64,000 nt of DNA from Escherichia phage 241Ecol014PP. The notes under the pieces were generated by a model. The model was not told the DNA's origin. It did no database searches and saw only the letters and a list, made by a program, of their open reading frames with translations. The stretch lies in sequence record OR062943.1. One strand, written 5' to 3'. The number at the start of each line of letters is the position of its first letter. Within the stretch, counting starts at the first letter, position 1. The position numbers and the translations under genes are program-made. Of the stretch, positions 1-64,000 are shown piece by piece.

Positions 1-600
1 AAATTGTTGGATAGCTAACCAGTCGTCAGCCTCGATACCGTTGATCACTTGAGCATTATACTGCTTTTGGAGATACTGTCTTGCATCTCCAAGCAGCAGT
101 GGTCGAAGAGTATTGTTACGGTTGGCTTTATATCTTTCCGGCATGGGAAGATCTAGTCTGAAATTACCTGTGCCTCCAAGTACCCCCACGCACCGATCTT
201 CCGGAATACCGAGATAATTAAGGACTGCATTAGCTTTACACTTAATTGTGTGCAAGCAGTTCTCTACAGGATCAGGGGTTTGGATATCCAAGACATCGAA
301 ATCTTCGCGTGTCCACGGAATAAACTCCTTGCCAGCCTTTTTACATGCAGCTTCACGGTTGGTATTCTCAGCTTTTAACCAACCACCAACGGTGTTCTTC
401 TGCCGCCCCCAGAACTCTGTTCGTGTTTTAAACATCTTCTTACGTCCGGAGGCTTTGTGTGTTACCTCAATTGTCCTTTTTTCACAACTTGCTGCAGCTT
501 GGTATGCAACCTGATCGAAGTCATAATAAACTATAGCGTCAGGTTCAAGAAGATCAGCCAGACAATCTATGGACTCAATAAGTGGATATTCTCTACTCAA
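1..600 (-). CDS. 5'-3' exonuclease / flap endonuclease (T4 RNase H-like); partial, C-terminus runs off the window start
   Basis: Reverse-strand translation (absent from ORF track, no in-window stop) reads ...IVYYDFDQVAYQAAAS...GIEADDWLAIQQF; the DFxQ(V/I)A and EADD motifs match my recollection of T4 RNase H. Candidate TTG start at 600-598 after AGGAGG at 610-605. Confidence 0.5.
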   Translation of the reverse strand, partial: MSREYPLIESIDCLADLLEPDAIVYYDFDQVAYQAAASCEKRTIEVTHKASGRKKMFKTRTEFWGRQKNTVGGWLKAENTNREAACKKAGKEFIPWTREDFDVLDIQTPDPVENCLHTIKCKANAVLNYLGIPEDRCVGVLGGTGNFRLDLPMPERYKANRNNTLRPLLLGDARQYLQKQYNAQVINGIEADDWLAIQQF

Positions 601-901
601 AGACCCTCCTGTTAGTTACTCTGCAAGATGGTTGGATGCTGTAATGAAATGCATCATCACTTTCTGCAATAAGTGACTCAACATCCCAATACTTTTCAAA
701 AAGGAACGGATTAGACCCCCAGTGGTGGGTTATTTTCATCAAGGAGTCTGGTATCAGATAGCCACAGATCTTAATTACATCGCCAGGTTGAATTGTGTTT
801 TCATGAAGGTTGCTTGCCTTCTTCAGAATCATACCTTTGTGATTCTCATTTGCATACAACTGGACGATATCTTTATCTTCAACAATAAAAATTTTAAGCA
901 T
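593..901 (-). CDS. hypothetical protein (102 aa)
   Basis: ORF-track ORF, co-directional with the early operon; no recognisable motif. Confidence 0.4.
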   Translation of the reverse strand: MLKIFIVEDKDIVQLYANENHKGMILKKASNLHENTIQPGDVIKICGYLIPDSLMKITHHWGSNPFLFEKYWDVESLIAESDDAFHYSIQPSCRVTNRRVFE

Positions 902-960
902 ACCTAGTTCTCCTAGTTAATAAATAGTTAACTGATAATATCAGATCAGAGACTCATTTG

Positions 961-1254
961 TCAAGACTTTTTAGTCTTTCTTGGAGAGCTTTTTGTTGAT
1001 CTTTTTCTTTTGTGGTAAATTCCAAGTGCAGCATTTTCTTGGGCACACGTTTTAACGGTTTTTAGATCAGAGCTTTCAGCTTTAGGTAGATTAAGCTCCC
1101 ACCAACCCAACCAGTAAAGCTCTGATTCCGACAACTGCTCAGATTCAGACTTCCGATACAAGGCTTGCATACCTCTGATGATATCGTCCAGAGGTGTATC
1201 GAATACAAAAGCTGTCTTATCAAATTTCTCTTTTGCAGGTTTCTTAGCCATCAA
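961..1254 (-). CDS. hypothetical protein (97 aa), basic C-terminus
   Basis: ORF-track ORF in the early operon; Lys/Arg-rich tail (KRKRSTKSSPRKTKKS). Confidence 0.4.
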   Translation of the reverse strand: MMAKKPAKEKFDKTAFVFDTPLDDIIRGMQALYRKSESEQLSESELYWLGWWELNLPKAESSDLKTVKTCAQENAALGIYHKRKRSTKSSPRKTKKS

Positions 1255-1708
1255 GGTAACCCTCTATCCACGAAAAGTCAGTCTTCCATTCTGGAACTTT
1301 ACTAAGCTCACGCCACTCTGCAAAGCAGTCTCGGTAATAGGCCTCTGCCATACCCTTGGTGATCTTATTCACCTTAGCCAACTGATTAACTGCTTGAGCA
1401 TACTTTCCACGGATATTTGCTAACCCAGGATGCACCGATGTGTGACAATCTGGGCACAACGCTATCAGTCCGACAAGCCGGATCACTCCCTCTTCGAAAG
1501 TGTAAAGTTCATGACACTCCACTGGATGTTTGCTGCCTTTACCTCCGCACACCTCACAAGTGTAGTTTGCTTCTCTGTAGCACTTCTTGCGGATCTTATC
1601 CCACTCACTCTTCTTCACAGCGTTCCGGAGGTTATTATACCAAGCTGTTTCTGGGATCAGTTGCACAATAAGCCTGCGTTCAGACTTCATTAAACGTCCG
1701 TCTTCCAC
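1244..1708 (-). CDS. HNH endonuclease-like protein
   Basis: CEVCGG...HPVECHELY...LCPDCH spacing of Cys/His matches the HNH zinc-finger nuclease pattern. Confidence 0.5.
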   Translation of the reverse strand: MEDGRLMKSERRLIVQLIPETAWYNNLRNAVKKSEWDKIRKKCYREANYTCEVCGGKGSKHPVECHELYTFEEGVIRLVGLIALCPDCHTSVHPGLANIRGKYAQAVNQLAKVNKITKGMAEAYYRDCFAEWRELSKVPEWKTDFSWIEGYLDG

Positions 1709-1717
1709 GTATTCTCC

Positions 1718-1924
1718 TCATTCAAAGAAATGGGTGCGAGGACAAGATCCCGCCTCGCCTTGTTTCACAAGCTCGTAGAGCTCACCTTGGCTTGTCTCAT
1801 AAAGGCAAATACGTTTACCATTGTCCCGATATACATCGACAAGATACGCTGTTTCACCTGCAAACACGACACCACAGGCCAGACATGCTGCCATGAACAA
1901 AATTGCCAACAGAAAATCTTTCAT
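1718..1924 (-). CDS. small secreted protein, probable lipoprotein (68 aa)
   Basis: N-terminal hydrophobic signal (LLAILFMAAC) with lipobox-like MAAC/LAC; four further Cys in the short mature part. Confidence 0.45.
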   Translation of the reverse strand: MKDFLLAILFMAACLACGVVFAGETAYLVDVYRDNGKRICLYETSQGELYELVKQGEAGSCPRTHFFE

Positions 1925-1987
1925 GGTTAAACCCTCCTAAACATTTTATGAGGTAAAAATACCACGTCCGTGTGGTTATGTCAATGA

Positions 1988-2749
1988 TCAATCCTCAACA
2001 CAAGGTCTTGGATAGCCTCTGGATAACTTCCACTCAGTTAGTGACATTCCTCCGTAGAGACAGTTTACTTCCCAAGACTTTCTTGCACAAACTGCCTCCC
2101 ACCAGGGGTTTAGCCACTTCCTGTCGTTGAAGCACCTTAAGTTTCTTCCTTTGTTATCTCGTGCCCTCCAACAGGTATCTTTCTTAGACCAATCAATACC
2201 TGGCAGGATATTATTCTTGTGCGGGTTTGGAACTATCTTTAAAGCCTCTTCCGGGTTGGCTATTGACCATTCAACCCTAGACTTAGCCTCTTCGAAAGTG
2301 TCAAAATCTCCCAACCTAACATTTACCCTATTTATCCTTCTACTTGCCCTCCACTTACCCTCTCTTTTCAGCCATACCACACCAGTCACTGTAGAGGTGT
2401 TATTGCTTTGCACATTTTCCAAGGCTCTCTTACAGTAGTTATCCCAAGGCTTCAACATTTGAAGGTTTTCTATCTTGTCTACAGGCACTCCGTTAGTAGA
2501 ATTTTTCTTAGAGATAATATGATCAATATGCCAAGTATCTGTGACACATCCGTAAAACATGTCAAAAATTTCCCTATGTCTGCCACGTTTAACATTTGTC
2601 AGCTTATTGTACACTTGGAAATATCCAGTCTTTTTGTTGTAGTGTCCAGCCCTATTTCCATTCCTACTGCAGCCAGGTTTCCAAAAGATTAGATCACCAT
2701 CCTTGTACCAATAAGGGTAGTGATCATTAAAAAAGAAATGTATCGTCAT
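1988..2749 (-). CDS. HNH homing endonuclease with AP2-type DNA-binding domain
   Basis: WHIDHIISKKN...N HNH core near the N-terminus; GVVWLKREGKWRASRRINRVNVRLGDFDTFEEAKSRVE resembles an AP2 domain. Confidence 0.6.
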   Translation of the reverse strand: MTIHFFFNDHYPYWYKDGDLIFWKPGCSRNGNRAGHYNKKTGYFQVYNKLTNVKRGRHREIFDMFYGCVTDTWHIDHIISKKNSTNGVPVDKIENLQMLKPWDNYCKRALENVQSNNTSTVTGVVWLKREGKWRASRRINRVNVRLGDFDTFEEAKSRVEWSIANPEEALKIVPNPHKNNILPGIDWSKKDTCWRARDNKGRNLRCFNDRKWLNPWWEAVCARKSWEVNCLYGGMSLTEWKLSRGYPRPCVED

Positions 2750-2803
2750 ATCTCAACACACCTCTGGTGTAGCAAGGTAGGAGAGTGGCCTACCTTTTAA
2801 GCA

Positions 2804-3301
2804 TTAATCCAGAACAACACCTCCAAACTCTACAAATTTCTTAAGCAACTTGTCAATGGTTTTTGGATTTTGGTCGTACTGGTTGTAGGGGAACGAAGCC
2901 CAAATATTTGAGGTCTTACGTATAGCAGATTTAATATGACCGTTATCTATATCTTCAAGTGCTTTACGTTCCCTGATCAACTGGATCGCCCACTTATCCT
3001 GACTGTCTGGTCCAAAATCCGGCAACTTAAGCTGTTTTTTGTAGTGTTCCCAGTATTTGACAAGAAATTGATATTTACCGCAGGCTGTAGTTCTTTGCCC
3101 TTTTGAGTTAAACACTTTACCAGGGCGACCGTTTGCAAAAGGGTGCGTAGAAAAATCTGTAAAGATTTCAGGTTTTCCGTCCATCCCGTATGCTACAACA
3201 TCGTATCCTCCACATTTGGTGGCAGGGTGGGTTGTTGTTCCCTCTGCCCAGCCAATAAGATCCAAGAAAGCTTTTCGTTGAACATTTTTATCAAGTTTCA
3301 T
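2804..3301 (-). CDS. endolysin, lambda R-like lytic transglycosylase
   Basis: Near-colinear with lambda R as I recall it: QRKAFLD..W.EGT, GYDV, FTD(F/Y)S.HP, G(K/R)YQ(F/L)L, QLKL.DF.P.SQD, RK(T/C)SNIWAS(F/L)P, F(V/K)E(F/A)GG. Confidence 0.8.
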   Translation of the reverse strand: MKLDKNVQRKAFLDLIGWAEGTTTHPATKCGGYDVVAYGMDGKPEIFTDFSTHPFANGRPGKVFNSKGQRTTACGKYQFLVKYWEHYKKQLKLPDFGPDSQDKWAIQLIRERKALEDIDNGHIKSAIRKTSNIWASFPYNQYDQNPKTIDKLLKKFVEFGGVVLD

Positions 3302-3425
3302 TTTTCATACTCTCCAGTTTACTCATAACTAACCCGATCAACAACACTGCGTGGTGTGGTTATGTAGGTGCCAATTGAAAAACCATCATTCAATTGGCTA
3401 CCGTTACCTACTAGACCACCCTACA

Positions 3426-4709
3426 TCATTCCAGAACCTCCCAAGTATCTGGGTTAACATTTCGGACGCAGATACCGACAGGGAATTGGTAGTTGTTGTC
3501 TTCTGTCCTTGCTTGATATTTGAAGGTGACAAACTTGCCGATCATTTCCTGCATCCTGTCATAGCTACGCTCCTCGTGCGTGCCTTTCATCTTCATTTTA
3601 ACAACAACACCCTCCTTGTCAACACAGATAAGAACACCTTCATCATTCTTATCTTTCTCAACGTCAATAACTTTCACCTCTGCGTCGTTGAACTTTTTCC
3701 ATTTCAATGCTTCAGATGTTCGCTGACCATACTCATACTTACCACAGAAGTTACGCATAATGGTACCTTCATATCCTTCAGACATAAATATACCAACAGA
3801 CTCTTCGCACCGATCAACTGTATATGCAAGCTCTGCATCAACAACCTTAATATGATCAAGCATCAAAGAAGAAATAGCACCATTTGCCTCCATAAGATCC
3901 TTACAGCGCCCAGACTCTGTTTCAGGATCCCACCACACCTTATCGCTAGGGATATCGAAAATATGATACTCTAAGTCGTAGCTGCAGTACCCTCCGTAAC
4001 GCAAATCATCACGAACAGGCTCAACATCAACAGGAATGTCCATCTTATTGAAGTTTTTGTATGTTGCTAAACCTGCCTTAATCGCAGCCTGACGGCGTTT
4101 TTTATCTGCCTCATAGTCTTTATCGATCTCGGCCTGAATCTCTTCCTGTGTGCGCCACCGTTTAGCAAGAGACACTATTTTCTGCAAAGGAAGACCATGA
4201 ATGTATAGTTCCCCATCAAGTTGTTTAATCCCAGTGGTAGAATGGAAAGAACGAAGTTGCTCTAAAAGCTTTCCTTGAATAGGGTAGGACTTATTACCAC
4301 GGGAAATAAATTTAGGCTCACCATTTTGGAAAACAACAAGCAGACGAAGGCCATCTAACTTACGCAAGATCCAGCAAGGTAATTTAAGTGCCTTGCCACG
4401 CTTCAGGTAGTCATGCACCAGCATGGGTAAAAGGTCAACACCCTGCTCGCAATCTTCCATGTTTTCAACATACCCCAGACGGACTTGTTTTTCCCACTTA
4501 CTGATCGCTTCCAGCTCGGCCTGTTGCTCAGCTGTAGTTTCATTGGTACGACCCACGTTCTTAGGTGTGCAGATCGTCTCTTTGTATTGCAGTTTACCAT
4601 CAAGCTTGCCAAACTCTACGATAACCTTATCACCATCCGTGAATACTTTCCACTGTTGGTAGCTGCCATCTTTGTTCAGTGCGTACAGTGTTGTTTTGAT
4701 TTGATGCAT
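3426..4709 (-). CDS. ATP-dependent DNA ligase
   Basis: Nucleotidyltransferase motif I KLDGLR (KxDGxR), motif IV EGYEGTIMR, motif V KWKKF; 427 aa. Confidence 0.65.
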   Translation of the reverse strand: MHQIKTTLYALNKDGSYQQWKVFTDGDKVIVEFGKLDGKLQYKETICTPKNVGRTNETTAEQQAELEAISKWEKQVRLGYVENMEDCEQGVDLLPMLVHDYLKRGKALKLPCWILRKLDGLRLLVVFQNGEPKFISRGNKSYPIQGKLLEQLRSFHSTTGIKQLDGELYIHGLPLQKIVSLAKRWRTQEEIQAEIDKDYEADKKRRQAAIKAGLATYKNFNKMDIPVDVEPVRDDLRYGGYCSYDLEYHIFDIPSDKVWWDPETESGRCKDLMEANGAISSLMLDHIKVVDAELAYTVDRCEESVGIFMSEGYEGTIMRNFCGKYEYGQRTSEALKWKKFNDAEVKVIDVEKDKNDEGVLICVDKEGVVVKMKMKGTHEERSYDRMQEMIGKFVTFKYQARTEDNNYQFPVGICVRNVNPDTWEVLE

Positions 4710-4978
4710 TACTCTACCTCTTCCTTAAAAATTTTAAACATCTCTTCTTTACTCATTACCAACCAGTCCCCCATAAAATCAACAAGCCAATCACCCTGGT
4801 ACAAGACTAGGTTACCAAACGGCTCTACAAGCTCACACATACGACGAAGATCTCTGGTCCGAACAGGTGACGATGTAAACACACCTGTATCAATCCACCG
4901 TTGCAGATCAGATACTGATGAAGAGCTTCCGTCAAACTGGTGTGCTTCTACAGGTTTAGCAAGATTAAATAACGGCAT
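4709..4978 (-). CDS. hypothetical protein (89 aa)
   Basis: ORF-track ORF overlapping the ligase start by 1 nt. Confidence 0.35.
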   Translation of the reverse strand: MPLFNLAKPVEAHQFDGSSSSVSDLQRWIDTGVFTSSPVRTRDLRRMCELVEPFGNLVLYQGDWLVDFMGDWLVMSKEEMFKIFKEEVE

Positions 4979-5303
4979 TGCAGTCCTCCTTATCTAATAG
5001 GTCTTTTATCGGGTAAACAAGCAGGTGTGGATCGTAATAATTTATAGTTTTATTCTGCCACACTATGAACTTAATTACAACTAAATTTACCACATCTTTA
5101 TCTCCATGTAGTCCAACACACAGATTTGTCCATATTTTGTGGTTGAATACTTTGCTGTCGATGTAGATTTTAGTGTCAAACTTATCCTCTATCCTGCCTA
5201 TGAGTTTAACCAACTCTTTCATCTGATCCCCAAACACAGCATCGTTTTCAAGATCTCTAGAGTGCTTGTACATAACTATCTGCCTCACTTGCATACTTTC
5301 CAC
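4965..5303 (-). CDS. hypothetical protein (112 aa)
   Basis: ORF-track ORF in the operon; no recognisable motif. Confidence 0.35.
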   Translation of the reverse strand: MESMQVRQIVMYKHSRDLENDAVFGDQMKELVKLIGRIEDKFDTKIYIDSKVFNHKIWTNLCVGLHGDKDVVNLVVIKFIVWQNKTINYYDPHLLVYPIKDLLDKEDCNAVI

Positions 5304-5336
5304 AACAAGTAAAGCCGGGTAATCCCGGCTATGTTG

Positions 5337-6050
5337 TTAAATATACTCTGTTACATCCTTGAAGCTAGAAGGCTTCATGATCTTACCTTTACTGTCAAGA
5401 AATATGATAACTTTATTACCGTTGTAGAATTCTTCCTTAGCAACAAAACCTTCATATCTACCATCAAAGCGTCGCTCAAGATCTTTAATCTCCAACTCGA
5501 TGAGTTGTTCAGCAGGCATATCTGCACTGGCACCGTGTGAATACCGTAGATGGTTGACCCGTGCAAACTTGCTGTCATTAGATTTGAGAACCTTACGCAT
5601 CATCCCGCACACATCGCCGCGAAGCTGGAACAGCAAAGCTGTTGACAACTCTGCTAAGCGGTAAGCGGATGCTCTTTGCTTAGAGGTGTTTTTCGCAGCG
5701 ATCAGTGTATCATAGAACTCACCGATCTTGAACTTAAGACCTCGCGGATTATCAAACAGGTTTGACCACTTTTCGTGATTATCATTAACAAGATAAGCGG
5801 CATAACTTGTGACAACGTGAAGATCGCAGGCCTCTTTTAGCAGGTGATCTCCACCATCACCTTTCTCCAGCTCTTCCAAAACTTCATTGAACTCTTCCTC
5901 AATGAAGCTAAGCTGTAATTCGAATGGTGTGTATGATTTTTTCACTTTAGCTGCCACACGGTTCCAGTTTTCCACCCAGTTGGCAGACCAAAAGTAGTTT
6001 TCAGGCTGAGACAGTTTTTCCAGGTTGTCGATCAGTTTAGTATTCAGCAT
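5337..6050 (-). CDS. MazG-like nucleotide pyrophosphohydrolase domain protein (237 aa)
   Basis: FIEEEFNEVLEELEKGDGGDHLLKEACDLHVV fits the MazG-type E-x-x-E...E-x-x-D helix pair; C-terminal half unassigned. Confidence 0.4.
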   Translation of the reverse strand: MLNTKLIDNLEKLSQPENYFWSANWVENWNRVAAKVKKSYTPFELQLSFIEEEFNEVLEELEKGDGGDHLLKEACDLHVVTSYAAYLVNDNHEKWSNLFDNPRGLKFKIGEFYDTLIAAKNTSKQRASAYRLAELSTALLFQLRGDVCGMMRKVLKSNDSKFARVNHLRYSHGASADMPAEQLIELEIKDLERRFDGRYEGFVAKEEFYNGNKVIIFLDSKGKIMKPSSFKDVTEYI

Positions 6051-6063
6051 TAAAGGTCTCCTT

Positions 6064-6825
6064 TTAAAGTTCCATAAAGTTTTCTACGGTCTCAATGAAT
6101 GTTTTATCAGAGAAAGCGTCAACCGCCCCGTTAAACCAAACTGGGATGCCGCGATCCTCATACTGGTAAATATCACTACGTGAAATTCCATTCTCCTCTA
6201 GATGCTGTGAGTCGTATTTGTTAACGATCAGCAGTTTGGTTCCCTTATTGCAGGCAGGGAATAGTTCCCAGTTAAAATTGATAACTGTGTTGGAACAACC
6301 TACAAGGATAACCATATCATTGCTCGTGAGAGAAGTCAACAGGTCATACATGTCTGTATACTTCGGAGCTACTTCTCCGAAGAACACCACATTAGGCTTA
6401 ACCCAGATATACTTTCCTGGATCTACCTCAGAGTATCCAATGTCCTTAATGACGTTACTTCCTTCATCGTCCTCATAGACTATTTCTGGCAAATACCCGT
6501 GGACATGTAGAATATCTTCATGTTTTACACCAGCACGCTCCAGCAAATCATCTACATTGGTGGTAAGATTGATCACACGGCCAGGCCAGCGGGAATACCA
6601 CTCAGCGATCCGGAGATGCGCAAGGTTAGGATCAACACTGCCCAGAGCTACACGGCGTGCATTGTAAAAGTCATGCACCTTATAGTAGTTCTTGGCAAAG
6701 GTGTGGATGTTGCACACCTCATCGATGCTGAAATTCTCCCACATTGCAGTGCTACCAGATCGGAAAGTGGGAATACCAGATTCAGCGCTCAAACCAGCAC
6801 CGGAGATAATAATCAGTCGTCGCAT
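6064..6825 (-). CDS. SIR2 (sirtuin) family protein lacking the zinc-ribbon
   Basis: GAGLSAESGIPTFRSG, TTNVDDL, catalytic LHVHG, VVFFGE; no CxxC...CxxC module. Confidence 0.75.
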   Translation of the reverse strand: MRRLIIISGAGLSAESGIPTFRSGSTAMWENFSIDEVCNIHTFAKNYYKVHDFYNARRVALGSVDPNLAHLRIAEWYSRWPGRVINLTTNVDDLLERAGVKHEDILHVHGYLPEIVYEDDEGSNVIKDIGYSEVDPGKYIWVKPNVVFFGEVAPKYTDMYDLLTSLTSNDMVILVGCSNTVINFNWELFPACNKGTKLLIVNKYDSQHLEENGISRSDIYQYEDRGIPVWFNGAVDAFSDKTFIETVENFMEL

Positions 6826-6833
6826 AAGTGTCC

Positions 6834-7184
6834 TCAGTAGATGTTTTGTTTAATCTCTATTCCAAACTTTTTAAACGAGTCAGCTGCAAGCATGAATTTA
6901 CGAGCCGCTGATGGATTAGAAGTGTGCACGAAAATCTTCACGTTGTCAACTACAGGAGGCTTACCAAATACAAATTTTTCCTCTAACATGCAGAAACAGT
7001 CGTACCCTTCTAAGACTTCTCCTAAATCGCTGTCAAAATGCCACTCAGAAACGCGCCTGTAGAGCTTTCTATTATCGTTAATAAAATCCATGAACTCAGA
7101 AGAGTTCTTCAGCCAAAGAGCATTTTGGATTCCGTAATTTGACGGATCTCTCAAGTCATCCAGCCACACAATCAACTTCTTCAT
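6834..7184 (-). CDS. hypothetical protein (116 aa), translationally coupled to RNA ligase
   Basis: Start ATG 7184-7182 overlaps the RNA ligase stop TGA 7183-7181 (ATGA); GAGGA upstream. The track's longer start (7214) lies inside the ligase gene. Confidence 0.4.
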   Translation of the reverse strand: MKKLIVWLDDLRDPSNYGIQNALWLKNSSEFMDFINDNRKLYRRVSEWHFDSDLGEVLEGYDCFCMLEEKFVFGKPPVVDNVKIFVHTSNPSAARKFMLAADSFKKFGIEIKQNIY

Positions 7185-8116
7185 TGCATATAGTCCTCGT
7201 TGTGAAAATAGCAATCAAGTATCTCACGGCGTTCCTGCTCCAGGAGGCAGTTCCACACATCTTCTGTGTAATTGCTACGAATGAAGTTTACCATGCCGTA
7301 AAACTCTTCGTCAATACGTTTAAAGATATCATCATCCCAAATCTTCCAAGCTTTACCCCTCATTACGGCCTTCCGTGCCAAATAGTATGGAGACTTGATC
7401 TTCAGCTGCAGGTCATAAGGGTAGTAAGGCTTACGGATCATATACCCTTCGCCCCTTGTTTCTGCGGCTAATTCTTTTGCATAGCTGAACGGGATTTCAC
7501 GCACAGTGAGAGGACGTTTTGCACCAAGGTATTTGGCAATCCCATCTAAAGCTGCTTCTGGTAGCATTATTCCAGAATCATTATATCTGCAACCTATCAA
7601 ATATGCGCCATGGTCTTCTTGAACAATATGCGGATCTGAAGGGTGACAAATTTCAAACATGAATGTCATGTTTTCATTGCCCATAACCTTCTTGATAAGA
7701 TCTAAATTACCACATTGCTCTTGGATGGTTTCCTTTGCAAGGTTACAATATGGAGAATCAAGAGACCCGGTTGTTGAGAACAATAGGTCACCTTTATGAG
7801 ATGATACCACACCAAGGAATCCGTTCTTTTTCTCTACCGCAGTCACAAGCTTATTGTCAGGCAGGTTGGTGGAGTTTTCTCCCAAGTTAAACACTTTTGT
7901 GAAGGGCCATGCCACAACATTTCCTTCATTACCTACAACAATGCCTCGGCACTCCAGTAAACGAGGGGACAAATACCATAAATTGTTGTAAAATACTTTT
8001 CTAGCATATTTATAGATCTTTAACCCCAGATCTGGGTAATACCTACTGGTTACAAGACCTTTGTCAACTAGGTCGTCTGCATTAAAATACTTCATCATAC
8101 GTTCCTCATTTGTCAT
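7181..8116 (-). CDS. RNA ligase (Rnl1/Trl1-like nucleotidyltransferase)
   Basis: Motif I VEKKNGF (KxNG), motif IV EGYMIRK, motif V LKIKS; divergent from the kinase/phosphoesterase genes. Confidence 0.55.
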   Translation of the reverse strand: MTNEERMMKYFNADDLVDKGLVTSRYYPDLGLKIYKYARKVFYNNLWYLSPRLLECRGIVVGNEGNVVAWPFTKVFNLGENSTNLPDNKLVTAVEKKNGFLGVVSSHKGDLLFSTTGSLDSPYCNLAKETIQEQCGNLDLIKKVMGNENMTFMFEICHPSDPHIVQEDHGAYLIGCRYNDSGIMLPEAALDGIAKYLGAKRPLTVREIPFSYAKELAAETRGEGYMIRKPYYPYDLQLKIKSPYYLARKAVMRGKAWKIWDDDIFKRIDEEFYGMVNFIRSNYTEDVWNCLLEQERREILDCYFHNEDYMQ

Positions 8117-8159
8117 TTTGTCAGTCTATCCTGCCACACAAATAACCTAGTGTCAACAC

Positions 8160-8188
8160 TTGAAATTAACAAAACAGTTAGGTATACT
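8160..8188 (+). promoter_or_regulatory. sigma70-like promoter TTGAAA-17-TATACT
   Basis: In the 100-bp divergent region between RNA ligase (minus) and kinase (plus). Confidence 0.45.
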
Positions 8189-8216
8189 ATCGTTGAAATT
8201 AAAACGGAGGGTCACT

Positions 8217-8627
8217 ATGTCTAAAATGCTATATATCGTGCGTGGTCTACCAGGGTCTGGCAAATCAACACTGGCAAATGCGCTATCTTTAGAGGGTCTG
8301 TATCCACATTTTGAGAACGACATGTTCTGGTATGACGATGACGGCAATTACAACTGGGATGCAAGTAAAGTAACACTCGCAGCGAAATGGTGCAAAGATA
8401 ACGTAGAAGATATGATGCGTATGGGATACGACCGTATCGTGGTAAGTAATACGTTTACAAAAGAAAAACATGTGCAGGAATATGTTGACATGGCAATCAG
8501 TCATGGGTATAGTTATACCGTGATCGTGGTTGAAAACCGCCACGGTAATAAAAGCATTCATGATGTTCCAGACAAGGTTGTGGATCGTATGGAACGCCAG
8601 CTTAAAAACTGCATTAAACTTAAATGA
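8217..8627 (+). CDS. P-loop polynucleotide kinase-like protein
   Basis: Walker A GLPGSGKST near the N-terminus; ATG 8217 follows GGAGGG. The track's 8160 start would sit on the promoter. Confidence 0.55.
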   Translation: MSKMLYIVRGLPGSGKSTLANALSLEGLYPHFENDMFWYDDDGNYNWDASKVTLAAKWCKDNVEDMMRMGYDRIVVSNTFTKEKHVQEYVDMAISHGYSYTVIVVENRHGNKSIHDVPDKVVDRMERQLKNCIKLK

Positions 8628-8634
8628 GGAATGT

Positions 8635-9189
8635 ATGAAATACTTTGTAACAAGCGACACACACTTTCTCCACCAGCGGGTCATGGAGTTTGATTCATGT
8701 CAAAAACACAGATCTCAGTATGATCACAATCTTGACAGTATGAATGCGGGAATCATCGCCGAATGGAACTCTGTTGTGTCACCTGCAGACACTGTGTTCC
8801 ACTTGGGAGATATTGCGTGCACTAATGATAAGAATATCAACAACTTACTTCCAGATATTCTAAATATGTTGAACGGACATATTATTCTTGTTCGTGGCAA
8901 CCATGACACAAGGACGACTGTCAGAATTATGAAAGAGTTCGGTCATGAGGTTGTAGATTATTACGAGCTTCGCCACAACAAGAATTTGATCTGTATGAGC
9001 CATTACCAGTTTGCAAAGTGGAACAGAAAGCCTCACGGATCAGTCCAACTGTTCGGTCATGCTCACGGAACCACACAACAGTTGTTTGGCAGACAGTTTG
9101 ATGTCGGTTGGGATGTGTGGGGGAGACTCTTACCATTAGAAGAGGCATACCGTATTGCAATGAGTTTTGCTATTGACAGCGGGGAGTAA
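8635..9189 (+). CDS. calcineurin-like metallophosphoesterase
   Basis: SDTHF (D-x-H), GDIACTN (GD), GNHD (GNH[DE]), GHAHG; start placed at ATG 8635 because the D-x-H motif is N-terminal. Confidence 0.65.
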   Translation: MKYFVTSDTHFLHQRVMEFDSCQKHRSQYDHNLDSMNAGIIAEWNSVVSPADTVFHLGDIACTNDKNINNLLPDILNMLNGHIILVRGNHDTRTTVRIMKEFGHEVVDYYELRHNKNLICMSHYQFAKWNRKPHGSVQLFGHAHGTTQQLFGRQFDVGWDVWGRLLPLEEAYRIAMSFAIDSGE

Positions 9190-9236
9190 TCCCTGCTATT
9201 TTAAAGAAAATTGCCACACAAGGAGAATCAGGAGAT

Positions 9237-9587
9237 ATGAAAGATGGGGATAAGCTGCTATATCTTAAAGTCCCCCTTGAAATACTATCTATGTCAAAAG
9301 TTTTGAATGACACAACTGGGGAGGTTGTTGTTCTTGACTTGTATGACAAGATCGTATACTGCTACCTGCACAACTGGTATAAGCTTGGAGGAAGTTCACG
9401 CTTCACACCCAGCACAAGGAAAATTGCAGCAGATGTTGGAATAAAGAAAACAAAAGCAGCAGCGTGCGTTAAAACTTTAGAATGTGCGGGAGTGGTTGAA
9501 ATATCCACACAAGGGAGAGGTAAAAGATGCACATTTTCCAAAGTTTTGCCACCAGAAGAAGTTATTCGAATGTCAACAACTGGTTAG
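9237..9587 (+). CDS. small DNA-binding protein, helix-turn-helix-like (116 aa)
   Basis: RKIAADVGIKKTKAAACVKTLECAGVVEI looks like an HTH/wHTH segment; GGAGA RBS; iteron array lies 75 bp downstream. Confidence 0.35.
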   Translation: MKDGDKLLYLKVPLEILSMSKVLNDTTGEVVVLDLYDKIVYCYLHNWYKLGGSSRFTPSTRKIAADVGIKKTKAAACVKTLECAGVVEISTQGRGKRCTFSKVLPPEEVIRMSTTG

Positions 9588-9662
9588 ACCAGTAAAAACT
9601 TAAATATCTGTACTATAAGGATTCGTATGTTTTATGTTCGCTCTGGAACAGAGGTTAGTAAC

Positions 9663-9743
9663 TGTCCGTGATACGGACACTACTGTCCGTCACGCGGACA
9701 CATCTGTCCGTAATACGGACACTAACTGTCCGTGATACGGACA
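9663..9743. repeat. four tandem 17-bp palindromes TGTCCGT-N3-ACGGACA at 21-22 bp phasing
   Basis: Units at 9663-9679, 9684-9700 (one mismatch), 9705-9721, 9727-9743; perfect 7-bp arms. Confidence 0.85.
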
Positions 9744-9890
9744 CATAAAGAATATAACTAAAATAACTAAATAATAAAAAACAAAAGATCTAGTACTTAT
9801 GGTACTAAGTACATATACTTAACTTATGTAGAATATATTAGATCCTAAGTACTATGTTTTAAATTTATTACTTACTATGGGTAGTGTCGG
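9744..9890. other. AT-rich tract with GTACTTA/TAAGTAC inverted repeats
   Basis: agtacttatggtactaagtac and cctaagtactatg immediately after the iterons. Confidence 0.5.
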
Positions 9891-10235
9891 CCCTTCATTG
9901 GCACTCGCCTACGAGGGGCGAGATGCCGGGCCTCCCTGGTGCACACAATAACAGAAGTGCATACATGCAGGTCTGTTAACATGTGTGGGAGCGAAGCGAT
10001 AGCGCAGGCCAAAGTCCGAGCACTGATGTGGACCACCGACGAAAGCTTGCCAGCGCCGGAAGGAGTCGGTTGAGAGTCTCCCGCGCGAGCTTGGATGAAG
10101 TTTATGTGTGGAAACGGACAAGAAGGCCCCTAAATCGCTCCACAGCTATATAAACTATATCAGGTAAGGCAATCGCACCAGTTTGATAGAAAAGCTCGTT
10201 ACAAAGCGATACAGTGAGTTTTTCTATAACTTGAA
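9890..10235. other. GC-rich non-coding island
   Basis: Sharp GC rise versus flanks; only ORF is an implausible 70-aa antisense frame (9909-10121). Confidence 0.35.
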
Positions 10236-10247
10236 GAGGAGGCAGCT

Positions 10248-10826
10248 ATGAGTCCACGCAAAGATGACCGTGAAAAGATTGCAAAACGTTATCAGAATGA
10301 AGAACAGATGGAGAAAACTTTCAAGTGGAAGCCAGGTTTCCAGCGTAATCATTCTAACGCTCGTGATCGTAAGCATCCGGATAAGTGGTTAACACCGCCA
10401 AATGATGGCATTCAGGTTGGTGATGAGAAGGAGCTGTCACCAGGAAAAGATGGCAACTACATTCGCACTAAGGAAGCAGGTCCAAAGGATGACAGCTATC
10501 TTGTAGATAAGGTTCTTGACGGTATTGATGCAGGTGTTGACACTATGCGAAACCTTTTTCTTGGTTGGTATCGTACAGGGTTTTTCGACATCAAGGCTAT
10601 TCGTCGTGTTTGTGATATTAAAAAGTCTGCCTATGATGATGACTCTCTACATCGCACTCTGAGACAATACTCAGAGAGATACGGTCATCCAGTTATCACT
10701 CTTGACGATATTAACGAAGTGATGTATCATGCAGAGGTTGTTGCAGGTAGATTCGGTGATGCATATCTCGGTATTCTTTCTGCAAAAGATGAGGTAATGT
10801 TAAATAAAATTTACTATGAACGCTGA
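10248..10826 (+). CDS. hypothetical protein (192 aa), charged N-terminal region
   Basis: Strong RBS GAAGAGGAGG before the ATG; no recognisable motif. Confidence 0.5.
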   Translation: MSPRKDDREKIAKRYQNEEQMEKTFKWKPGFQRNHSNARDRKHPDKWLTPPNDGIQVGDEKELSPGKDGNYIRTKEAGPKDDSYLVDKVLDGIDAGVDTMRNLFLGWYRTGFFDIKAIRRVCDIKKSAYDDDSLHRTLRQYSERYGHPVITLDDINEVMYHAEVVAGRFGDAYLGILSAKDEVMLNKIYYER

Positions 10827-10836
10827 GGAGCGCTTA

Positions 10837-11025
10837 ATGAACAATCCGGTAGCAAAGAACTGTAATAAGTTCAACAAGTCTGCAATTCACACTGACAGGA
10901 AAAAGAGCTGGTCTCCTGACATTGACGAGGAGCTTGAGAGTTACTTTGAAGACCTGGTCACTAATGCAGATGAGGTTGCGATTAAAGAATACGCAGACAG
11001 GAAGGATAAGGCCGGAATCTGTTGA
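10837..11025 (+). CDS. hypothetical small protein (62 aa)
   Basis: In-frame ATG at 10837 after GAGGAG; the track's 10816 start overlaps the upstream stop. Confidence 0.3.
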   Translation: MNNPVAKNCNKFNKSAIHTDRKKSWSPDIDEELESYFEDLVTNADEVAIKEYADRKDKAGIC

Positions 11026-11051
11026 CAAAAATAGTGTTACCTGATAAGATC
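11023..11051 (+). promoter_or_regulatory. sigma70-like promoter TTGACA-17-TAAGAT
   Basis: -35 at 11023-11028, 17-bp spacer, TGa-extended -10 at 11046-11051. Confidence 0.5.
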
Positions 11052-11101
11052 TGCAATATGATGTGATACAATTTTAACTTACGAGGTCTACAGGTAATGC
11101 T

Positions 11102-11344
11102 ATGTTTAAGGTTAAGCTCGTTTTTCGTTCCATGAATGAGGATTATTTAGAAGATGAAGGTGAATTTCGTGCACTGGATGATGCAATAGATTTTGCCAAC
11201 GACTTAGCTTGTATGAATACAGGTTATGGGCTATGCTGTTGGGATGGTGGTGTTCAGATCGGTGATAGCAAGATCTTCTACTTCTACCCTGAGCCTGATA
11301 ACAAACAAATTAAGTATGTTTTATTTATTTGTGCTTTACAATGA
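11102..11344 (+). CDS. hypothetical protein (80 aa)
   Basis: ORF-track ORF downstream of the 11023 promoter. Confidence 0.35.
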   Translation: MFKVKLVFRSMNEDYLEDEGEFRALDDAIDFANDLACMNTGYGLCCWDGGVQIGDSKIFYFYPEPDNKQIKYVLFICALQ

Positions 11345-11399
11345 GGTTGTTTTCGTGTATCATGATGAATATCCAATTTAAAGATGAATTTGATGGCTT

Positions 11400-11633
11400 T
11401 ATCTCCGGATGCTTTGAAACAGGGTTCGGAGAAGACTGAGTTCCCCTTAGAGGGCTTGATAGTGCACCACACTTAAAATGGTAGGGGCAGCCAGCACATG
11501 ACGATGTGACCCCAGCCAACCTGTAACAAGGTCGAGCCGAAGCGCGGGTAATAGGCCTCTGGTAACCCACTTGTTGGGTCTTGCTGGTCCAGGACGCTGG
11601 ACAAGTCGCAGGGAATACCACCCTGCGGCGAAC
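11400..11633. other. GC-rich non-coding island with several hairpins
   Basis: Hairpins cacat-gacg-atgtg, gtccag-gacg-ctggac, cgcaggg-aatacca-ccctgcg; overlapping ORFs look spurious. Confidence 0.35.
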
Positions 11634-11662
11634 TTGACAATCAGTATTTGCTATGATAAAAT
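11634..11662 (+). promoter_or_regulatory. sigma70-like promoter TTGACA-17-TAAAAT
   Basis: Consensus -35 11634-11639, 17-bp spacer, TGa-extended -10 11657-11662. Confidence 0.55.
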
Positions 11663-11690
11663 CCACCTATCACGTGATAATGGAGGAAAC

Positions 11691-12029
11691 ATGGCGGATA
11701 CAACTAAAAAGCGTCGCCGTAGAGGCAGACCTCTGAAAGAGGAGTCCAACGCCATTCAGCTAGAGAAGAACATCCTTGATATGAAGGAATCTTTTATAGC
11801 GATGGTTCCAGAAGCTCACAAAGTTTTAAGAGAGCTGATGTTGGACCCGAAAACCAAACAAAATATTCGTCAAAGCATTGCAGAGTATGTTCTTGATAAG
11901 GCAGACCGAATGCAGGAAGAATATGATGAGATGTTTGGTGAAGAGGAAGAGGTGGTAGTAGAAGAGGCTGAAAAACCAGCACCTTTTATGCCATTTACTA
12001 CAGAAATACAGCCTGTTAGCAATAGCTAA
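11691..12029 (+). CDS. hypothetical DNA-binding-like protein (113 aa): basic N-terminus, acidic C-terminus
   Basis: MADTTKKRRRRGRPLKE then helical and acidic regions; could be a small terminase subunit or regulator, unresolved. Confidence 0.4.
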   Translation: MADTTKKRRRRGRPLKEESNAIQLEKNILDMKESFIAMVPEAHKVLRELMLDPKTKQNIRQSIAEYVLDKADRMQEEYDEMFGEEEEVVVEEAEKPAPFMPFTTEIQPVSNS

Positions 12030-12038
12030 AATATTTTC

Positions 12039-12067
12039 TTGACAAACTTTGCTTAACAGTGTAATAT
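12039..12067 (+). promoter_or_regulatory. sigma70-like promoter TTGACA-17-TAATAT ahead of the tRNA cluster
   Basis: -35 12039-12044, 17-bp spacer, -10 12062-12067. Confidence 0.5.
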
Positions 12068-12126
12068 TGTAAACATGGTCTCCCACCTTTTCTGGCGGCT
12101 AAGGTGTAAAAGAAAGCCACCCAGTG

Positions 12127-12200
12127 CCCTGTTAGCTTAGTGGATAAAGCAGCGGCCTTCTAAGCCGTTGACACTGGTTCGAGTCCAGTACGGGGTGCCA
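12127..12200 (+). tRNA. tRNA-Arg (anticodon TCT)
   Basis: Hand-folded cloverleaf: acceptor GCCCTGT/ACGGGGT, D stem GCTT/AAGC, anticodon stem GCGGC/GCCGT, loop CTTCTAA, T arm ACTGG-TTCGAGT-CCAGT, encoded CCA. Confidence 0.7.
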
Positions 12201-12330
12201 AGTTCTTTTTAATGTAGCTTACTTTAGCAGAGTAAATCTTCGGCAAGTGGCGGTAACCACTTTACCGATACCTCATAGTTAGTGGTGAGAACACTAGCTA
12301 TTTTAAAAAGAATTTAAATATTAGTATTTA

Positions 12331-12418
12331 GGTGAGTTAATTCCGTAGGGGTAGCGGGGCAGACTGTAAATCTGTTATCATTGCGATTCGGGTGGTTCGA
12401 CTCCATCACTCACCACCA
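12331..12418 (+). tRNA. tRNA-Tyr (anticodon GTA), long variable arm
   Basis: Acceptor GGTGAGT/ACTCACC, anticodon loop CTGTAAA, T arm GGTGG-TTCGACT-CCATC, CCA encoded. Confidence 0.7.
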
Positions 12419-12532
12419 AATTTATATTTTTAAATGCATAAATCATACAGATAATGGCATTGATATTTATCGTCGTTTATACTAGTCACTAACTGCTCGA
12501 AAATCAGTGTCATTATCAGTATTGTTTATAAA

Positions 12533-12623
12533 AGAGGGTAGGGAGCAATGGTGCTCAAGCGGTCTTGAAAACCGTCCCGTTGAGGATGACTCGATGATGG
12601 TTCGATTCCATTATCCTCTGCCA
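12533..12623 (+). tRNA. tRNA-Ser (anticodon TGA), long variable arm
   Basis: Acceptor AGAGGGT/ATCCTCT, anticodon stem GCGGT/ACCGT, loop CTTGAAA, T arm GATGG-TTCGATT-CCATT, CCA encoded. Confidence 0.7.
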
Positions 12624-12721
12624 TATTGTTGACCTTGTAATTAAGCGAAAGCCGGAAGCAGAACCGGATTATCAAATGTTACAGTCGTCATCGCCGACTA
12701 GCAACATGGTCAACATACTGA

Positions 12722-12818
12722 GCTAGGTAAGCCCTTTGGCAAGGGCGAGGATTTTTAATCCTGAAAATAGACGAGGTAGTCGTTGAATACATAGGTGGTT
12801 CGATTCCACCGCCTAGCA
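12722..12818 (+). tRNA. tRNA-like gene, non-canonical (about 97 nt); anticodon uncertain, possibly TTT
   Basis: Good acceptor (GCTAGGT/GCCTAGC), D arm and T arm (GGTGG-TTCGATT-CCACC), but anticodon arm has a 4-bp stem, the variable region is about 30 nt and no CCA is encoded. Confidence 0.35.
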
Positions 12819-12825
12819 CCTTTTT

Positions 12826-12901
12826 GCTGATGTAGCACAATTGGTAGTGCAATTGATTTGTAATCAATAGGTTGCAGGTTCAAGTCCTGCCATCAGCACC
12901 A
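12826..12901 (+). tRNA. tRNA-Thr (anticodon TGT)
   Basis: Acceptor GCTGATG/CATCAGC, anticodon stem ATTGA/TCAAT, loop TTTGTAA, T arm GCAGG-TTCAAGT-CCTGC, CCA encoded. Confidence 0.75.
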
Positions 12902-12902
12902 T

Positions 12903-12977
12903 GGCCCTGTAGCTGGAAGGTTCAAGCAAGCGACTCATAATCGCCAGACGGTGGTTCAATTCCACCCAGGGCCACCA
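12903..12977 (+). tRNA. tRNA-Met (anticodon CAT); initiator versus elongator not resolved
   Basis: Acceptor GGCCCTG/CAGGGCC, anticodon loop CTCATAA, T arm GGTGG-TTCAATT-CCACC, CCA encoded; D arm imperfect. Confidence 0.6.
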
Positions 12978-12988
12978 AATAATAAATA

Positions 12989-13411
12989 CTCCGCGTAGCT
13001 CAGCTTGGTAGAGATAATCAAAGATGCACAAATGCAGTCGTTGTGGGGAAGAAGATCCATGTAAATTTTATGGTCATAAAAAGACTATATGTGGGAAATG
13101 TCACAATGAGTACACCATGAATCTTGGGAGGCAGAAACGACAGTATGCTGTAGACAAGTTAGGCGGTAAATGTATCAATTGTGGGTTCGATAAATGGATT
13201 GTTTCTTTAGATATTCACCATTTAGACCCTAAAATTAAAGACTCTAAATTTGCTCAAATGAGAGGTTGGAGTCTGCAAAGAATTGATAATGAAATTAAAA
13301 ACTGTGTATTACTTTGTAGAAATTGTCATGCTGCCGTACATGCAGGACTTTTAGAACTACCATAACTTTGGGATCAGGAGGTCGAGTGTTCGAATCACTC
13401 CGTGGAGACCA
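12989..13411 (+). tRNA. tRNA gene interrupted by an HNH endonuclease ORF; anticodon not assignable
   Basis: 5' part CTCCGCG-TA-GCTCAGCTTGGTAGAG (12989-13014) and 3' part GAGTG-TTCGAAT-CACTC-CGTGGAG-A-CCA (13384-13411) have complementary acceptor strands, but about 355 bp lies between them. Confidence 0.45.
13024..13365 (+). CDS. HNH endonuclease (113 aa) inserted in a tRNA gene
   Basis: Cys-rich N-terminus, DIHHLDP...N...LLCRNCHAAVH HNH core; ATG is 4 nt after the tRNA D-arm. Confidence 0.6.
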   Translation: MHKCSRCGEEDPCKFYGHKKTICGKCHNEYTMNLGRQKRQYAVDKLGGKCINCGFDKWIVSLDIHHLDPKIKDSKFAQMRGWSLQRIDNEIKNCVLLCRNCHAAVHAGLLELP

Positions 13412-13457
13412 CTTTCAGTTATACTTTAAACATATACAAACAAAAGGAACCTTTAAA

Positions 13458-13727
13458 ATGTATACACTTAAAATTGTAGAGCGTGTAAATCCAACCCATA
13501 CCGTAGATTTTCGTGACGATTTCAATCCTCTGGCTGTAAATCTTCGAGAGTCATATCATGAACTCAGCTGCGATGCAGTGGTGGTCTTTTTTGAAGACAA
13601 CTCTGAAGGGGCGGTAGCTTGTGTTGTTGATAGTGAGCAGAAGTTTTATATTTACAGAGATGTAGATGCATACTTGATGAATGAAAATGCAGTTACTGTT
13701 AGAATCATCCACCGAGTGCCTCGATAA
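13458..13727 (+). CDS. hypothetical protein (89 aa)
   Basis: ATG 13458 after AAGGAA; the track's 13323 start lies inside the tRNA 3' half. Confidence 0.4.
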   Translation: MYTLKIVERVNPTHTVDFRDDFNPLAVNLRESYHELSCDAVVVFFEDNSEGAVACVVDSEQKFYIYRDVDAYLMNENAVTVRIIHRVPR

Positions 13728-13780
13728 GTATTAGTCTCCTTTTAGTTAGTTTCGATCTATTTAGGTTACTCAATTTTAAC

Positions 13781-13816
13781 CCGCCCCGTTAGCTGTATAG
13801 CTGCGGGGTTTTTTTC
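13781..13816 (+). terminator. intrinsic terminator
   Basis: CCCCG...CGGGG hairpin followed by TTTTTTT. Confidence 0.55.
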
Positions 13817-13833
13817 GTTTCTGGAGCCTTAAA

Positions 13834-14232
13834 ATGATTTCAGTTTTAACATGGCTGAGCAGGTATAGAGGGATCATAAAAGGTTTAGTTTTTGCAGCTG
13901 CGATAGGTACAGCTTATCTTGGGGCCGTGTATTGGTTTAACTCTAAGCTTAATGATGCCTACCAAGAAGGTGTGTCAGCAACAGAGTTAAAGTGGGAACG
14001 GATCCTTGATCAGCAACAAAAGCAGGCCGACAAAATTAAAATGGGCCACGCAGAGGAGGTTAAAAACCTTGAAAAATCCCTTTCTGACCTGCAGGATAAA
14101 TTAAATATGGCTGAGAAGGCAGGTAAAGAAAAGCAGATTATTTACCTCCAATCACCTGAGGGTAAGAAGTCAACACTCCCTGATCAGCTTATAGATATTT
14201 ATAATGAGAGTATTAATCAGGAGGGTCGATGA
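13834..14232 (+). CDS. i-spanin (Rz-like)
   Basis: N-terminal transmembrane helix (GLVFAAAIGTAYLGAVYWF) then charged coiled-coil; overlaps the next gene by ATGA. Confidence 0.6.
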   Translation: MISVLTWLSRYRGIIKGLVFAAAIGTAYLGAVYWFNSKLNDAYQEGVSATELKWERILDQQQKQADKIKMGHAEEVKNLEKSLSDLQDKLNMAEKAGKEKQIIYLQSPEGKKSTLPDQLIDIYNESINQEGR

Positions 14233-14516
14233 GAGTTGCTGCACTGTTTATTGTGTGCTTGTTATTGTGTGGGTGTGCAACCAGCGTTGAGAGAGAATAC
14301 AAGATTGACCCTCCAGATGTAGGAAGGTTGATTGTTAAACCCCCGGAAGGTGCCATGAAACCACCTGCTAAAGCTATACCTTTAAAGAAAGGTGCGCCAG
14401 ATGCGGTGAATTCTGGCATTATGAGGGATAATAATCTGTCTTGTAGCAATGATAGAGCTAAATTGATCATTTTGCAAGACTATATTAGAACACTGTTTCC
14501 AAAGGAGAGAGGTTAA
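14229..14516 (+). CDS. o-spanin (Rz1-like proline-rich outer-membrane lipoprotein)
   Basis: Signal plus lipobox (LLLCGCA) followed by Pro-rich mature region (DPPDVGRLIVKPPEGAMKPPAKAIP); separate ORF, not embedded. Confidence 0.65.
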   Translation: MRVAALFIVCLLLCGCATSVEREYKIDPPDVGRLIVKPPEGAMKPPAKAIPLKKGAPDAVNSGIMRDNNLSCSNDRAKLIILQDYIRTLFPKERG

Positions 14517-14941
14517 TGTCTAAGATTTACGGACCGTGTTCTGAAAAGCAGAAGATGATCCTAGAAAACGATGCAGATATTTTGGTAATCGGCGGTGCCG
14601 CAGGGTCTGGCAAGTCGTTCCTCTTGCAGTTGATGCCACTTAAAATTATTGATGACCCCCACAGCTCTGTGGTTATGTTCCGAAGAACAACCCCACAGTT
14701 GGAAGGTGAGGGTGGACTATGGCCTAAAGCAGTAGCTATTTATAGTGATCTGCCTGAAAACATTAAGCCAAAGTTCAGAGAGAAGGATCATAAGTTCATT
14801 TTCCCACGATTTGATCCGAGAACTGGCAAGTGGGATAGAAGCAAAAAGGGAGCTGTTGTAAAATACTGCCACATGGAGTATGTACAAGATAAGCTTAACC
14901 ATCAAGGGCTTGAGTACACCATGGTTTGCTTCGATGAGGGT
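14516..14941 (+). CDS. terL: terminase large subunit, exon 1 (ATPase domain)
   Basis: Walker A VIGGAAGSGKS; ends MVCFDEG (Walker B-like) directly before TAA and the intron. Exon boundary approximate. Confidence 0.65.
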
Positions 14942-15857
14942 TAATTTGTAGCTCTCGTAAAACCTCCCTAATTGCGGGGAAATCTTTATTATTGACACCA
15001 CCAACCTGTCATGGTAACATGATAGAGGCTTCGAAGAGAGATCGAAGGTATGGTAACAGTGTGTTAATTTAGATAATCCGCAGCGAAGCGTCCGAGAGGA
15101 TGAACGTTCAACGACTAGTCGAAAGACGTAGAATCAAGCGATTCGAAACGGGAGGGTGAATGTGTAATACTAAAAAATGTATGGATTGCCAAAGAGTTCT
15201 ACCTATTGATGATTTCTTTTTATCATCTAAGAGCAAGGATGGATACTCAGGTACATGCAAGGAATGCTATATGTACTACAGGAAGGGTGGATCTCGTAAA
15301 AACAAAAATATGGTTAAGAGAGATGACGCAGCATTGTTTATTCAAGACTTGCTGGAGAAAGGTGAACTTTTTGAATGCAAATCTTGTCATGAAAGTATGC
15401 TAGCTGATAGTTTTTACACAAAACGTGACTATGGTAAAGTATATCTGGTTACGAACAGGTGTAAGATGTGTGAAAAGTTTTATCAGATTGAGAAGAAATT
15501 TCACATAACAAAAGATGAATACTATCGTCTACTCTCAGATCAAGATCATAAGTGTGCCATTTGTAGAATATCCCTTGATGAGTATAGGACGCAAGGGTAC
15601 AGAGATTTCTTTTGTGTTGATCATGACCATAAAACTGGTGCTGTAAGAGGGTTGCTTTGTGATAAATGCAACAGAGCTTTAGGTTTCTTCCAAGAAGATG
15701 AGGAAACTATTCTTAGAGCGGCAGAGTATTTACACATTCATAAGATATAGTCTGGTCTGCATGGAGACATGCAGCTGCCTGAAAATGGCGGGGCAAGACT
15801 AGCGACCTTGCCCGAACATAAACGACACAATTCGAATGGGAGCAGATAGACTATCTG
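14942..15857 (+). mobile_element. group I intron with an HNH endonuclease ORF (boundaries approximate)
   Basis: P-like AATTGCGGGGAAA (about 14971), Q-like AATCCGCAGC (about 15075), R-like GTTCAACGACTAGTC (about 15106), S-like AGATAGACTATC (about 15845); 5' exon ends in U. Confidence 0.65.
15160..15750 (+). CDS. intron-encoded HNH endonuclease (endonuclease VII-like)
   Basis: Cys-rich zinc fingers and FCVDHDHKTGAVRGLLCDKCNRALG motif. Confidence 0.7.
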   Translation: MCNTKKCMDCQRVLPIDDFFLSSKSKDGYSGTCKECYMYYRKGGSRKNKNMVKRDDAALFIQDLLEKGELFECKSCHESMLADSFYTKRDYGKVYLVTNRCKMCEKFYQIEKKFHITKDEYYRLLSDQDHKCAICRISLDEYRTQGYRDFFCVDHDHKTGAVRGLLCDKCNRALGFFQEDEETILRAAEYLHIHKI

Positions 15858-16946
15858 ATGTCTCGTCTGCGATCTCAGTCAAAGTATCCATCAAGAATGG
15901 TTATCAGCTGTAACCCCGATTCAGAACACATGCTTGCCAAACTGGTTAGATGGTGGTTGGACGATGAAGGGTATCCAGATCCGGAGAAATGCGGTAAGAA
16001 AAGATATTTTATCCGACGCGACGGTGAATTTATCTGGGGAGACTCTAAAGAAGAGTTGATAGAGAAATACACCACGGTTAACGGACTGGGTGTGGAGATC
16101 AAGCCGAGACCGTTGTCATTCTCGTTTATAGGCGCAACAATATTCGATAATCCTGTCTGCTTAAGAGACAACCCAGAATACCTTGCTTTCCTTGAAGGTC
16201 TGCCGGAACTGGAAAAAGCTCAGCTTCTTCATGGTAACTGGTTTGCAAAGCCTGAGGGTGCAAACTATTTTCAAAGATCTTTCCTTCGTGATGCCGATAG
16301 AGTACCCCTTGGATCAGTATCTTGTAGGGCATGGGATAAGGCAGGAACCGAGAGAACTTCCGGTAATAAATTTCCTGACTTTACCGCCAGTGTTAAGGTA
16401 AGTAAAGATAGCGACGGCTTTTATTACCTGTCCGGTGATTATTGTCCTGAGAACGTGGATGACGGGAGGTATTCCACAGGTCTGGAAGGTAAGTTCTGTA
16501 AAAAGGCTGGTGAACGAGATGTGATCATCAGGAAACAGGCGCAGTTTGATGGTGACGATTGTATAATCGTATTCTCTGTGGACCCAGGTCAGGCAGGTAA
16601 GAGTGAGTTCTTAACCTCCTCCAGATCCTTACTCGCCGAAGGGTTTAGGGTTGAAGAAGACCCAATGCCTTCCAACAAATCTAAACTGACAAGATTCTCA
16701 CCTTTTGCCAATCTTGCCCAACAAGGAATGGTGAGGATTGTAAAATCCAGTTTCCATCCTGATACTCTGGAAGCATTTCTGACTGAACTTGAAAAATTCA
16801 ACGGGGAAAGATCAACATTTAACAGAAAAGACGACTGGGCCGACTGTGTAGCTTCTGCGATTAATTTCCTGGAGAAAGAGGAGGTAGCACTTCCTTGTGT
16901 GATTCCATCAATCTCATCACCTTCTATGTTCAAGCGTTTTATCTAA
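15858..16946 (+). CDS. terL: terminase large subunit, exon 2 (nuclease domain)
   Basis: Reading frame resumes after the intron; Asp-rich C-terminal region; true junction may lie a few codons upstream of 15858. Confidence 0.6.
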   Translation: MSRLRSQSKYPSRMVISCNPDSEHMLAKLVRWWLDDEGYPDPEKCGKKRYFIRRDGEFIWGDSKEELIEKYTTVNGLGVEIKPRPLSFSFIGATIFDNPVCLRDNPEYLAFLEGLPELEKAQLLHGNWFAKPEGANYFQRSFLRDADRVPLGSVSCRAWDKAGTERTSGNKFPDFTASVKVSKDSDGFYYLSGDYCPENVDDGRYSTGLEGKFCKKAGERDVIIRKQAQFDGDDCIIVFSVDPGQAGKSEFLTSSRSLLAEGFRVEEDPMPSNKSKLTRFSPFANLAQQGMVRIVKSSFHPDTLEAFLTELEKFNGERSTFNRKDDWADCVASAINFLEKEEVALPCVIPSISSPSMFKRFI

Positions 16947-16949
16947 GTG

Positions 16950-16978
16950 TTGCCAATCTTAATTAGATGTGGTAGAAT
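16950..16978 (+). promoter_or_regulatory. sigma70-like promoter TTGCCA-17-TAGAAT
   Basis: TGg-extended -10; followed by hairpin 16996-17024 (TAGCCCTC/GAGGGCTA plus T-run) that could attenuate transcription into the portal gene. Confidence 0.4.
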
Positions 16979-17048
16979 AGAGTAATCGGAGATACTAGCC
17001 CTCTAACACGAGGGCTATTTTGTTATACTGTTTTGAGGGGTAAAGCTT

Positions 17049-18605
17049 GTGTCCAAAAAGAACCGCAGGAAACACAACGCCACAGCCAAAACTGTGAATA
17101 AATCTGGGAACGCAGGCGCACCAACTCATAATGTTCGTATGAGTGAGATCGGTTCTGGCGCACTTTCCCAAATTATGGCAGAATCGCAATCTATGATGGT
17201 TGAGGAATTGCGTTGGCCTCAGCTGATTGCCACAGTGGAGACTATGAAATGTGATTCCACAGTTGCTACTGCCTTAGATACAAAGTATGTTTTCATCACG
17301 AAAGCATTCAATGATTTTAAGATCCTTTATAATGTTAAAAGTGAAGACTCTAAGAAAGCTGCCGAGCTTATAGAGTATTCTTTGCGTAATTTGGCAAACC
17401 AACAAACCCTTCGGGATATTGCAAGAAGCGCAGCTACCTTTAACGAGTATGGTTTTTCACTGTTTGAGAAAGTATACCGCAGGGAGAAAGAAGGTAAATA
17501 TGCCGGGATGCTTCTTATTGATAAAATTGCATTCCGACCTCAGGCCAGTTTGTCCAGATCAGAGCCGTTTGTCTTTGACAAGAATAGTAGAACACTGACA
17601 GGTATTTATCAGTCACCTAATGCATTTCTAAACACTCAGAATGCACGCTGGGCTGGACCTCTTGCTGCAATGCCTTCAAAAGGCTTTAATGAGCCTGAAA
17701 TTTTCATCCCTGCTAAAAAGCTTATGCTCATGACCCTGTCAGGAACAGAATCTAACCCTGCAGGTGTGTCACCGATGATAGGTTGCTACAGATCTTTCCG
17801 TGAGAAAGTTCTGATTGAAAACCTTGAGGTTGTTGGCTGTTCCAAAGACCTTGGTGGTGTGCTTGAGCTGAAAATTCCTTCCAATATTTTGAACAAGGCC
17901 AGCATTGACCCGAATTCAATGGAAGGGAGAATGGTTGCAGACCTTATGCTTGACGCAGCAAACGCCCATAGTGGTGAGCAAAGTTTCTTTATACTTCCGT
18001 CTGATAGAGATAAGTCTGGTAAAGAGCTTTACTCCATGACCCTGAAGGGGGTTGACGGTATGGGTAAGCAGTATTCCACTAAAGATTTGATTGATGCCCG
18101 TAAGAAGGCGATTCTTGACCGTTTCGGTGCTGGCTTTATTAACCTCGGTAACGATAACGTCGGATCTTTCTCTCTGTCTGAGTCAAAACAGTCTATCCAT
18201 GGTCATTTTGTTCAGCGTGATATAGATATTATCACTGAGGCCTTCAATAAAGATCTTATCCCACAGCTTCTGGCATTGAATGGTATCATCCTTGAAGATG
18301 ATGATATGCCTAAACTGAAACCTGGTCTGATCGAAGAAGTGGACATGGAGAGCTTCTCCAAGTTTGTCCAGAGGATCGGTGCTGTAGGTTACTTGCCAAA
18401 AACTCCTGCAGTAATTAATAAGATTCTTGAAGTAGGCGGGTTTGATGAAAGATTTGACGAGGACATGGATCAGGAAGAGCTGATGAAGCTCTTGGGCCAG
18501 GACATTAGTAGGGCTGGTGATGGAATGGCTGCAGGATCCACTGGCAACGGCACTTCTAAGATGTCATCGACCAGAGATAATTCCATATCCAACATGGAAA
18601 ATTAA
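17049..18605 (+). CDS. portal protein (putative)
   Basis: 518-aa ORF directly after the terminase; GTG start; assignment by position and size. Confidence 0.5.
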   Translation: MSKKNRRKHNATAKTVNKSGNAGAPTHNVRMSEIGSGALSQIMAESQSMMVEELRWPQLIATVETMKCDSTVATALDTKYVFITKAFNDFKILYNVKSEDSKKAAELIEYSLRNLANQQTLRDIARSAATFNEYGFSLFEKVYRREKEGKYAGMLLIDKIAFRPQASLSRSEPFVFDKNSRTLTGIYQSPNAFLNTQNARWAGPLAAMPSKGFNEPEIFIPAKKLMLMTLSGTESNPAGVSPMIGCYRSFREKVLIENLEVVGCSKDLGGVLELKIPSNILNKASIDPNSMEGRMVADLMLDAANAHSGEQSFFILPSDRDKSGKELYSMTLKGVDGMGKQYSTKDLIDARKKAILDRFGAGFINLGNDNVGSFSLSESKQSIHGHFVQRDIDIITEAFNKDLIPQLLALNGIILEDDDMPKLKPGLIEEVDMESFSKFVQRIGAVGYLPKTPAVINKILEVGGFDERFDEDMDQEELMKLLGQDISRAGDGMAAGSTGNGTSKMSSTRDNSISNMEN

Positions 18606-18624
18606 AAATTATCAACACAGGGGG

Positions 18625-18653
18625 TTGCAAAACCTCCTTTGGCGTGATAAAAT
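18625..18653 (+). promoter_or_regulatory. sigma70-like promoter TTGCAA-17-TAAAAT
   Basis: TGa-extended -10 at 18648-18653. Confidence 0.5.
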
Positions 18654-18672
18654 AATCCACATGGGGAATAAG

Positions 18673-19092
18673 ATGCCACAGGAAGAAATGATTTCCTACG
18701 AAATCATCTACGAACCTGACACTAAAGATGCTCACGGTGAGTGGATGAGTAAAGACACCATCAAAAAGGCTAAAGATAACTGGGACGCAGCATACGCCGC
18801 AGGCCTAGTTTCTGAAAACCTTTTTCACTTGACCTCTACAGATGCTTTCACTATTGAAAAGACGTGGATTCAAGAAGAGTTTGATGTTGTAGTAATTGGC
18901 ACTGAGCAGGTCATCAAGGCTGGCTCTTGGGTTGCTAAAGTTAAATACAATAATCCTGAATTATGGGAAGCTAAGAAGGCTGGCATTGTTGGTGGCCTAA
19001 GCATTCAGGCAACAGGTAATGTTGATGAAGAGACTGGTGAAATTACCAACGTAAACTTCGGGATCAGTGTTGTAGAAGAGGGCAATGAATAA
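18673..19092 (+). CDS. head morphogenesis protein (function unassigned)
   Basis: ATG 18673 after GGGGAA; the track's 18517 start would overlap the portal by 89 nt and sit on the promoter. Confidence 0.3.
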   Translation: MPQEEMISYEIIYEPDTKDAHGEWMSKDTIKKAKDNWDAAYAAGLVSENLFHLTSTDAFTIEKTWIQEEFDVVVIGTEQVIKAGSWVAKVKYNNPELWEAKKAGIVGGLSIQATGNVDEETGEITNVNFGISVVEEGNE

Positions 19093-20069
19093 TGTCTGAA
19101 AAAACGATTACTATTAAAGAGAAGGGGATTGCCCTGTGCCATAAGGCGCAAGGCTATAGCGCTAACAACAGACCTGTATCTCTTTTGATGAAGAGTGATC
19201 TTAAGCCTGAGCAGTTAACAGACGATATTGTTAAGGCACTTCGCCAAGTTACTGTGGAGCTTAGTTTTGAAGAATACCTGCGTCGTTTCTTCGATATGTG
19301 GTATGATGATGCTAAAGCACTTGCACACATGCTCGGTTTTGAGATTGAAGAGGAGGCTTGGGCTAAAGAGCATCCTGATTGGGAATGGGCGCAAGCTGAC
19401 GCAGAGTCTTGTATTGCATGGCTGGAAGAGCGTTGTGATAACGTGACCATTCATAAAGCTGCAAAAGAAGGTAAACAGCTTAGCGTGGTAGATCAGTACA
19501 GCCTGTTAAAAACACAACAGATTTTTGAACAAGTAACCGCTGATCTCTTCGATAAAGAAGGGAACCTGATCAAGGCGGTACAGGAACCCGCTGAGGTGGA
19601 TAAAACTGCCGAGGTGGATGATGTTGCAAAATCCGCAAATACCGAGGAGAATCCGGTGGACGTAACCAAAACTAAAGAGTATCTGGATCTGCTGAAGCAA
19701 GTAGAAGAGCTGAAAGCAACCCAGAGTAAAGCTGAAGAAATCATCAAGGCCCAGGTTGAAGTTGAAAAAGCTAAAATGCTGACTAAGGCTCAAGCTTTAA
19801 GCTTTGTTGGTGAAGAAGATCATGCAACCCTGGTTGACTTCATGCTGGAAAAAGCTAACGAACCTATCGTAGCTATGCTGGAGAAAGCTCAAGCAAAAAT
19901 TGAAGAGCTGGAAGCAGAGGTGCATAAAACCAAAGAAGAGTTTGCCACCACTGAACATGGTAATGATGGCGAACCTGTTGTGGATGATATTGCGAAATCC
20001 GCAGAAGAAATTCTTGCTGAAAACGTTGCAAAAGCACTTGCTCGTGCACGTGCAGAATCTGCCAAATAA
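19092..20069 (+). CDS. scaffolding-like protein (acidic, coiled-coil)
   Basis: Glu/Lys-rich helical repeats (VDDVAKSA... twice); between portal and capsid genes. Confidence 0.4.
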   Translation: MSEKTITIKEKGIALCHKAQGYSANNRPVSLLMKSDLKPEQLTDDIVKALRQVTVELSFEEYLRRFFDMWYDDAKALAHMLGFEIEEEAWAKEHPDWEWAQADAESCIAWLEERCDNVTIHKAAKEGKQLSVVDQYSLLKTQQIFEQVTADLFDKEGNLIKAVQEPAEVDKTAEVDDVAKSANTEENPVDVTKTKEYLDLLKQVEELKATQSKAEEIIKAQVEVEKAKMLTKAQALSFVGEEDHATLVDFMLEKANEPIVAMLEKAQAKIEELEAEVHKTKEEFATTEHGNDGEPVVDDIAKSAEEILAENVAKALARARAESAK

Positions 20070-20089
20070 GACATTAACGGGGGAAATAA

Positions 20090-20479
20090 ATGATTACCGC
20101 TCAATATTCTGATATCGTGCTCGGCAAAGTTGATTCTAGCGATGCTGGCTACAATTTTAAAGAGATGGAAATTACACTGACAGAGCACCATCATGCTGGT
20201 ACTGTTGTAACAAAAACTGGCACTATCGCTAACGATGATGGCTCAGACGTTTATGGTGTTCTTGTAGACCGAGCTCTGGTAAAAGATGCAGGAAAAGTTC
20301 ATCTCGCTGAGCCTCTGCAAACAGGTCAGAAATATAAACTGGTTGTTGCAGTTCACGGTGTTACCTTTGCAAAAGATAAGCTGCTAGGGTCTAACGGTGA
20401 AGCAGCTAAGCAGGCTGTTCTTGAAAAGCTGGAAGCTCTGGGTAACAAAGTTCACGTCCAGACTCTTGGTGAAGAGTAA
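20090..20479 (+). CDS. small head protein (possible decoration protein)
   Basis: 129-aa ORF immediately upstream of the capsid gene; position only. Confidence 0.3.
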   Translation: MITAQYSDIVLGKVDSSDAGYNFKEMEITLTEHHHAGTVVTKTGTIANDDGSDVYGVLVDRALVKDAGKVHLAEPLQTGQKYKLVVAVHGVTFAKDKLLGSNGEAAKQAVLEKLEALGNKVHVQTLGEE

Positions 20480-20527
20480 GCCCTAAATTGTTCGGGAAAA
20501 TATTTAAGTTTTACTTTGGAGAAATAA

Positions 20528-21535
20528 ATGATTACTCGTAAAGATGAATTTGGCATTGTTGATTTAGGTGCTACTCTGGACCTTGTTCCGCGTCAATTCC
20601 GACTGATTACTGGTATGGATCTGTTCGAAACCCGTCTCGGAACCTCAACAATTGCTCAGATTGAGCGTGTTGATGAAGTTGTAACCGACATTCCGGCACG
20701 CCGTCGTGGTGGTGAGCGTAACTACGTTGGTAGTGAACGTGCTCAGGTTAAAAACCTGAACATCCCGTTCTTCCCTCTGGACAAAGGCATCACCGCAGCA
20801 GATGTTCAGAACTTCCGTCGTTACTTCACCCCTGATGCTCCGAAAACTGTTCAGGACGTAGTAACCCGCGTTGTTCGCCGTATCCGTGTTTCTCATGAAG
20901 CACTGCGTGAGAAAGCGCTGTTCCAGGCTATTCTGGGTAAATCCTATGCACCTGGTGACACAACCTGTCAGTATGACTACTACACTCTGTGGGGTGTGTC
21001 TCAGAAGTCTGTTGAGATTGACCCTGCAAAAGCAGATCAGGATCCGATGGAGGTTCTGGAAGAAGCTCGTCTGCACATCGCGCTGCAAGCTGGCGATAAC
21101 GCAGCTGGCTATCGTATTGTAGCCCTGTGCTCACCAGAGTTCTTCAGTGCTATTACCCATCACCCTCTGGTAGAACTGGCATACACCTATTACGGCTCTG
21201 CTCAGGAACCTCTGCGTCGCCGTCTGGGTGCTGGCGGTCAAGACAGCGTATACCGTGTGTTTGAGCATAAAGGTATCACCTTTATCGAAGATATCTCTGG
21301 CAATATTCCTAAGAAAGAAGCTCGCATTCTGCCGATGGGTATTGATCAGATGTTCCAGCTGCACTTTGCTCCGGCAGACGATGTTAACGAAGCAAACACT
21401 CCAGCACAGGAACTGTACATGTGGTATAAACACTCTGCATACCTGCGTGAAGAGAAGATTGAATCTGAAACTTCCATGCTGGCAGTTAACACCCGCCCAG
21501 AGCTGGTTGTTAAAGTAACTCTGAAAAGTGAATAA
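20528..21535 (+). CDS. major capsid protein (putative)
   Basis: 335 aa, position after scaffold, strongly biased codon use (ctg/cgt/ggt), terminator downstream. Confidence 0.55.
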   Translation: MITRKDEFGIVDLGATLDLVPRQFRLITGMDLFETRLGTSTIAQIERVDEVVTDIPARRRGGERNYVGSERAQVKNLNIPFFPLDKGITAADVQNFRRYFTPDAPKTVQDVVTRVVRRIRVSHEALREKALFQAILGKSYAPGDTTCQYDYYTLWGVSQKSVEIDPAKADQDPMEVLEEARLHIALQAGDNAAGYRIVALCSPEFFSAITHHPLVELAYTYYGSAQEPLRRRLGAGGQDSVYRVFEHKGITFIEDISGNIPKKEARILPMGIDQMFQLHFAPADDVNEANTPAQELYMWYKHSAYLREEKIESETSMLAVNTRPELVVKVTLKSE

Positions 21536-21557
21536 TCACTAAGGTGATTCATCCCAT

Positions 21558-21592
21558 ATGGGGAGGGGGTTCTCCCCTCCCCTTTTTATTTA
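21558..21592 (+). terminator. intrinsic terminator
   Basis: GGGGAGGGGG-ttct-CCCCTCCCC hairpin plus TTTTTATTT. Confidence 0.7.
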
Positions 21593-21615
21593 TTAGGGTT
21601 TACCAGGAGTGTCCC

Positions 21616-22461
21616 GTGAAGAGAGCTGTATATCCAGTTGAGTATGATCCTCTATTAAGAGTTTTCAACAATCAGTTAAGTTTTTATCAATTTTTAGCAC
21701 AATATAATCCAGAAATCAATGTTGGTTTATCAGCCCTGCTGCCACCAACAGAATTCGTTATCGGCAGTGTTCACTATCCATGTAGAACGATTGTAGACTT
21801 CTTCGAGAAGATTGCAAAACATACAGGCCTGCCAATTGATACTGGTATTTCAACTATCCGTATGGGTGTTATTCTTCTGTTCTTCACAGAGAACCTTGAT
21901 GAAAGCACTTTAACACTGCAAAGCGGGGATGTCAATATCACACTCACCCCGTCAGTGTTTAAAGAGGTAGATGCGGCTTTCCAAGTTTCCGTGGCAGAGG
22001 GCCATCTATGGGACCCTGTAGGGATGCCTAAAAAAGTGACCATAAACGATGAGCAATGCAGCATTGTTTATGAAGAAGATACCCAAACTTTCACCATTGA
22101 GTGGCCTAAGAAACGTTCTCAGGTTGTAAATCTTGGACTGGTCTCTACGATAGCTCCACCGCCTGAACCAGAGCCGGAGCCGCCTGTAGGTCCTACTGAA
22201 CCTGGTGGTGGTGAAGAATCCCAAGGCCCGACTGTACCTGAGGAAGGCACTGAGCAGGATCCTGAACAGGCACAAGAATCAAGATCTTCTCGTAGTGATG
22301 TTGATGCCATACTACAGCAGGCCGCAGCTCTTAACAACGAAGATGACAAAAGTGGTTCAAAAGATGCACTCCAAACCTTCGCCAAAGAGTACGGTGTTAC
22401 CTTAAGTAAGGCAAAAACTTTCCAAAATATGATGAAAGATTTTGAGGCTGCACTGGCATAA
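21616..22461 (+). CDS. virion protein with Pro/Glu-rich low-complexity segment
   Basis: GTG 21616 after AGGAG; PPPEPEPEPPVGPTEPGGGEE stretch; the track's 21544 start lies in the terminator. Confidence 0.35.
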   Translation: MKRAVYPVEYDPLLRVFNNQLSFYQFLAQYNPEINVGLSALLPPTEFVIGSVHYPCRTIVDFFEKIAKHTGLPIDTGISTIRMGVILLFFTENLDESTLTLQSGDVNITLTPSVFKEVDAAFQVSVAEGHLWDPVGMPKKVTINDEQCSIVYEEDTQTFTIEWPKKRSQVVNLGLVSTIAPPPEPEPEPPVGPTEPGGGEESQGPTVPEEGTEQDPEQAQESRSSRSDVDAILQQAAALNNEDDKSGSKDALQTFAKEYGVTLSKAKTFQNMMKDFEAALA

Positions 22462-22469
22462 TTTTGTTA

Positions 22470-22506
22470 AGGCCCCTTCCAAATCAGGAATGGGGCTTTA
22501 TTTTTA
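22470..22506 (+). terminator. intrinsic terminator
   Basis: GCCCC...GGGGC hairpin plus TTTATTTTT. Confidence 0.55.
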
Positions 22507-22520
22507 CGAGGTATTTTCAA

Positions 22521-23141
22521 ATGGCATGGTATGAAGATGAAGAGATTATCCCGTCCCCGCCTAACCATGATGGTGTAGTTGATACCCCAGAAGAACCACC
22601 AAAAGAAGATCCTATACCTCCGGAACCTGATCCAGACCAACCTCTTATTAATATTATGAGGTTGTTGCTTGGCAATGTTGATGAGGAAACCCTCCCTGAC
22701 GAGGTAATTAAAACATTCCTTGACATGGAGAAGCTGAAACTAAATTATCCGGCAGACCCTGATAAGCTACCTCTACTTAAGTACAATGTGCTTGTGCAGC
22801 TTGTGCGGTGGCTGATGATGCAGGAAGTGTCCAGCGGTAATGCAAGTATAACTTCCCGTCTGGAAAAAATAGGTGATGAGACCATAGAGATTCGTGGTGG
22901 ATCTGCCTACGCCCAATGGAAAGATTTCCTTGATTGGCTGCTGGCACACCCTGACTATGTAGATTCTGAACTGGATGCTTACAGCAGAATGATTATCATT
23001 GGTGGTGTTCGTGTAGACGAAGGAATTCGGGTTAAATTTAATGAAAACAGCAACGGACCGTTTGATGTCCAGGGGATTACACCTATCAGTGGTCTAAATA
23101 ACCAACCTCCTCGCCACCCAAGACGCAAACGCAGTTTTTAA
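22521..23141 (+). CDS. hypothetical virion protein (206 aa)
   Basis: ATG 22521; acidic Pro-rich N-terminal region. Confidence 0.35.
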   Translation: MAWYEDEEIIPSPPNHDGVVDTPEEPPKEDPIPPEPDPDQPLINIMRLLLGNVDEETLPDEVIKTFLDMEKLKLNYPADPDKLPLLKYNVLVQLVRWLMMQEVSSGNASITSRLEKIGDETIEIRGGSAYAQWKDFLDWLLAHPDYVDSELDAYSRMIIIGGVRVDEGIRVKFNENSNGPFDVQGITPISGLNNQPPRHPRRKRSF

Positions 23142-23147
23142 AAATTG

Positions 23148-23176
23148 TTGCTTTTGATGTATCTTTGTGGTAAAAT
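23148..23176 (+). promoter_or_regulatory. sigma70-like promoter TTGCTT-17-TAAAAT
   Basis: TGg-extended -10 at 23171-23176. Confidence 0.45.
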
Positions 23177-23194
23177 ACATTAGTGAGGGATATA

Positions 23195-23659
23195 ATGCTA
23201 AAGGTTAAATGTCAAACAAGGTTCAACCTAAAGCGCTTAGATCGCTTCTACAAAGACCTTGTGAGACTTGAAAGTAAAACAATAACCTACGGCTTTTATG
23301 ACGAACCTCACTCGTCAGGCTTAAATATGGCAACATTGGCAGCCATTCACAACTTCGGTTGGAACGGGCTGCCTGTTCGCAATTTCATGGAGACAGCCTT
23401 TGCATTTCATAGTACTCAACTGCAGACCTTGACAGAAAAATTGTTGAGAGCTATGGCCAGAGGATCAAGTGCAGAGGCCATTCTTAAGCAGATGGGGGAC
23501 ACAGGGGCCAAAGCTATCCAGTTTGTTATTGAGGCTGGACAGTTTAGTAATCCTACTGTCAGTGAGCAGTGGGCACAAGAGAAAGGCTTCAACGAGGCTA
23601 TGCGGCATTACGATGTGCTGCTTGAATCTGCAACCTTTAAAATTGGACAGCAAAAATAA
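23195..23659 (+). CDS. hypothetical head-tail joining protein
   Basis: ATG 23195 after GAGGGA; position only. Confidence 0.3.
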   Translation: MLKVKCQTRFNLKRLDRFYKDLVRLESKTITYGFYDEPHSSGLNMATLAAIHNFGWNGLPVRNFMETAFAFHSTQLQTLTEKLLRAMARGSSAEAILKQMGDTGAKAIQFVIEAGQFSNPTVSEQWAQEKGFNEAMRHYDVLLESATFKIGQQK

Positions 23660-23668
23660 GGGGGTTGA

Positions 23669-24094
23669 GTGGCAGCAGGTTATAAGCTGATAGGAAAGAA
23701 CAGACTAATACCTCGTAAAACATTCAAAGGTCGCCACAGAGTGTATAACAAAACAGTTGGTGGCCCTTTTGCCAACGAGGGGTTAGAACTTGAGTATGAA
23801 GAGTTTGATGTCTTAGAGTGTGTTGTGCAGCCGTTGACAGGAAGGGCAGCTAAAGATTACTCCTCTCAAATAAACCCTGAAGGTGACAGACAGTACGAGG
23901 CTTTTACAGTTTACTCCTCAACCAAGTTGTATAGTCCGGATGAAGGAACATATGCAATGGCTGATCAAATTCAACTTCCTGACATCCGTGGTGACTTGAA
24001 ATGGTTTACCGTTTTAAAATGCGATGCATATGTTACCTCTGGTGGTGGGAGATATAGATTTTTTGTGGTAGAAGAGCCTGAAGGAGAAGACTGA
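23669..24094 (+). CDS. hypothetical head-tail joining protein
   Basis: GTG start; position only. Confidence 0.3.
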   Translation: MAAGYKLIGKNRLIPRKTFKGRHRVYNKTVGGPFANEGLELEYEEFDVLECVVQPLTGRAAKDYSSQINPEGDRQYEAFTVYSSTKLYSPDEGTYAMADQIQLPDIRGDLKWFTVLKCDAYVTSGGGRYRFFVVEEPEGED

Positions 24095-24645
24095 TGGAAG
24101 CTTTCGAAAAAGTTTTTTCTGATCTTGAAACAACCATTGCTAAGCTCGTCAAGGTTGCCACAGGAAGAACTGTAGTTCTGGCAGAAAGCTCTACCATACC
24201 GAAGCCGGAAGGTGAGTTTGTACTTTTACAAACCTTGGCGATCAATCCCACCACTTGGGAAGATAATGAGTTTCAAGATGCGGAGGGTAATGCTTGTGTC
24301 ACCCACAGTTACACTGTTACCTATCTGCTAACAGCTTATCGTGGCAGGGCATATGCTGCACTTAGCAGAGTATTGCAAGCAATAAACCTTCCAATGTTTT
24401 ATGACAAGTATTTCCCTCTGGGATCGTGCTTTGCCTACTCTAACAATTCAACAATCTCACCTCAAAGAGTGCCGTTGAATAAGCAGACGTATGAAAATAG
24501 AGCCACTGTGATGCTGACATTTAACGTAAGGTTTGTTGAAACAGACATTGGGGCTTTTGAGGATCTTCAGGGAATTAAGGCTGAAATAACCACACACTTC
24601 CCTTCACCCAATTCTGGTAAAGCGGTTACAGACAGTGGTCAGTAA
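24094..24645 (+). CDS. hypothetical tail completion protein
   Basis: Start overlaps previous stop; position only. Confidence 0.3.
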   Translation: MEAFEKVFSDLETTIAKLVKVATGRTVVLAESSTIPKPEGEFVLLQTLAINPTTWEDNEFQDAEGNACVTHSYTVTYLLTAYRGRAYAALSRVLQAINLPMFYDKYFPLGSCFAYSNNSTISPQRVPLNKQTYENRATVMLTFNVRFVETDIGAFEDLQGIKAEITTHFPSPNSGKAVTDSGQ

Positions 24646-24660
24646 TCGTTATAATTGTGT

Positions 24661-24677
24661 AGTGTAATGATTACACT
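24661..24677. promoter_or_regulatory. perfect palindrome AGTGTAAT-G-ATTACACT upstream of the major tail gene
   Basis: 8-bp arms, just after a TATAAT-like hexamer (24650-24655), 40 bp before the 24718 start. Confidence 0.35.
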
Positions 24678-24717
24678 GCGTGTTTGATATCCGTGCACAG
24701 ATATTAAGAGGAAACAA

Positions 24718-26094
24718 ATGCCATATTTAGATAAAGTGGTAGATGTTACAGTTAACCTCGGAACCCAGCCTATTGACACTGTAGGTTTCGAAACTCCCCT
24801 GTTCATCGCTATCCACAACAACTTTACTGAGCGAGCTCGCGTATATGCAGAGCTGGATCAGATGGTGGAAGATGGTTTCGCACAAGGCTCTGCAGCGTAT
24901 GAGTTTGCAGCAAAAGCTTTTGGTGGTGTATTCCCTCCACAATACGTTATGATCGGCAGACAGGCCAAAGAAAAGACCACTGTAGATTTTAAAGGTATTG
25001 CTGCCGCAGCTGATACTGATGTCGTAATGACTATTGCAAAAGGTAGCTACAATACCTCTTTGATAGTCCCTATCTCTGGTGGAACAGCTGCAACTCAGAT
25101 TGCAGAATCAATGAAGACTAAAATCGAAGCAGATGATAACTTGGACGATATCACTGTAGAGGCTGCTGATGGTGTTATCACCATCACTGGTGACTGTACT
25201 GTTGGTTACCATACTGGTAACTATACAATCAAAAATATCGCCAATGCTGAAAAACCTTCTACAGTAGTTGATAAGATCAATGCTGAGCGTGACAATTGGT
25301 ACTTCCTGTGCCATGAAGACCACACCGACATTGAAGCATGTGCTAAGTGGGCTCAGGCTAACTACAAGCTGCATGTCTACTCTACTGCAGAAGATGTGAC
25401 TGGTAAAGATAATAACATCGCCACCAAACTGAAAGCTGCACAATATGACAGTGTCGGCATGTACGATCCTCGCGCAGATAAGGACTTCCCGGAGGGTGGT
25501 ATCATAGGTGCTATGGCATCCAACGATCCGTCTTACGGCGACAGCTTGCACTTAAAACAGATGCCAGGTGTGATTGCACCGTCTCTGACTTTAACTCAGC
25601 GTATGGCTATTTGGGAAAACCACGTTAACTTCTACAGAATGATTAACGGTGTTGGCGCTTTCTGGGAAGGTAAGTGTGCTTCAGGTCAGTATGCAGACGC
25701 TATTCGTTTTGCACACTGGATCAAGTTCAGATCTGAAGAATCTATGTTTGGGTACATGCATCGTCGCTCCAACATGGGTTTAAGCATGAAGATGTCTGAT
25801 GATGATCTTCCGGTTATCAAGTCTGTCCTGATGAACAACCCAATCAACACTGGCATTAAGAATGGTGCGATCCTGACAGGTTTTGACGAAGACAACAATG
25901 TGTTCTACGACCCGATCATCACAGTTCCTAAACGTGCAGAGATTCCAACCAATCAGTTGGCTGCTCGTGTTCTGGAAGGTGTGAAAGTAGAACTGGTGTA
26001 TAACAACGCCCTGCACTTCGTTCGTATCCGGATCAACGTCCTTCTGGACAAAGTTGGTTCTAAATCCACCAATGCTGTTGCAATGACTGAATAA
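24718..26094 (+). CDS. major tail protein, sheath-like by size and gene order
   Basis: 458 aa, followed by a 157-aa ORF, chaperone pair and tape measure, the usual sheath-tube-chaperone-TMP order. No motif evidence. Confidence 0.4.
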   Translation: MPYLDKVVDVTVNLGTQPIDTVGFETPLFIAIHNNFTERARVYAELDQMVEDGFAQGSAAYEFAAKAFGGVFPPQYVMIGRQAKEKTTVDFKGIAAAADTDVVMTIAKGSYNTSLIVPISGGTAATQIAESMKTKIEADDNLDDITVEAADGVITITGDCTVGYHTGNYTIKNIANAEKPSTVVDKINAERDNWYFLCHEDHTDIEACAKWAQANYKLHVYSTAEDVTGKDNNIATKLKAAQYDSVGMYDPRADKDFPEGGIIGAMASNDPSYGDSLHLKQMPGVIAPSLTLTQRMAIWENHVNFYRMINGVGAFWEGKCASGQYADAIRFAHWIKFRSEESMFGYMHRRSNMGLSMKMSDDDLPVIKSVLMNNPINTGIKNGAILTGFDEDNNVFYDPIITVPKRAEIPTNQLAARVLEGVKVELVYNNALHFVRIRINVLLDKVGSKSTNAVAMTE

Positions 26095-26104
26095 GGAAGA
26101 CTAG

Positions 26105-26578
26105 ATGGAAACTCAAATTTTAACTCCTTATGCTTATGATCCTAAAAAGGTCAAACTGTATCTGATGCAGCAGCGTGTCACTGGCTTCGCTGCTGACACC
26201 AAGATCGTTGTTTCAAGAAACGAAGACAACATCTACCCTCACGTTGGTGTGGATGGCGAAATGTCTGCTGCCCTGTCTCGTAACCAATCTGGTGTTATGA
26301 CTGTATCTTTGCAGAACACTTCTGTATGGAACGCTTACCTTTCTGACTGGCAGAAACAGGCATCGATTACTGGCCTGGTATTCTTCCCGGTTCTGCTGGA
26401 AGGTAGCCAGGGCCCTGGTATTTCCACAATTGGTTGGATCCAGAAACAGCCTGACCTGACTTACGGAACCGAAGTAGGTCAGCTGGACTGGGATATCGGT
26501 ATTCTGGATGCATGGCTCAACCGTGATAACATCACTGGTGCTCTTACTGGCCTCGCAGGTCTTGCAGGTATTATCTAA
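26105..26578 (+). CDS. tail tube protein (putative)
   Basis: 157 aa, position only. Confidence 0.4.
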   Translation: METQILTPYAYDPKKVKLYLMQQRVTGFAADTKIVVSRNEDNIYPHVGVDGEMSAALSRNQSGVMTVSLQNTSVWNAYLSDWQKQASITGLVFFPVLLEGSQGPGISTIGWIQKQPDLTYGTEVGQLDWDIGILDAWLNRDNITGALTGLAGLAGII

Positions 26579-26595
26579 GGGCACACTTTAGCATA

Positions 26596-26628
26596 AGCCT
26601 CACCTTCGGGTGGGGCTTTTTGCTTTTA
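26596..26628 (+). terminator. intrinsic terminator
   Basis: AGCCTCACC-ttcg-GGTGGGGCT hairpin plus TTTTTGCTTTT. Confidence 0.65.
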
Positions 26629-26668
26629 TGGTTTTGACACACGTTCTTGAATTGCTTGAAAGGTTAAA

Positions 26669-26697
26669 TTGACAATGCACCATAATCATGGTAAAAT
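26669..26697 (+). promoter_or_regulatory. sigma70-like promoter TTGACA-17-TAAAAT
   Basis: Consensus -35, TGg-extended -10 at 26692-26697. Confidence 0.55.
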
Positions 26698-26740
26698 ACA
26701 CAAATATGGTGCACAACATGACTAATAAGGATGCTATAAA

Positions 26741-27214
26741 ATGGCTATAAACTTTAGACCTACAACAGAGATTGATTTAGCAGGGCACAACTTTGTGATC
26801 ACCCACTGGGGACCGATGAAAGCAATGAAGAACATGCCTAAAATCGGTAAGATTGTGGCTGTCCCGCTAGGTGCTATCGGTGGATCTATTATCTCAGGCG
26901 GTCAGAACATGGCAGAGGTTCTTCCTACTGCTCTGGCTTACCTGTTCCAAGAACTTGATGATAACTCTATCGAAGAGTTATTTAAAATTTTGTTCGAAGA
27001 TATTACCGTAGATGGTGTGGATAAGCTTAACCCGGATGTTGTGTTTGCAGGGCATCTGCTGGAGATGATTAAGCTGGCAGGTAAGGTTCTGGAGGTTAAC
27101 TACGGCTGTTTTTTCACACAAGACGGTTTAGGAAGCCTTCTGGAGATGTTACAGCAGATGGGTATGATTCAGCAGGTGAACAACCTGGATCAGACTCCGG
27201 AAGAGCAGGAATAA
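26741..27214 (+). CDS. tail assembly chaperone (putative)
   Basis: 157 aa, acidic C-terminus, immediately upstream of the tape measure region. Confidence 0.4.
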   Translation: MAINFRPTTEIDLAGHNFVITHWGPMKAMKNMPKIGKIVAVPLGAIGGSIISGGQNMAEVLPTALAYLFQELDDNSIEELFKILFEDITVDGVDKLNPDVVFAGHLLEMIKLAGKVLEVNYGCFFTQDGLGSLLEMLQQMGMIQQVNNLDQTPEEQE

Positions 27215-27225
27215 GCAAGGTTGTT

Positions 27226-27474
27226 GTGAGGGCCAGTGAGTGGGCAGCCAAGAACAGTTCACTCAACTGGTTCGACTTTCTTTGGTGCAGGGTGCTCAAG
27301 AATTTCAAAGGGGAAAATTTTGAATCGCTAAATCTTGCAGATATGGCGTATTTCCTGAAGCTCTGTGAGTATCTTGATATCGAAGAATTCCTAGATACCG
27401 TCCAAAACAGGGAAATGGAGCGGGAGCAGAAGGCTGCCGCAGCTGCTGCGAAAGCTAAGCGCAGGAGAGGATAA
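27226..27474 (+). CDS. second tail chaperone ORF (possible frameshift extension)
   Basis: Lies in the -1 frame relative to 26741-27214 and is open from 27169; no slippery heptamer identified. Confidence 0.25.
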   Translation: MRASEWAAKNSSLNWFDFLWCRVLKNFKGENFESLNLADMAYFLKLCEYLDIEEFLDTVQNREMEREQKAAAAAAKAKRRRG

Positions 27475-27478
27475 TCTA

Positions 27479-27516
27479 AGGGCCGGATTCCTTTTCTGGG
27501 ATCTGGCCCTTTTTAT
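27479..27516 (+). terminator. hairpin with T-run
   Basis: GGCCGGAT...ATCTGGCC then CTTTTTA. Confidence 0.5.
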
Positions 27517-27528
27517 TATGAGGAAACC

Positions 27529-29865
27529 ATGGCTACAAACAAAATAGTTGCCACAACAGTCAACAAGATTGGCTTTGAGATAGAGAACTCCTCCTACAAA
27601 AAAGCTGTAGAGAAAATTCGCAGTATTGGGAGGGAGTTCAGGAAACTTGGCGAGGATTTTAACTCAGCCAACCCCATGAGTAGATGGCAGGCGGTAGCTG
27701 TTAAAACCCAGCAGACAATGCAGCGGGTTGCCAGACAGCAATCTCAGGCAAATGCTAAACTGCACAGAGAGAGCGTAGCACAGGCCAAGAAAGAGGCTGC
27801 AGTAAGGGCTGCAATAGAACGTAGGGAGAATGCGAGACGTAAACAAGCTGTAGGTAATCTTACCGCTAAAAATCCAGAAATGGCTAGGATGCGTAAGTTC
27901 TACCAGCAGCAAGCTAAAGAGGCCAAAAAGGCTGCCAAATCTGCACCAGTGTCTTACGGCGGTTATAAGCCACCTAAGGCAAGAGTTCTGGCTAATACTA
28001 AAGCTTTCAAATATATCCCCGGTAACCCTAATATGGGTGGTGTGGCTTCCGACCCTAATCTTGTGAAAGCTCAGACAGCTGCTATGAATCGTTATCATAG
28101 ACAGCTAAGAAGGGACGGTAAAGCTGGTATGGATAATAGGCTTATGTCGGATCGTGAGGCAAGAAGAACCCACCTCTACAACTCCGCGATAAGACTTTCT
28201 GCCAAGTATGGTGCCGGATTCCGTGGAAGCTTGCCAGGATACTCAGAGTTAGAGTCCAGGTTTGCTCGCGGGGAGATGAAAAAGTCAACCTTTAACGCCC
28301 ACCTGTCAGCGCTGCAGTCTGGATTTAAAAGTGCCACCAGCCAAACGCTTACACTAGGCGATGCCATGAGAGACTTACGTAGATCTGTTATTAATGCAAC
28401 AGCTGCGTATACAGCTTTTTCTGGATTTGCTGCGGTTAACAGATCCGGTCACATGATGGAGGGGGCAAGTGCTGCTCTTACTGCTGTTACTGGAGATCCA
28501 AACAAAGCCAACAGTGAGGTTGCGTTTGTCCAGCAAGAGGCTATGCGTCTTGGTTTTGATCTCAAATCTGGTCTTCAAGGTTACGCCCAAATGTCGGTAA
28601 ACGCCAAAAACCAGATGACAAACCAGGAAGTGCATGAGCTGTTTTCTGCATACTCCCAGTATGCTGCTGCTTATGGTGCCGATGAGGTAAAATACCAGCG
28701 CGGTATTATGGCAATCCAACAGATGCTCGGGAAGGGACAAGTAATGTCCGAAGAGCTGAAGCAACAACTTGCTGAAGCATTGCCTGGTGCATATGAACCT
28801 TTTATCAAGGCCACCAAAGAGGCTTTTGGTCTTTCTGAACTCTCCATGGATCAGTTCATGGACATGATGAAGAAAGGTGAGGTTAAAACAGCCAAGATCA
28901 TGAAGTATGTGGCTAAGTACATGAACGAGGCATCTGCAGCTGGTTATGAAAGAATGCAGAAGTCTAACGTGCTGGCAGAAAACAGACTGAAAACCTTCAT
29001 CGAACTGACTCGTCAGAAACTGTTCACCCGTTGGTCTGACGAACTAACAGAGTTCTATTATACACTAATCCGCACTGGTGAGACTCTGCAATTTGTGTGG
29101 GATGCCTCTGGTGATTTTGTTAGCGGGTTTGTGAGAGGCCTTAACTGGGTAGTTGGTGAACTAAACAATACTATAGTTAAGATCCGCATGTTTTTCCTTG
29201 AATGGGGGATTAAATGGGGATTCATAACAGCTAAGACGAAGGAATATTCTGAAGAGCTTCATGACACCTTTAGCTATGCTAAATGGGCAGGGTTTGCTGC
29301 TGCCATCATGCTGGTCGTCAACGCCCTAACAAAAGGTTTTGTCATGGCATCTATGCTTGTAAAAACCTTTAAATTCCTTAATTCTCTAAGAGGTGCAGCT
29401 GGAGCAGCAGGTGCAGCTACTGCAGAAGGATCTGGTGGTGGTGGCGCGGCAGGAAAAGGTGGAGGTGGCCTCAAGACACCTGGTGGTAAAGTTGGTCTGC
29501 TTGGCAAGCTGGGCATTATCGGTACAATATTAAGCGCCGGGGAATTATTTAATGACCGTTTCAACCCACTGAGTGAAAGAAATCAGCAACTGGATACTAT
29601 CAGCGATATGATTCGCAAAGATATCATATCGGGAGGTAACGGGTTTGTTAATCCTTTGGACACCTTACCGGGCGGGACTCTTCCGTTGCCGGGTGGCCCT
29701 GGTTTTGCTTCTCAATTAAGAACTATGGAAATGCTACCTTTAGAGATCAGTGATGGGAAAATCACGATTTCAATAGATGAGGGTGAGTTTAACAAAATAT
29801 TTGATGCAAAACTTGAGTGGGAGAACAATAAAGATATCAACTTCATGTCTACCGACCTTTGGTAA
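27529..29865 (+). CDS. tail tape measure protein
   Basis: 778 aa, largely helical, Gly/Ala-rich segment (AGAAGAATAEGSGGGGAAGKGGGG), position after chaperones. Confidence 0.65.
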   Translation: MATNKIVATTVNKIGFEIENSSYKKAVEKIRSIGREFRKLGEDFNSANPMSRWQAVAVKTQQTMQRVARQQSQANAKLHRESVAQAKKEAAVRAAIERRENARRKQAVGNLTAKNPEMARMRKFYQQQAKEAKKAAKSAPVSYGGYKPPKARVLANTKAFKYIPGNPNMGGVASDPNLVKAQTAAMNRYHRQLRRDGKAGMDNRLMSDREARRTHLYNSAIRLSAKYGAGFRGSLPGYSELESRFARGEMKKSTFNAHLSALQSGFKSATSQTLTLGDAMRDLRRSVINATAAYTAFSGFAAVNRSGHMMEGASAALTAVTGDPNKANSEVAFVQQEAMRLGFDLKSGLQGYAQMSVNAKNQMTNQEVHELFSAYSQYAAAYGADEVKYQRGIMAIQQMLGKGQVMSEELKQQLAEALPGAYEPFIKATKEAFGLSELSMDQFMDMMKKGEVKTAKIMKYVAKYMNEASAAGYERMQKSNVLAENRLKTFIELTRQKLFTRWSDELTEFYYTLIRTGETLQFVWDASGDFVSGFVRGLNWVVGELNNTIVKIRMFFLEWGIKWGFITAKTKEYSEELHDTFSYAKWAGFAAAIMLVVNALTKGFVMASMLVKTFKFLNSLRGAAGAAGAATAEGSGGGGAAGKGGGGLKTPGGKVGLLGKLGIIGTILSAGELFNDRFNPLSERNQQLDTISDMIRKDIISGGNGFVNPLDTLPGGTLPLPGGPGFASQLRTMEMLPLEISDGKITISIDEGEFNKIFDAKLEWENNKDINFMSTDLW

Positions 29866-29875
29866 TAAACTGTGC

Positions 29876-29902
29876 AGGGGGGCTCCGGCCCCCTTTATTT
29901 TA
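29876..29902 (+). terminator. intrinsic terminator
   Basis: GGGGGGC-tcc-GGCCCCC hairpin plus TTTATTTT. Confidence 0.65.
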
Positions 29903-29908
29903 TCGGTG

Positions 29909-29937
29909 TTGTAAAAACGGCTATTTTATGATACAAT
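29909..29937 (+). promoter_or_regulatory. sigma70-like promoter TTGTAA-17-TACAAT
   Basis: TGa-extended -10 at 29932-29937. Confidence 0.45.
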
Positions 29938-29943
29938 ATCTAG

Positions 29944-30855
29944 ATGGTATCGGAGTGTCCTGGAGAGGTTATGCCAAGCAATATAGTTGATGAAAAAGAC
30001 CTGTACAAGCCTCAAGAGGTTAAATCTCCAAAGGCTGAAAAGGCAGAGCAGCAAACTGAAAGCGATGTAAAGTACACTATGTTTGTCAGCGGTCTTAACT
30101 ATGGCGGTCGCAATACGGAGATGAAGGGTAAAAACTTTACTAACGATCTTGCCATTATCTTCGATCAGGTTGAGAATTACTCTTTCAAACATTCTGTTGA
30201 TAAGACTGGGTTTGCGGTGGAAGATAAATCTACCCTGTCAGACCACGCTGTAATTAAAGATGGTGTATTTTCTTTTACTGGTAGGGTAAATACATCCCCA
30301 CACATAATTTATGAGCAAAACTACATTGATAGGAATACTGACTCTAAAAACCCTGCAGCATCTATGCGACCAGGCGCTGCATTGGAGGCTTTGACTGAGA
30401 TTATCAATAAGCGACAGTTGGTTTCTTTGGTTACCGAGGAGAGACTTCTTGAGAACTACATCATAACCAGTCTTTCTGCCAACAAGTCTGTTGGTGAAGG
30501 CGCTGCAATGGTGTTTGATGTAGAGCTTACAGAGTTCCGCACATTCTACTTGAATAAGGTTGTTAATGCAACTGTATACAGCAATCCTAAGAAAGTAGGC
30601 AAAACCCAGCAAAAAGGTGCTGTCAACGACTGTAAGAATGGCAGTAACGTGGGTAACAAGAGGGACACAGGAGCATTCGCAGACACTGCATCCACAAACG
30701 CTGCAGAGGAGTGGCAGCCATACAAATCTATGATGTGGACAGATGAAAACGGTGTTACCCAATCGGCTGCGGATTGGTATTATCAGGAATATGGAAGACC
30801 TTCTACCATAGTCCCCTCTGAGCAGGGAAACTACAACAAAGTTAACGGGAAATAA
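29944..30855 (+). CDS. tail/baseplate protein (unassigned)
   Basis: ORF-track ORF; start uncertain (ATG 29944 or 29971). Confidence 0.35.
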   Translation: MVSECPGEVMPSNIVDEKDLYKPQEVKSPKAEKAEQQTESDVKYTMFVSGLNYGGRNTEMKGKNFTNDLAIIFDQVENYSFKHSVDKTGFAVEDKSTLSDHAVIKDGVFSFTGRVNTSPHIIYEQNYIDRNTDSKNPAASMRPGAALEALTEIINKRQLVSLVTEERLLENYIITSLSANKSVGEGAAMVFDVELTEFRTFYLNKVVNATVYSNPKKVGKTQQKGAVNDCKNGSNVGNKRDTGAFADTASTNAAEEWQPYKSMMWTDENGVTQSAADWYYQEYGRPSTIVPSEQGNYNKVNGK

Positions 30856-30867
30856 GGAGAGCGTATA

Positions 30868-31248
30868 ATGGAGCTTAAAGATTGGTGCATAATCACCTTT
30901 GTGTGGGACATTGACGGCTTTCCTGATCAAACCATGCGTGTTGTTTTAGACAATGAAACGTATGAAATGCGTATGCAATGGAATGAGAGGGATGAGTCCT
31001 GGTGGTTATCTCTTGGTCCAGTAGGTGACAGCCCTTTAGTAACCAGAAAAGTAACAGCTTGTCAAGATATTTTAGACGGACTGCATTACCGAGATGATTT
31101 ACCGAAAGGTAGACTGATGGCGCTGTCGTTTAAAGACGATCAATATTGGGGCAGGGTTGGAAGATATAACCTTGGGGCGAGATCTGAGCTACAACTTGTA
31201 TACGGCACCCCGGTTGATCTTTACAAGGAACAGCAAGGGTTAGAATAA
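30868..31248 (+). CDS. small baseplate protein (unassigned)
   Basis: 126 aa, position only. Confidence 0.3.
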   Translation: MELKDWCIITFVWDIDGFPDQTMRVVLDNETYEMRMQWNERDESWWLSLGPVGDSPLVTRKVTACQDILDGLHYRDDLPKGRLMALSFKDDQYWGRVGRYNLGARSELQLVYGTPVDLYKEQQGLE

Positions 31249-32252
31249 TGGCAGAGTACAGACGTAGAACATGGCGATTATTGTTTGGTCGTCCTGTAGA
31301 ACATGGCGGTAAATCAAAAACCAATATCCCAAAATCTGTTGAAAAGAAAGGGGAGAGTGATTCCGGAGTTTATGAAGTTAGCTCGGACACTGGTGCTGCC
31401 AATATAGAGTTTGACATACAAAAGGACAATACCAAAGAGCCAAACAAAGGTTATGTGACAGTTTACAACCTGTCTGACGATACAGTTAACTATCTGGATA
31501 TGCATCAGGCTGATGCCCTTGCAGTTATGTTTGAAGCTGGCTATGATAATGAGAACCAGTTAATATTCTCCGGAACTGTGGAGTTTGTTGAAGACAGATG
31601 GGAAGGTCCGACCAGAAAAACTAAGTTCATCTTCGGGGATGGCACTGAGAACATCATTAAGTGCCAAAGCACCAGATCTTATCAGAAAGGCACACCTCTG
31701 AACTCTGTGCTTAATGACCTGCTGAAGGATATGAACTTGCCAAAAGGTAGGGTTGTTGGTTTTGGAAACCAGACTTTGCAATACTCTATGGCTTTCTCTG
31801 GAAACACTGCAGAGAACCTCCGCAGGTTTGCAAGGCTGACCAACTCCACATTTAGCGTTCAGGATGGGGCTTTGTATTGGACTAAGGTTGGAAAAAGGTT
31901 CAAAGACTCTGTGTTTGAAATAAGTGCAGAGTCTGGGATGCACGGATCTCCCACCCCTAAAAACCCAGAACCTGCTAAAAAACGAAAAGCTAAAGCTGCT
32001 GCCAAAGGTGGTTCGACATCTAAAAAGAAAAAGAAAAACCCGAGAGAGGATGTTGGCCTTACTGTAACCACATGCCTTAACGGAGCTATCCTCCCAGAGT
32101 CCACTATTTATCTTAAAAGCAAGCAATATACAGGCTTCTATAAGGTGATCACGGTGCATCATAAGGGCACCATAGAAGGTGGTGACTACACTACAGAGCT
32201 TGGCCTTGGGGAAACAGTGGGTGGAGTTGTTGACAAAACTGAGGAGGTATAA
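31248..32252 (+). CDS. baseplate hub-like protein (putative)
   Basis: 334 aa with Lys-rich linker (KKRKAKAAAKGGSTSKKKKKNPRE); position only. Confidence 0.3.
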   Translation: MAEYRRRTWRLLFGRPVEHGGKSKTNIPKSVEKKGESDSGVYEVSSDTGAANIEFDIQKDNTKEPNKGYVTVYNLSDDTVNYLDMHQADALAVMFEAGYDNENQLIFSGTVEFVEDRWEGPTRKTKFIFGDGTENIIKCQSTRSYQKGTPLNSVLNDLLKDMNLPKGRVVGFGNQTLQYSMAFSGNTAENLRRFARLTNSTFSVQDGALYWTKVGKRFKDSVFEISAESGMHGSPTPKNPEPAKKRKAKAAAKGGSTSKKKKKNPREDVGLTVTTCLNGAILPESTIYLKSKQYTGFYKVITVHHKGTIEGGDYTTELGLGETVGGVVDKTEEV

Positions 32253-32929
32253 TGGCAATAAATAGGAAAGATGCTGCTGTAAGATCCTTTATAGAAAAAA
32301 TAATGAGGGACTACCACACCAGTATCAGGGCCAGAGTTGTCAGTGTAGACTACAGTATCCCTTCTGCAGCCGTGCAGCCAATAGCTGAAACCACGTTTGA
32401 TGACGGAGATGTGGAGAGATACCCTCTTATCTATGACGTTCCAATTCAGGTGATGTCTGCAAACAGCGGAAAGGCAAGGTTAACACTCCCTATTAAGGCT
32501 GGAGATGTTGTAGGATTGCAGTTTTCAGAGAGAAATGAAAACAATAACGACGATCAACAAACTCACGGCCTGTTTCCAGGGTGGGCAATCACCTCTGTTC
32601 ATTCAGACTCAAACGCCTTACAGATCGATCCTGATAACGTAGAGTTATGGAATGATAGGGTTTATTTTAAACTGACACCTTCTGGCGATTTTGAGCTTCA
32701 AACACCTGGTGGGACATTACGGTGCGACAGCAGCGGGGAGTTTTCTTTCACTAACGGGTCTGCCAATTTGCGAGCTGCTGTGGATGGGAATATCAGAATG
32801 AATGGTGCTACAATAGACCCATCTGGTAGAATTATAACTGCTGCTGGCGTGGATTTGGATTCATTCTATGCAGAATATAAAGGTCATACCCACTCTTGCC
32901 CTGATGGCGAGACAAGTGGACCGCACTAA
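32252..32929 (+). CDS. baseplate spike-like protein (putative)
   Basis: 225 aa; position only. Confidence 0.3.
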   Translation: MAINRKDAAVRSFIEKIMRDYHTSIRARVVSVDYSIPSAAVQPIAETTFDDGDVERYPLIYDVPIQVMSANSGKARLTLPIKAGDVVGLQFSERNENNNDDQQTHGLFPGWAITSVHSDSNALQIDPDNVELWNDRVYFKLTPSGDFELQTPGGTLRCDSSGEFSFTNGSANLRAAVDGNIRMNGATIDPSGRIITAAGVDLDSFYAEYKGHTHSCPDGETSGPH

Positions 32930-32941
32930 TAGAGGGCTTTC

Positions 32942-33658
32942 ATGGCTACGCTTTATAGTGATATATTGATGGACCCACAGACAGGCGATTTGGCGATAGA
33001 CAAAGGTCTTGAGTTGATAGATTCAAACCAGGTAAGTCTGCGCCAGCGCTTGTGGATGAGGTTTAATACGTGGAAGGGGAGCTGGTACTTTGACGAACTG
33101 TTTGGCTTCCCTTATATGGACTTTCTCAGTAAGAAGGTCATGAAGACTGTTCTTGATAACAAGATCATGGAAGTGGCAAGACAAGAGCCGGATGTGCTAA
33201 ACATCATAAACTTCCAGTCTACCATGGACCGAAGATCGAGAACATACCAAGCGTTCTTTGAGGTTGTTACCAAAGAGAACGAGATTGTAAGGCTGGCTTT
33301 CGTAGGTCTTGATCAGTTCACCTACCCACAACCTGATTCTGGGACAACCTCTCTCTGTGATGATGAGGGTTGGATTAAGTGGGCTAATAAACTGTACTAC
33401 CTGATCAACTTCAGATTACCTAGAACCGGAGATGCCACATGGTGGAACCAGTATGCTGGTCCTGAGATGGAAAACCCGATCCCTGTAGGCTCTCTGTTGA
33501 CTCAGGATAAAGATCTGCTGATGACTGAGGCAGAACAAACCATTAACCGCAATACCTGGACGCTTGCTCCAGATGAGCGCGAATACTCTGGTGTTATTGC
33601 TACCTCCAATGATGAGGCTATTGCCAACCAGTCTGGTCGTGCTATTGATGTTAACTAA
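32942..33658 (+). CDS. baseplate protein (unassigned)
   Basis: ORF-track ORF in the tail block. Confidence 0.3.
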   Translation: MATLYSDILMDPQTGDLAIDKGLELIDSNQVSLRQRLWMRFNTWKGSWYFDELFGFPYMDFLSKKVMKTVLDNKIMEVARQEPDVLNIINFQSTMDRRSRTYQAFFEVVTKENEIVRLAFVGLDQFTYPQPDSGTTSLCDDEGWIKWANKLYYLINFRLPRTGDATWWNQYAGPEMENPIPVGSLLTQDKDLLMTEAEQTINRNTWTLAPDEREYSGVIATSNDEAIANQSGRAIDVN

Positions 33659-33667
33659 GGAGAAATC

Positions 33668-34336
33668 ATGGCTGTAGCTTATCCTACAATACCAATTCCA
33701 GATCTTGAAGATGCAGAAACAGTCCTGAGTGATGACTTCTTGGTTGTCAACCAGACTGATGGGACAAGAAAGGCTAAGATTGACGATGTTGTCAACGATC
33801 TTAGTATTACTAAGATAGTCTATTTCACAGAGGGTGGTTATCTTAAGAGCAAGAAGGACTTTGCTTATGACCCAGAGACTAAGCGCTACTACACGTGGAA
33901 CGGGGATTATCCTAAAATAATCCTACCAGACTCCACTGTAGAGGGTGCTGGGGGCGTGTCTGCAAATGCCTGGTCTGTTTTTGGTGAGCTTGCTGCAACT
34001 TCTTCTGGCAGAATAGTTGATTACGGATCTATCGGTGGTCAGCTTGATATGGATCTTGAAGTTGCGGATACCTTTAAGGTTCGACTAACTTCAAATACCA
34101 CAATCTCTTTTGAAAATCAAACAGAAGGTCTTGAAGGGGTGGAGAGAACTATAACCGTATGCATTACTCAGACCTCTGGCGGCAACAAAGTCTATTGGCC
34201 TGGTAATGTTAAATGGTCCTACGGAAGAGATCCTATCCTAACATTTACAGCTGGTGCAACAGATATTTTCAAGTTGGAAACCTACGACAACGGGTTAACT
34301 TGGTACGGGGCACTGATTATCGCAGGAGCTATCTAA
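33668..34336 (+). CDS. tail protein sharing an N-terminal domain with the 36971 fibre
   Basis: N-terminal 100 aa parallels 36971-40771 (DD.LVV.Q.D.TR..KI.DVV, F.EGG.L...DFAY, W.G..P). Confidence 0.35.
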   Translation: MAVAYPTIPIPDLEDAETVLSDDFLVVNQTDGTRKAKIDDVVNDLSITKIVYFTEGGYLKSKKDFAYDPETKRYYTWNGDYPKIILPDSTVEGAGGVSANAWSVFGELAATSSGRIVDYGSIGGQLDMDLEVADTFKVRLTSNTTISFENQTEGLEGVERTITVCITQTSGGNKVYWPGNVKWSYGRDPILTFTAGATDIFKLETYDNGLTWYGALIIAGAI

Positions 34337-34337
34337 G

Positions 34338-36935
34338 ATGCGTATTCAACATAACATTGATAACGTATTTCAGATGATTGAGGGGCACAGGAAGTGCCTC
34401 GATAACAACACAGGTATTACCAACACCCCTACACAAAATAAGCTAGTAAACCCTGATGGTCTTATAGCTGCAGGGTGGGCAGGTAATAAGATAAATAATG
34501 ATTGGGCAATGCATGAGTCCCAAGCTGTGTTGATTCTGGGATACATTGAAGCATACAGGGCATCGAAAAGCGATTTCTATCTGGATAGGGCAAAAGATGC
34601 TTGGGAAGCTTACAATAGTCATCTTCTTGGTGCATATGCTGTAGAAAGTAAAATGCAAAGATTGTCCCACTACCCTCTATCCACAGACGGGGTTCCATCA
34701 CATGGTGGGTTTAAAGATGTGGTGGTGTCTTTTACCAATGGTAGAGGAAAAATCCCAGCTGGATCTCCGACATGGGGGGAATACCTGGACAAGGCATTCC
34801 AAGCGTATAACGGTGTGTTAGGAAGAAACACTGTAGACTCTGATGTTTACGGTGGCACAGATGCTAACCCAGATTGGACAACATCCGGATTAAGTTGGTG
34901 GGTTGAGTGGTACATAGCATGGGATGGTAACCGCTATTGGGCTAACGGTAGCATAGCCGACAGTGGTCATACGTCTGTAGAGTTCGGCACAATCCAATTA
35001 CAAGATAAGGGTGTTACAGGCAGCCACAAGGTGACCTATTGTGTAAGATTACCTCAAGAGCAGGGTGGATCGGTGATACCTGCAGGATCCCCTGTAATTG
35101 TAAATCCTATAAACGTGGTTGCAGATAATCAAGCCCCGGAGTTGGACGGGGAAGAGATGTGGTGTGACGCTTGTTATCAACTCTACACCTTGACAGGTGA
35201 GGAAAAGTATTACACCGCGTTTGAACAGTCTTACAACAAGTTGCTTAATTTCAGTGATATAAACGCCTACGACAAACTGTTTAGAAAGACCACGTTGATT
35301 AAGGCACCGTTCACAGATGGTACTTGTCTTGTTGCAGGAACAGTTCCTGTCATGAGCAGGGACAGTGACGGGTATATCAATTTTAGAATGAACGCACGCC
35401 AGCCTTGCGAAATAATTCAAAAAGGGACTACATACAAAATAGGCAGAGATGCTGAAATTGTTATGAATTTCGGAGGAGAAGGTGTTCTGTTCCAGCCGCA
35501 TTTCATCCTTAATGATGGCAACAATAACAAAAAACAGTACAGGATAGGTGTCCCTTTTGGAGGTGCAGAGGTAACAGAAATAGTTGCCAAGGTTACTGAT
35601 TTCGTAGAGGTAGTTGGTAAAGACGGTAATCCGTATCTCTTACCTAAAGAGGAAAACATTGCCGTAAGCGGTGGTGCTAGTGTTAGTATGCAGTATGATA
35701 CCGACATTTACAACCACTCTGACAACTTCACCCGTTGTAATATAGCAAGAGGTAAAGTAACTTTCAATTTTGGAAGAGAGATTTCTTTAAACTCAGTAAC
35801 TTATCGATCAGATGATGAGATGGTAAGGGTCAAATTTCTTGACAAAGACAGGTGGTTATGGTATGCTGATCTATATGCCACTAATGGACAATGGATAACA
35901 GAAACTCTTACTCTAGGAGATTTCAAACTAGATCCGACACAGCCTCATCACACCGAAGAAGAGATTAAACCTTTCTTTGCTAATCCTAAGGGGCTCACCT
36001 CTGTAGATTTCAGCCTAAGCGACAGGCAGATAGGTAATGGCTTGTTTGATCTGTATTGCGTCAACACACTGCCGCAATTTTATATTGCAGATAGGGATGC
36101 TTATCTAATCTGGTTTAGCGTATGGATGGCAAGCAAGACAGAATCAACCGCTAAGGTTGGCGATTGCTATGTCAGAAACTACAAGCAAGGTGCATACAGG
36201 CACACACCCGGTGTGTTCCCTGCCGGAAAGGTGATAGATAAGGAAAACTATCTCTTGGAGGAAAGGCCAAATTGGCCCTACCCTGGCATGCAATACCCAG
36301 CAGTCTACTGCATGGGTGCAGAAAACATAGATCGCCATAGATTGTCAAATACAATAGGCTTTCTGTATGACGCTCAAGTCTGGTATAACAATACATTTAA
36401 GACAGAAGGTCCAGTTGCCTCGCGTTATGTATGGCAGAGAGGCAATGAAGGGTTGACTGGTTGGTGGGAGATGGTAGATAACTCTAAACTACAGTCAAGA
36501 TCTTTTGTTGCTGCGTGCCGCACAATATATGAGCTCAAGAAACATAAAGAACCTGTTGATGAAAGACTATTCCTGTTCTGCCAGAAATGGGCATGGTTCC
36601 TCAACAGATTCCAGTCATCTCATTCAGGAAATCTGCCTACAGACTTTAACACCTCTGGGGGATACTCTTATCAAGACAGAGGGGACAGGATGTGGGTGGT
36701 AGGTGAATGGCTTGCAGGTTGCTGCTGGCTAGGTCTGTGCGGGTATTCAGAGACAATACCTCAAATAGATATTGTTGTAGAAGCCTGTGTGAAGCTACTG
36801 CAAAAGCACCACTTCATTAATGGGGATAATATTTTAAACGGCTGCTGGGCAGTTTCTGATCCGGTTGGCTATCACTCTGGCGAAATCCTTCGCGGTCTGG
36901 GCCTTTATGCTCAATACCGTGGATTGTACCTTTAA
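34338..36935 (+). CDS. large tail-associated protein (865 aa)
   Basis: ORF-track ORF; Trp/Tyr-rich; position suggests a spike or wedge protein. Confidence 0.35.
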   Translation: MRIQHNIDNVFQMIEGHRKCLDNNTGITNTPTQNKLVNPDGLIAAGWAGNKINNDWAMHESQAVLILGYIEAYRASKSDFYLDRAKDAWEAYNSHLLGAYAVESKMQRLSHYPLSTDGVPSHGGFKDVVVSFTNGRGKIPAGSPTWGEYLDKAFQAYNGVLGRNTVDSDVYGGTDANPDWTTSGLSWWVEWYIAWDGNRYWANGSIADSGHTSVEFGTIQLQDKGVTGSHKVTYCVRLPQEQGGSVIPAGSPVIVNPINVVADNQAPELDGEEMWCDACYQLYTLTGEEKYYTAFEQSYNKLLNFSDINAYDKLFRKTTLIKAPFTDGTCLVAGTVPVMSRDSDGYINFRMNARQPCEIIQKGTTYKIGRDAEIVMNFGGEGVLFQPHFILNDGNNNKKQYRIGVPFGGAEVTEIVAKVTDFVEVVGKDGNPYLLPKEENIAVSGGASVSMQYDTDIYNHSDNFTRCNIARGKVTFNFGREISLNSVTYRSDDEMVRVKFLDKDRWLWYADLYATNGQWITETLTLGDFKLDPTQPHHTEEEIKPFFANPKGLTSVDFSLSDRQIGNGLFDLYCVNTLPQFYIADRDAYLIWFSVWMASKTESTAKVGDCYVRNYKQGAYRHTPGVFPAGKVIDKENYLLEERPNWPYPGMQYPAVYCMGAENIDRHRLSNTIGFLYDAQVWYNNTFKTEGPVASRYVWQRGNEGLTGWWEMVDNSKLQSRSFVAACRTIYELKKHKEPVDERLFLFCQKWAWFLNRFQSSHSGNLPTDFNTSGGYSYQDRGDRMWVVGEWLAGCCWLGLCGYSETIPQIDIVVEACVKLLQKHHFINGDNILNGCWAVSDPVGYHSGEILRGLGLYAQYRGLYL

Positions 36936-36937
36936 CA

Positions 36938-36960
36938 TAGGGGGCTGTTTGCCCCCTTTC
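36938..36960 (+). terminator. short hairpin with weak T-run
   Basis: GGGGGC-tgttt-GCCCCC then TTT; next gene's RBS follows. Confidence 0.35.
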
Positions 36961-36970
36961 AGGAGAAAGA

Positions 36971-39900
36971 ATGGCTGATATTAAAGTTGTCAGAATTGAA
37001 TCTCTTCCTGCCACTACCGCAGTGACAGAGGATGATTACCTGGTTGTTCAGCAACCAGACCTGACCCGTCGTGTAAAAATTGGCGATGTTGTCCATGTGG
37101 ATGGGACTGTTTCTCATGTAATCTCCTTTAAGGAAGGTGGTAAGTTAAACGGCCCAATGGATTTTGCCTACTTCGAAGAGGAAGACCTCTACCTGCGTTG
37201 GAAAGGCGAATTTCCCCACACTGTTCCTGCACTATCTTCACCGTACTCCGATGGTGGGATTACTGACGCTGCATGGATGGTATATACAGATCCGTCCTTA
37301 AGGGAGGAGCTGGAATCTACCATTGGCGCATCTATGATCATGACAGCCGAAGGGCAGTCTGTCCAGGATGTAATGGATGTTACTGTTCAGACAGCTAACG
37401 ATGCTAAAGCACTTGCACAGCGTGTAGATTTTGGTACAGTGCACACCGTAGGCGATGTTATTCACCTTGATAACTTTGTTGGCCCTGCAGTTATTGAAGA
37501 GGGAAGAACCACCAACTACCCTTCTGTAGCAGCTGGTGAAAAATTTCTGAACGGTGTGGTATCTCGCCGTGATACTACAACTGTTGATGGTATTTTCCGT
37601 GGCGCTACCACCGGAGCCATGTACACCATTGCAGTAACCAACGGTGTAGCAACAACGAAAAGAATAGCACTTCGTGATGAATTTAAACGCCTAGAGGCAA
37701 ACAACCCAACAAGAACAGTTATCCGTGCTGGAGATGATTTAAATACGGCAGGGTACTTGCAGCTTGATGCAACAGGCCGTTGGGGTATGTGGAACCAACA
37801 AACAGCTTCGTGGCAACCTCTTGCTATAGAGCAAGGCGGCACAGGGGCTAGAGATGCCGCTGGAGTCCGTATCAATATCGGTGCTTTCTATAAGCAACGT
37901 GCAGCCCTTGAGCCAAATTTCCATATCAATAACTTGACTGGTAATCAGGATGGTGTATACTACCAGCCGATGACTGCTTATGCAACTGAGGCAAATGGTT
38001 ACCCTGCAGGTTCTGGTGCTGGTCACTTGATTGTTTGGCAGAACAATGCTAACGGCGGTACAGGTTGTCGTCAGGAATACTACCCATTCTCTAACGTAGA
38101 TGTTTGGTATTTGAGAACCTATCAGGCCAACACAAATCAGTGGACTGCATGGCAGCCGATGGTTAGACCTCGTAACGATAATACCTTTAGATCGCACATC
38201 GGTCTTGGGCCTAGAAATACCCCTACCTTCGGGCACATTTACCTGTCTCAAAGTTCTGCTGATGTTAAGTCAGCCTCGGGTATTGTTAACGGGGACAAAT
38301 ACAGCGCTGACGGTGTCCTTGAGCATGGATATAGGATCTATTCTGAGGTAAGAAACGACAATAAGGCTTGGTTGACAATCCACCTGCACAAAGGTGCAAA
38401 AGGATCTGAAACTCATAAATATTTAGGTTTCCGCGAAGACGGCGTATTAGACTGCCCTAAATATATGCAGGTTGGGGATCTTACTGGTCAGCTGACAAAC
38501 TGGGGACTTGGAGAATGGATTCGTAGTTCAGGAGCAGAAAGAGGCTTCTGGGGGTCCAAGAAAGCCGCCAAGATGGTTATCTGGGATGGTGGGATGGACG
38601 AATCCGGTAACGGCACTCTGGAATGGGGTGTTTATAACAACCGGAAGGCCAAGTGGGAACCTCTACCTCAAGCCGCAGGTGGCACTGGGGCTACAACTTT
38701 AGCAGATGCTCAGAATCTGTTCAAAGTTCCTATAGCAGCAGGTGTAAAAGACTTCTTAACACTGCCAAGAACCGCAGGGATGGAAGATGGGAAATACTAC
38801 CCAATCATCGTTAGAACAGATCCGTATTACTCCCCTGCGACAGGTGCAGATATTACTATAGTCACCAGGTCTTCATATGGAGATGACCCTATGAACTGTG
38901 CCACCCTGCAGTGTCACTATAGAACTGGCGGCTGGTCGGACAGGGGAGACTCTTTCTACGGGGTAGTAAATTTCTACCAGAATGAAAAAGCACTTCTTGG
39001 GATGGTTGCTCCAACAAGGGGTAAACAAGAGTATGTTGCTTTCTATGCAGAGGCTCGTGCTTTCCCTGTCAGCATATACGCAAGTAGAAATGTTGTCGAA
39101 GTGTTTACCAGAGAGCAAGATTATCAAGTCGGCTCTGTAACAAACAATCAGGATGGGGTTAAGTTCGTTGCACCTCTTCAATCAGCAGATTTGAATCTTG
39201 CTATTCTTGGAGATAACAACACCAATACCAGACCTATTGTTGACTTCAAAGGTACTTCAGGATTCTACACTGGTGGCGGCACACAGTGGCACTATATAGG
39301 TTCTGCTGAACGCTATGCTGTGATGAGCAAAATGAATATGCCAAAAGTCGAGCTATGGGCAGACGGTCTTGACTATTTGTGCTACGGCAGTCCTAGAAAG
39401 GCGTTATTCTCTAATGCAGGATTCCAGTGTGCATCGGAAGGAACAGAGGATCTGATCAACAACACCTTTACCTCTAAATGTGGTAATGGTGCAAGACTGC
39501 AAGGCCAGGCAGAGTTCAGATCTACTCCGGAAGCTGGTCAAGTTATCGTTCGCGATGTTGTAGGTACAGCTCATAAGTTCTACAATTTCAACAAAGACGG
39601 CACATTTTTCCCTCCTGGGGGCTATGTTTGCCAGACAGGTGCTGACTGGAACAATCAGTTTGGTAATACAAACCCCTCCAAGATAATGGCTGGCAATGTC
39701 AACGGGCCGGAAGGTTCGATGGTTGTTGGCGGGGTGTCTGTAGCATTTTCTGGGAACTATGCTTTCCAAATGGCTGGCCGCCTTGATCAGTTATACACCA
39801 GATCTATCGAGGGTGGTAACCATAGAGCGTGGAACAAGGTCATACAACACAGAGGGCAAGGTCTGGGGATTAATGACCTTAACGACTACAAAGGGGATAG

Positions 39901-40771
39901 GGAAGGTTTTTATCATCAGGAGGCCAATGCTCAAGCCACACCCGATAGAAACTACCCATGCTCCCGGGCAGGTACGCTTATCGTGTACAGGAACTACGCC
40001 AATGTTCCAGAGAGTTGCGTACAGGAGTATATATCATATCTTGGGGAAAAATTCCTGCGTTATGGAACAACAATAGGTAGTGTTTTCACATGGGGACCTT
40101 GGCAGCAGCTTGGTGGTAAGGGAATTACTCTTAAAACCGCAGGTTCCAATCTTGACCCAGAGTTCATGATACATACAGGTGGTGGGACCGATGTTACCAA
40201 CACTTCCAACATGCCTTCTAATACAGGCAGAATGTACTACTGGGGTAATGGCGCAGACAGGAAGAACGTGCTTGAGTTTCAGATAAACGACAACGCTACA
40301 TCTGCCAGTTGGGTATGGCATTGTGGTGCTAAGACAGATGAGGCCAAGTCAAGGTACTTTGCTGTCAACGGCGTAGTAGAGTGCACCGCTGTCAGCCAGA
40401 GCTCTGACCGTGACCTGAAGGATAACATAGAGGTTATTCCTAACGCGTTGGAAGCTATCCGTAAGATGAAAGGCTATACCTACACTCTAAAAGAGAATGG
40501 TATGCCTCACGCGGGGGTAATTGCTCAAGAGGTTATGGAAGCATTACCTGAAGCGGTTGGTTCTTTCGTGAAAAGGAAAGAGGTTCCTGGTCCTACTCAA
40601 GATGGTATTCCTCTGATGACCGAGGAAAGATTCTATAATGTTGACTATGCGGCTGTAACAGGATTGCTTGTTCAGGTTTGCAGAGAACAAGATGATAAAA
40701 TAACCGCCCTTGAGGAGCAGGTTAAAAAATTGACAGAGGTTGTTACTGGGTTGCAAGAGAAACTGAAGTAA
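36971..40771 (+). CDS. tail fibre with C-terminal intramolecular chaperone (peptidase S74-like) domain
   Basis: C-terminus SDRDLKDNIEVIPNALEAIRKMKGYTYTL...GVIAQEV..ALPEAV then coiled-coil, which I recognise as the auto-cleaving chaperone domain of fibres and tailspikes. Confidence 0.6.
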   Translation: MADIKVVRIESLPATTAVTEDDYLVVQQPDLTRRVKIGDVVHVDGTVSHVISFKEGGKLNGPMDFAYFEEEDLYLRWKGEFPHTVPALSSPYSDGGITDAAWMVYTDPSLREELESTIGASMIMTAEGQSVQDVMDVTVQTANDAKALAQRVDFGTVHTVGDVIHLDNFVGPAVIEEGRTTNYPSVAAGEKFLNGVVSRRDTTTVDGIFRGATTGAMYTIAVTNGVATTKRIALRDEFKRLEANNPTRTVIRAGDDLNTAGYLQLDATGRWGMWNQQTASWQPLAIEQGGTGARDAAGVRINIGAFYKQRAALEPNFHINNLTGNQDGVYYQPMTAYATEANGYPAGSGAGHLIVWQNNANGGTGCRQEYYPFSNVDVWYLRTYQANTNQWTAWQPMVRPRNDNTFRSHIGLGPRNTPTFGHIYLSQSSADVKSASGIVNGDKYSADGVLEHGYRIYSEVRNDNKAWLTIHLHKGAKGSETHKYLGFREDGVLDCPKYMQVGDLTGQLTNWGLGEWIRSSGAERGFWGSKKAAKMVIWDGGMDESGNGTLEWGVYNNRKAKWEPLPQAAGGTGATTLADAQNLFKVPIAAGVKDFLTLPRTAGMEDGKYYPIIVRTDPYYSPATGADITIVTRSSYGDDPMNCATLQCHYRTGGWSDRGDSFYGVVNFYQNEKALLGMVAPTRGKQEYVAFYAEARAFPVSIYASRNVVEVFTREQDYQVGSVTNNQDGVKFVAPLQSADLNLAILGDNNTNTRPIVDFKGTSGFYTGGGTQWHYIGSAERYAVMSKMNMPKVELWADGLDYLCYGSPRKALFSNAGFQCASEGTEDLINNTFTSKCGNGARLQGQAEFRSTPEAGQVIVRDVVGTAHKFYNFNKDGTFFPPGGYVCQTGADWNNQFGNTNPSKIMAGNVNGPEGSMVVGGVSVAFSGNYAFQMAGRLDQLYTRSIEGGNHRAWNKVIQHRGQGLGINDLNDYKGDREGFYHQEANAQATPDRNYPCSRAGTLIVYRNYANVPESCVQEYISYLGEKFLRYGTTIGSVFTWGPWQQLGGKGITLKTAGSNLDPEFMIHTGGGTDVTNTSNMPSNTGRMYYWGNGADRKNVLEFQINDNATSASWVWHCGAKTDEAKSRYFAVNGVVECTAVSQSSDRDLKDNIEVIPNALEAIRKMKGYTYTLKENGMPHAGVIAQEVMEALPEAVGSFVKRKEVPGPTQDGIPLMTEERFYNVDYAAVTGLLVQVCREQDDKITALEEQVKKLTEVVTGLQEKLK

Positions 40772-40776
40772 CTGTT

Positions 40777-40806
40777 TTGCCCTCGCTTCGGCGGGGGCTT
40801 TTTGTT
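40777..40806 (+). terminator. intrinsic terminator
   Basis: GCCCTCGC-ttcg-GCGGGGGC hairpin plus TTTTTG. Confidence 0.65.
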
Positions 40807-40809
40807 TGT

Positions 40810-40838
40810 ATTGCGTATTAACTCAAAATCTGGTAAAA
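40810..40838 (+). promoter_or_regulatory. sigma70-like promoter TTGCGT-17-TAAAAT
   Basis: -35 40810-40815, -10 40833-40838. Confidence 0.45.
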
Positions 40839-40870
40839 TAGCTATCATGATTGTTTAACCTGGAGGCACA

Positions 40871-41461
40871 ATGTTTTTATGGGAAAGGCCTAGATACCTT
40901 CCAGATATCAGATTGGAGCTGCTGGCAGATATTGTTACGTTTAAAAGTCCGTTTACAGGTAAAACGCAAAAAGTAACCTATGCCACACCTAACTGGAAAG
41001 GCACTTTGACGGTTTCCAATATCAGCGAGTCACAGTTGCTAGAGCTTAAGAGCTTTGTTGATCAGGTGTATAAAGATGGAAACATCTTTCTTATTAAAAC
41101 TTACGGTCACTCAGTAACAGCTAATGAGCCAATCGCCCTTGGGCCTACTGGTAACGACGATTTTTTGAAGACGGTTGGGTGGGAGCCAAACAGAGACATA
41201 GCCAGAGCTGGGGATAAAATATCTGTCAATGATGAATTGAAAGTGGTAACAGCTCCAGTGCGTAGCGATGGTGTTGGGTCTGCTGTTATAAGCATATCTC
41301 CAAGACTTAGAAAACCTATTGCCGCAGGGGACACTATGAAGATAATAACTCAATCCCCGAAGGGTAGGTTTCATATCAGAGATATTTATAAAATTAAGCA
41401 AAAAGTCGATGCTATGCAAAAAGGTGATAATATAGTTATCAACTTCTTTGAGGATTTCTAA
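40871..41461 (+). CDS. minor tail protein (unassigned)
   Basis: First gene of the tip block ending in the J-like gene. Confidence 0.3.
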   Translation: MFLWERPRYLPDIRLELLADIVTFKSPFTGKTQKVTYATPNWKGTLTVSNISESQLLELKSFVDQVYKDGNIFLIKTYGHSVTANEPIALGPTGNDDFLKTVGWEPNRDIARAGDKISVNDELKVVTAPVRSDGVGSAVISISPRLRKPIAAGDTMKIITQSPKGRFHIRDIYKIKQKVDAMQKGDNIVINFFEDF

Positions 41462-41462
41462 G

Positions 41463-42014
41463 ATGATCAGAGCGCCATTAGATAATTTATTTCTTGAAAA
41501 GCTGGAGCTTGATGGTGTTGAGATCTTAATTGCTGCAAAGCTGGAGCTACCGACAGGAACTGTCAGGGTGTGCTCAGGCACTGGTGTTGTAGTAATTGAG
41601 GGGCAACATTTTATAGGGATAGGTGGATCAGCAACGTTAACTGCTGTGTCTGAGAAAGATGCCACCAACTTCGGATCTGTGGTAGCGACATTGAACGGGT
41701 TTGATCCTAAGTATGTGGGTGATCTTCTGAAGACGGAGTATTCTGGTTGTCGTGCCGCGTTGTACATTACCGCTATGGAGAATGGCTTGCCTGTTACAAC
41801 TAATGGCTTGTTTGACGGACTTATAACAGATATGGCTATTCAGACAGGTGAGAATAGTGCTTTGTCCATATCAATCTCTTCCATCTTCAACAGTTGGTTA
41901 AGAGGTTTTCCTTATCGGTACACGGAGGAAAGTCACAGCTCAAGAAACGATAATGACAGATTTTTTAAATATGTGGATCAGGTGGCGAGCCGCCCGATCA
42001 TTTGGGAGGTTTAA
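41463..42014 (+). CDS. minor tail protein (unassigned)
   Basis: ATG 41463 after GAGGA; overlaps the next gene by TAATG. Confidence 0.3.
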   Translation: MIRAPLDNLFLEKLELDGVEILIAAKLELPTGTVRVCSGTGVVVIEGQHFIGIGGSATLTAVSEKDATNFGSVVATLNGFDPKYVGDLLKTEYSGCRAALYITAMENGLPVTTNGLFDGLITDMAIQTGENSALSISISSIFNSWLRGFPYRYTEESHSSRNDNDRFFKYVDQVASRPIIWEV

Positions 42015-42439
42015 TGAGCACACATCCTCGTCTAGTGGACTGGCAAGAAAGATTGTGGAAAGTATTTGACGAAGAGGCCACCATACCTTTTGAATGGGGA
42101 TTTCACGATTGTTGCACCTTTGCAGCCAAGTGTGTTGATGCCCAATACGGAACAGATTTTCTTTCTAACTTCGAAGGAACGTATAAAACAGAGTTGGAAA
42201 GCAAAAGATGGTGCATGCTTCATTTCAAAACCACACACCTGCCTACTATTTTTGATTTCTTTATGACTCGACTGGATACTCCTAAACAGGTTCAGCGTGG
42301 AGATATTGTCATTTTCGAAGGTCTGAACGGGCTCACCGCTGGTGTGTTCTGGAACAACCAGATTTGGGCTAAAGGTGATAAAGGGGTCTTTATGTTCGAC
42401 ATGAAAGATTCTATCGTTGTTGATGTCTGGAGGTATTAA
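42014..42439 (+). CDS. NlpC/P60-like cysteine peptidase domain tail protein (lambda K-like)
   Basis: WGFHDCCTF (candidate catalytic Cys) and GDIVIFEG (GD[IL]VFF-like) motifs; sits directly before the J-like gene. Confidence 0.45.
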   Translation: MSTHPRLVDWQERLWKVFDEEATIPFEWGFHDCCTFAAKCVDAQYGTDFLSNFEGTYKTELESKRWCMLHFKTTHLPTIFDFFMTRLDTPKQVQRGDIVIFEGLNGLTAGVFWNNQIWAKGDKGVFMFDMKDSIVVDVWRY

Positions 42440-45400
42440 TGCCAATTGCAATGATTGATAACATCGTTGCTTCTGCAAGATCTTCAAGTTATGACTGGAA
42501 CGCATCCAAGGCAGCTCTGGCTGACAGCCTGAACACTGTTACCACCAGAACTCTGGATAAGATTTTTGAGGGCAACAAATCTTACAGAAGTCAGCAAGAT
42601 AGACAAAAGCTTCTCAGATCTTCTGCTGCACCTTGCTCTGTAGTGTATGGGAAGACACGCACATCCGGATTGCTTGCGTTTTTGGAGCAGGATAGCGACA
42701 GAACCCTCCATTGTGCTATTGTTCTTGCTAATCATCCTCTGGAAGGTATAGAAGACATACTCATCGACGGTAATCCTATTTCCTCGTATGGAGATCTGGT
42801 ATCGTGGGAGCTACATAACGACAGAAAAACATCTGATCCTTTCATGGGTACACACTGCCCATCATGGTCACCTGACATGATAGGTAGAGGGATTAGTTGG
42901 CTACGTGCCAGTTTCAAGTTTGACCCTAACAAGTTTCCTTTTGGGTTGCCAAACGTTACACTCGTTAAGGTTGGTAAAAAATGCTATGATCCTCGTATCA
43001 GTAAAGAGGTGTACACCAATAACGCAGCCTTGGTGATCCTAGACTATTTAAGAACGTACCTTAAATGTCCTGACGAAACCATCAACTGGGAGTCCTTTAA
43101 GGAGGCTGCCAACATATGCGACGAAGCGGTAAAAAACGCTGACGGAACCAGTGAGCGACGTTACACCATTAACGGTGAGTTCGACATGGATGAGGCTCCA
43201 GCAAGTATTATGGCAGAAATGTTGAAAGCTTGTGGTGCAGATCTCAGTTATGTAGCTGGTAAGTATGGTTTGCTGGTTGGTGCATACTATGGCCCGGCAA
43301 CAATGACACTGAGTGAGGACTGTGTCTGCGGTGAGGTCAAGATCTATCCGGAAGCCTCGTTTGACAAAAGATCCAACACAATAACTGGCAGATTCACTAG
43401 TCCGACCAAAGGGTATTCTGAAACAGATTTTCCATCAGTGTTTGTCCCAGAGTGGATAGAGAAGGATGGAGAAAGAAAGATAATCGATATAGACTATCGC
43501 TTTGTTACCAGCCCTTATCAAGCTCAGCGTGTTTCTGCAATCTTCTTAAGACGTGCTAGAGCTGGCAGGATTATTGAAGTCACCTGCAATATGCGAGGTT
43601 TTAAATTTAAGCCTGGTCGTTATGTTACAATGGACCTCCCAAGTATTGGTATAGTGGGCCAAGAAATGAGGGTTCTTGAATGGGAGTTCACCAAAAAGGG
43701 CGGTGTCAAGGTAAAACTTCGTCAAGATGCTAAAGAGTGGAATGATGCCACAGGGCAACTTCCGGATTCCGGTGATGTAGATATTCCGATATCCCCGTCC
43801 GGTGTAGCTCAGCCGCAAAACTTCAGATACTCCGTTCTCCAAGCTGGGGAAGTAACTCACGGTGTTTTGGCTTGGGACAACGTTGGGACTTACGCTCAAA
43901 ATATTGTGCAAGTAAGAAAGAACGGAGAGATTGTTTGGACAGCACAGACAGTTGAGCAGTTTGTCAGAGTAGAAGGTTTGACCAAAGGGTCATACACAGC
44001 AACCGTGGTTGCAACATCTTATAAAGGTGGTGTATCTCCAGAAGCGTACTGTGAGTTTAACATTCAGGCACCTGAAGCTCCGGTTTCTGTAGAGGTTAAG
44101 CAAGGATACTTTGCTATCACCTTGATTCCGCATAGTAGGGATTTAGCAAGTGTTAGCACCCAGTATGACTTTTGGACATCTGGTATGACAAGGTTGCCCG
44201 ACACCAGTGATGCAACCGTTACTTCAAACGCCACCCGTATGGGTGTTGGTTCAACTTGGACATCTGAAGGCCTGCAGAACGATAAGGTTTATTATTGGTA
44301 TATTCGAACCACAAACGCTTTTGGTAGTTCTCAGTTTGTAGAATGCGCTGCACGTTGCTACACCTCTATTGAGGATTTGATGCCTCAGATAGATGCTGAA
44401 TTCAAAAAGACAGAAACTTATAAAGAGTTGATGAGCACTTTGGATTCCTCTATTGAAGAGGTTGAAAATCGTGTCACAGAACTTAACAGGTACATGGATG
44501 GTAGGGTAGATGAAGCGTTCCAGCAACTTGGGGACAGAATAGGTGCGGTAGTTACAGAAACAACTCAGAAGTTTGAAGATGTCAATGGTAACATTACAGC
44601 GCTGGATAGGAAACTTGTTGCTGCACAGAACAAGTTCACCAACGATCTGAACACTGAAAGTGGAAGATTGGCATCCCTGATTGAGACAACCAATAAAGCA
44701 ACTACTGATCTTCTGAACAAAAAGACAGAGGCTTTAGATGAGAAATTGGTTGCCGCCAAAGGTGAGCTGGTAGAGCAGATAGAGGGAGTTGAGAGCGGGT
44801 ATTTAGCCGGAGATAAAACTCTGGATGGTAAGATCAATACCCAGAGAACAGAACTTGACGCAAGCATCTTGAGCACTAACCAGGCCACTGTGGATCTTTT
44901 GAACAGGACATCTGAAACTCTGGATCAAAAGATCAGTCAGACAAACGCGACGGTATCTAAAAACTATACCACCCTGGATGGCAAGATAACCACCGCAAAA
45001 ACTGACCTCAACACCTTGATTGCCAATACCAACAAGACCACCACTGACTTGTTGAATCAGAAAACATCTGCACTGTCAGAGCAAATAACTTCTGCACGTG
45101 GGGAGATCTCTACCAACAAGCAAGCGATTGATGCTTTGGATGGAAAACTGACCTCCACAAAAACAGCGCTGGATGCTACAATTTCCGATACCAACAAGGC
45201 CACTGTGGACCTTATCAACGGCACAGCGTCAGCTATTCGTCAAGAACTTGCTGTTGCTAAGCAGGAGATCATTGATGATGTTGGAGATGTGTCCGAGATC
45301 AGGGCTGCAGTAGCTACAACATCTAAGGCTGTGACCGACTTAGAGGGTAAAGTAAATGCTCAGTGGGGCACAAAAATACAGGTAGACTCCGCAGGGAATA

Positions 45401-46278
45401 AATATGTTGCAGGTATCCAGTTGGGGATGGAAGGGTCTGGGGGCCAAGTTCAATCCTACTTCATGGTTAGTGCAAACAATTTTGCGGTATACAACCCCGG
45501 CAATGGAACAGCAACCCTTGCTTTCGCAATCAAGAACAACCAAGCATTCTTGAAAGACGCTTTTATAGAGAATGGCACGATCTCCTCTGCCAAGATCGCA
45601 CAAGAAATTTCGTCAAACAACTACGATGGCAACGGGTACCATAAATACGGTTGGTATATTAACAAGAACGGGCACGCCCAATTTATGGATGTGTGGGTGA
45701 AAGGCAACATCAACGCTAGTTCTGGTAACTTCACAGGGGCAGTTAACGCCACTAGTGGTACCTTCCGTGGAGATGTTTATGCCAATAATGGTAGCTTCAG
45801 GGGCACCATAGATGCAACCGGAGGTACCTTCCGTGGGCGTGTAGAAGCTTCTGTTATTCGTGCCAACCAGTTTGAAGGTGCAATTGTTGCACACAGGACT
45901 TACGGGGATTGTGCACCAGTATACAACTCCCGGCAGAGGGTTTGCCGTTGGAGGTGGAGATACGTAGATAACGTTTCAGGTCAGGGTAAGAACGTAACAT
46001 TCTTCTTTAAACTGAACGGTACTCGTGCCAACTCCCAACTAAATGCGTGGATAGCTGGTCATCAACTCCTTGCTGGCAAGAAGTACGGAAACGACAACGA
46101 TGGCATGTGTGCAGTTGGGATAACAGGTCTAGGTGAACAAACTATAGACATTATTATTGAAATCTACACCCCGTGGTCAACGTCAAACGTGACAGGTATT
46201 ACAATATCCTGTCCTACTGTGGTTGTTAGTCGTTCTAACTCCAGCTTCCAGGGACCTTGGAACGAGTCTCACGACTAA
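42439..46278 (+). CDS. central tail fibre / host specificity protein (lambda J-like)
   Basis: Several blocks match lambda J as I recall it: NAALVILDYL, F.I.AP.AP...E...GYF.IT..PH, YY.YIR..N..G.S.FVE, W..KI.....G..YVAGI.L.ME. Central part has repetitive coiled-coil (..TDLLN.KT..L..K..). Confidence 0.75.
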   Translation: MPIAMIDNIVASARSSSYDWNASKAALADSLNTVTTRTLDKIFEGNKSYRSQQDRQKLLRSSAAPCSVVYGKTRTSGLLAFLEQDSDRTLHCAIVLANHPLEGIEDILIDGNPISSYGDLVSWELHNDRKTSDPFMGTHCPSWSPDMIGRGISWLRASFKFDPNKFPFGLPNVTLVKVGKKCYDPRISKEVYTNNAALVILDYLRTYLKCPDETINWESFKEAANICDEAVKNADGTSERRYTINGEFDMDEAPASIMAEMLKACGADLSYVAGKYGLLVGAYYGPATMTLSEDCVCGEVKIYPEASFDKRSNTITGRFTSPTKGYSETDFPSVFVPEWIEKDGERKIIDIDYRFVTSPYQAQRVSAIFLRRARAGRIIEVTCNMRGFKFKPGRYVTMDLPSIGIVGQEMRVLEWEFTKKGGVKVKLRQDAKEWNDATGQLPDSGDVDIPISPSGVAQPQNFRYSVLQAGEVTHGVLAWDNVGTYAQNIVQVRKNGEIVWTAQTVEQFVRVEGLTKGSYTATVVATSYKGGVSPEAYCEFNIQAPEAPVSVEVKQGYFAITLIPHSRDLASVSTQYDFWTSGMTRLPDTSDATVTSNATRMGVGSTWTSEGLQNDKVYYWYIRTTNAFGSSQFVECAARCYTSIEDLMPQIDAEFKKTETYKELMSTLDSSIEEVENRVTELNRYMDGRVDEAFQQLGDRIGAVVTETTQKFEDVNGNITALDRKLVAAQNKFTNDLNTESGRLASLIETTNKATTDLLNKKTEALDEKLVAAKGELVEQIEGVESGYLAGDKTLDGKINTQRTELDASILSTNQATVDLLNRTSETLDQKISQTNATVSKNYTTLDGKITTAKTDLNTLIANTNKTTTDLLNQKTSALSEQITSARGEISTNKQAIDALDGKLTSTKTALDATISDTNKATVDLINGTASAIRQELAVAKQEIIDDVGDVSEIRAAVATTSKAVTDLEGKVNAQWGTKIQVDSAGNKYVAGIQLGMEGSGGQVQSYFMVSANNFAVYNPGNGTATLAFAIKNNQAFLKDAFIENGTISSAKIAQEISSNNYDGNGYHKYGWYINKNGHAQFMDVWVKGNINASSGNFTGAVNATSGTFRGDVYANNGSFRGTIDATGGTFRGRVEASVIRANQFEGAIVAHRTYGDCAPVYNSRQRVCRWRWRYVDNVSGQGKNVTFFFKLNGTRANSQLNAWIAGHQLLAGKKYGNDNDGMCAVGITGLGEQTIDIIIEIYTPWSTSNVTGITISCPTVVVSRSNSSFQGPWNESHD

Positions 46279-46284
46279 CCTTTA

Positions 46285-46312
46285 AAGCCCCGCTTCGGCG
46301 GGGTTTATTTTT
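46285..46312 (+). terminator. intrinsic terminator
   Basis: GCCCCGC-ttcg-GCGGGG hairpin plus TTTATTTTT. Confidence 0.7.
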
Positions 46313-46321
46313 ATGCTCAGA

Positions 46322-46350
46322 TTGACTATTGTTACAAAATTTGGTAAAAT
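46322..46350 (+). promoter_or_regulatory. sigma70-like promoter TTGACT-17-TAAAAT
   Basis: TGg-extended -10 at 46345-46350. Confidence 0.5.
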
Positions 46351-46383
46351 ACCTTGTAGAGATTTTCATACCGGAGGAGTGAC

Positions 46384-47874
46384 GTGGCTAAGTATGGATT
46401 GACAGAGGCTGGTTTCGTTATACCAACCCTAAATGACCTAATCGTTGAAACTAAGCAAAGCCTGATCCGTGCTTTTGGCGAAAACTTCAACGTACAGAGT
46501 AACTCCGTTGCAGATAAGCTGACCACTATCTTCAACGAGCGAGAGTATCAACTTATTCTTATGGCAGCATCTGTATACGCATCACAGACGCTGTATGGGG
46601 CAGAAGGTATTTACCTAGATGAGCTTCTTGGAAGACAGGGTATTTACCGAAGAGGCCGTTCTAAATCATCAGGTACCTGCCAGTTGACAATCAACACAAC
46701 TGTGCCGTACAATATGATTTATGATTCCAAAACTTATACGCTGGACAGTGGCAACTTTGTTCTTAGTAATGATGTGCAAGTAGCAGGGAATCTTATTGCT
46801 CACAGAATAAATGCTCCAGACCTAAGGATTGGGAAATACAACTTCCAAATTACCAACCAAACAGACGGAAGTATCAAAACAAAAAGCCTGGTTTTAACAG
46901 ATAAGTCTCTGGACTCTTCTGATTTGCCAAGCTTTTACGGAGAGATTAAGCAATTCATTGTCGATAATACAACCCTGTTGAACGACGATTTGATTCAGAT
47001 CGATATGTTGACAGGAACGTTGTGGATAGGGTACAATTCGAATCTTGATCAAGTTGGGCTTAACAGCAGGGTAGATTTCAGAGTATCCCCGATTGTAGGG
47101 GAAAGAACTATCACACTGGATGTTATCGCTAACGAGGCTGGTGAGCTGTCAAGAGAGGCAGAAACCGTGACAACAATGTCACCTACTCCCAGTGGATTCA
47201 TCAAGCTTACCAACCGAGAAAGATTCAATGAGGGCAGGGATGTTGAGAAAGACTCAGAGTATCGCTTAAGAGCTTCCAGCACAAAACAGTTAACATCTAA
47301 GGCTACCCGTCCTGCAATCCTTAGCGCTGTAAGCGAGGTGAAAGGTGTTGAGAAAGTGAGAGTGTTCTCCAACAACACCGATAAAACTGATGCTAAAGGT
47401 ATACCTCCTTACAAGTTCCAAGTGGTTGTGTTTGGTGGTGCAACGGAGGACATTTGCCAAGCACTTTACCAAACTATAGCCTGTACGAACAGGACTTATG
47501 GTAATATTTTCTACGATGTAACTACATCTGACGGTCAAACTGAAAGAATTTATTACTCCAAGGCAAATACCTACCGCCTAGATGTAAGAATTACCTACTC
47601 CGGTGCCGCACTTTCCACAACAGAAAAAGATGCCATTGTAGAGGCTCTTTTGCAGGTTGTTAACGGACTGGATGTTGCAGATACGTTGTATAATATCCAA
47701 TTGGTCGGTGCTGCATCTGCTGCTGTGTCAATAGGCAGATTTAATAGACTGGTAATTCAAGTTAAGCCAGTAGGAGCTTCTGATGAAGCTTACACTACAA
47801 ACGATATTGTTGCGAACATGACCGAGGTGTTTGACCTCGACGAAAGTAATATAACTTTCCAACAAACTATTTAA
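46384..47874 (+). CDS. tail/baseplate protein (496 aa, unassigned)
   Basis: GTG start after GGAGGAG. Confidence 0.35.
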   Translation: MAKYGLTEAGFVIPTLNDLIVETKQSLIRAFGENFNVQSNSVADKLTTIFNEREYQLILMAASVYASQTLYGAEGIYLDELLGRQGIYRRGRSKSSGTCQLTINTTVPYNMIYDSKTYTLDSGNFVLSNDVQVAGNLIAHRINAPDLRIGKYNFQITNQTDGSIKTKSLVLTDKSLDSSDLPSFYGEIKQFIVDNTTLLNDDLIQIDMLTGTLWIGYNSNLDQVGLNSRVDFRVSPIVGERTITLDVIANEAGELSREAETVTTMSPTPSGFIKLTNRERFNEGRDVEKDSEYRLRASSTKQLTSKATRPAILSAVSEVKGVEKVRVFSNNTDKTDAKGIPPYKFQVVVFGGATEDICQALYQTIACTNRTYGNIFYDVTTSDGQTERIYYSKANTYRLDVRITYSGAALSTTEKDAIVEALLQVVNGLDVADTLYNIQLVGAASAAVSIGRFNRLVIQVKPVGASDEAYTTNDIVANMTEVFDLDESNITFQQTI

Positions 47875-47885
47875 GGCGGCGAGAT

Positions 47886-48572
47886 ATGGCAGAGATTAAG
47901 TCGGATGTTAACCACATCCACACTCTGCCAGATTTTGTTCAGGGGGGTCTTGACTACCTACCTGGAGATTTTCTGGCTGAGAAGGTTAATTTAGTCACAT
48001 TCTTAACCGTATACCTTAAAAGGTTGGAGGATGTTGATAAGATGCTGGTAGGTTTGGCTGAAGGAAGATTGCTTAACAATGCCAGCGGAAGATACCTTGA
48101 CGAAGTTGGTAATCAACTTGGTATTCTTAGGAATGGACTTTCAGATGCTGATTTTCGTGCCACACTAATTATTCAGCAGGCCGCAGCATCAAGGGGCGGG
48201 ACTCGCGAAGATGTCATCTCCACCTTGCGACAATTGTTCGGAAGAGACAATTTCGATACGTGGAAAGGAGACAACTTCAGGTTTGACATAAATATTAGAA
48301 AAACTTGCTTTGACATATTGCAGTCTATCGATCAGATCTTAGATATGCTACCATTGCCTTGTCATTTGCGTCTTACAGAATCGCAAGGGCAAGCTTTTGG
48401 TTTTGAAGGGGACTCTACAGCTCTGGGCTTCGGATCAGTGTGGGAAGAAAACCAATTCGGAGTTGGTGGGCTGGCTACTTTGCTGTATGTTCCTGACGTA
48501 AGACCTGATTGGGACACCACAACCATTTATTGTGAAAGTATTACAGTAAACGCAACTAGACAGGAGGGTTAA
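47886..48572 (+). CDS. tail protein (228 aa, unassigned)
   Basis: ORF-track ORF. Confidence 0.3.
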   Translation: MAEIKSDVNHIHTLPDFVQGGLDYLPGDFLAEKVNLVTFLTVYLKRLEDVDKMLVGLAEGRLLNNASGRYLDEVGNQLGILRNGLSDADFRATLIIQQAAASRGGTREDVISTLRQLFGRDNFDTWKGDNFRFDINIRKTCFDILQSIDQILDMLPLPCHLRLTESQGQAFGFEGDSTALGFGSVWEENQFGVGGLATLLYVPDVRPDWDTTTIYCESITVNATRQEG

Positions 48573-50644
48573 TGGCAACAGCTGTTTTTAAACCTTACCG
48601 TGATTACTCTACAATGGCTGCACAGTTTCATTACCGAACAGTTCAGGATACTGCCGTTCCTGGTAGAGATTATAATCATGTTGAGGGCGATGTAACTATC
48701 CCAATTGGGGCAACCAGTATTGAGATCCCCGTGGAAATTGTTGACAAATTACCCAACAGGTTGCCAAGAAGCTTCTTTATGGAGTTTTCATCAAAATCTC
48801 AAGGGGTAATGATTGGAACACAAAGGGCGAAATGTACAATAGTTTCAGATGAGAATCTCGACAGGATATCTTGGGATACTGTTGAGGAGAGAATGTTCCA
48901 CCCAAGATATTGGGTTACAACTACTCAGCAGACTGAAAGTACCTGTATTGTTGCAGATAACAACTGTTGTATTAACCGTTTAGTGTCAAGAACATATGGA
49001 GGTATGGCTGGGTGCATTTGGGAAACAGTTGACAAGTATGACCATTTCGGCATTGGGTTTGATGATCATTATGAGATGAGAAACACCAAGCTATGGTTCA
49101 GAATGTCAATAACCAACGCCAGCAACTTCTCCACTCCTGAAAAGATGATTATGACTGTAGACCTTGTTGATGGCACAATCATCTATGTTCCTTTAGCTCA
49201 ATATGCTGTCAGCATCTCAGAGGATAAGAATGTTGCAGAAATTCATATTGATTTTGAGGACTGCGTCGGGATGGACCAGAACAACAACATGATGGGTGTT
49301 GATCCTCGGCAGGTGAGAAGGATTTTAATACCACTTATGCCTAAAGACTGGGTAAGTAACAGCACAGACCCGAGAACGGAAAACGTAGAGTGTGAGTTGC
49401 GCCTAGATCTGCTTCAGCCAGACACAGGCTGGAAAATGATGCAACTTAATAATATCCAGGTGAAAGAACACGACGTTGGAATCTGCACAGCATATGACGA
49501 TATGTGGAACGTATCCCCTTTAAGGGTGTTGAACAATATCAAACGTCTGGGCTATACCGGAACCATAAACCATTATGTTGGTATGAGTCATTATTATGAC
49601 TACACATGGTCAGGAACCCAATGGTCTATAAACAAAACAGGAGCGCTAAACGCTGCAGCTTATAAATGGCATGATGATTTTATGTACAATGCCAAACGAC
49701 ATAACTTCGACGTTATGCAATCTGTAAGTTTTGAGCTTTTCAGTGATGCCTGCCCGTTGGAATGGACCCAAAGAGACTGGAACGATAACTACGCTAAAAC
49801 AGGGTATACACCTTGTAGTTACCTCCTGTCTCCAACCATTGAAGAGGGTATGAATTTTCTTACTGCAGTATTTAAGAATTTTGCATCAGCCGCTATGAGA
49901 AACAATCTGCCAGTGATTATGCAGGTTGGTGAACCATGGTGGTGGTACAATACCGATACTCGTAGACCTTGTATTTATGATTACCCTACAAAGCAGGCGT
50001 TTTATGATGAGACAGGTGAGTATGCATTAGATATTGGGACTATTGACGATCCTAAAACTGGCGGTGTTTACGATAAGTATGTAGCATTTTGTCGTGGTAA
50101 GCTTGGCGCTCGTATTGCAGCTATTTCAAAGGCAATAAAGGCACACGCTGCATCAGCTCAGATGACAGCTTTGCTGTTTTTCCCAACCATCATGGAAACC
50201 GAGCTTACACAAAAGCTGAACCTTGCTGACCAATATAAAAAGGAAGCAGGTGCTCTTGATTTCTTCTGTACCGAGTGCTACGATTGGGTGATGCAGGGAG
50301 GTATTGAAAAGGCAAAAGAGTCTGTAAACATACCTATCGTTAAGTTAGGCTGGCAACCGTCTGAAATACAATACCTTGCAGGGTTCGTTCCTAGTAAAGA
50401 GCTTGCTCCGGTATATGGCTACGACCCAACTAGGAATTACCAAGAATTTTTATGGAGATGTATTTGCGGAAACATGGCAACTATAGAGTATAGATACCCT
50501 GAGGTAAAACAGTATGTGTGGGCATACCCGCAAGTAATGTCTGACAGCATCACTGTTACCGCTAGAGATTCTACCGTGCTTCATATGGGGCAGGTTGCTC
50601 TGAAAGGGTATGTAGAAGATGTTGTCCCGCCAGACTTCTCATAA
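48572..50644 (+). CDS. tail-associated protein (690 aa), possible enzymatic spike
   Basis: N-terminal Calx-beta-like segment (HYRTVQDTAVPGRDYNHVEGDVTIPIGATSIEIPVEIVD); remainder unassigned. Confidence 0.3.
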   Translation: MATAVFKPYRDYSTMAAQFHYRTVQDTAVPGRDYNHVEGDVTIPIGATSIEIPVEIVDKLPNRLPRSFFMEFSSKSQGVMIGTQRAKCTIVSDENLDRISWDTVEERMFHPRYWVTTTQQTESTCIVADNNCCINRLVSRTYGGMAGCIWETVDKYDHFGIGFDDHYEMRNTKLWFRMSITNASNFSTPEKMIMTVDLVDGTIIYVPLAQYAVSISEDKNVAEIHIDFEDCVGMDQNNNMMGVDPRQVRRILIPLMPKDWVSNSTDPRTENVECELRLDLLQPDTGWKMMQLNNIQVKEHDVGICTAYDDMWNVSPLRVLNNIKRLGYTGTINHYVGMSHYYDYTWSGTQWSINKTGALNAAAYKWHDDFMYNAKRHNFDVMQSVSFELFSDACPLEWTQRDWNDNYAKTGYTPCSYLLSPTIEEGMNFLTAVFKNFASAAMRNNLPVIMQVGEPWWWYNTDTRRPCIYDYPTKQAFYDETGEYALDIGTIDDPKTGGVYDKYVAFCRGKLGARIAAISKAIKAHAASAQMTALLFFPTIMETELTQKLNLADQYKKEAGALDFFCTECYDWVMQGGIEKAKESVNIPIVKLGWQPSEIQYLAGFVPSKELAPVYGYDPTRNYQEFLWRCICGNMATIEYRYPEVKQYVWAYPQVMSDSITVTARDSTVLHMGQVALKGYVEDVVPPDFS

Positions 50645-50656
50645 TCAGGAGATAAA

Positions 50657-51697
50657 ATGTCAAAACCTAGTTTTCCATTAGAGATTTGGGCAGAGGAGGA
50701 TCAGGTTCTGCCTAACACCCACAGACAGAACAGGCTACGCCCGATTGATGATTTGTGGAGAAAAGGTTGGGATCTTGGTCAAAAGCCCTCATGTGAAGAA
50801 CTTAACTATATTTTCAATATGCTCGGGACTTGGGCAAAATACATTGCTGACGAGCAGATCCCCGCTCAAGAAGGCCGTTATCTGGTACGTGATAATAACT
50901 TGAGTGATCTTTTGAACATTCCTGTTGCCCGTAGAAACCTTGGGATTATTACTAAGGAAGAGGCAGACGCCAGGTATGTAAAAGTTACAGGTGATACAAT
51001 GACAGGCCCACTGGGTTTGCAACGTATCAACTTTAAAGCTGCCGAGACAGATAAGGCTTGGATAGAGACAACTATTGGCCCAGATAAGACAACTCTCGAC
51101 TTTGGGTTAAGTGATAATATTGGGTCGTTTGATGATGGTGGCACATCTACAATAGATGCGTTTCGTTGGAGATTCCAGCCAACTCAGCCGGATATTAATC
51201 CAGAGTTCACTTTGATGTACCTTAACGCGATCACGGCTAACCGTGCGCTGTTGAAAGTGGTCGGCAATGTTGAAGTTGTCGATAACATGAGGTGCAATAA
51301 CCTTACTATCAGCAATACAGCAACATTCACCAACTGTAATGTGGCTAGTCAGTTGACGGCTGGGTCAGTATATGTTAATGGTGGTGCAAGTTGTGACAGT
51401 ATGGTTGTAAGAAGCCAGCACTGTGTTGTAGGTAACAGAAATGTGGTTCGCTCTGTGAACGGAGTGACGGCTAACGGTAACGGTGATGTAACGATCACTA
51501 TCCCGCAGACGGGTGTGCAAGACATCAGAATCGGTGCAAGACTTGTGGACGGCGTTTCTGAATCTCCAATCCGCAACGGCTACGTTGTCACAGGCTGGCA
51601 TTTCGGTGACAAAAAAGAGATGCGTGGTTCAACTTACTGGGCAGGACCTTTACAAAAACTTGTAAATGGTCAATGGATCACTGTTAATTATGCATAG
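50657..51697 (+). CDS. side tail fibre-like protein, copy 1
   Basis: GDTMTGPLGLQRI motif; paralogous to 52709-53755 (shared termini, ...KLVNGQWIT(V/I).YA); followed by a Tfa. Confidence 0.55.
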   Translation: MSKPSFPLEIWAEEDQVLPNTHRQNRLRPIDDLWRKGWDLGQKPSCEELNYIFNMLGTWAKYIADEQIPAQEGRYLVRDNNLSDLLNIPVARRNLGIITKEEADARYVKVTGDTMTGPLGLQRINFKAAETDKAWIETTIGPDKTTLDFGLSDNIGSFDDGGTSTIDAFRWRFQPTQPDINPEFTLMYLNAITANRALLKVVGNVEVVDNMRCNNLTISNTATFTNCNVASQLTAGSVYVNGGASCDSMVVRSQHCVVGNRNVVRSVNGVTANGNGDVTITIPQTGVQDIRIGARLVDGVSESPIRNGYVVTGWHFGDKKEMRGSTYWAGPLQKLVNGQWITVNYA

Positions 51698-51711
51698 ATC
51701 GGAGGACTAGC

Positions 51712-52296
51712 ATGAAAATACTTCAAGAGTTTAAACTTTACCAACCGGGATCTGGCGAATACCACGCCAACAAGGAAACCAAAGAGCTGACCCCTCAAGA
51801 GGTCGAGGATTACACCGCATACACTGGGTATTTTTTACGTAATGATGATGGTGATTGGTATGTGCAGTCACGAACATTACGACAAGAAAATCCAGGGTGT
51901 ATCTTCCTACTTGTTGACGAGAAGGGAATTCTTAAGACATCTACAGAAGAACCTGATGCCTTATGGCCTGCTCCAGGTCTTCGTGTGGTTATCGCCAAAA
52001 AAGAAGAGGTACCAGAAAACATTATGCTTCACCACGACGATTTGCGTTTAGTTGGTGATGAATTTGTCACAGACAATGAATTCTTTGTTCAACAGGCAGA
52101 GGGTGTCATAGAGACAGAACTTGCTTGGGCTACTGCTAGAATTGGTGCCTATCAAGACATGATTGACCTTGAATATGATCTTACTGATGACCAGAAACGT
52201 AACATCAGAGATTTGAAAATGTACAGGGTAAAACTTCTTGAAATAGATACATCTAAAGCCCCTGACATTTTCTTCCCGGAGCGACCTACCCTCTAA
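51712..52296 (+). CDS. tail fibre assembly chaperone (Tfa-like)
   Basis: C-terminus LKMYRVKLLEIDTSKAPDIFFPERP parallels the lambda Tfa C-terminus as I recall it (KKYRVLLNRVDTS.A.DI.WP..P); 194 aa. Confidence 0.7.
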   Translation: MKILQEFKLYQPGSGEYHANKETKELTPQEVEDYTAYTGYFLRNDDGDWYVQSRTLRQENPGCIFLLVDEKGILKTSTEEPDALWPAPGLRVVIAKKEEVPENIMLHHDDLRLVGDEFVTDNEFFVQQAEGVIETELAWATARIGAYQDMIDLEYDLTDDQKRNIRDLKMYRVKLLEIDTSKAPDIFFPERPTL

Positions 52297-52307
52297 GAGG
52301 AGGTGTT

Positions 52308-52622
52308 GTGGAGTTGGATTTGGCGGCATTGTACGGTATCTGCATGGGTACCGTTGTCCCGATCTGTGTATGGGCTTTCAACCAGTGGCACACCAAATGG
52401 AAAGGCATTTCCAAGAGGTTGGAAGAGCTGGAGAAAGACCTCATCTTAGTGAAAAACAGTATGGTTACAAAAGATAAACTTGATTCCGTTATAGAGACCC
52501 GGTTAAGCAAGCTAGAGGCCGATATTAACGACCTTAAGCAGGATGTCAGGACAGATGTCTCCGGCATCAGAGCCGATGTACAAAAGATTTTGCACATGCT
52601 CGTAGAGCATAGTAAAAGGTAA
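52308..52622 (+). CDS. membrane-anchored coiled-coil protein (104 aa)
   Basis: One N-terminal transmembrane segment (LAALYGICMGTVVPICVWAF) then charged coiled-coil; GTG after AGAGGAGG. Confidence 0.35.
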   Translation: MELDLAALYGICMGTVVPICVWAFNQWHTKWKGISKRLEELEKDLILVKNSMVTKDKLDSVIETRLSKLEADINDLKQDVRTDVSGIRADVQKILHMLVEHSKR

Positions 52623-52630
52623 ACAAAGGT

Positions 52631-52660
52631 CAGAACGGAAAGGACTCCGTTCTTGCATTT
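52631..52660 (+). terminator. hairpin with weak T-run
   Basis: GAACGGA...TCCGTTC hairpin then TTGCATTTTGTT. Confidence 0.4.
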
Positions 52661-52681
52661 TGTTCCCTAAAGTGTTAAAAT
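52653..52681 (+). promoter_or_regulatory. sigma70-like promoter TTGCAT-17-TAAAAT
   Basis: TGt-extended -10 at 52676-52681. Confidence 0.45.
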
Positions 52682-52708
52682 AGTCCTAAGGAATTTTCTC
52701 AGGAGAAC

Positions 52709-53755
52709 GTGATGACTAAACCAGTTATCCCTCTTGATATTTGGGCCAATCAGGATGTTGTGCTTGAAAATACGGGAGAGTTGAATAAGTCTCAACCAAA
52801 AAAAGAAGAGAGATTGAAAGGTTGGGATATGACACAAAGAGTGGCATGTGAAGTTGTTAACTTTGAACTTCACATGCTTTCTGCGTGGTTAAAGCATTTA
52901 ACAGAAGATGTTGTCCCAGGATGGGATAATAGATTCTTAAGGGTCACTAATAATCTAGCAGACGTTCCAGACAAAGCTGCTGCACGTCAAGTTCTCAATG
53001 TATACTCGCCTGAAGAAATGGACGATCTGTATGTTGACAAGTCTGGAGACATAATGACTCAGACTCAAACTTTAGGCCTTCAAAGAATCGAGTTTGCATC
53101 TGCGTCAACAGACAATGCGGCAATATATACCACCATAACTCCAGACAAGACGACGATGGACTTCTGGATTATGGACAACATCGGTGGTGCTGACGGCACA
53201 GACCTTGATGATCCTTCTCACCAAATAGACGGGTTCCGTTGGAGATTTCAACCTTCTGGTGGGCAGCCTGTGTTTTCGGCTATGAAGCTCAATGCTATAA
53301 CTGCCAACCGTGCAAGACTGGCTATCCAAGGAAATCTTGAATGCAACGATGCAAAAAGTTCCTCTGCAAATGCCAATGCGGTCACGATACCAAGAGCCAC
53401 TGTTAACGGACAACAATCCTGCGGAAGCGCTCAAATAGGTGGAAGAGTTGATTGTAACGATGAAACCGTTAGAGGCCAATATGCAACCGTTGGTGGAAGA
53501 AACGTGGTCCGCAGGGTAAACGGTAACAGCGCAGACGGTAGTGGTAACCTTACTGTCCCTATGCCCAGTAGAGGGGTTGACGATGTAAGGATAGCGAACC
53601 GTTTCAAAACCACCTACAGAGAGTCAAGAGTCTACCCTGGACATGTGATGTGCTCTGGTAACTACGCTTATAAACACCCTTATCAAGGTGATTACTGGAC
53701 AGGTGCTATCCAAAAACTTGTAAACGGTCAATGGATCACTATATCTTATGCTTAA
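52709..53755 (+). CDS. side tail fibre-like protein, copy 2 (paralogue)
   Basis: Same N- and C-terminal architecture as 50657-51697, divergent middle. Confidence 0.55.
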   Translation: MMTKPVIPLDIWANQDVVLENTGELNKSQPKKEERLKGWDMTQRVACEVVNFELHMLSAWLKHLTEDVVPGWDNRFLRVTNNLADVPDKAAARQVLNVYSPEEMDDLYVDKSGDIMTQTQTLGLQRIEFASASTDNAAIYTTITPDKTTMDFWIMDNIGGADGTDLDDPSHQIDGFRWRFQPSGGQPVFSAMKLNAITANRARLAIQGNLECNDAKSSSANANAVTIPRATVNGQQSCGSAQIGGRVDCNDETVRGQYATVGGRNVVRRVNGNSADGSGNLTVPMPSRGVDDVRIANRFKTTYRESRVYPGHVMCSGNYAYKHPYQGDYWTGAIQKLVNGQWITISYA

Positions 53756-53766
53756 AAAGAGGGTAA

Positions 53767-54033
53767 ATGAAACTAACTCAGTTTTTATGGGGACTGGTTG
53801 CGGCATCTGATGACCCTACGAAAGTATCCCAATCTAAGCTATGGTCGAACATAGGCATGGCGGTGATGACTGGGGTGTTTATTCATATGGGGTATAATGA
53901 TACGCTTCCTGAATGGTATGCGTGGATATATGCACCTTCAGTAGCCTGCCCCCAGCTTATTAGCAAATTCATCTCGCTCCGGTGGGGTTGCCAGCACCCT
54001 GACCACGTTAAAAACGAAGAGCAAAAAGCTTAA
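53767..54033 (+). CDS. small hydrophobic protein (88 aa)
   Basis: Hydrophobic segments (IGMAVMTGVFIHMGY, YAWIYAPSVA) and charged C-terminus. Confidence 0.3.
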   Translation: MKLTQFLWGLVAASDDPTKVSQSKLWSNIGMAVMTGVFIHMGYNDTLPEWYAWIYAPSVACPQLISKFISLRWGCQHPDHVKNEEQKA

Positions 54034-54042
54034 GGAGAAATC

Positions 54043-55788
54043 ATGGCGCAAGACATGACAAGCTTCGAGCAGGCGGTAGATCAAGTAATTGTTGATTCTG
54101 AACGTTTGCACTTGATTGTCAACGGTAACGCTGTGGATGAAGTTGTCGTAGAGGATGGGACCACTATCCCTACGGTACGAAAAGCCATGCTTGACACCCT
54201 TTATTTTAAAACGCCACCAATCCCTTGGGCGTATGGTGCATCCACAACAGTTTTTAACCAGTTGTATGAGTTTAAAGGGGATACAGGCACTCAGTGGTGG
54301 TACGCCCCAGCAGCATCAAAATCTAACCCGGTTAGAATGCCAGCAGATCCTTCACAATCTCCAAACTGGAGATTATACACCGACTCTGCAGTAATGGCAA
54401 AATACTACGCAAAACTTAACAGCCCAAGGTTCGAAGGTGACCCGCGAGTACCTACACCTCCAATGGACGATAAGTCAGAGTCCATAGCAAACACAGAGTT
54501 TGTTGTTGACTATGTTGATAGCATATTTAAAGCCATGGAGGGGATGAAAGTTACTGTAGGATCTTTGGTGGTAAAAGGTCTTACAGAACTCGCTAACACT
54601 ATAGTTGGTGGCACCCTTACCTTACATGGACCTGTTAATGGGGCAGATTCTACTGCACGCTTTAGGAATCTAATCCTCACGGCAAATACTTCTACACTTA
54701 CTTTTGCGTGGAGCGATCCTAAGCATGCAGACTGGAGAAGTACAGAGCTGCAACCTCATGAAGTGTCCACCCACAGGGTTATAGCTGACACTATAACTTC
54801 TGGGAAACCAGTGGCTAATAATAACGATGTGCATTTTGATGGTCTGGGTAATAACTTTTTTGACTACGTGTACATTCGTGGTAATGCCATGAAGGCAGCA
54901 ACCGAGCCGACATTGCAGGTCGATGGGACCGCCAGGGTTAAGAACCTTGAGGTGACAGGCACCGTTACAGGGATAACATACTCTGTCGATGGCACCATGA
55001 TCTACCCTAGCTATATTGAAAGCACGGGTGATGCATTGATAAATGGCGATTTGGAGGTTGGCGGATCTGTAGTTATTCGAGGTACAGCCTCTATCCAAAA
55101 CATAGCTCTGAATACCCTAAGAGTCAATGAGCGTGCAACTTTTGAAGGGGAAGGACTTACAGCCAACAAAGGTGTAATTACCGAGCTGACAACCACTACT
55201 TTAACTGCAACAACTGCAAACTCTGAAAACTGCAACGTTACCAGAAACTTGCAGGTAAATGGAGATGTTAGTTTAAACGCAGCAGGGACGGGCACCACCT
55301 ACCTTCACAACCTTGAAATATCCGGCACAGTGACTGGGTGGCTGCCAGACTTCTCTAATGTCAACTTTGTTTGTAATGGCATTAACTCCAGTGGCAAGAT
55401 AACCACCTCTCAAGAAATTGAGGCGGGTAAAACCATTACTGCCCCTACTTTCCACGCAGGAAAGGTAGATTTTGATTTAGAGGAGGTTGACGCGTCCAGT
55501 GGGACATGGACACCTAACGGGCAGGCCAGTATGTATGTTGTCCACGCGAAAGGGGATTTTACAATAGGACAATGGCCTGGGACATCAGCGGAAGATAAAC
55601 CTTATCCATTCACTGCAGTTATCTATGTCATTCAGGATGCTGTAGGTCACAACGTGACTTTGCACGATAAGTATGCTATCCTGTCGGCAACACCTGTTAT
55701 TAACAACAAGGCTAACAGTGTTACCTTGCTGCAATTAACGTATTGTGGTGTTGGTGATATTGTAGACGTAGTAATTGCACAACGTTAA
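54043..55788 (+). CDS. tail fibre or spike protein (581 aa)
   Basis: Thr/Gly/Asn-rich beta-type repeats (TGTVTGITYSVDGT, LNAAGTGTTYLHNLEISGTVTGW). Confidence 0.4.
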   Translation: MAQDMTSFEQAVDQVIVDSERLHLIVNGNAVDEVVVEDGTTIPTVRKAMLDTLYFKTPPIPWAYGASTTVFNQLYEFKGDTGTQWWYAPAASKSNPVRMPADPSQSPNWRLYTDSAVMAKYYAKLNSPRFEGDPRVPTPPMDDKSESIANTEFVVDYVDSIFKAMEGMKVTVGSLVVKGLTELANTIVGGTLTLHGPVNGADSTARFRNLILTANTSTLTFAWSDPKHADWRSTELQPHEVSTHRVIADTITSGKPVANNNDVHFDGLGNNFFDYVYIRGNAMKAATEPTLQVDGTARVKNLEVTGTVTGITYSVDGTMIYPSYIESTGDALINGDLEVGGSVVIRGTASIQNIALNTLRVNERATFEGEGLTANKGVITELTTTTLTATTANSENCNVTRNLQVNGDVSLNAAGTGTTYLHNLEISGTVTGWLPDFSNVNFVCNGINSSGKITTSQEIEAGKTITAPTFHAGKVDFDLEEVDASSGTWTPNGQASMYVVHAKGDFTIGQWPGTSAEDKPYPFTAVIYVIQDAVGHNVTLHDKYAILSATPVINNKANSVTLLQLTYCGVGDIVDVVIAQR

Positions 55789-55795
55789 TATATCT

Positions 55796-55824
55796 AACCG
55801 CTCCTGACGGGGCGGTTTTCTTAT
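55796..55824 (+). terminator. intrinsic terminator
   Basis: ACCGCTCC-tgac-GGGGCGGT hairpin plus TTTCTTA. Confidence 0.55.
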
Positions 55825-55836
55825 CTGGAGAACACA

Positions 55837-58800
55837 ATGCTTCCAATCCCTTTGCTAAAACTTGGTCGTCATTTCCTCGATAAGAGGGGTGGAATTAAGG
55901 AACTTGCTGTTCTGTCATACCCAATAGACAACAGTGATGGTACAAGCAACACAGTATCCTATGTAAATAGCTTAGCTATACTTTTTGATGATGGTCAGCT
56001 TAATATTACTGGCTATAATAGGTTCGGAGAGTGTCGGACTGGAGATCTTGATACAATAAACTATCCTAATGAGGCTGCCTGGAACGTTGATCATGTGTGG
56101 AGAGCAGACCGTGCGTTTGTGATCCGAACTTTTGATAACCAGTTTTTCTACATCGGCTGCACTGCAGGGCTTATTGGGTCTGATGCTGCAGGCGGTAATG
56201 ATGTTTGTGTAAGAGAGTGGACACCTCTTCCTGAACAGATCGTTAAAGGGTTGCACCTTGACACCCACCCAGAGCGCCTTATTGAGGTGATGGGTGGTAT
56301 TAACAACACTGTCTGGGTTATTGCAGAGGCAGAAGGCACTGGCATACTTAACCTGTATGGATCTGGTAACAACACCTACGGATCTTTGCATGTAGATAAA
56401 AACCAGCATGCAACCCCTGTAAAGATTGGTGAGACATCGGAAAATCCTGAAACAGGCCCTTGGAAAAACCCAAGCATCAACTGTGAGGTGCATGACAACT
56501 CTGTTATTTTCGGTGGTCCTAGGGGTTTCTGGATTGCTGGATACGACTTTCTAAGAAATAACAGTAGAAACGACCTTGTTTGGCCTCCTGTGCAGATTAC
56601 TCGTAACGATTTGAGAGGCATTCCTGCAGATGAGGAGTGGAAAGGGTTTATGTGCGGTCCTAACGGGGCAATAATTGCCACACAGAGGATGCACACACCT
56701 AATGACCAGCAGCTTGTTAACGTATTCTACGGGCAAGACGTTTGGGGAGATGACACATGGCGTTCCTTAAATATCACCTACACCCATGAGGTGATAATGG
56801 CTCGTGGATACGGCACAAGTGGCATTTTCTTCAATAATGGCACTAAACAGTATCGTGGATTCTCTCGCAACTTGTGTAATGATATTGGTGCACAATCTGC
56901 AAACAATAGCCCTAGGGCTAATTTTATCCACTATCAGGCTCTTGCTACAGCTAAATATGTTGAGCAACGCCTGCCAGTTAGCTGGACAGAGAGTGTTTAT
57001 TTCCAAGGCATCCACAGGGAAGGTTTCTTAGGAACCTTTACTGTTGTTAATGGCAAACTTTGGTGGTCAGGCATCCCAAGGGGAAGTTTTGCAGGCTCTA
57101 ACAACCTGTTTGGCGGCAGACTTAATAGCCAGGGGTTCACAGAGGTTCCTGAGAATTGGTATAAAAATGTCCCGGTAGATAGTTGGGGTGTTGATGATAT
57201 TTTCGACGTTAACGGTGTTAGCAGCGTTAGCAATATTTACATTGGTGACACGGTCAAGATGAAATTGAAGCCTCAGCCAGAGGGGGCTACGTTCATTATT
57301 GACAAGATTGAACTGGTAAATGCTGCAGGCACGGTTGTTACAGATGCAAATTACCAATTCTCCACCAACTGGAACCACGGCGGGGCCAACGAAGTTGTTG
57401 TTACCCAATATAACAGAAATGTTAACAGACGTGGACTGTACTCTGTAAAAATAACCTATCATGACAAACATGGCACAGGCAGAACCCACACAACAAGGAC
57501 TTTGAACTGGAACACTATCGTCCCAGCGTACCCGTCTGATGGTAAATGGCATACTGTCGGTAGAAACAAACAGTTCCATGTTAATGATACTGTATACTTT
57601 GGGCTGAATGCGGCTCAGCCTGCAGTAGAAGGGGATACATCGTATATGGTCAGACTCCACAGAATGGATGCTGGATCAGTAACTTATGATGTTACCCAAG
57701 AGATTTATAATCAGCGACGAAATACCTATGATAACTTGGTGCAGACACAGGCCTTATGGGAGTTCAACCCAAACGGCAGAGGTGGTAAAATGTTGCAGGT
57801 CAATGAACAAAACGGGACATCGTTGACTGTCCATGAACATCCAAATCCTTGGCCTGATCCTGGAAAACCTAACTCTGGTGCTCGTACACTGAAAATTGTT
57901 AGCCATGATGCAGGATATTTCGGAATACGCTGGGAAGCCACAGTAAGATATGCCGACGGGACAACAAACAATATAGGGATCACCCTTGGTGGCACTAGTG
58001 AGGATAACTCACTGAAAATTGCCTACACCCCTAGAGGCATCTCTATTGACAATATGGATGTTGTTCGCAACGGTTACGGCGATGTGAATGTCAAAGTTAC
58101 TCTTGGCGAACATCTTGGTGGGGAAAGGATCATCATGTATGCCTTTGATCATGATCCGCGCACCAATGGGACTTATGCAAATCAGGCATGGAGTTATCTG
58201 ATAAATGCACCTGAGCCGAATACTAAAGAGTTCTACTACGGTATGAAGCGAGATGTGTGCAAGAAAACAGGAACACATGACTGGATTGCTATCTGCGTTA
58301 AAGATGAGCGCACAGCTTGGGATGAGCCTGTTAACAGATGGTTCATAGGTATTCCTACCAGAAGTGATAAGTATGTCGCAGAATATATTGTATGCATGGG
58401 CGGTACCAACCTAAACATGTGTTGGAACGAAGATGTAAACAAATACTCTGATTATGACTATATGAGGGATTACTCTTGTAATTTGTGGTTTAACCAAACT
58501 ACAGGTTACCCTCCGCGTCAGGCAAGGGTAAATCCTGCAATCTTTACAGATACGCAGGTTTTCTTGACAAAACAGGCCAACGAGGTCCAGACCTTCAAGA
58601 ACAAATACGACCCTAATAAGTGGTTCTATAACTGCTATGGGGCATTTTTCTGGGGACCTGGAGAATTACCTGGTGGTGGCTCTTGTTTTGAGGCTGCAAC
58701 TTACGCCAGTGACAGATTTATGGGCCAGGTCAAGAAATACAAGATAATTCCAGGGCCTGAAACTTTAGGCAACGCTGTCGACCCCTATATCATCATGAGT

Positions 58801-61473
58801 GATCTAAGATCGAACATGGATGGAACATCCATATCTATGCAAGTTCCGGTAACAAACGGATACAAGCGTGTTGTGATGATCATTAAGTGCGATCTGATAG
58901 GTAAGCAAGTTCTTGCAGAGAACGGAACTTCCACCCACCTATTTGAGACTGCTCTGCACTATCAGTTTGCTGATTCACCTTTTGCAGGGGATAAGAGAAT
59001 ATCTGACACAGACGCTGTGCGATGCAAGAAATTTATGCTAGGTGGTGGGTGGTGGTGGTATGAATTTGACTTAACAGACAAATTCACCGACACGTCTAAA
59101 GTAGTGACGGGGCTTCGTCTAGACCTTGGCGAAAACATGCACAAAAGTGTTTGTGATGGCACCTACGGTGACCCAACAATCTACTTAAAGTATGTCTCTT
59201 TTGAGCACCCAGAGGATGTTGTTTATGGTCCAAAACTGAGACTGTTTGGCAATTGGATTGCTAAAGACAGGGTAGGTATGGGCAAGAAGGTAAGAGGCTT
59301 CTTAATGGATGCCGGTACAGAGGACATGCTAGTCAATGCAGTGTGGCCTGAATTACCTGGGACTCAGTGGAACAACTCAGCCAAATCTATAAACTGGTTC
59401 AATATCCACAGGGCTATGTGGACAACCAACTGTTACCTGTGGAAAGAGCTGAATGACGGCGCTTTCGGGTTCACAGGCGGCAGAAGAATGGCAATCATTT
59501 GCTGGACAACGTTGCAAAGATGTTATGACCATGACTACGAGATTGGAGGTAGGGCATGGAAAAATATTAGGGATAGAATCATAACCAACTTTGCAGATCC
59601 TAACGGTGGTGGAGCGTATGGCTTCGACTGCAGCAGGCTCATCCATTTGAACGGATCCTCTGCCTACAAGAAAGAAGGTTACTCTGGGTCTATGATAGAA
59701 TGGGGCCTGGTGAAAGATGCTCGCGTGCTGATGGGTCAACAACTTGCTGCTGCAATAGGTCCTAATGCAGTGCAATCTGTTAAACCTGCGTGGTTTGATA
59801 TCCCATTGTGGTCATCCGGTACACCAGGAACTGCTGCAATCAACCCTACCACGGGGGATCTGGAAATCTCTTGGGAGGACTTGAAGCAGGTTGGAGGCTG
59901 GGATAAAACAGGGTATCAGGTCCAGTGGTGGAGGGCTGATGGATCTTTAGCCGCTGATGAGTTTGTTAAGGACAATTTCTACACCATGTCCTCTGCAAAA
60001 GCACAGCAATTATTTGGTCAGGCCACTCCGTCAACGATCACCATGTCTATGTGCTGTAAAGACAACAGGACTGGAGCTTTGGGGCCAAGGGTTGCTAAGG
60101 TTTTCTCAGGTATTAAATGGAATCTCCCTGTTCAAAGTGTTTCATGGAAGCAAATAGGTGATAACAAGCTGCTGGTTACCCCTGCCTGTCAGTTCAACGC
60201 AACTCTTAACGTTGATCCTGCTGTTGCGGCAAACTCAGCTAAAGCTTCTGACTTCTCTGTGTCTAACACTGCTATGGCAGATGTGAGGAAGATTGACACA
60301 CTGAACGCCAGAATTACCTGTAAAAACACTTATGGCACATTCCAAATCATCAACAACTTCACAGATGCTGATTCTAAGGTAGTAAGGACAGCAAGCCAGA
60401 CTCTGAGTTTAGGGACTCTAGCCTATGCGGCCATGATCACCGAACAGTCGGCAACACTCCAAGGAGGCGGTGTAGGCAAGTCCATTGCAACACCTGTGTG
60501 GAAGCCGAATGAGTGGGTTGTGTTTGATTTGACTGTGGACTTCTCCAGTGATAATAACTGGACATGGGTAAGGAATTGTTTGTCACAGTTGATGGGCGGT
60601 CCAAGCTCCATTAGCGATAGTCACGACTCTACTGACCCGAGCGTGTTCCAGGTGGGTAAAACTCACCCAGAGACTGGAGAAACGTTGCCTGACAGGAAGT
60701 ATGCTTTGGTTTGCATCTCTTACGGGAAGGCAGATGTCACCTTCTCAGGGACACACACTTATAACGGAACCTACAACTTCTCAAGGAAGTATAGTCTCAA
60801 AGCAGGGAACATTGTAGACGAGGTTGGTGTGCTGTATAATCCAGGTAACGGCATAGGGATTGTGGGTGGTAAACTGCAGATGCAGGAACCTTCTATTACC
60901 CCTTCCAACGTATCCGGTATTAGAAAGACTTGGGAAAGTAGTAATACCAACATTGCAACAGTGGATGCTGCCACAGGGCTGGTAACATTTAAAGCTACTG
61001 GGAATGTCACCATAAAGTTTGTAGTTACTGATGATGCAGGGCGCAAAACGTCTTCAACATCTTTTACTGTCAAACAGATGGCACCACAGTGGAGAATGTG
61101 GATAGGTACAGCAACAAACGGGGCATACCCTAATCCGGCAGGTACTTCTGGTATGAAGACTTTCTCTACAAGCAAACCGATGGAGTACGGCAGCGGTCCT
61201 AAGGTAGGGCAGATGGTGTACTTTGGTGCGTATATTCCTGAAATTATAGGGCTTCCTAGAAGTCAGCTTCAGTTGCTGTTTGGGGCTGGTGTTGACGATC
61301 TTGCCACTTTCGGGTATAGCGACAACATCGAGGCTGCAAGGAGTTCAGGATGGGTAGGGTTCAGAATGGAGTCTGGAAAGGAAGGCAGGATTCTAGGGAC
61401 AGCCTCTATAGGTGTTATGTTCCCTGGTGACCAGCAGTATCGTCTAGAAGCCTACGCAACCTTTTCTCGTTAA
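55837..61473 (+). CDS. giant virion-associated protein (1878 aa) with Ig-like domain
   Basis: Uninterrupted 5.6-kb ORF; C-terminal segment SNVSGIRKTWESSNTNIATVDAATGLVTFKATGNVTIKFVVTDDAGRKTSSTSFTV resembles a Big_2 domain. Confidence 0.5.
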   Translation: MLPIPLLKLGRHFLDKRGGIKELAVLSYPIDNSDGTSNTVSYVNSLAILFDDGQLNITGYNRFGECRTGDLDTINYPNEAAWNVDHVWRADRAFVIRTFDNQFFYIGCTAGLIGSDAAGGNDVCVREWTPLPEQIVKGLHLDTHPERLIEVMGGINNTVWVIAEAEGTGILNLYGSGNNTYGSLHVDKNQHATPVKIGETSENPETGPWKNPSINCEVHDNSVIFGGPRGFWIAGYDFLRNNSRNDLVWPPVQITRNDLRGIPADEEWKGFMCGPNGAIIATQRMHTPNDQQLVNVFYGQDVWGDDTWRSLNITYTHEVIMARGYGTSGIFFNNGTKQYRGFSRNLCNDIGAQSANNSPRANFIHYQALATAKYVEQRLPVSWTESVYFQGIHREGFLGTFTVVNGKLWWSGIPRGSFAGSNNLFGGRLNSQGFTEVPENWYKNVPVDSWGVDDIFDVNGVSSVSNIYIGDTVKMKLKPQPEGATFIIDKIELVNAAGTVVTDANYQFSTNWNHGGANEVVVTQYNRNVNRRGLYSVKITYHDKHGTGRTHTTRTLNWNTIVPAYPSDGKWHTVGRNKQFHVNDTVYFGLNAAQPAVEGDTSYMVRLHRMDAGSVTYDVTQEIYNQRRNTYDNLVQTQALWEFNPNGRGGKMLQVNEQNGTSLTVHEHPNPWPDPGKPNSGARTLKIVSHDAGYFGIRWEATVRYADGTTNNIGITLGGTSEDNSLKIAYTPRGISIDNMDVVRNGYGDVNVKVTLGEHLGGERIIMYAFDHDPRTNGTYANQAWSYLINAPEPNTKEFYYGMKRDVCKKTGTHDWIAICVKDERTAWDEPVNRWFIGIPTRSDKYVAEYIVCMGGTNLNMCWNEDVNKYSDYDYMRDYSCNLWFNQTTGYPPRQARVNPAIFTDTQVFLTKQANEVQTFKNKYDPNKWFYNCYGAFFWGPGELPGGGSCFEAATYASDRFMGQVKKYKIIPGPETLGNAVDPYIIMSDLRSNMDGTSISMQVPVTNGYKRVVMIIKCDLIGKQVLAENGTSTHLFETALHYQFADSPFAGDKRISDTDAVRCKKFMLGGGWWWYEFDLTDKFTDTSKVVTGLRLDLGENMHKSVCDGTYGDPTIYLKYVSFEHPEDVVYGPKLRLFGNWIAKDRVGMGKKVRGFLMDAGTEDMLVNAVWPELPGTQWNNSAKSINWFNIHRAMWTTNCYLWKELNDGAFGFTGGRRMAIICWTTLQRCYDHDYEIGGRAWKNIRDRIITNFADPNGGGAYGFDCSRLIHLNGSSAYKKEGYSGSMIEWGLVKDARVLMGQQLAAAIGPNAVQSVKPAWFDIPLWSSGTPGTAAINPTTGDLEISWEDLKQVGGWDKTGYQVQWWRADGSLAADEFVKDNFYTMSSAKAQQLFGQATPSTITMSMCCKDNRTGALGPRVAKVFSGIKWNLPVQSVSWKQIGDNKLLVTPACQFNATLNVDPAVAANSAKASDFSVSNTAMADVRKIDTLNARITCKNTYGTFQIINNFTDADSKVVRTASQTLSLGTLAYAAMITEQSATLQGGGVGKSIATPVWKPNEWVVFDLTVDFSSDNNWTWVRNCLSQLMGGPSSISDSHDSTDPSVFQVGKTHPETGETLPDRKYALVCISYGKADVTFSGTHTYNGTYNFSRKYSLKAGNIVDEVGVLYNPGNGIGIVGGKLQMQEPSITPSNVSGIRKTWESSNTNIATVDAATGLVTFKATGNVTIKFVVTDDAGRKTSSTSFTVKQMAPQWRMWIGTATNGAYPNPAGTSGMKTFSTSKPMEYGSGPKVGQMVYFGAYIPEIIGLPRSQLQLLFGAGVDDLATFGYSDNIEAARSSGWVGFRMESGKEGRILGTASIGVMFPGDQQYRLEAYATFSR

Positions 61474-61483
61474 CAAGGGGGTA

Positions 61484-61518
61484 AATAAAAAAGGGGCCGT
61501 TTGGCCCCTTTCTTTTTA
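61484..61518. terminator. bidirectional terminator between convergent gene blocks
   Basis: AAGGGGCC-gttt-GGCCCCTT hairpin flanked by an A-run and a T-run. Confidence 0.7.
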
Positions 61519-61521
61519 TAG

Positions 61522-61722
61522 TTAGTAATACTCCCAACATGCCCCATCTTCAGACGGCTTGACGCGCTTACCTTTATGGTCAACATAGGTATAGCCACAA
61601 CCTTCACAAATAACAGGTGCTGCATAGCCTTCCTTCCACTGATCCTCAGTGATCAGACCTTCCAAATCTTTGCAGTCAAAGCCAAACAACTCTTCAGAAC
61701 AGTCTTTACAAAAATCAGCCAT
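61522..61722 (-). CDS. small Cys-rich zinc-ribbon-like protein (66 aa)
   Basis: CKDC...C......CEGCG pattern; acidic. Confidence 0.4.
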   Translation of the reverse strand: MADFCKDCSEELFGFDCKDLEGLITEDQWKEGYAAPVICEGCGYTYVDHKGKRVKPSEDGACWEYY

Positions 61723-61791
61723 CTCTATCAGTCTCCATATTTAACCAATCTATATTACATATTGCCGAAGAAACAGTATTTCATTTCATCA

Positions 61792-62010
61792 TCACAGATC
61801 TCCAACAACTTCCCAAATACCCCAGTGAGCATCTATATCCTTGATAAAGTATCTTTCTCCACGGTTTGTCCACACACCTATCCCAACTTTACCATCTATC
61901 CCATTGTATACATCTGCCTCATACTCTTTGCCCGGTGTAAAGTGTACACCCATCATAAGGGCTGTTATTCCATTAGGATTTTTAAATTTAACAAATTTTA
62001 CTTTGCTCAT
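61792..62010 (-). CDS. hypothetical protein (72 aa)
   Basis: ORF-track ORF. Confidence 0.35.
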   Translation of the reverse strand: MSKVKFVKFKNPNGITALMMGVHFTPGKEYEADVYNGIDGKVGIGVWTNRGERYFIKDIDAHWGIWEVVGDL

Positions 62011-62011
62011 A

Positions 62012-62341
62012 TTACTTAATCCTTGCAGTTACAGTAGCGCTATACCCCATGTAGTTATGAGACATAAAGAATGTAAGCCCTTTAAGTTCAGGATTCTTTC
62101 TAAGAAATCGTTTCAATTTTCGAATGCAATTAACACCATGATCATAGTTTGAGAAATTAAATTTAATACCCTGCTCCATCATAGTGCACACTTCTTCATG
62201 GGTATGCCATTGTCTATCGTGGTCACAAAACCAGTAACCAATACCTTCTTTTTCTTGGATATGCAATCCCCAAAATACTTTATGCATTGGATATTTTGGT
62301 TTTCTACCATGATAATGTAGTTTAATATTCACATGTGCCAT
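62012..62341 (-). CDS. hypothetical His-rich protein (109 aa)
   Basis: ORF-track ORF; many His/Cys. Confidence 0.35.
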   Translation of the reverse strand: MAHVNIKLHYHGRKPKYPMHKVFWGLHIQEKEGIGYWFCDHDRQWHTHEEVCTMMEQGIKFNFSNYDHGVNCIRKLKRFLRKNPELKGLTFFMSHNYMGYSATVTARIK

Positions 62342-62512
62342 TTTTTTTTGTTACTCCGTTCTGTATCTGTGATAATGAGAATAGCAAACTGGGGTGTGTG
62401 CTGTCAACAACATTTTTAAGCGTTTTGGGGAAGTTTTTTGAAAGGTGGGTGTAATCACAAGAGAGGGTGGAGTTATTGAAGGCACAGGCCTCTTTTGAGG
62501 CCTTAAAATCGA

Positions 62513-62893
62513 TTATGACACTTTGACGTAGCGCTCTGACAGAGCTGGAAAGCCAAAAGCAGTACCTATACTACCGTATGCTACCCACCATTGAAGTTCA
62601 TCGTGACACCATTTTCCGATCAGGAAGGTGCTGGGGTAGCGGGTCAGTATTTTGGCATAAGCTTTAGGGTCTGCATCTTCTGGGATAATGATACTTGGAA
62701 CATCTTTGTTATGGCCACAGCAGCAGTTTAGAGTTTTCAATCCTGCCGCCCATAGACTCATGATAGGCTTAGCCATGCACTTATCAAGGCACACACGTTT
62801 TTTGCCGTCACGGAGCTTTTTAGGCACATCAACGATAACATTTTGATGCTTGGCACCTTTCACTTTCCAATTATAGGATTTACACTTGCACAT
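62513..62893 (-). CDS. hypothetical Cys-rich protein (126 aa)
   Basis: ORF-track ORF; CKCK...C...C...CCCGHN. Confidence 0.35.
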   Translation of the reverse strand: MCKCKSYNWKVKGAKHQNVIVDVPKKLRDGKKRVCLDKCMAKPIMSLWAAGLKTLNCCCGHNKDVPSIIIPEDADPKAYAKILTRYPSTFLIGKWCHDELQWWVAYGSIGTAFGFPALSERYVKVS

Positions 62894-63099
62894 TTAATCA
62901 GTCTCCATCTAGAAAGTAATACTTTACTTAAAATCTTTGTCACCTATTACGATTGCACGAATCCACTCATTGTGATGTTCAATGGCGGTAAGGTGTAACA
63001 TAATGCAGTGATTGTCATTACCAAACACGGTGCGGTAAGCTTTAGCAGCACCATGATATAACTTCCACATCAGGTAATGATATCTTCGCCTCATGGCTC

Positions 63100-63570
63100 T
63101 TACTCCGGTTCAGGATCTGGGTAATCTTCAATAATAAAGGGCCATCCGTTCCGCTTAGCCTCAGACTTATACTCGATCTCCTTCATTGCAAACTCTAACT
63201 GATTCTTAGCCGGAATACATGCCGGAGAATCATCAATCCAGATATCTGGGTAGATATCAAACTGCGCCAGATAGGCTGCCTTCTGAACACCACCAGTATA
63301 AAACACACCAACATCGAGCTCCTTGCGCCAATACTCAATGTCTACATTGTCTTGAGTAATGAATCGGAAAGTTACAAGGTAGACTGTCCACCCCTCATTC
63401 TTTAGATCCCTGATCAGGCGGGAGAAGATGAAAGGGCTCGCATTAAACGTTCCATCAAAGTCAATGGCAATGATGTGCGTGCCGTGGCGAGTCTCATATG
63501 GATTGCTAGTGGTAAGATTGCTGTAGTTAAAAGGAACTTCTTCCCCGCAGTAGCTGTAGTCCATATTCAC
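63100..63570 (-). CDS. HAD-superfamily phosphatase-like protein
   Basis: IAIDFDGTF (DxDGT motif I) and WIDDSP (motif IV-like). Confidence 0.45.
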   Translation of the reverse strand: MNMDYSYCGEEVPFNYSNLTTSNPYETRHGTHIIAIDFDGTFNASPFIFSRLIRDLKNEGWTVYLVTFRFITQDNVDIEYWRKELDVGVFYTGGVQKAAYLAQFDIYPDIWIDDSPACIPAKNQLEFAMKEIEYKSEAKRNGWPFIIEDYPDPEPE

Positions 63571-63842
63571 ACCTTCTCGTTGATAAATTTACGGGCGGTT
63601 TGGTGAGTTGTTTCTGCTGTCTTCAGAATGATATTAATTTTATTGTCAAGATCATTCATCTCTGCAGTTAATTCAGGAATCTCTCCGGCATGCATAGTGA
63701 AATCATACATAGACATTCCCAGAATCTCATTGATGCGGCGGTTGCATTCTGCAGCACGCTGGTTCATTTTCCAAGCTAACACCAAAGCCTCCTGCGTAGC
63801 CTCTAGTGCAAAATCTAATACGTCGGCCTCTTCTTTCGTCAT
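63567..63842 (-). CDS. hypothetical coiled-coil protein (91 aa)
   Basis: Overlaps the HAD gene start by 4 nt. Confidence 0.35.
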   Translation of the reverse strand: MTKEEADVLDFALEATQEALVLAWKMNQRAAECNRRINEILGMSMYDFTMHAGEIPELTAEMNDLDNKINIILKTAETTHQTARKFINEKV

Positions 63843-64000
63843 GTCAGTCTCTCCTGTTGTATTGTTGGTAGGTGTATGAATACCTTATAACTCACCTTTT
63901 TATTCAAACTGCAATAGTAAATCCACCACCGCGCTAGGTCTGTCAACAAATTCCCCTGGCCCACATGCCCATAAAGGGTATCCGTCTACATACCGCCAAA

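What the first reader, a model, noticed from the sequence alone, without database searches (positions are those of the whole stretch)
14516..16946. Large terminase gene split after the Walker B motif by a group I intron carrying an HNH endonuclease
The terminase ATPase exon ends at ...MVCFDEG with a U then TAA; the following 0.9 kb carries group I P, Q, R and S-like elements and an endonuclease VII-like HNH ORF, after which the terminase frame resumes. Packaging therefore depends on self-splicing.
Basis: partly seen in the sequence, partly recalled or inferred. Interest (0 to 1): 0.55.

Follow-up and report, generated by a model that had tools for sequence, protein, structure and literature searches.

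The report
Known group I intron in terminase

Summary
The window is a Vequintavirus (rV5-like E. coli myophage).

- **Gene layout.** TerL exon 1 is 14516-14941 and ends ...MVCFDEG with GGU. The intron is 14942-15824 (883 nt, begins UAA, ends G). Exon 2 is 15825-16946.
- **Intron identity.** Rfam Intron_gpI matches at full length: 48.6 bits against a cutoff of 50, E = 4e-11. The score is lowered only by a 584-nt ORF in the P8 loop. The same intron without the ORF scores 84-85 bits in relatives.
- **Junction.** Phage nimi has an uninterrupted TerL that is 513/515 identical to the predicted spliced product, which fixes the junction to the base.
- **Endonuclease.** The ORF (15160-15750) is an Endonuclease VII-type ("DHHRN") nuclease with all catalytic residues intact.
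- **Distribution.** The intron and its ORF are each present in some phages of the genus and absent in others.

Kropinski et al. 2013 described "Introns in terminase" for rV5. GenBank records annotate the join, and a 2018 paper lists the near-identical JES2013 ORF as intron-encoded. Splicing itself has not been shown for this intron. Interest is low.

The parts
14516..14941 (+). TerL exon 1 (142 codons). Walker A is at 14594-14617 and Walker B (MVCFDE) at 14921-14938. The last base, U14941, is the 5' splice-site U.
   Evidence: Terminase_6N profile 2-104; phrog_979 and phrog_9526. Junction fixed against intron-less phage nimi.
14942..15824 (+). Group I intron, 883 nt. It begins UAA (an in-frame stop for exon 1) and ends with G15824 (omega-G).
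   Evidence: Rfam RF00028: 48.6 bits, E = 4.4e-11. ORF-less orthologous copies score 84-85 bits. Exactly this segment is absent from nimi.
14936..14956 (+). P1. Exon GAGGGU plus intron UA (14936-14943) pairs with the internal guide sequence UAGCUCUC (14949-14956). The U14941-G14951 wobble sits at the splice site.
   Evidence: cmscan alignment, MFE fold, direct reading of the sequence.
14963..14968 (+). P3 5' strand, CCUCCC. It pairs with 15150-15155.
14972..15083 (+). P4 (14972-14979 paired with 15077-15083, the P and Q elements), enclosing P5 and a long P5 extension.
   Evidence: A compensatory C-G to U-A change occurs in the P5 extension in rV5 and APECc02.
15084..15106 (+). P6/P6a hairpin with a GNRA loop.
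   Evidence: The window has G-U at 15090 where other copies have A-U. A GAGA to GAAA loop variant occurs in relatives.
15107..15117 (+). R element: J6/7 plus the P7 5' strand (UUCAACGACUA).
   Evidence: alignment. P7 is pseudoknotted with P3, so the MFE fold does not show it.
15118..15144 (+). P7.1 (15118-15127) and P7.2 (15131-15144) hairpins, which are the hallmark of subgroup IA introns.
   Evidence: MFE fold. They appear as an insertion relative to the Rfam consensus. The subgroup assignment is my inference.
15150..15155 (+). P3 3' strand, GGGAGG. It also serves as the Shine-Dalgarno sequence of the endonuclease ORF, 4 nt upstream of the AUG at 15160.
15158..15739 (+). P8. The 10-bp stem GAAUGUGUAA (15158-15167) / UUACACAUUC (15730-15739) is formed by the first and last codons of the ORF. 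Its loop holds the ORF body.
   Evidence: ORF-less relatives replace 15156-15739 with a different 20-nt P8 hairpin.
15160..15750 (+). Homing endonuclease gene, 196 aa. The N-terminal half is Cys-rich (four CxxC pairs). The C-terminal EndoVII/DHHRN nuclease motif is C132-x2-C, D154-H-D-H, R163 and C167-x2-C-N171. The stop codon lies inside the S element.
   Evidence: Pfam PF02945 at 2e-21. phrog_2633 at 3.5e-33. PDB matches to Hpy99I and T4 EndoVII. Motif positions. Exact match to WLY85575.1.
15742..15752 (+). S element: J8/7 plus the P7 3' strand (AAGAUAUAGUC).
15757..15813 (+). P9 hairpin (15757-15774) and a further 3' peripheral hairpin (15791-15813).
15825..16946 (+). TerL exon 2 (373 codons plus stop). 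It begins ACA CAA TTC (TQFEWEQ...) and holds the rest of the ATPase domain and the RNaseH-like nuclease domain.

Best explanation
**What it is**
The window comes from a Vequintavirus (rV5-like E. coli myophage). Its essential large terminase gene is interrupted, one codon after the Walker B motif, by an 883-nt mobile group I intron at 14942-15824. I assign it to subgroup IA because P7.1 and P7.2 are present; it has no P2.

**How I infer it works**
- The late pre-mRNA folds into the ribozyme.
- Exogenous guanosine attacks after U14941, which is held in P1 by the guide sequence GCUCUC.
- The freed exon-1 3'-OH then attacks after G15824.
- The exons join as ...GAU GAG GGU|ACA CAA UUC..., giving a 515-aa TerL.
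- Ribosomes translating unspliced RNA stop at the UAA that forms the first three intron bases.

**The endonuclease**
The P8 loop carries a 196-aa endonuclease with the Endonuclease VII-type (DHHRN, His-Me finger) catalytic motif. By analogy with other phage intron endonucleases, it cuts intron-less TerL alleles during mixed infection. Repair then copies the intron, and some flanking exon sequence, into the cut allele (homing).

Its Shine-Dalgarno is the 3' strand of P3, its AUG lies in P8 and its stop codon lies in P7. Endonuclease translation and ribozyme folding therefore compete for the same RNA.

**Shown and inferred**
Shown here: the sequence and structure match, the exact boundaries, the presence/absence polymorphism and the intact catalytic motifs. 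Inferred: actual splicing, endonuclease activity and specificity, and homing.
For: **Intron identity**
- Rfam Intron_gpI matches at full length: 48.6 bits, E = 4.4e-11; E = 2.6e-09 over the whole window.
- Orthologous ORF-less copies in JohannBauhin and rV5 score 84.3 and 84.9 bits, above the gathering score of 50.
- The MFE fold of an ORF-deleted mini-intron recovers P1, P3, P4-P6, P7.1, P7.2, P8 and P9.

**Boundaries**
- Phage nimi lacks exactly 14942-15824. Its contiguous 515-aa TerL is 513/515 identical to the spliced product.
- The spliced protein gives one continuous Terminase_6N match of 72.3 bits, against 25.7 and 28.1 for the fragments. It also gives a single phrog_979 stretch covering residues 1-513.

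**Selection on the fold**
- Ten copies differ at only 1-4 of 299 ribozyme positions.
- All helix substitutions keep the pairing: one C-G to U-A double change, two A-U/G-U wobbles and one GNRA-preserving loop change.

**Mobility signature**
- About 119 close relatives match the exons, 52 carry the intron and 29 carry the ORF.
- All five intron-plus alleles compared with the window have U at -1 and A at +3, as the window does. The intron-less allele has C and G.

**Endonuclease**
- Pfam Endonuclease_7 at 2e-21, with CxxC, DHDH, R and CxxCN all present.

**Literature**
- rV5 'Introns in terminase' (PMC3606486).
- The JES2013 EndoVII-motif ORF is listed as intron-encoded (PMC6083498).
- RT-PCR shows splicing of an HNH-carrying terminase intron in Vequintavirinae phage CB7 (PMC7344957).
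Against: - No experiment demonstrates splicing of this particular intron. The rV5 paper inferred it from BLASTX.
- The Rfam score in this window is 1.4 bits below the curated gathering threshold, and the default whole-window scan did not report it. The 584-nt insertion penalty explains this.
- P10 pairing between exon 2 and the guide sequence is weak and ambiguous by eye.
- Covariation support is thin because the copies are about 98-99% identical.
- The endonuclease's activity and target site are untested.
Confidence: 0.93

Rival explanations
1. The insertion does not splice. TerL is made as two separate polypeptides, an N-terminal Walker A/B fragment and a C-terminal fragment starting at an internal AUG, and these assemble into an active terminase. 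Aeromonas phage Aeh1 does this with NrdA, which is split by mobE.
For: - Many automated annotations call two separate 'terminase' ORFs here.
- The CB7 paper reports one HNH-associated insertion that did not splice, and cites the Aeh1 precedent.
- No splicing data exist for this intron.
Against: - A complete, conserved group I ribozyme is present, and its substitutions preserve pairing.
- The 11 codons at 15825-15857 lie upstream of the first AUG of the exon-2 ORF. They are in frame and conserved with uninterrupted homologs, so a separately translated fragment would lack them.
- No well-spaced Shine-Dalgarno precedes ATG 15858.
- The split falls inside the ATPase domain, between Walker B and the following motif.
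Confidence: 0.04
2. The intron is a decaying, splicing-impaired remnant, and this genome carries a crippled terminase gene. This could be a defective or assembly-derived sequence, or the window-specific G at 15090 could impair the ribozyme.
For: - The window differs from all nine other copies at 15090.
- The Rfam score is marginally below the gathering threshold.
Against: - The 15090 change turns an A-U pair into a G-U wobble in P6a, so pairing is kept.
- Every core element is intact.
- Near-identical intron-plus-ORF alleles occur in many independently isolated plaque-forming phages, such as the BASEL collection phages.
- The ORF is full-length and is an exact match to a deposited phage protein.
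Confidence: 0.02
3. The element is an intein, or a free-standing homing endonuclease gene sitting between two genes, and not an RNA intron.
For: The endonuclease has its own start codon and Shine-Dalgarno. Free-standing HNH genes do occur nearby, for example at 13024-13365.
Against: - Stop codons interrupt the terminase frame: UAA at 14942, and a stop at 15819-15821 just upstream of the point where the frame reopens. An in-frame intein is therefore excluded.
- The ORF-less form of the insertion still interrupts TerL with 319 nt of pure ribozyme scoring 84-85 bits.
Confidence: 0.01

Closest known systems
The terminase introns of Escherichia phage rV5 (ORF64ABC; Kropinski et al. 2013, PMC3606486) and the join-annotated TerL genes of BASEL-collection Vequintavirus phages (e.g. 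HeinrichReichert, MZ501073)
   Same: Same gene, same insertion site and an orthologous ribozyme at about 98-99% identity. HeinrichReichert has the identical architecture: an 883-nt intron containing a 196-aa 'putative homing endonuclease'.
   Different: In rV5 itself, intron 1 is the 319-nt ORF-less form. rV5 also carries a second 979-nt intron with a different HNH ORF (ORF65) at the site corresponding to window 16141|16142, which is vacant here.
Intron-encoded DHHRN (Endo VII-motif) homing endonucleases, the family defined around F-CphI of cyanophage S-PM2 (PMC6083498)
   Same: The CX2C...DHDH...R...CX2CN motif sits in the C-terminal part of the protein. That paper explicitly lists the ORF of Escherichia phage JES2013, which is 98.4% identical to this locus, as intron-encoded.
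   Different: F-CphI is free-standing, next to a psbA intron, and has been biochemically characterised. The ORF here lies inside the intron's P8 loop and is uncharacterised. Its N-terminal half has four CxxC pairs not described for F-CphI.
Phage T4 td, nrdB and sunY group IA introns with I-TevI, I-TevII and I-TevIII (from my own knowledge and the review PMC2988022, which was listed but not read)
   Same: A subgroup IA ribozyme with P7.1/P7.2, an endonuclease ORF looped out of a peripheral helix, and an ORF ribosome-binding site sequestered by RNA structure. The intron sits in a conserved catalytic region of an essential gene.
   Different: The host gene differs (terminase, not nucleotide metabolism). 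The ORF location differs (P8, not P6 or P9). The endonuclease family differs (EndoVII/DHHRN, not GIY-YIG or classical HNH).
[quoted passage not shown]
   Same: Group I introns interrupting a large terminase gene. The CB7 intron was shown to splice in vivo by RT-PCR and cDNA sequencing.
   Different: I did not test whether these are orthologous insertions at the same site. LL-H is an unrelated siphovirus and CB7 belongs to another genus (Certrevirus).

Membership tests
Group I catalytic intron (Rfam RF00028) | Conserved core (P3-P8 with P/Q/R/S elements) matching the family covariance model | tested here: met
   Full-length match to model positions 1-253: 48.6 bits, E = 4.4e-11. This is 1.4 bits below the gathering score, and only because of the 584-nt ORF in P8. 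Orthologous ORF-less copies score 84.3 and 84.9 bits.
Group I catalytic intron (Rfam RF00028) | The 5' exon ends in U, which forms a G-U wobble with the internal guide sequence in P1 | tested here: met
   Exon GAGGGU (14936-14941) pairs with GCUCUC, and U14941 pairs with G14951. All five other intron-plus alleles examined also have U here, and the intron-less allele has C.
Group I catalytic intron (Rfam RF00028) | The intron ends in G (omega-G), and its removal restores the reading frame | tested here: met
   G15824 is the last intron base. Exon ligation gives a 515-aa protein that is 513/515 identical to the uninterrupted TerL of phage nimi.
Group I catalytic intron (Rfam RF00028) | Guanosine-dependent self-splicing of the transcript | not testable with these tools
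   This needs in vitro transcription with GTP, or RT-PCR. The only analogous data are for the TerL intron of phage CB7.
Subgroup IA group I introns | Extra P7.1/P7.2 hairpins between the P7 5' strand and the P3 3' strand | tested here: met
   Two hairpins at 15118-15127 and 15131-15144 appear in the MFE fold, and as an insertion relative to the Rfam consensus. Naming the subgroup from this is my inference.
Mobile (homing) intron | Presence/absence polymorphism at a precise site among close relatives, with an endonuclease ORF in a peripheral loop | tested here: met
   Intron-less alleles (nimi, rV5_ev156), ORF-less alleles (JohannBauhin, rV5, RudolfGeigy, A147) and ORF-containing alleles all exist. 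Counts are about 119 relatives, 52 with the intron and 29 with the ORF.
Mobile (homing) intron | The endonuclease cleaves the intron-less allele and drives intron inheritance in mixed infection | not testable with these tools
   This needs cleavage assays and phage crosses.
Endonuclease VII / DHHRN His-Me finger nucleases (Pfam PF02945) | Profile match above the curated cutoff | tested here: met
   76.1 bits against a cutoff of 23.6, E = 2e-21, residues 110-192. PDB sequence hits to Hpy99I (1.6e-05) and T4 EndoVII (5.8e-04).
Endonuclease VII / DHHRN His-Me finger nucleases (Pfam PF02945) | Zinc and catalytic residues CX2-4C ... DHDH ... R ... CX2C-N, as defined in PMC6083498 | tested here: met
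   C132-A-I-C135, D154-H-D-H157, R163 and C167-D-K-C-N171.
Large terminase, T4-type (Pfam Terminase_6N + Terminase_6C) | ATPase domain with Walker A and B, plus a C-terminal RNaseH-like nuclease domain | tested here: met
   The spliced protein matches Terminase_6N at 72.3 bits (residues 25-294), Terminase_6C at 27.9 bits, and phrog_979 at 695 bits in a single stretch. Walker A (GAAGSGKS) and Walker B (MVCFDE) were read directly. There is no sequence-level PDB relative.

The most novel reading that the evidence does not exclude
The intron may be more than a passive parasite. The endonuclease's Shine-Dalgarno is the P3 3' strand, its AUG lies in P8 and its stop codon lies in P7. Ribosome loading on the ORF and ribozyme folding would therefore exclude each other. 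The intron could act as a switch that trades terminase production, and so the timing of packaging, against endonuclease expression. Alternatively, the EndoVII-type protein could moonlight in packaging, as some HNH proteins do. Both readings are speculative. RBS sequestration is already known for T4 introns, and the many viable relatives without the ORF or the whole intron argue against any essential role.
Probability: 0.1. Interest if true: 0.35.

Novelty: already known. Interest (0 to 1): 0.12.

Why it matters
The main consequences are practical.

- **Annotation.** Many GenBank records of rV5-like phages still list this locus as two 'terminase' fragments plus a 'recombination endonuclease VII'. 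Some attach the wrong names to the pieces, as in APECc02 and ECP26. The correct annotation is join(14516..14941,15825..16946) with an intron-encoded homing endonuclease.
- **Phylogenetics.** TerL is a standard marker for phage phylogeny and for predicting packaging strategy. Unrecognised introns and the co-conversion of flanking exon sequence can distort such analyses.
- **A possible study system.** The genus offers a natural series of alleles: intron-less, ORF-less and ORF-containing, plus a second intron site that may or may not be occupied. This could be used to study homing of an uncharacterised EndoVII-type endonuclease. That is incremental work, not a new concept.

Tried and rejected
- **Default Rfam scan of the whole window** at gathering thresholds found only tRNAs. 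The intron scores 48.6 against a cutoff of 50 because of the ORF insertion. It was recovered with the E-value threshold and validated on ORF-less orthologs.
- **Alternative junction.** Exon 1 ending in GG (14940) and exon 2 starting at G15824 encodes the same protein. I rejected it because group I rules require U at -1 and a terminal intron G, and the P1 pairing places U14941 opposite G.
- **ATG 15858 as the start of a separate C-terminal gene.** Rejected, because the 11 conserved in-frame codons at 15825-15857 would be lost.
- **Intein.** Rejected, because stop codons lie in the terminase frame.
- **P10 pairing.** Only 3-4 possible base pairs exist (exon-2 ACA or ACAA with UGU or UUGU in the P1 loop). 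This is ambiguous, so I make no claim.
- **PDB sequence search with the spliced TerL** found nothing, so Walker B could not be mapped onto a solved structure by sequence.
- **Exact look-up of the spliced 515-aa protein** found no identical entry. This is uninformative, since the source record probably annotates fragments.
- **Not done.** I did not build my own covariance model or run metagenome scans, because the existing evidence was already decisive.
Full report
**1. What is in the sequence**

The finding spans 14516-16946 on the + strand. ORF 14516-14944 encodes 142 residues. They carry a Walker A motif (GAAGSGKS, residues 27-34) and a Walker B motif (MVCFDE, residues 136-141), then Gly (GGT) and an immediate TAA. 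This ORF matches Pfam Terminase_6N profile positions 2-104 and the large-terminase PHROGs 9526 and 979.

ORF 15858-16946 matches the rest of Terminase_6N (profile 117-211) and Terminase_6C. It also matches phrog_979 positions 285-621. Between the two lies ORF 15160-15750 (196 aa), which matches Pfam Endonuclease_7 at E = 2e-21. The genes on either side are i-/o-spanins upstream and the portal gene downstream.

**2. Is the intervening sequence a group I intron?**

A default Rfam scan of the whole window reported only tRNAs. A sensitive scan of 14850-15950 gave a full-length Intron_gpI match (model 1-253) at 14932-15774. The score was 48.6 bits against a gathering score of 50, with E = 4.4e-11. 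Over the full 64 kb the E-value is 2.6e-09.

The alignment shows all four classical elements:
- P: AAUUGCGGGGAAA
- Q: AAUCCGCAGC
- R: GUUCAACGACUA
- S: AAGAUAUAGUC

It also shows a 584-nt insertion in the P8 loop, and that insertion is what lowers the score. The orthologous ORF-less introns of phages JohannBauhin and rV5 score 84.3 and 84.9 bits.

I replaced the ORF interior with a tetraloop and folded the resulting mini-intron. The MFE fold recovers P1, P3, P4/P5 with a long extension, P6, two hairpins between P7 and P3' (P7.1 and P7.2), P8, P9 and a further 3' hairpin. P7 crosses P3, so nested folding cannot show it. Its two strands, GACUA and UAGUC, are present. The P7.1/P7.2 pair indicates subgroup IA, which is my inference. 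No P2 is present.

**3. Exact boundaries**

P1 pairs exon GAGGGU plus intron UA (14936-14943) with UAGCUCUC (14949-14956). This puts U14941 opposite G14951, the canonical 5' splice-site wobble. The terminase frame reopens at 15822. The only junction that obeys the omega-G rule and keeps the frame is G15824|A15825.

The model is therefore exon 1 at 14516-14941, an 883-nt intron at 14942-15824, and exon 2 at 15825-16946, giving a 515-aa product.

An independent test confirmed this. A tblastn search with an 80-aa peptide spanning the predicted junction found phages rV5_ev156 and nimi encoding it at 100% identity in one uninterrupted piece. At the DNA level, nimi reads ...GATGAGGGC ACGCAGTTCGAA... 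and lacks exactly the 883 nt. Its annotated contiguous TerL (QHR73219.1, 515 aa) is 513/515 identical to my spliced product.

In silico splicing also restores the protein domain:
- A single Terminase_6N match of 72.3 bits over residues 25-294, against 25.7 and 28.1 bits for the fragments.
- A single phrog_979 stretch over residues 1-513 at 695 bits.

**4. The endonuclease ORF and its relation to the ribozyme**

The 196-aa protein has four N-terminal CxxC pairs. Its C-terminal part carries the full Endo VII motif: C132-x2-C135, D154-H-D-H157, R163 and C167-x2-C-N171. Its closest solved relatives by sequence are Hpy99I and T4 endonuclease VII.

These are the residues that define the 'DHHRN' homing endonuclease family (PMC6083498). 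That paper already lists the ORF of Escherichia phage JES2013 as intron-encoded. JES2013 is 98.4% identical to this locus.

The ORF is tightly interwoven with the ribozyme:
- Its Shine-Dalgarno (GGGAGG, 15150-15155) is the 3' strand of P3.
- Its AUG (15160) lies in the 5' arm of P8.
- Its first and last codons form the 10-bp P8 stem (15158-15167 with 15730-15739).
- Its stop codon (15748-15750) lies in the S element/P7.

A folded ribozyme should therefore occlude translation initiation, and translation should disrupt the core. This arrangement resembles what is described for T4 introns, from my own knowledge. ORF-less relatives replace 15156-15739 with an unrelated 20-nt P8 hairpin.

**5. Distribution and conservation**

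The window is a Vequintavirus. 119 phage records match this locus at 95-99% identity. Of these, 52 carry the 5' half of the ribozyme at 95% identity or more, and 29 carry the endonuclease at 95% or more. So intron-less, ORF-less and ORF-containing alleles coexist in the genus, which is the signature of a mobile intron.

rV5 and HdK5 have a second 979-nt intron, with a different HNH ORF, at the position corresponding to window 16141|16142. That site is vacant here. RudolfGeigy has ORF-less forms of both introns.

Ten intron-1 copies differ at only 1-4 of 299 ribozyme positions. Every helix substitution preserves pairing:
- C-G to U-A in the P5 extension.
- A-U to G-U wobbles in P6a (window-specific, at 15090) and in P7.2.
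- GAGA to GAAA in a GNRA loop.

All five intron-plus alleles I compared with the window have U(-1) and A(+3) at the junction, as the window does. The intron-less allele has C and G. This fits the P1 requirement and co-conversion, but the sample is small.

**6. Mechanism and rivals**

The best explanation (confidence about 0.93) is a splicing-competent mobile group I intron. TerL synthesis, and therefore DNA packaging, requires RNA splicing. The endonuclease promotes homing into intron-less relatives.

Splicing itself is inferred. The direct evidence available is for an HNH-carrying TerL intron of the related phage CB7, shown by RT-PCR and cDNA sequencing (PMC7344957).

The main rival is a non-splicing insertion with TerL made as two polypeptides, as in Aeh1 NrdA/mobE. 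Three observations count against it:
- The ribozyme is intact and conserved.
- The 11 conserved codons upstream of the first AUG of the exon-2 ORF would be lost.
- There is no well-placed ribosome-binding site before that AUG.

The stop codons and the ORF-less variants exclude an intein or a free-standing endonuclease gene.

**7. Comparison with what is known, and verdict**

Kropinski et al. 2013 (PMC3606486) has a section titled 'Introns in terminase'. It states that rV5 TerL is split into three segments, one intron containing a homing endonuclease. GenBank DQ832317 annotates the three-piece join.

The BASEL-collection records (Maffei et al. 2021) annotate exactly this architecture as a two-piece join with a 'putative homing endonuclease' inside. 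PMC6083498 lists the endonuclease family member as intron-encoded.

The feature itself is already known. What remains is better annotation, since several records mislabel the pieces, and experimental characterisation of the endonuclease.

Interest: 0.12. Novelty: already known.

Noticed in passing
window 16141|16142: Vacant insertion site for a second TerL intron. rV5 and HdK5 carry a 979-nt insert with a different HNH ORF exactly here (Rfam Intron_gpI 35 bits in rV5, below threshold). RudolfGeigy appears to carry ORF-less forms of both introns: its TerL is a 3-piece join spanning only 2135 nt.
   Followed up: partly
window 13024-13365 (+): A free-standing HNH endonuclease ORF of 113 aa (Pfam HNH 4.9e-05; phrog_2255 5e-27) lies directly downstream of the tRNA cluster. 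The Cys-rich N-terminus of the intron ORF hits the same phrog_2255, which suggests a shared zinc-finger-like DNA-binding module.
   Followed up: partly
window 12126-12977 (+): A tRNA cluster (Arg-TCT, Ser-TGA, Thr-TGT, Met-CAT). ARAGORN also calls an odd 99-nt 'tRNA-???' with a 4-base anticodon at 12722-12820. Rfam calls a tRNA at 12331-12415 (39 bits) that ARAGORN does not report.
   Followed up: no
GenBank MG0656xx records (e.g. L009 = MG065644.1): About 18-24 records named 'Campylobacter phage' (host C. jejuni) are roughly 98-99% identical to this E. coli Vequintavirus locus. The one record I opened, MG065644.1, is flagged UNVERIFIED. The host or label is probably wrong.
   Followed up: no
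L008 (ECP26, MK883717) and L010 (APECc02, KR698074): The product names look shifted by one gene, or misapplied, in these records. TerL exon 1 is called 'putative recombinase endonuclease'. In APECc02 the endonuclease is called 'terminase large subunit' and the o-spanin 'putative large terminase subunit'.
   Followed up: no
window 15160-15747: The intron ORF is an exact match to WLY85575.1 of Escherichia phage 241Ecol014PP (138,401 bp), which is probably the source genome of the window. Its 90% cluster has 115 members, including shorter 159-aa and 189-aa forms that are either different start calls or truncated copies.
   Followed up: no
window 14942-15155 (nt 131-214 of the intron): The P4'-P6-P7-P7.1-P7.2 core shares 75-90% identity over 50-90 nt with sequences in Bacillus (phiNIT1), Staphylococcus (PH15, phiIPLA5) and Vibrio phages, and in Pectobacterium phage Jarilo. 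In Jarilo the match lies next to an 'endonuclease VII' gene. These are presumably related subgroup IA introns in other genes.
   Followed up: no

What the first reader, a model, noticed from the sequence alone, without database searches (positions are those of the whole stretch)
24718..61473. Oversized, composite tail module (about 37 kb)
The tail region combines a sheath/tube/chaperone/tape-measure-like block, a baseplate-like block, an S74-chaperone tail fibre, a lambda K- and J-like tip block, two paralogous side fibres with a Tfa, and further spikes. Several independent receptor-binding proteins imply a broad or multi-receptor adsorption apparatus.
Basis: partly seen in the sequence, partly recalled or inferred. 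Interest (0 to 1): 0.5.

Follow-up and report, generated by a model that had tools for sequence, protein, structure and literature searches.

The report
rV5-type phage multi-fibre tail module
This 37-kb stretch is the well-known tail, baseplate and multi-fibre gene cluster of an rV5-like (Vequintavirus) E. coli phage; it is ordinary for that group, except that it carries a complete tail-tip gene cassette captured from a non-contractile-tailed phage, whose place in the virion is still unknown.

Summary
Window 24718-61473 is 27 tightly packed + strand ORFs (98% coding). They encode sheath, tube, frameshifted chaperone, tape measure, a phi92-type baseplate and about nine fibre or spike proteins.

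It is not new. The DNA is 96-97% identical and collinear with more than 100 sequenced Vequintavirus genomes (rV5, slur16, BASEL Bas53). The multi-fibre "Swiss army knife" adsorption apparatus of this group is already described in the literature, with cryo-EM for the relatives phi92 and phiTE.

- The "side fibres" are short-tail-fibre paralogues (44% identical).
- The "K-like" protein matches lambda K only in its NlpC/P60 fold. It has no MPN domain and no conserved catalytic histidine.

One added point. The four genes 40871-46278 (Dit-like, minor tail protein, NlpC/P60-fold protein, J-like hub and fibre) form a complete siphovirus tail-tip cassette.
- It is collinear and 31-49% identical with the cassette that follows the tape measure gene in Queuovirinae siphoviruses.
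- It is absent from the tail loci fetched for phi92, SSE121 and LTH01.
- It is flanked by terminator-like hairpins.
- Its J-like protein keeps the full hub fold but has lost the hydrophobic N-terminus found in all 41 siphoviral homologues compared.

Where it sits on the contractile tail is unknown.

The parts
24718..26094 (+). Tail sheath, 458 aa (rV5 gp53)
   Evidence: PHROG 205 'tail sheath' 4.5e-118; Pfam DUF3383. 98% identical to the Bas53 'tail sheath protein'. gp53 is in the rV5 virion MS table.
26105..26578 (+). Tail tube, 157 aa (rV5 gp52)
   Evidence: Pfam KPP10_Orf10 7.2e-9; PHROG 280 2.4e-41. 49% identical to the phi92 gp131 tube protein. In the rV5 MS table. Terminator-like hairpin at 26595-26618.
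26741..27214 (+). Tail assembly chaperone, 157 aa, short form
   Evidence: Pfam Phage_TAC_15 2.3e-23; PHROG 3840 5.4e-69.
27100..27474 (+). -1 frame extension of the chaperone. Slippery heptamer T_TTT_TTC at 27109-27115. The ORF is called as 27226-27474 (82 aa). The predicted fusion is about 244 aa.
   Evidence: The -1 frame opens at 27100, 9 nt before the only X_XXY_YYZ heptamer in the gene, and runs to 27474. Frameshifting is inferred, not shown.
27529..29865 (+). Tape measure protein, 778 aa
   Evidence: Pfam TMP_3 3.7e-18; PHROG 5255 E=0. Unrelated to the siphovirus TMPs that sit next to the cassette homologues.
29944..30855 (+). Tube initiator, 303 aa (phi92 gp135 homologue)
   Evidence: Pfam Dit_like 2.5e-22. 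tblastn 26% to phi92 gp135. Role taken from the phi92 cryo-EM.
30868..31248 (+). Baseplate plug, 126 aa (phi92 gp136 homologue)
   Evidence: Pfam Pam3_gp18 2.9e-18. 40% to phi92 gp136.
31248..32252 (+). Myovirus baseplate hub, 334 aa (phi92 gp137 homologue)
   Evidence: PHROG 196 'baseplate hub' 2.3e-83. 37% to phi92 gp137.
32252..32929 (+). Central spike, 225 aa
   Evidence: Pfam phage spike N-terminal domain PF18352 1.4e-9. 27% to the phi92 spike. The C-terminus ...KGHTHSCPDGETSGPH holds an HxH motif, like the iron-binding apex described for phi92.
32942..33658 (+). Sheath initiator, 238 aa (phi92 gp139 homologue)
   Evidence: 25% to phi92 gp139. PHROG 120 1.1e-20. Pfam Sheath_initiator is recorded for the 92%-identical homologue in L012. 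My own hmmscan found no Pfam hit.
33668..34336 (+). Small fibre/adaptor protein, 222 aa, with Tail_spike_N anchor domain (phi92 gp140 homologue)
   Evidence: Pfam Tail_spike_N 2.1e-10; PHROG 7760. Residues 8-105 are 38% identical to the N-terminus of the 1266-aa fibre.
34338..36935 (+). Large tail protein, 865 aa (phi92 gp141 homologue)
   Evidence: PHROG 2871 'tail protein' E=0. 35% identical over its full length to phi92 gp141 and the SSE121 homologue. No Pfam or PDB sequence hit.
36971..40771 (+). Fibre, 1266 aa, with N-terminal Tail_spike_N anchor and C-terminal S74 intramolecular chaperone
   Evidence: Pfam Peptidase_S74 1.6e-16 (res 1145-1196) and Tail_spike_N 1.8e-10. The least conserved large gene against Bas53, at 94%. 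rV5 gp41 is in the MS table.
40779..40798 (+). Terminator-like hairpin at the upstream edge of the cassette
   Evidence: 8-bp stem with 7 GC pairs, TTCG loop and T-run. Sequence related to the hairpin at 46285. It lies in a 99-nt gap.
40871..41461 (+). Cassette gene 1: siphovirus-type distal tail protein (Dit-like), 196 aa (rV5 gp40)
   Evidence: PHROG 1302 'distal tail protein' 2.2e-50. 31% identical to the ESCO3 Dit of the same length. Absent from the phi92, SSE121 and LTH01 tail loci.
41463..42014 (+). Cassette gene 2: minor tail protein, 183 aa (rV5 gp39). The mechanical ORF starts at TTG 41448.
   Evidence: PHROG 2048 4.1e-67. 38% to the ESCO3 'minor tail component'. 117 records at >=95% identity (sampled ones all 129-142 kb Vequintavirus, plus one fragment); none between 60 and 95%; 224 records below 60%, sampled ones 29-85 kb. 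Same pattern in IMG/VR.
42014..42439 (+).
42439..46278 (+). Cassette gene 4: J-like tail-tip hub plus central-fibre protein, 1279 aa (rV5 gp37)
46285..46306 (+). Terminator-like hairpin at the downstream edge of the cassette, followed by a promoter-like site at 46322-46350
   Evidence: 9-bp stem with 6 GC pairs and TTCG loop; promoter-like site scores 10/12 with an extended TG. It lies in a 105-nt gap.
46384..47874 (+). Baseplate wedge protein, 496 aa (phi92 gp145 homologue)
   Evidence: Pfam Baseplate_J 3.8e-9; PHROG 6 6.8e-45. 32% to phi92 gp145, 60% to SSE121.
47886..48572 (+). Second wedge protein, 228 aa (phi92 gp146 homologue)
   Evidence: PHROG 4056 'baseplate protein' 2.5e-103. 29% to phi92 gp146.
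48572..50644 (+). N4 gp65-type receptor-binding protein, 690 aa (rV5 gp34, phi92 gp142 homologue)
   Evidence: Pfam TIM-barrel_NCTSP 3e-80, NCTSP_N 9.2e-13, Calx-beta. 42% identical over its full length to phi92 gp142. That family is assigned to the NGR glycan receptor (bioRxiv 10.64898/2026.04.02.716166). gp34 is in the rV5 MS table.
50657..51697 (+). Short tail fibre paralogue 1, 346 aa (rV5 gp33)
   Evidence: PHROG 4465 9.1e-172. 44% identical to the paralogue. The rV5 paper reports an HHpred match to T4 gp12.
51712..52296 (+). Tail fibre assembly protein (Tfa), 194 aa
   Evidence: Pfam Caudo_TAP 7.5e-12; PHROG 136 1.7e-36. 35% to lambda Tfa over the C-terminal 84 aa.
52308..52622 (+). Small conserved protein, 104 aa, role unknown
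   Evidence: PHROG 5345 (unknown function) 6e-48. 31% to the SSE121 and LTH01 homologues in the same position.
52709..53755 (+). Short tail fibre paralogue 2, 348 aa (rV5 gp30)
   Evidence: PHROG 4465 5.4e-166. 23% to phi92 gp147, which is fibre III in the cryo-EM.
53767..54033 (+). Small membrane-protein-like ORF, 88 aa (phi92 gp144 homologue)
   Evidence: PHROG 1322 'membrane protein' 2.7e-32. 37% to phi92 gp144.
54043..55788 (+). Fibre, 581 aa (rV5 gp28)
   Evidence: PHROG 4549 1.4e-250. Solved homologue 9cuy_g, a 'putative tail fiber protein', 1.4e-77 over residues 8-325; 9CUY is cited in the phiTE cryo-EM paper. The same PHROG was detected in W70 virions.
55837..61473 (+). Giant Ig-domain protein, 1878 aa (rV5 gp27)
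   Evidence: Pfam Big_2 1.1e-8; PHROG 15684; N-terminal residues 41-197 hit PHROG 11922 'tail protein'. N-terminal 184 aa are 30% identical to the SSE121 gene in the same position. MS support in rV5 is weak: three non-tryptic peptides.
61490..61511 (+). Terminator-like hairpin that ends the + strand module
   Evidence: 9-bp stem with 6 GC pairs and a T-run. rV5 annotates bidirectional terminators at the same place.

Best explanation
The region is the tail morphogenesis and adsorption module of a Vequintavirus (rV5-like) myovirus.

It builds a contractile tail: sheath, tube, chaperone (with an inferred -1 frameshift) and tape measure. The tail ends in a phi92-type baseplate: tube initiator, plug, hub, iron-tipped spike, sheath initiator and two wedge proteins.

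Several different receptor-binding or glycan-processing proteins are expected to be mounted on the wedge ring at the same time:
- An N4-gp65-type protein (690 aa) for the NGR surface glycan.
- A branched set anchored through Tail_spike_N domains (222 aa, 865 aa, and a 1266-aa fibre with an S74 chaperone).
- Two short-tail-fibre paralogues folded by a Tfa, for the LPS core.
- A 581-aa fibre.
- A 1878-aa Ig-rich protein.

Binding by the fibres is inferred to rearrange the wedges and trigger contraction, as proposed for phi92 and phiTE.

The module also holds a four-gene tail-tip cassette (Dit-like, minor tail protein, NlpC/P60-fold protein, J-like hub/fibre). An ancestor of the genus appears to have taken it from a Queuovirinae-like siphovirus. 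Most likely it now makes an extra trimeric fibre-like appendage used for host binding, not a DNA exit. Reasons: the phage keeps its own hub and spike, the siphoviral tape measure did not come along, and the J-like protein has lost its hydrophobic N-terminal segment.

Shown here: gene identities, homologies, folds, distribution. Inferred: co-assembly, position of each fibre, receptor assignments, role of the cassette.
For: Identity with the known module:
- 97.1% nt identity over 24718-44718 and 97.3% over 44000-62000 to complete Vequintavirus genomes.
- 112 and 103 records cover at least 80% of each query.
- Gene-for-gene collinearity with Bas53 and rV5.

Gene functions:
- Pfam and PHROG assignments.
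- Homologues of every phi92 baseplate component that has been modelled by cryo-EM.
- A solved homologue of the 581-aa fibre, 9cuy_g, E=1.4e-77.

Receptors in relatives:
- NGR via the gp142/N4-gp65 family.
- Broad lysis host range of the group.

Cassette:
- Same four-gene order directly after the TMP in four siphoviruses.
- 31/38/42/49% identity to ESCO3.
- Absent from the fetched phi92, SSE121 and LTH01 tail loci.
- Bimodal distribution in GenBank phages and in IMG/VR.
- Hub fold confirmed; NlpC/P60 fold confirmed.
- Hydrophobic N-terminus lost.
- Flanking terminator-like hairpins.
- TMP not co-transferred.
- Kept intact in a lineage with 81-92% identical tail proteins (L012).
- An rV5 gp37 tryptic peptide from the hub region is in virions.
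Against: - There are no virion or host-range data for this phage itself.
- The rV5 proteome table is shallow: 19 proteins, many non-tryptic matches, and only six from this module. It does not contain the three small cassette proteins.
- On K-12 the relatives depend on one glycan plus the LPS core, so simultaneous use of several receptors is not demonstrated.
- No structure of a Vequintavirus sensu stricto is held in the searched library. The two relatives with structures, phi92 and phiTE, are not shown to carry the cassette: it is absent from the phi92 tail locus, and phiTE was not checked. The position and copy number of its products are therefore unknown.
- How a Dit/J complex could dock on a wedge ring has no precedent that I could find.
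Confidence: 0.85

Rival explanations
1. The J-like cassette forms the true central tip of the tail. A Dit ring and a J trimer would be stacked on the tail axis below or around the myovirus hub, giving rV5-like phages a central straight fibre like lambda or T5.
For: The J-like protein keeps the complete hub fold that caps a tube in siphoviruses, and the cassette keeps a Dit-like protein. RefSeq annotates gp37 as 'central tail fiber J'.
Against: The phage has its own tube initiator, plug, hub and HxH spike, all homologous to the axial parts modelled in phi92. The siphoviral TMP partner was not acquired. The hydrophobic N-terminus present in all 41 siphoviral homologues is gone. The BASEL curators read the protein as a lateral fibre.
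Confidence: 0.12
2. The cassette is a decaying or non-structural remnant of a recombination event and contributes nothing to the virion.
For: Three of its four products are missing from the rV5 MS table. The NlpC/P60-fold protein lacks a conserved catalytic histidine.
Against: All four ORFs are intact and tightly coupled, with gaps of 1, -1 and -1 nt. The 183-aa protein is at least 95% identical in 117 records. The cassette is retained in a diverged lineage. A high-scoring gp37 tryptic peptide (XCorr 3.29, DeltCN 0.60) was found in rV5 virions. The J-like gene shows allelic classes, as host-contact proteins do.
Confidence: 0.04
3. The many fibre genes are alternatives, so that individual virions carry only one or a few of them, rather than a co-assembled multivalent apparatus.
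For: No direct evidence. It cannot be excluded from sequence alone that some fibres compete for the same docking site: two proteins share the Tail_spike_N anchor.
Against: No invertible segments, shufflon-like or DGR-like repeats are in the module; the only inverted repeat is 27 nt at 74%. All genes are on one strand, with terminator-like hairpins but no switch elements. Three fibre sets are seen together on phi92 particles.
Confidence: 0.05
4. The composite layout is an assembly chimera of a myovirus and a siphovirus.
For: None beyond the mixed ancestry of the genes.
Against: The same junctions occur in more than 100 independently sequenced complete genomes and in IMG/VR contigs. GC content is uniform across the cassette, 0.435-0.455.
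Confidence: 0.01

Closest known systems
Tail/fibre locus of Escherichia phage rV5 (NC_011041, gp53-gp27) and other Vequintavirus genomes (slur16, Bas53 JohannBauhin, LL12)
   Same: Same genes, order and lengths. 96-97% nt identity, and 94-100% aa identity for each of the 27 products against Bas53.
   Different: Only allelic differences. The 1266-aa S74 fibre is 94% identical to Bas53, and rV5 gp41 is 1272 aa. The J-like protein belongs to the commoner 1279-aa allele class rather than the 1174-1199-aa class.
phi92 'multivalent adsorption apparatus' (Justusliebigvirus; Schwarzer 2012, which I could not read; cryo-EM in PMC13450770)
   Same: Homologous sheath, tube, TAC, tube initiator, plug, hub, spike, sheath initiator, both wedge proteins, gp140/141/142-type proteins, short tail fibre, Tfa and the small membrane-like protein. 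Same logic of several fibre sets on one baseplate.
   Different: Identity is only 23-49%. In the tail locus fetched, phi92 has no Dit/minor-tail/DUF6950/J cassette, one short tail fibre instead of two, an endosialidase and a colanidase instead of the 1266-aa and 1878-aa proteins, and a cluster of about 27 kb.
Tail-tip cassette of Queuovirinae siphoviruses (Nonagvirus vB_EcoS_ESCO3, Seuratvirus CAjan) and relatives (PY54, psageK9, VLCpiS6a, Vibrio phage 1222)
   Same: Four genes in the same order with matching lengths (196/183/141/1279 aa against 196/194/144/1042 aa). 31, 38, 42 and 49% identity. Same hub + FN3 + tip-fibre architecture in the J-like protein.
   Different: In the siphoviruses the cassette directly follows the TMP and must form the tail end. 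Here it lies 11 kb downstream of an unrelated TMP, between a fibre gene and the wedge genes. The J-like N-terminus is hydrophilic instead of hydrophobic, and the coiled-coil part is longer.
Lambda tail tip genes M-L-K-I-J
   Same: The J-like protein shares the hub fold, Ig_J domains and the Phage_Tail_Tip central-fibre domain with gpJ. The 141-aa protein shares the NlpC/P60 fold of the C-terminal half of gpK (lambda K is annotated as a C40 peptidase).
   Different: No significant similarity to M, L, K or I by BLAST or hhalign. No MPN/JAB half, no I homologue, four genes instead of five. The J hub is about 150 residues shorter at the N-terminus, judged from alignment offsets.
phiTE (Certrevirus, Vequintavirinae) baseplate structure (PMC11972413; the paper cites PDB 9CUY)
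   Same: The 581-aa fibre matches PDB chain 9cuy_g at E=1.4e-77. The N-termini of the short tail fibres hit PHROG 12846, the family of a tail fibre protein in W70, whose fibres that paper groups with Certrevirus. Fibres attach to the periphery of the wedge.
   Different: phiTE is flagellotropic and is described with a short fibre, a long fibre and one unmodelled fibre. I did not check the phiTE genome for the cassette. LTH01, whose layout resembles the Septuagintavirus type, lacks it in the fetched locus.
N4 gp65 non-contractile tail sheath / NGR-binding protein family
   Same: The 690-aa protein carries NCTSP_N and the NCTSP TIM barrel (3e-80). It is 42% identical to phi92 gp142, the named example of NGR-binding myovirus RBPs.
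   Different: Here it is mounted on a contractile-tail baseplate and has an extra N-terminal Calx-beta domain.

Membership tests
Vequintavirus (rV5-like) tail and adsorption module | Near-identical, collinear DNA with type genomes of the genus | tested here: met
   97.1% and 97.3% identity over the two halves. 112 and 103 records cover at least 80% of each query. Gene-by-gene collinearity with Bas53 and rV5.
Vequintavirus (rV5-like) tail and adsorption module | Contractile-tail core: sheath, tube, TAC, TMP, tube initiator, plug, hub, spike, sheath initiator, two wedge proteins | tested here: met
   HMM hits and homology to each phi92 component modelled by cryo-EM.
Vequintavirus (rV5-like) tail and adsorption module | Several sets of lateral fibres plus two short-tail-fibre paralogues | tested here: met
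   Nine fibre-type ORFs. Paralogues are 44% identical. This matches the BASEL description.
Vequintavirus (rV5-like) tail and adsorption module | The products are virion components | not testable with these tools
   Literature only. The rV5 MS table lists gp53, 52, 41, 37, 34 and 27, though the paper's text names more. The W70 virion contains homologous families.
Siphovirus tail-tip complex of the Dit + J-like hub type (Queuovirinae type) | Four-gene order Dit / minor tail / DUF6950 / J-like, with homologous products | tested here: met
   Collinear with ESCO3, psageK9, VLCpiS6a and Vibrio 1222. 31-49% identity to ESCO3.
Siphovirus tail-tip complex of the Dit + J-like hub type (Queuovirinae type) | J-like protein with the baseplate-hub fold | tested here: met
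Siphovirus tail-tip complex of the Dit + J-like hub type (Queuovirinae type) | Cassette placed directly downstream of its tape measure gene, as the only hub of the tail | tested here: not met
   Here it starts 11 kb after an unrelated TMP, and a separate myovirus hub and spike are present.
Siphovirus tail-tip complex of the Dit + J-like hub type (Queuovirinae type) | Hydrophobic N-terminal segment of about 45 residues in the J-like protein | tested here: not met
   In 41 of 41 siphoviral or prophage homologues the best 19-mer hydropathy is 1.4-2.4. In the window and the other Vequintavirus copies it is 0.31.
Lambda gpK (MPN/JAB + NlpC/P60 tail assembly protein) | Sequence membership in the NlpC/P60 and MPN families | tested here: not met
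   Pfam gives only DUF6950. BLAST, phmmer and hhalign against lambda K are not significant. At 141 aa there is no room for an MPN half.
Lambda gpK (MPN/JAB + NlpC/P60 tail assembly protein) | NlpC/P60 (papain-like) fold with a Cys-His catalytic pair | tested here: inconclusive
Fibres with an S74 intramolecular chaperone (endosialidase-type) | C-terminal Peptidase_S74 domain | tested here: met
   Pfam 1.6e-16 at residues 1145-1196 of 1266. The C-terminal 171 aa are 48% identical to the ESCO3 'endosialidase chaperone' protein. Autoproteolysis was not tested.
N4 gp65-type NGR-binding proteins | NCTSP_N plus NCTSP TIM-barrel domains and homology to phi92 gp142 | tested here: met
   Pfam 3e-80 and 9.2e-13. 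42% identity over residues 1-684 to phi92 gp142. The receptor assignment comes from the literature; binding was not tested.
Programmed -1 frameshift in tail assembly chaperone genes (G/GT type) | Slippery X_XXY_YYZ heptamer where an overlapping -1 ORF opens, located between the tube and TMP genes | tested here: met
   T_TTT_TTC at 27109-27115. The -1 frame is open from 27100 to 27474. The frameshift product itself is not testable here.

The most novel reading that the evidence does not exclude
Vequintavirus particles may carry a complete siphovirus-type tail-tip complex on their contractile-tail baseplate. It would consist of a Dit-like ring or adaptor, a minor tail protein and a trimeric J-like hub with a central-fibre stalk. 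It would have been captured once from a Queuovirinae-like siphovirus and turned into a pure receptor-binding appendage by losing its tape-measure partner and its hydrophobic N-terminal segment. That would be a tail-end module of one tail type reused as a side organ of another. It could also account for one of the still unassigned fibre densities in this phage group.
Probability: 0.4. Interest if true: 0.55.

Novelty: already known. Interest (0 to 1): 0.27.

Why it matters
It re-finds the multi-fibre tail of rV5-like phages, one of the most often isolated groups of E. coli phages and one already considered for therapy because of its host range.

The useful residue is narrower. [quoted passage not shown] Recognising gp40-gp37 as one captured siphovirus tip unit gives a concrete hypothesis for fitting densities. 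It also suggests a natural module for host-range engineering, because the J-like gene is one of the allelically variable ones. Finally, it is an example of how tail parts move between tail types.

Tried and rejected
- BLASTP of the cassette and hub-set proteins against lambda M, L, K, I, J, Stf and Tfa gave real matches only for J and Tfa.
- hhalign of small alignments (A1-A3) against lambda M, L and K was not significant. The K alignment did land on the catalytic-Cys motif, at E=0.069.
- Profile searches of the three small cassette proteins against PDB sequences gave nothing significant. The best were a weak MepS hit (E=0.65) and a Dit hit (E=1.2).
- Pfam at E<=10 gave no family for the Dit-like, 183-aa, 865-aa, sheath-initiator or short-tail-fibre proteins.
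- The search for homologous proteins with the J-like N-terminus returned only about 100%-identical sequences, which are useless for an alignment. I repeated it with the VLCpiS6a Tal protein to obtain diversity.
- The DUF6950 search returned only 8 homologues, but the model was still confident.
- I checked whether the equal length (778 aa) of the window TMP and the VLCpiS6a TMP meant co-transfer. The two proteins are unrelated.
- I looked for invertible or DGR-like repeats that could make the fibres alternatives. None were found.
- I looked for Rfam group I introns in the interrupted terminase gene. None reached threshold.
- Schwarzer et al. 2012 (PMC3457257) is not held in the library.
- I found no paper in the library that links Vequintavirus with a J-like or siphovirus tip module.
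- I did not check whole genomes of phi92, SSE121 or LTH01 for the cassette outside the fetched loci.


Full report
**1. What the window is**

Megablast of 24718-44718 and of 44000-62000 against GenBank phages finds complete genomes of genus Vequintavirus at 96-97% identity over the full length. Examples are rV5_ev147, phiWec191, slur16, BASEL Bas53 JohannBauhin and rV5 itself. 112 and 103 records cover at least 80% of each query. The annotations of Bas53 (MZ501083) and rV5 (NC_011041) are collinear gene for gene with the window's + strand ORFs. All 27 products are 94-100% identical to Bas53. Upstream context agrees: portal, capsid, neck genes, an interrupted terminase gene and a tRNA cluster. 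So the window comes from an rV5-like E. coli myovirus, and the finding covers rV5 gp53 to gp27.

**2. Check of the observation**

The stated ends are exact ORF ends. There are 27 ORFs, 97.9% of the region is coding, and the products total 11,963 aa. A terminator-like hairpin at 61490-61511 closes the + strand block.

HMM annotation (Pfam; PHROGs) gives the following.
- Tail core: sheath, tube, chaperone (Phage_TAC_15), TMP.
- Hub set: tube initiator (Dit_like), plug (Pam3_gp18), hub (PHROG 196), spike, sheath initiator.
- First fibre group: a 222-aa Tail_spike_N protein, an 865-aa tail protein, and a 1266-aa fibre with Tail_spike_N at the N-terminus and Peptidase_S74 at the C-terminus.
- Cassette: a four-gene block that ends in a 1279-aa J-like protein (Ig_J, Ig_J_second, Phage_Tail_Tip).
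- Wedge set: two wedge proteins (Baseplate_J, PHROG 4056).
- Remaining fibres: a 690-aa NCTSP/N4-gp65-type protein; two fibres of 346 and 348 aa with a Caudo_TAP Tfa and a 104-aa ORF between them; an 88-aa membrane-like ORF; a 581-aa fibre; and a 1878-aa Big_2 protein.

The two 346/348-aa fibres are 44% identical (E=1e-96). The rV5 paper reported 42.3% and an HHpred match to T4 gp12.

All elements in the finding are therefore real. Three details need correcting:
- The baseplate genes form two blocks separated by 12.7 kb of fibre genes.
- The 'side fibres' are what the field calls short tail fibres.
- The 'K-like' label needs qualifying (section 5).

**3. What is already known**

- The rV5 paper (PMC3606486) singled out gp30, 33, 37, 41 and 43 as fibre-like.
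[quoted passage not shown] - Cryo-EM of phi92 (PMC13450770) models tube initiator gp135, plug gp136, hub gp137, an iron-tipped spike, sheath initiator gp139, wedges gp145/146 and fibre III gp147. It infers gp143 as fibre I.
- tblastn shows a homologue in the window for each of these baseplate parts at 23-49% identity.
- phiTE, a Certrevirus, also has a solved baseplate, with fibres attached to the wedge periphery. The window's 581-aa fibre matches PDB chain 9cuy_g at 1.4e-77; 9CUY is cited in that paper.
- Receptors in relatives: LL12 needs LPS outer-core glucose I. The gp142/N4-gp65 family is assigned to the NGR glycan. The window's 690-aa protein is 42% identical to phi92 gp142 over its full length.

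**4. The J block is a whole siphovirus tail-tip cassette**

Outside Vequintavirus, the best tblastn matches of the J-like protein are tail-tip proteins of 45-60-kb siphoviruses.
- Nonagvirus ESCO3: 85% coverage, 45% identity.
- Pseudomonas psageK9 'host specificity protein J': 84% coverage, 29% identity.
- Klebsiella VLCpiS6a 'baseplate hub protein Tal': residues 49-532, 43.5% identity.

In all four siphoviruses examined, the tape measure gene is followed by the same four genes: distal tail protein (about 196 aa), tail protein (about 194 aa), a 133-152-aa protein, and the J-like protein. The window's 40871-46278 has the same order and lengths (196, 183, 141 and 1279 aa). Identity to ESCO3 is 31, 38, 42 and 49%.

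A presence/absence table shows the four genes are missing from the fetched tail loci of phi92, SSE121 (Seunavirus) and LTH01, while every other core tail gene is shared.

The 183-aa protein has a bimodal distribution in GenBank phages.
- 117 records are at 95% identity or more. The sampled ones are 129-142-kb Vequintavirus genomes, plus one 1.4-kb fragment.
- No record lies between 60 and 95%.
- 224 records are below 60%. The sampled ones are 29-85 kb and include Seuratvirus CAjan at 40% and PY54 at 29%.

IMG/VR gives the same picture: three contigs at 99% and 77 contigs at 40% or less, none of the latter longer than 81 kb.

Other features of the cassette:
- It lies in the two largest intergenic gaps of the fibre region, 99 and 105 nt.
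- It sits between two related GC-rich TTCG-loop hairpins, at 40779-40798 and 46285-46306. A promoter-like site follows the second.
- Its GC content does not differ from the flanks.
- A diverged relative hidden in an E. coli assembly (L012, tail proteins 81-92% identical) keeps the cassette. There the DUF6950 and J-like proteins are the most diverged, at 61% and 73%.

My inference is a single, old capture by an ancestor of the genus.

**5. Folds**

*The J-like protein.* I modelled residues 1-760 with a 44-sequence alignment. Mean pLDDT is 72, and about 85 over residues 65-430.
- Foldseek's best matches are lambda gpJ (4e-36), DT57C and T5 pb3 (about 1e-30 to 1e-32), and the T1, JBD30 and Chi tail tips.

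The protein thus has the complete hub of a non-contractile tail, followed by two FN3-like domains, a long coiled coil, the Phage_Tail_Tip domain and a C-terminal part with 11-residue GxFRG repeats.

**6. What differs from the siphoviral original**

- The phage has its own axial set: tube initiator, plug, hub, and a spike with an HxH motif.
- The siphoviral TMPs are unrelated to the window's TMP, so the hub's usual partner was not acquired.
- All 41 siphoviral or prophage homologues in alignment A6 begin with a hydrophobic stretch of about 45 residues. Their mean hydropathy is 0.7-1.7 and their best 19-mer scores 1.4-2.4.
- The Vequintavirus copies (window, P0010, P0080, L012) have a hydrophilic segment of the same length. 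Its mean hydropathy is -0.27 and its best 19-mer scores 0.31.

I read these as signs that the unit no longer works at the end of a tube. This is inference.

An rV5 virion peptide, GYSETDFPSVFVPEWIEK (XCorr 3.29, DeltCN 0.60), maps to residue 325 of the window protein, inside the hub part. So at least the J-like protein is in particles. The three small proteins are not in that table, which is shallow: 19 proteins, many of them non-tryptic matches.

**7. Mechanism proposed**

*Shown here:* the gene content of a contractile tail with a phi92-type baseplate and about nine fibre-type proteins.

*From the literature on relatives:*
- Several fibre sets are co-assembled on the wedges.
- The NGR glycan and the LPS outer core serve as receptors on K-12.
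- Host range is broad.
- Fibre and wedge rearrangement triggers contraction.

*Inferred by me:*
- The 222-aa and 1266-aa proteins share a Tail_spike_N anchor (38% identity over about 100 aa). They therefore dock on a common partner, as in other branched tailspike systems; that comparison rests on my own knowledge.
- The cassette gives an extra trimeric appendage whose variable C-terminal half contacts a host structure. Allele classes of the J-like protein are visible: 59 records at 95% or more, 55 at 80-90%, and 2 at 60-80%.

*Rivals:* an axial position, a relic, alternative rather than co-assembled fibres, and an assembly chimera. I rate them 0.12, 0.04, 0.05 and 0.01, for the reasons given in the rival entries.

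**8. Novelty and score**

The finding as stated is already known. The module is 97% identical to more than 100 sequenced genomes, and its multi-fibre nature is textbook for the group. 'Oversized' holds only against other genera: about 27 kb for the phi92 cluster and about 23 kb and 19 kb for the main clusters of SSE121 and LTH01, which have further fibre genes upstream.

The cassette reading may be under-described. GenBank labels gp37 variously as 'central tail fiber J', 'tip attachment protein J', 'host specificity protein J' or 'lateral tail fiber protein with fibronectin type III domain'. I found no paper in the held library that treats gp40-gp37 as a captured siphovirus tip unit. That library is incomplete, and Schwarzer 2012 could not be read. 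Interest is therefore low for the finding itself, with a moderate side lead.

Noticed in passing
window 14516-16946: The terminase large-subunit gene is interrupted differently from rV5. The window lacks rV5's roughly 979-nt segment that holds the HNH endonuclease gp66. Instead it has a 582-nt insertion (15158-15739) with a 196-aa ORF (15160-15750) carrying a CxxC...DHDHxTGxxRGLLCxxCN motif typical of Endonuclease VII/HNH homing endonucleases. Rfam finds no group I intron at gathering threshold.
   Followed up: partly
window 27100-27474: A likely programmed -1 frameshift in the tail assembly chaperone gene. The only X_XXY_YYZ heptamer (T_TTT_TTC, 27109-27115) lies 9 nt after the point where the -1 frame opens. 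The predicted fusion is about 244 aa. GenBank relatives annotate two separate ORFs.
   Followed up: partly
GenBank records MG065646, MG065647, MG065655 and others (hits H22, H24, H28): Eighteen records named 'Campylobacter phage' with host Campylobacter jejuni are 96-97% identical to this E. coli-phage module. They are probably coliphages carried in Campylobacter phage stocks, or mislabelled records.
   Followed up: no
L012 (GCA_002973135.1, contig JZQG01000004, 54305-73738): A 73.7-kb contig in an E. coli genome assembly is a diverged Vequintavirus-like phage. Its tail proteins are 81-92% identical, its DUF6950 protein only 61%, and its J-like allele is 1199 aa at 73%. Nothing at this distance turned up in the GenBank phage collection for the 183-aa protein.
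   Followed up: partly
window 45723-45836: Three tandem 33-nt (11-aa) repeats lie in the C-terminal part of the J-like gene. They encode GxFRG-type units (GTFRGDVYANNGSFRGTIDATGGTFRG), probably a short beta-helical stalk before the C-terminal domain.
   Followed up: no
rV5 paper PMC3606486, text versus Additional file 5: The text lists gp30, 32, 33, 36, 42, 43, 45 and 49 among the proteins detected by proteomics. In the parts of the deposited MS table that I read (parts 1, 3 and 4 of 4; 19 proteins in total by its own summary), the only products of this module are gp53, 52, 41, 37, 34 and 27. Several entries are non-structural proteins supported by non-tryptic peptides.
   Followed up: partly
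window 32942-33658: My Pfam scan found no family for the 238-aa sheath-initiator homologue, even at E<=10. The precomputed annotation of its 92%-identical homologue in L012 lists PF10934 Sheath_initiator. This is probably a version or filter difference.
   Followed up: no
window 12126-12974: Rfam finds four tRNA genes on the + strand at gathering threshold. rV5 annotates six in the corresponding cluster.
   Followed up: no
window 26595-26626, 40781-40808, 46288-46315: Three intergenic terminator-like hairpins share a common sequence (C-rich arm, TTCGG loop region, G-rich arm, T-run). This looks like a recurring terminator type of the phage. Two of the three bracket the siphovirus-derived cassette.
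   Followed up: partly

What the first reader, a model, noticed from the sequence alone, without database searches (positions are those of the whole stretch)
50657..53755. Duplicated side tail fibre genes with divergent centres and a single Tfa chaperone
ORFs 50657-51697 and 52709-53755 share N- and C-terminal sequences but differ in the middle, as expected for receptor-specificity paralogues. Only the first is followed by a Tfa-like chaperone; a membrane-anchored coiled-coil protein lies between the copies.
Basis: seen in the sequence. Interest (0 to 1): 0.45.

Follow-up and report, generated by a model that had tools for sequence, protein, structure and literature searches.

The report
Known rV5 short tail fibre paralogs
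These are the two already-described paralogous short tail fibre genes (rV5 gp33 and gp30) and their single Mu/lambda-type assembly chaperone in an rV5-like E. coli phage, so the finding is real but ordinary and already published.

Summary
The window is an rV5-like Vequintavirus, 99% identical at the nucleotide level to phage naam. ORFs 50657-51697 (346 aa) and 52712-53755 (347 aa; the true start is ATG 52712, not GTG 52709) are real paralogs, 44% identical with E 1e-96. They correspond to rV5 gp33 and gp30. Between them lie a Caudo_TAP chaperone (gp32) and a 104-aa single-TMD heptad-repeat protein (gp31). The pair plus chaperone was described by Kropinski 2013 and by Maffei 2021, who call them short tail fibres homologous to Mu GpS/GpU.

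The best-conserved block is central (residues 105-205). The weakest stretches are 45-100, 204-245 and 290-330, and only the last ~20 residues are near-identical.

Additional points from this work:
- Both copies are under strong purifying selection (dN/dS 0.02 and 0.06).
- Copy A keeps the ancestral baseplate anchor and Mu-S-like tip, whereas copy B is derived in both.
- Copy B sits where single-copy relatives carry a 157-aa membrane-protein gene.
- In one uncultured lineage the C-terminal tip has been exchanged between the paralogs.
- There is one Tfa locus per genome.

Whether that Tfa serves both fibres is an inference. Interest is low.

The parts
50657..51697 (+). Short tail fibre paralog A (346 aa), ortholog of rV5 gp33. 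It retains the ancestral anchor and tip.
   Evidence: ORF. phrog_4465 E 9e-172. 99% identical in about 115 Vequintavirus genomes. 45-52% identical to the single-copy fibres of Av-05, GAP31 and a Seunavirus. dN/dS 0.022 against L006.
50657..50980 (+). N-terminal baseplate-anchor region of copy A (residues 1-108).
   Evidence: phmmer to PDB 9cuy_c 'Short tail fiber' of phiTE, residues 1-111, E 1.4e-19. In phiTE, STF residues 3-92 were modelled bound to wedge 1.
51512..51694 (+). C-terminal tip module of copy A (residues 286-346), of the Mu gpS type.
   Evidence: phmmer to 5yvq_A Mu tail fibre protein S residues 440-501, E 1.7e-6. The family profile gives E 3.6e-9. Foldseek top hit is 5yvq_A, E 2.9e-6. 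58.6% identical to the tail-fibre tips of Rosemountvirus-type phages.
51712..52296 (+). Tail fibre assembly chaperone (Tfa, 194 aa), ortholog of rV5 gp32. It is the only Tfa in the window.
   Evidence: Pfam Caudo_TAP E 7.5e-12, residues 121-192. phrog_136 E 1.7e-36, full length. Only Tfa-profile hit in the six-frame ORFs. One locus per complete genome.
52308..52622 (+). 104-aa protein with an N-terminal transmembrane segment and a heptad-repeat region (rV5 gp31). Function unknown. It is conserved next to the Tfa in single-copy relatives too.
   Evidence: phrog_5345, unknown function, E 6e-48. Hydrophobic windows at residues 3-24. Homologs follow the Tfa in Av-05, GAP31, R7 (32-33% identity) and W22 (23%).
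52632..52653 (+). Terminator-like hairpin in the 86-nt gap upstream of copy B, with a weak T-tail.
   Evidence: Pattern scan. RNA fold of 52615-52715 gives -26.3 kcal/mol, z -2.48. Function not shown. rV5 Table S4, as far as it was read, lists no terminator here.
52712..53755 (+). Short tail fibre paralog B (347 aa), ortholog of rV5 gp30. Its anchor and tip are both derived.
   Evidence: phrog_4465 E 5e-166. Shine-Dalgarno AGGAG at 52701-52705. At least 95% identical in about 115 genomes, and only 36-40% identical to single-copy fibres. dN/dS 0.059. It occupies the slot of the 157-aa membrane-protein gene of single-copy relatives.
53573..53752 (+). C-terminal tip of copy B (residues 288-347). 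It is a diverged member of the same tip family, and its last ~20 residues match copy A.
   Evidence: Alignment. 33% identity to the A-type tip of phage birk over 57 residues, pairwise E 1e-8. 93% conserved between the window and L008. A single-sequence phmmer search did not reach Mu gpS.
51634..51696 (+). 63-nt 3'-terminal block of copy A, 83% identical to 53692-53754 at the 3' end of copy B.
   Evidence: the repeat finder family D1. Same codon at 10 of 13 identical non-M/W residues against 5.07 expected, P 0.005.
53767..54033 (+). 88-aa membrane protein (rV5 gp29). It belongs to the conserved small-membrane-protein cassette and is not a chaperone specific to copy B.
   Evidence: phrog_1322 'membrane protein', E 2.7e-32. 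49-53% identical homologs sit in the same position in single-copy relatives.

Best explanation
The region is the short-tail-fibre module of an rV5-like Vequintavirus. It holds two anciently diverged paralogous fibre genes (A = rV5 gp33, B = rV5 gp30) and one Mu-GpU/lambda-Tfa-family assembly chaperone (gp32).

Shown:
- Each fibre has an N-terminal domain of about 100 residues homologous to the phiTE short-tail-fibre anchor, which docks on baseplate wedge protein 1.
- Each fibre then has a beta-rich shaft and a C-terminal tip module of about 60 residues of the Mu gpS type.
- Copy A keeps the ancestral anchor and tip.
- Copy B is derived in both, is conserved as such across lineages, and lies where single-copy relatives carry a 157-aa membrane-protein gene.
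- Both copies are under strong purifying selection.

Inferred:
- Both proteins are trimeric virion fibres that bind the terminal receptor in the LPS core after the lateral fibres have engaged the primary glycan.
- Their different tips broaden or back up LPS-core recognition.
- The single Tfa folds and trimerises the tip module of both fibres, as TfaMu does for Mu gpS. The reasons for this inference are that both tips belong to one family, share the last ~20 residues, and can be exchanged between the paralogs.
For: - Identity and synteny: 99.1% nucleotide identity to phage naam, with the same gene order as rV5 gp27-gp37.
- Paralogy: E 1e-96.
- Anchor homology to phiTE STF. Structural role of that region.
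- Tip homology to Mu gpS.
- Tfa family membership.
- Prior literature: two paralogous short tail fibres plus a chaperone homologous to Mu GpS/GpU (Maffei 2021); gp30/gp33 42.3% identical (Kropinski 2013).
- Terminal receptor at the LPS outer-core glucose for LL12 and the BASEL Vequintavirinae.
- Purifying selection: dN/dS 0.022 (A), 0.059 (B), 0.054 (Tfa).
- Both copies are intact in about 115 genomes and in two further divergent lineages with the same layout.
- Single Tfa.
- Tip exchange between paralogs in L011.
- Mu-type Tfa remains on the virion and its N-terminal domain binds the fibre tip, as summarised in PMC9608196.
Against: - No direct evidence here that the Tfa acts on copy B. B's tip has lost the motif GVSES...TGW.FG.KKE.RG shared by copy A, the single-copy fibres and Mu gpS, and B alone does not reach Mu gpS by phmmer.
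- In Mu, each fibre variant has its own chaperone (S/U and S'/U'; established knowledge). Rosemountvirus birk has one fibre with two Tfa genes. One Tfa for two different tips is therefore not the default arrangement.
- Virion presence of gp30, gp32 and gp33 rests on one sentence in the rV5 paper. The held MS table (19 proteins) contains no protein of 346, 347 or 194 aa, and Table S3 does not flag these three as MS-supported.
- In L011 both paralogs carry the same tip, which weakens 'two receptors' as the general purpose of the pair.
- The AF2 monomer models are poor (pLDDT 62 and 58), so the domain boundaries rest on sequence alone.
Confidence: 0.6

Rival explanations
1. Division of labour is by attachment site, not by receptor. 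Copy B's consistently derived N-terminal anchor docks at a different baseplate position from copy A, or onto another fibre. This would give two rings or sets of short fibres, and the tips may bind the same or similar LPS structures.
For: B's anchor is diverged in a way that is conserved among three lineages (motifs ELNK.QP.K, GWD..QR.A.E..NFE..M). It matches phiTE STF far more weakly than A does (2e-8 against 1.4e-19). In L011 the two paralogs keep different bodies but share the tip (84% identity). BASEL reports no allelic variation in either paralog and the same LPS requirement for all tested Vequintavirinae.
Against: In the window lineage and in L008 the two tips are clearly different and each is conserved (93% for B, 92% for A), which is what distinct ligands predict. 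No structure of a Vequintavirus baseplate was found.
Confidence: 0.2
2. The Tfa serves only copy A, the gene it directly follows. Copy B has become chaperone-independent or uses another factor.
For: The Tfa is adjacent to A (14-nt gap), whereas B lies behind an 86-nt gap with a hairpin. B's tip has lost the motif conserved from Mu gpS to copy A. Fibre-chaperone pairs are normally adjacent and specific, as in Mu S/U and S'/U' (established knowledge).
Against: B retains the tip family fold signature and the last ~20 residues of A. Tips are interchangeable between the A and B bodies in L011. No other Tfa was found in the window or in complete genomes. There is precedent for a shared fibre chaperone in T4 gp57A (established knowledge; cited).
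Confidence: 0.25
3. A and B co-assemble into heterotrimeric fibres, nucleated at their shared C-terminal end by the single Tfa.
For: The last ~20 residues are near-identical and the central block (residues 105-205) is 50-67% identical. There is a single chaperone.
Against: Anchors and tips differ strongly, at 27-37% identity. Single-copy relatives manage with one gene. No fibre in the related solved structures was described as heterotrimeric.
Confidence: 0.05
4. Copy B is a redundant or decaying duplicate without its own function.
For: It evolves somewhat faster than A: 80 of 116 records fall at 95-99% identity, against 23 of 116 for A. dN/dS is 0.059 against 0.022.
Against: It is intact in about 115 genomes and in two further divergent lineages. 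dN/dS of 0.059 is strong purifying selection. Synonymous sites between A and B are saturated, so the duplicate has been kept for a long time.
Confidence: 0.02

Closest known systems
Escherichia phage rV5 gp33 / gp32 / gp31 / gp30 / gp29 (Kropinski et al. 2013, PMC3606486) and the 'short tail fiber' paralogs plus 'tail fiber chaperone' of BASEL Vequintavirus phages such as CarlMeissner bas48_0035-0039 (Maffei et al. 2021, PMC8594841)
   Same: Same genes, sizes (346/194/104/347/88 aa), order and orientation. 98-99% nucleotide identity. The paralogy (42.3% identity) and the single chaperone are already described.
   Different: Nothing substantive. This window is simply another isolate of the genus.
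Phage Mu tail fibre gpS with chaperone gpU (TfaMu), PDB 5yvq
   Same: The C-terminal tip module is homologous (E 1.7e-6 for copy A, 3.6e-9 for the family profile; Foldseek E 2.9e-6). The chaperone belongs to the same Caudo_TAP family.
   Different: Mu has one fibre gene with alternative C-termini, each paired with its own chaperone (S/U and S'/U', switched by G-segment inversion; established knowledge). Here two complete fibre genes share one chaperone and there is no invertible segment. The N-terminal anchor is unrelated to that of Mu. The window Tfa did not reach the Mu Tfa chain by phmmer.
Pectobacterium phage phiTE short tail fibre (PDB 9cuy/9mjn; PMC11972413)
   Same: The N-terminal ~100 residues are homologous. 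phiTE is in the same subfamily, and the last residues (...PIQKKVNGVWVTI) resemble the tip end seen here.
   Different: The phiTE STF is 554 aa, with a long coiled coil and Ig-like domains. phiTE has a single copy and is flagellotropic and LPS-independent.
Single-copy short tail fibre cassette of Avunavirus Av-05 and of Seunavirus GAP31 / PVP-SE1-like phages
   Same: Same module order (STF, Tfa, 104-aa protein, then 88-aa protein and 581-aa fibre). The proteins are homologous: STF 45-52% identical to copy A, Tfa 23-33%, 104-aa 32-33%, 88-aa 49-53%.
   Different: They carry a 157-aa polytopic membrane-protein gene where this window has copy B. No remnant of that gene is present in the window.
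T4 gp12 short tail fibre
   Same: Functional analogy: an LPS-core-binding short fibre of a myovirus baseplate. Kropinski 2013 reported HHpred similarity of gp30 and gp33 to gp12.
   Different: No gp12 match appeared in the PDB sequence searches or among the top Foldseek hits here. The gp12 chaperone gp57A is unrelated to Tfa (established knowledge).

Membership tests
Vequintavirus short tail fibre paralog pair (rV5 gp33/gp30; PHROG 4465) | Full-length sequence match of both ORFs to the family profile | tested here: met
   phrog_4465 E 9e-172 (A, 1-346 against 1-342 of 342) and 5e-166 (B).
Vequintavirus short tail fibre paralog pair (rV5 gp33/gp30; PHROG 4465) | Synteny: 690-aa protein, STF-A, Tfa, 104-aa, STF-B, 88-aa, 581-aa, 1878-aa | tested here: met
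   Window ORFs compared with CarlMeissner and rV5 Table S3.
Vequintavirus short tail fibre paralog pair (rV5 gp33/gp30; PHROG 4465) | Both proteins are components of the virion | tested here: inconclusive
   The rV5 main text lists gp30, gp32 and gp33 among proteins detected by mass spectrometry. The held Table S5 (19 proteins) has no 346-, 347- or 194-aa entry, and Table S3 does not flag them.
phiTE-type short tail fibre (baseplate wedge-1-binding N-terminal domain) | N-terminal ~90-110 residues homologous to the modelled phiTE STF residues 3-92 | tested here: met
   A: E 1.4e-19 over 1-108. B: E 2e-8 over 2-84. Family profile: 4.3e-27. Foldseek 9cuy_a, 51% identity, E 0.029.
phiTE-type short tail fibre (baseplate wedge-1-binding N-terminal domain) | Physical attachment to the baseplate wedge | not testable with these tools
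   Needs cryo-EM of an rV5-like virion. None was found in the literature search.
Mu gpS-type tail fibre tip | C-terminal ~60 residues homologous to Mu gpS 435-502 | tested here: met
   Met for copy A: E 1.7e-6; family profile E 3.6e-9; Foldseek 5yvq_A E 2.9e-6. Copy B alone gave no phmmer hit. It is linked transitively, at 33% identity and E 1e-8, to the A-type tip of phage birk.
Tail fibre assembly protein (Pfam PF02413 Caudo_TAP; lambda Tfa / Mu gpU / P2 gpG) | Score above the Pfam gathering threshold | tested here: met
   46 bits against a 22.1-bit cut-off. Only the conserved C-terminal half is covered (residues 121-192, profile 60-130 of 131).
Tail fibre assembly protein (Pfam PF02413 Caudo_TAP; lambda Tfa / Mu gpU / P2 gpG) | Gene immediately downstream of the fibre gene it serves | tested here: met
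   Met for copy A (14-nt gap). Not met for copy B, which is followed by an 88-aa membrane protein that is also present in single-copy relatives.
Tail fibre assembly protein (Pfam PF02413 Caudo_TAP; lambda Tfa / Mu gpU / P2 gpG) | Binds the fibre tip and promotes its trimerisation | not testable with these tools
   Needs co-expression and pull-down, or a multimer structure prediction. The structure tool here predicts single chains only.
   No direct comparison with lambda Stf was run. The significant matches found were to short tail fibres (phiTE) and to Mu gpS. Public annotation calls these genes short tail fibres.
T4 gp12-type short tail fibre | Detectable sequence or fold similarity to gp12 | tested here: not met
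   No gp12 chain at E<=1 in three PDB sequence searches, and none among the top 50 Foldseek hits of a low-confidence model. Kropinski 2013 reported an HHpred match, which was not reproduced with these tools.

The most novel reading that the evidence does not exclude
The duplication is mainly about baseplate architecture rather than receptor range. The two paralogs are kept because their diverged N-terminal anchors occupy two different baseplate positions. The C-terminal, Tfa-dependent tip is a cassette that is exchanged between the two bodies by gene conversion, which is what lets one chaperone serve both. The evidence is complete homogenisation of the tip in lineage L011 and homogenisation of only the last ~20 codons in the window lineage.
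Probability: 0.2. Interest if true: 0.4.

Novelty: already known. Interest (0 to 1): 0.15.

Why it matters
rV5-like phages are common broad-host-range E. coli phages used for O157 typing, biocontrol and therapy. Their terminal receptor step is attributed to these short fibres. Knowing which paralog binds what, and whether one chaperone folds both, matters for host-range engineering, because swapping a tip requires a compatible chaperone. The basic finding (two paralogs plus one chaperone) is already in the literature, so it adds nothing new on its own. Two small additions here may help design tip-swap experiments: the tip is a module that has moved between the paralogs, and copy B replaced a 157-aa membrane-protein gene.

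Tried and rejected
- AlphaFold2 monomer models of both fibres were poor (mean pLDDT 61.7 and 58.1, pTM 0.33 and 0.27), as expected for chains of an interwoven trimer. I used them only for one Foldseek search, whose two meaningful hits agreed with the sequence searches. No domain boundaries were taken from the models.
- A test for gene conversion along the whole gene (window against L008, four-sequence site patterns) gave 203 orthology sites, 20 concerted sites and 26 control ('cross') sites. There is therefore no general concerted evolution. Only three concerted sites cluster in the last 16 codons. Together with the same-codon excess (P 0.005) this is suggestive but not conclusive for the window lineage. 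The clear case is L011.
- I searched the rV5 supplementary MS table for peptides, masses and lengths of gp30, gp32 and gp33 and found none. I therefore did not use 'both are virion proteins' as established fact.
- phmmer of the Tfa against PDB did not find the Mu chaperone chain; the only hits were spurious.
- NCBIfam gave nothing for any of the five proteins or for the 157-aa protein.
- The body tree places B outside (A + single-copy fibres) with 97% bootstrap. B's long branch and the very distant outgroup make long-branch attraction likely. A and B also share a deletion and several motifs relative to the single-copy fibres. I therefore do not decide between an in-lineage duplication with fast divergence and acquisition of B from a more distant relative.
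- I considered whether the 104-aa, 157-aa and 88-aa membrane proteins are lysis proteins (spanin- or holin-like). I found no family support and did not pursue it.


Full report
**Source and context**

Region 50000-54100 of the window is 99.1% identical at the nucleotide level to Escherichia phage naam. It is 94-99% identical to more than 110 other rV5-like phages of the genus Vequintavirus. The gene order and sizes around the finding are 1279, 496, 228, 690, 346, 194, 104, 347, 88, 581 and 1878 aa, all on the + strand. These are exactly those of rV5 gp37 down to gp27 (rV5 Table S3) and of BASEL phage CarlMeissner bas48_0031-0041.

**Check of the observation**

- ORF A (50657-51697, 346 aa) and ORF B exist as described.
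- B most likely starts at ATG 52712. A Shine-Dalgarno AGGAG at 52701-52705 sits 6 nt upstream of it, whereas GTG 52709 is only the mechanical ORF start. This gives 347 aa, as in rV5 gp30.
- BLASTP of A against B gives 44% identity over the full length, E 1e-96. Both match phrog_4465 end to end. The similarity is far beyond chance.
- The described pattern (shared termini, different middle) is not what the alignment shows. In 30-residue windows the most similar part is central (residues ~105-205, 50-67%). The least similar stretches are ~45-100, ~204-245 and ~290-330 (27-37%). The first 30 residues are 50% identical, and only the last ~20 residues are nearly identical.
- Third positions of identical residues match at about chance level over most of the gene, so the duplication is old.
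- The ORF after A is a Tfa: Pfam Caudo_TAP 46 bits against a 22.1-bit cut-off and phrog_136.
- The 104-aa ORF has one N-terminal hydrophobic segment and a visible 3,4 hydrophobic repeat from about I34 to L98.
- The 88-aa ORF after B is a membrane protein (phrog_1322).
- A profile search of all six-frame ORFs finds one Tfa and two STF genes in the window. tblastn finds one Tfa locus per complete Vequintavirus genome.

**What the proteins are**

- The N-terminal ~100 residues of both copies are homologous to the short tail fibre of phiTE, PDB 9cuy (A: E 1.4e-19; B: 2e-8; family profile: 4.3e-27).
- In the phiTE cryo-EM structure, STF residues 3-92 form a trimeric joint that attaches to wedge protein 1 at the baseplate periphery.
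- The last ~60 residues of A match the tip of Mu tail fibre protein S in its complex with the chaperone TfaMu, PDB 5yvq (E 1.7e-6; profile 3.6e-9).
- A Foldseek search with the (poor) AF2 model returns 5yvq_A (E 2.9e-6) as its only significant hit and 9cuy_a (E 0.029, 51% identity) as the next-ranked one.
- These are therefore baseplate short tail fibres with a Mu-type tip. They are not lambda-style side fibres.

**Prior knowledge**

- Kropinski et al. 2013 described rV5 gp30 and gp33 as similarly sized tail-fibre proteins, 42.3% identical and each with HHpred similarity to T4 gp12. They proposed that two LPS chemotypes may be recognised.
- Maffei et al. 2021 state that Vequintavirinae sensu stricto encode two paralogous short tail fibre proteins and a tail fibre chaperone homologous to Mu GpS and GpU. 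They add that phi92-like phages and Phapecoctavirus have a single copy, and that the paralogs show no considerable allelic variation.
- The terminal receptor was mapped genetically to the first outer-core glucose of LPS for LL12 and is consistent across BASEL Vequintavirinae.
- The finding is therefore already known.
- One caveat: the rV5 main text lists gp30, gp32 and gp33 among MS-detected proteins. However, the held MS table (19 proteins) has no entry of 346, 347 or 194 aa, and Table S3 does not flag these three.

**Evolutionary anatomy, added here**

1. *Purifying selection.* Against a ~94%-identical relative (L006), dN/dS is 0.022 for A, 0.059 for B and 0.054 for the Tfa. Both copies are intact in about 115 database genomes. 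They are also intact in two more divergent lineages with the same layout: L008-L010 (A 87%, B 78% identical) and L011 (A 73%).
2. *A is the conservative copy.* A is 45-52% identical to the single-copy fibres of Av-05, GAP31 and a Seunavirus, whereas B is 36-40% identical. A keeps the tip motif shared with those fibres, with phi92-like W22 and with Mu gpS. B has a different tip sequence at residues ~296-330 that is itself 93% conserved between lineages.
3. *Position of B.* Single-copy relatives have the order STF, Tfa, 104-aa, 157-aa polytopic membrane protein, 88-aa, 581-aa fibre. In this window B lies exactly where the 157-aa gene would be. It is preceded by the only sizeable intergenic gap of the locus (86 nt), which contains a hairpin. 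No remnant of the 157-aa gene is present.
4. *Tip exchange.* In L011 the body of copy B (residues 1-285) is of the B type, but its tip is 84% identical to that genome's own copy A. By comparison, the tips of L011-A and window-A are 64% identical, and those of L011-B and window-B are 37% identical. Neighbour-joining trees give paralog clades for the body (A 100%, B 93% bootstrap) but pair the two L011 tips (100%).
5. *Weaker signal in the window lineage.* Only the last ~20 codons look homogenised. The 63-nt block is 83% identical. The same codon is used at 10 of 13 identical residues, against 5.07 expected (P 0.005). Three lineage-specific synonymous changes are shared by both copies. Elsewhere in the gene there is no excess of concerted sites (20 against 26 control sites).

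**Mechanism**

- Shown: domain homologies, paralogy, purifying selection, a single Tfa, and tip exchange in one lineage.
- Inferred from the Mu and phiTE precedents: both proteins form trimers anchored on the baseplate wedge, and their tips bind LPS-core structures at the irreversible adsorption step.
- Also inferred: the Tfa binds the tip through its variable N-terminal domain and drives trimerisation through its conserved C-terminal helices, possibly staying on the virion as in Mu.
- That one Tfa serves both fibres is plausible. The tips belong to one family (B's tip is 33% identical to an A-type tip, E 1e-8), share their last ~20 residues and are interchangeable between bodies.
- It remains untested, and the usual rule in Mu-like systems is one chaperone per tip variant. 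Rosemountvirus birk even has one fibre with an A-type tip followed by two Tfa genes.
- Main rivals: the Tfa serves only A; or the paralogs differ chiefly in where they dock on the baseplate. The second is supported by B's consistently derived anchor and by L011's shared tip.

**Verdict**

The system is already known, so interest is low. The small additions are the tip exchange between paralogs, the displacement of the 157-aa gene, and the weak documentation of virion presence. These are leads rather than discoveries.

Noticed in passing
database records MG0656xx (for example MG065677 'Campylobacter phage A13b', MG065662 'A142'); Sixteen to 21 records labelled 'Campylobacter phage', with host Campylobacter jejuni, are 98-99% identical to E. 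coli rV5-like phages across this locus. Some others match phi92-like phages. The host labels look wrong, or the lysates were contaminated with coliphages.
   Followed up: no
window 52308-52622 and 53767-54033; L002 5638-6701, L003 5650-6719, L005 5686-6755: A cassette of small membrane proteins is conserved inside the tail-fibre module across Vequintavirinae genera: 104 aa with one TMD plus heptad repeats, 157 aa polytopic, and 88 aa. No family assignment was found in Pfam, NCBIfam or PHROGs. Vequintavirus proper has lost the 157-aa member. Their role (lysis, superinfection exclusion or fibre assembly) is unknown.
   Followed up: partly
window 52632-52653: A terminator-like hairpin (AGAACGGA...TCCGTTCT, then TGCATTTTGT) lies in the 86-nt gap between the 104-aa gene and copy B. 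Folding of 52615-52715 gives z -2.48. It could attenuate or separate expression of copy B from the A-Tfa-104 unit.
   Followed up: partly
rV5 paper PMC3606486, Additional files 3 and 5: The main text says gp30, gp32 and gp33 were detected by virion proteomics. The held MS table lists 19 proteins and none of 346, 347 or 194 aa, and the gene table does not mark them '(MS evidence)'.
   Followed up: yes
L011 (ENA ERZ15185469 NODE_327, 13 kb) and L012: An uncultured lineage has no close isolate in the phage database (best 67-69% nucleotide identity). It has the layout 346-204-104-354-117-583. Its 88-aa homolog carries a ~30-residue C-terminal extension, and its two short fibres share one tip.
   Followed up: partly
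L013 (Salmonella phage birk, Rosemountvirus) 1352-3745: A 444-aa tail fibre whose last 58 residues are ~58% identical to copy A's tip is followed by two tandem Tfa genes, then by a holin-endolysin-spanin cassette. The Mu-type tip module thus occurs in unrelated ~52-kb phages, with the opposite fibre-to-chaperone ratio.
   Followed up: partly
window 48572-50644 and 54043-55788: The flanking fibre genes have recent Pfam assignments. The 690-aa protein has Calx-beta plus NCTSP_N plus a TIM barrel of 'non-contractile tail sheath protein' type (E 3e-80). The 581-aa protein's orthologs carry Phage_phiTE_241_N/C domains.
   Followed up: no
window 51712-52296 compared with L002-L005 Tfa genes (alignment A5): The Vequintavirus Tfa has an insertion of about 13 residues (around residues 24-36, KELTPQEVEDYTA) in its N-terminal, fibre-binding domain relative to the Tfa of single-copy relatives. 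L008 and L011 retain it. Whether it relates to serving two fibres is unknown.
   Followed up: no
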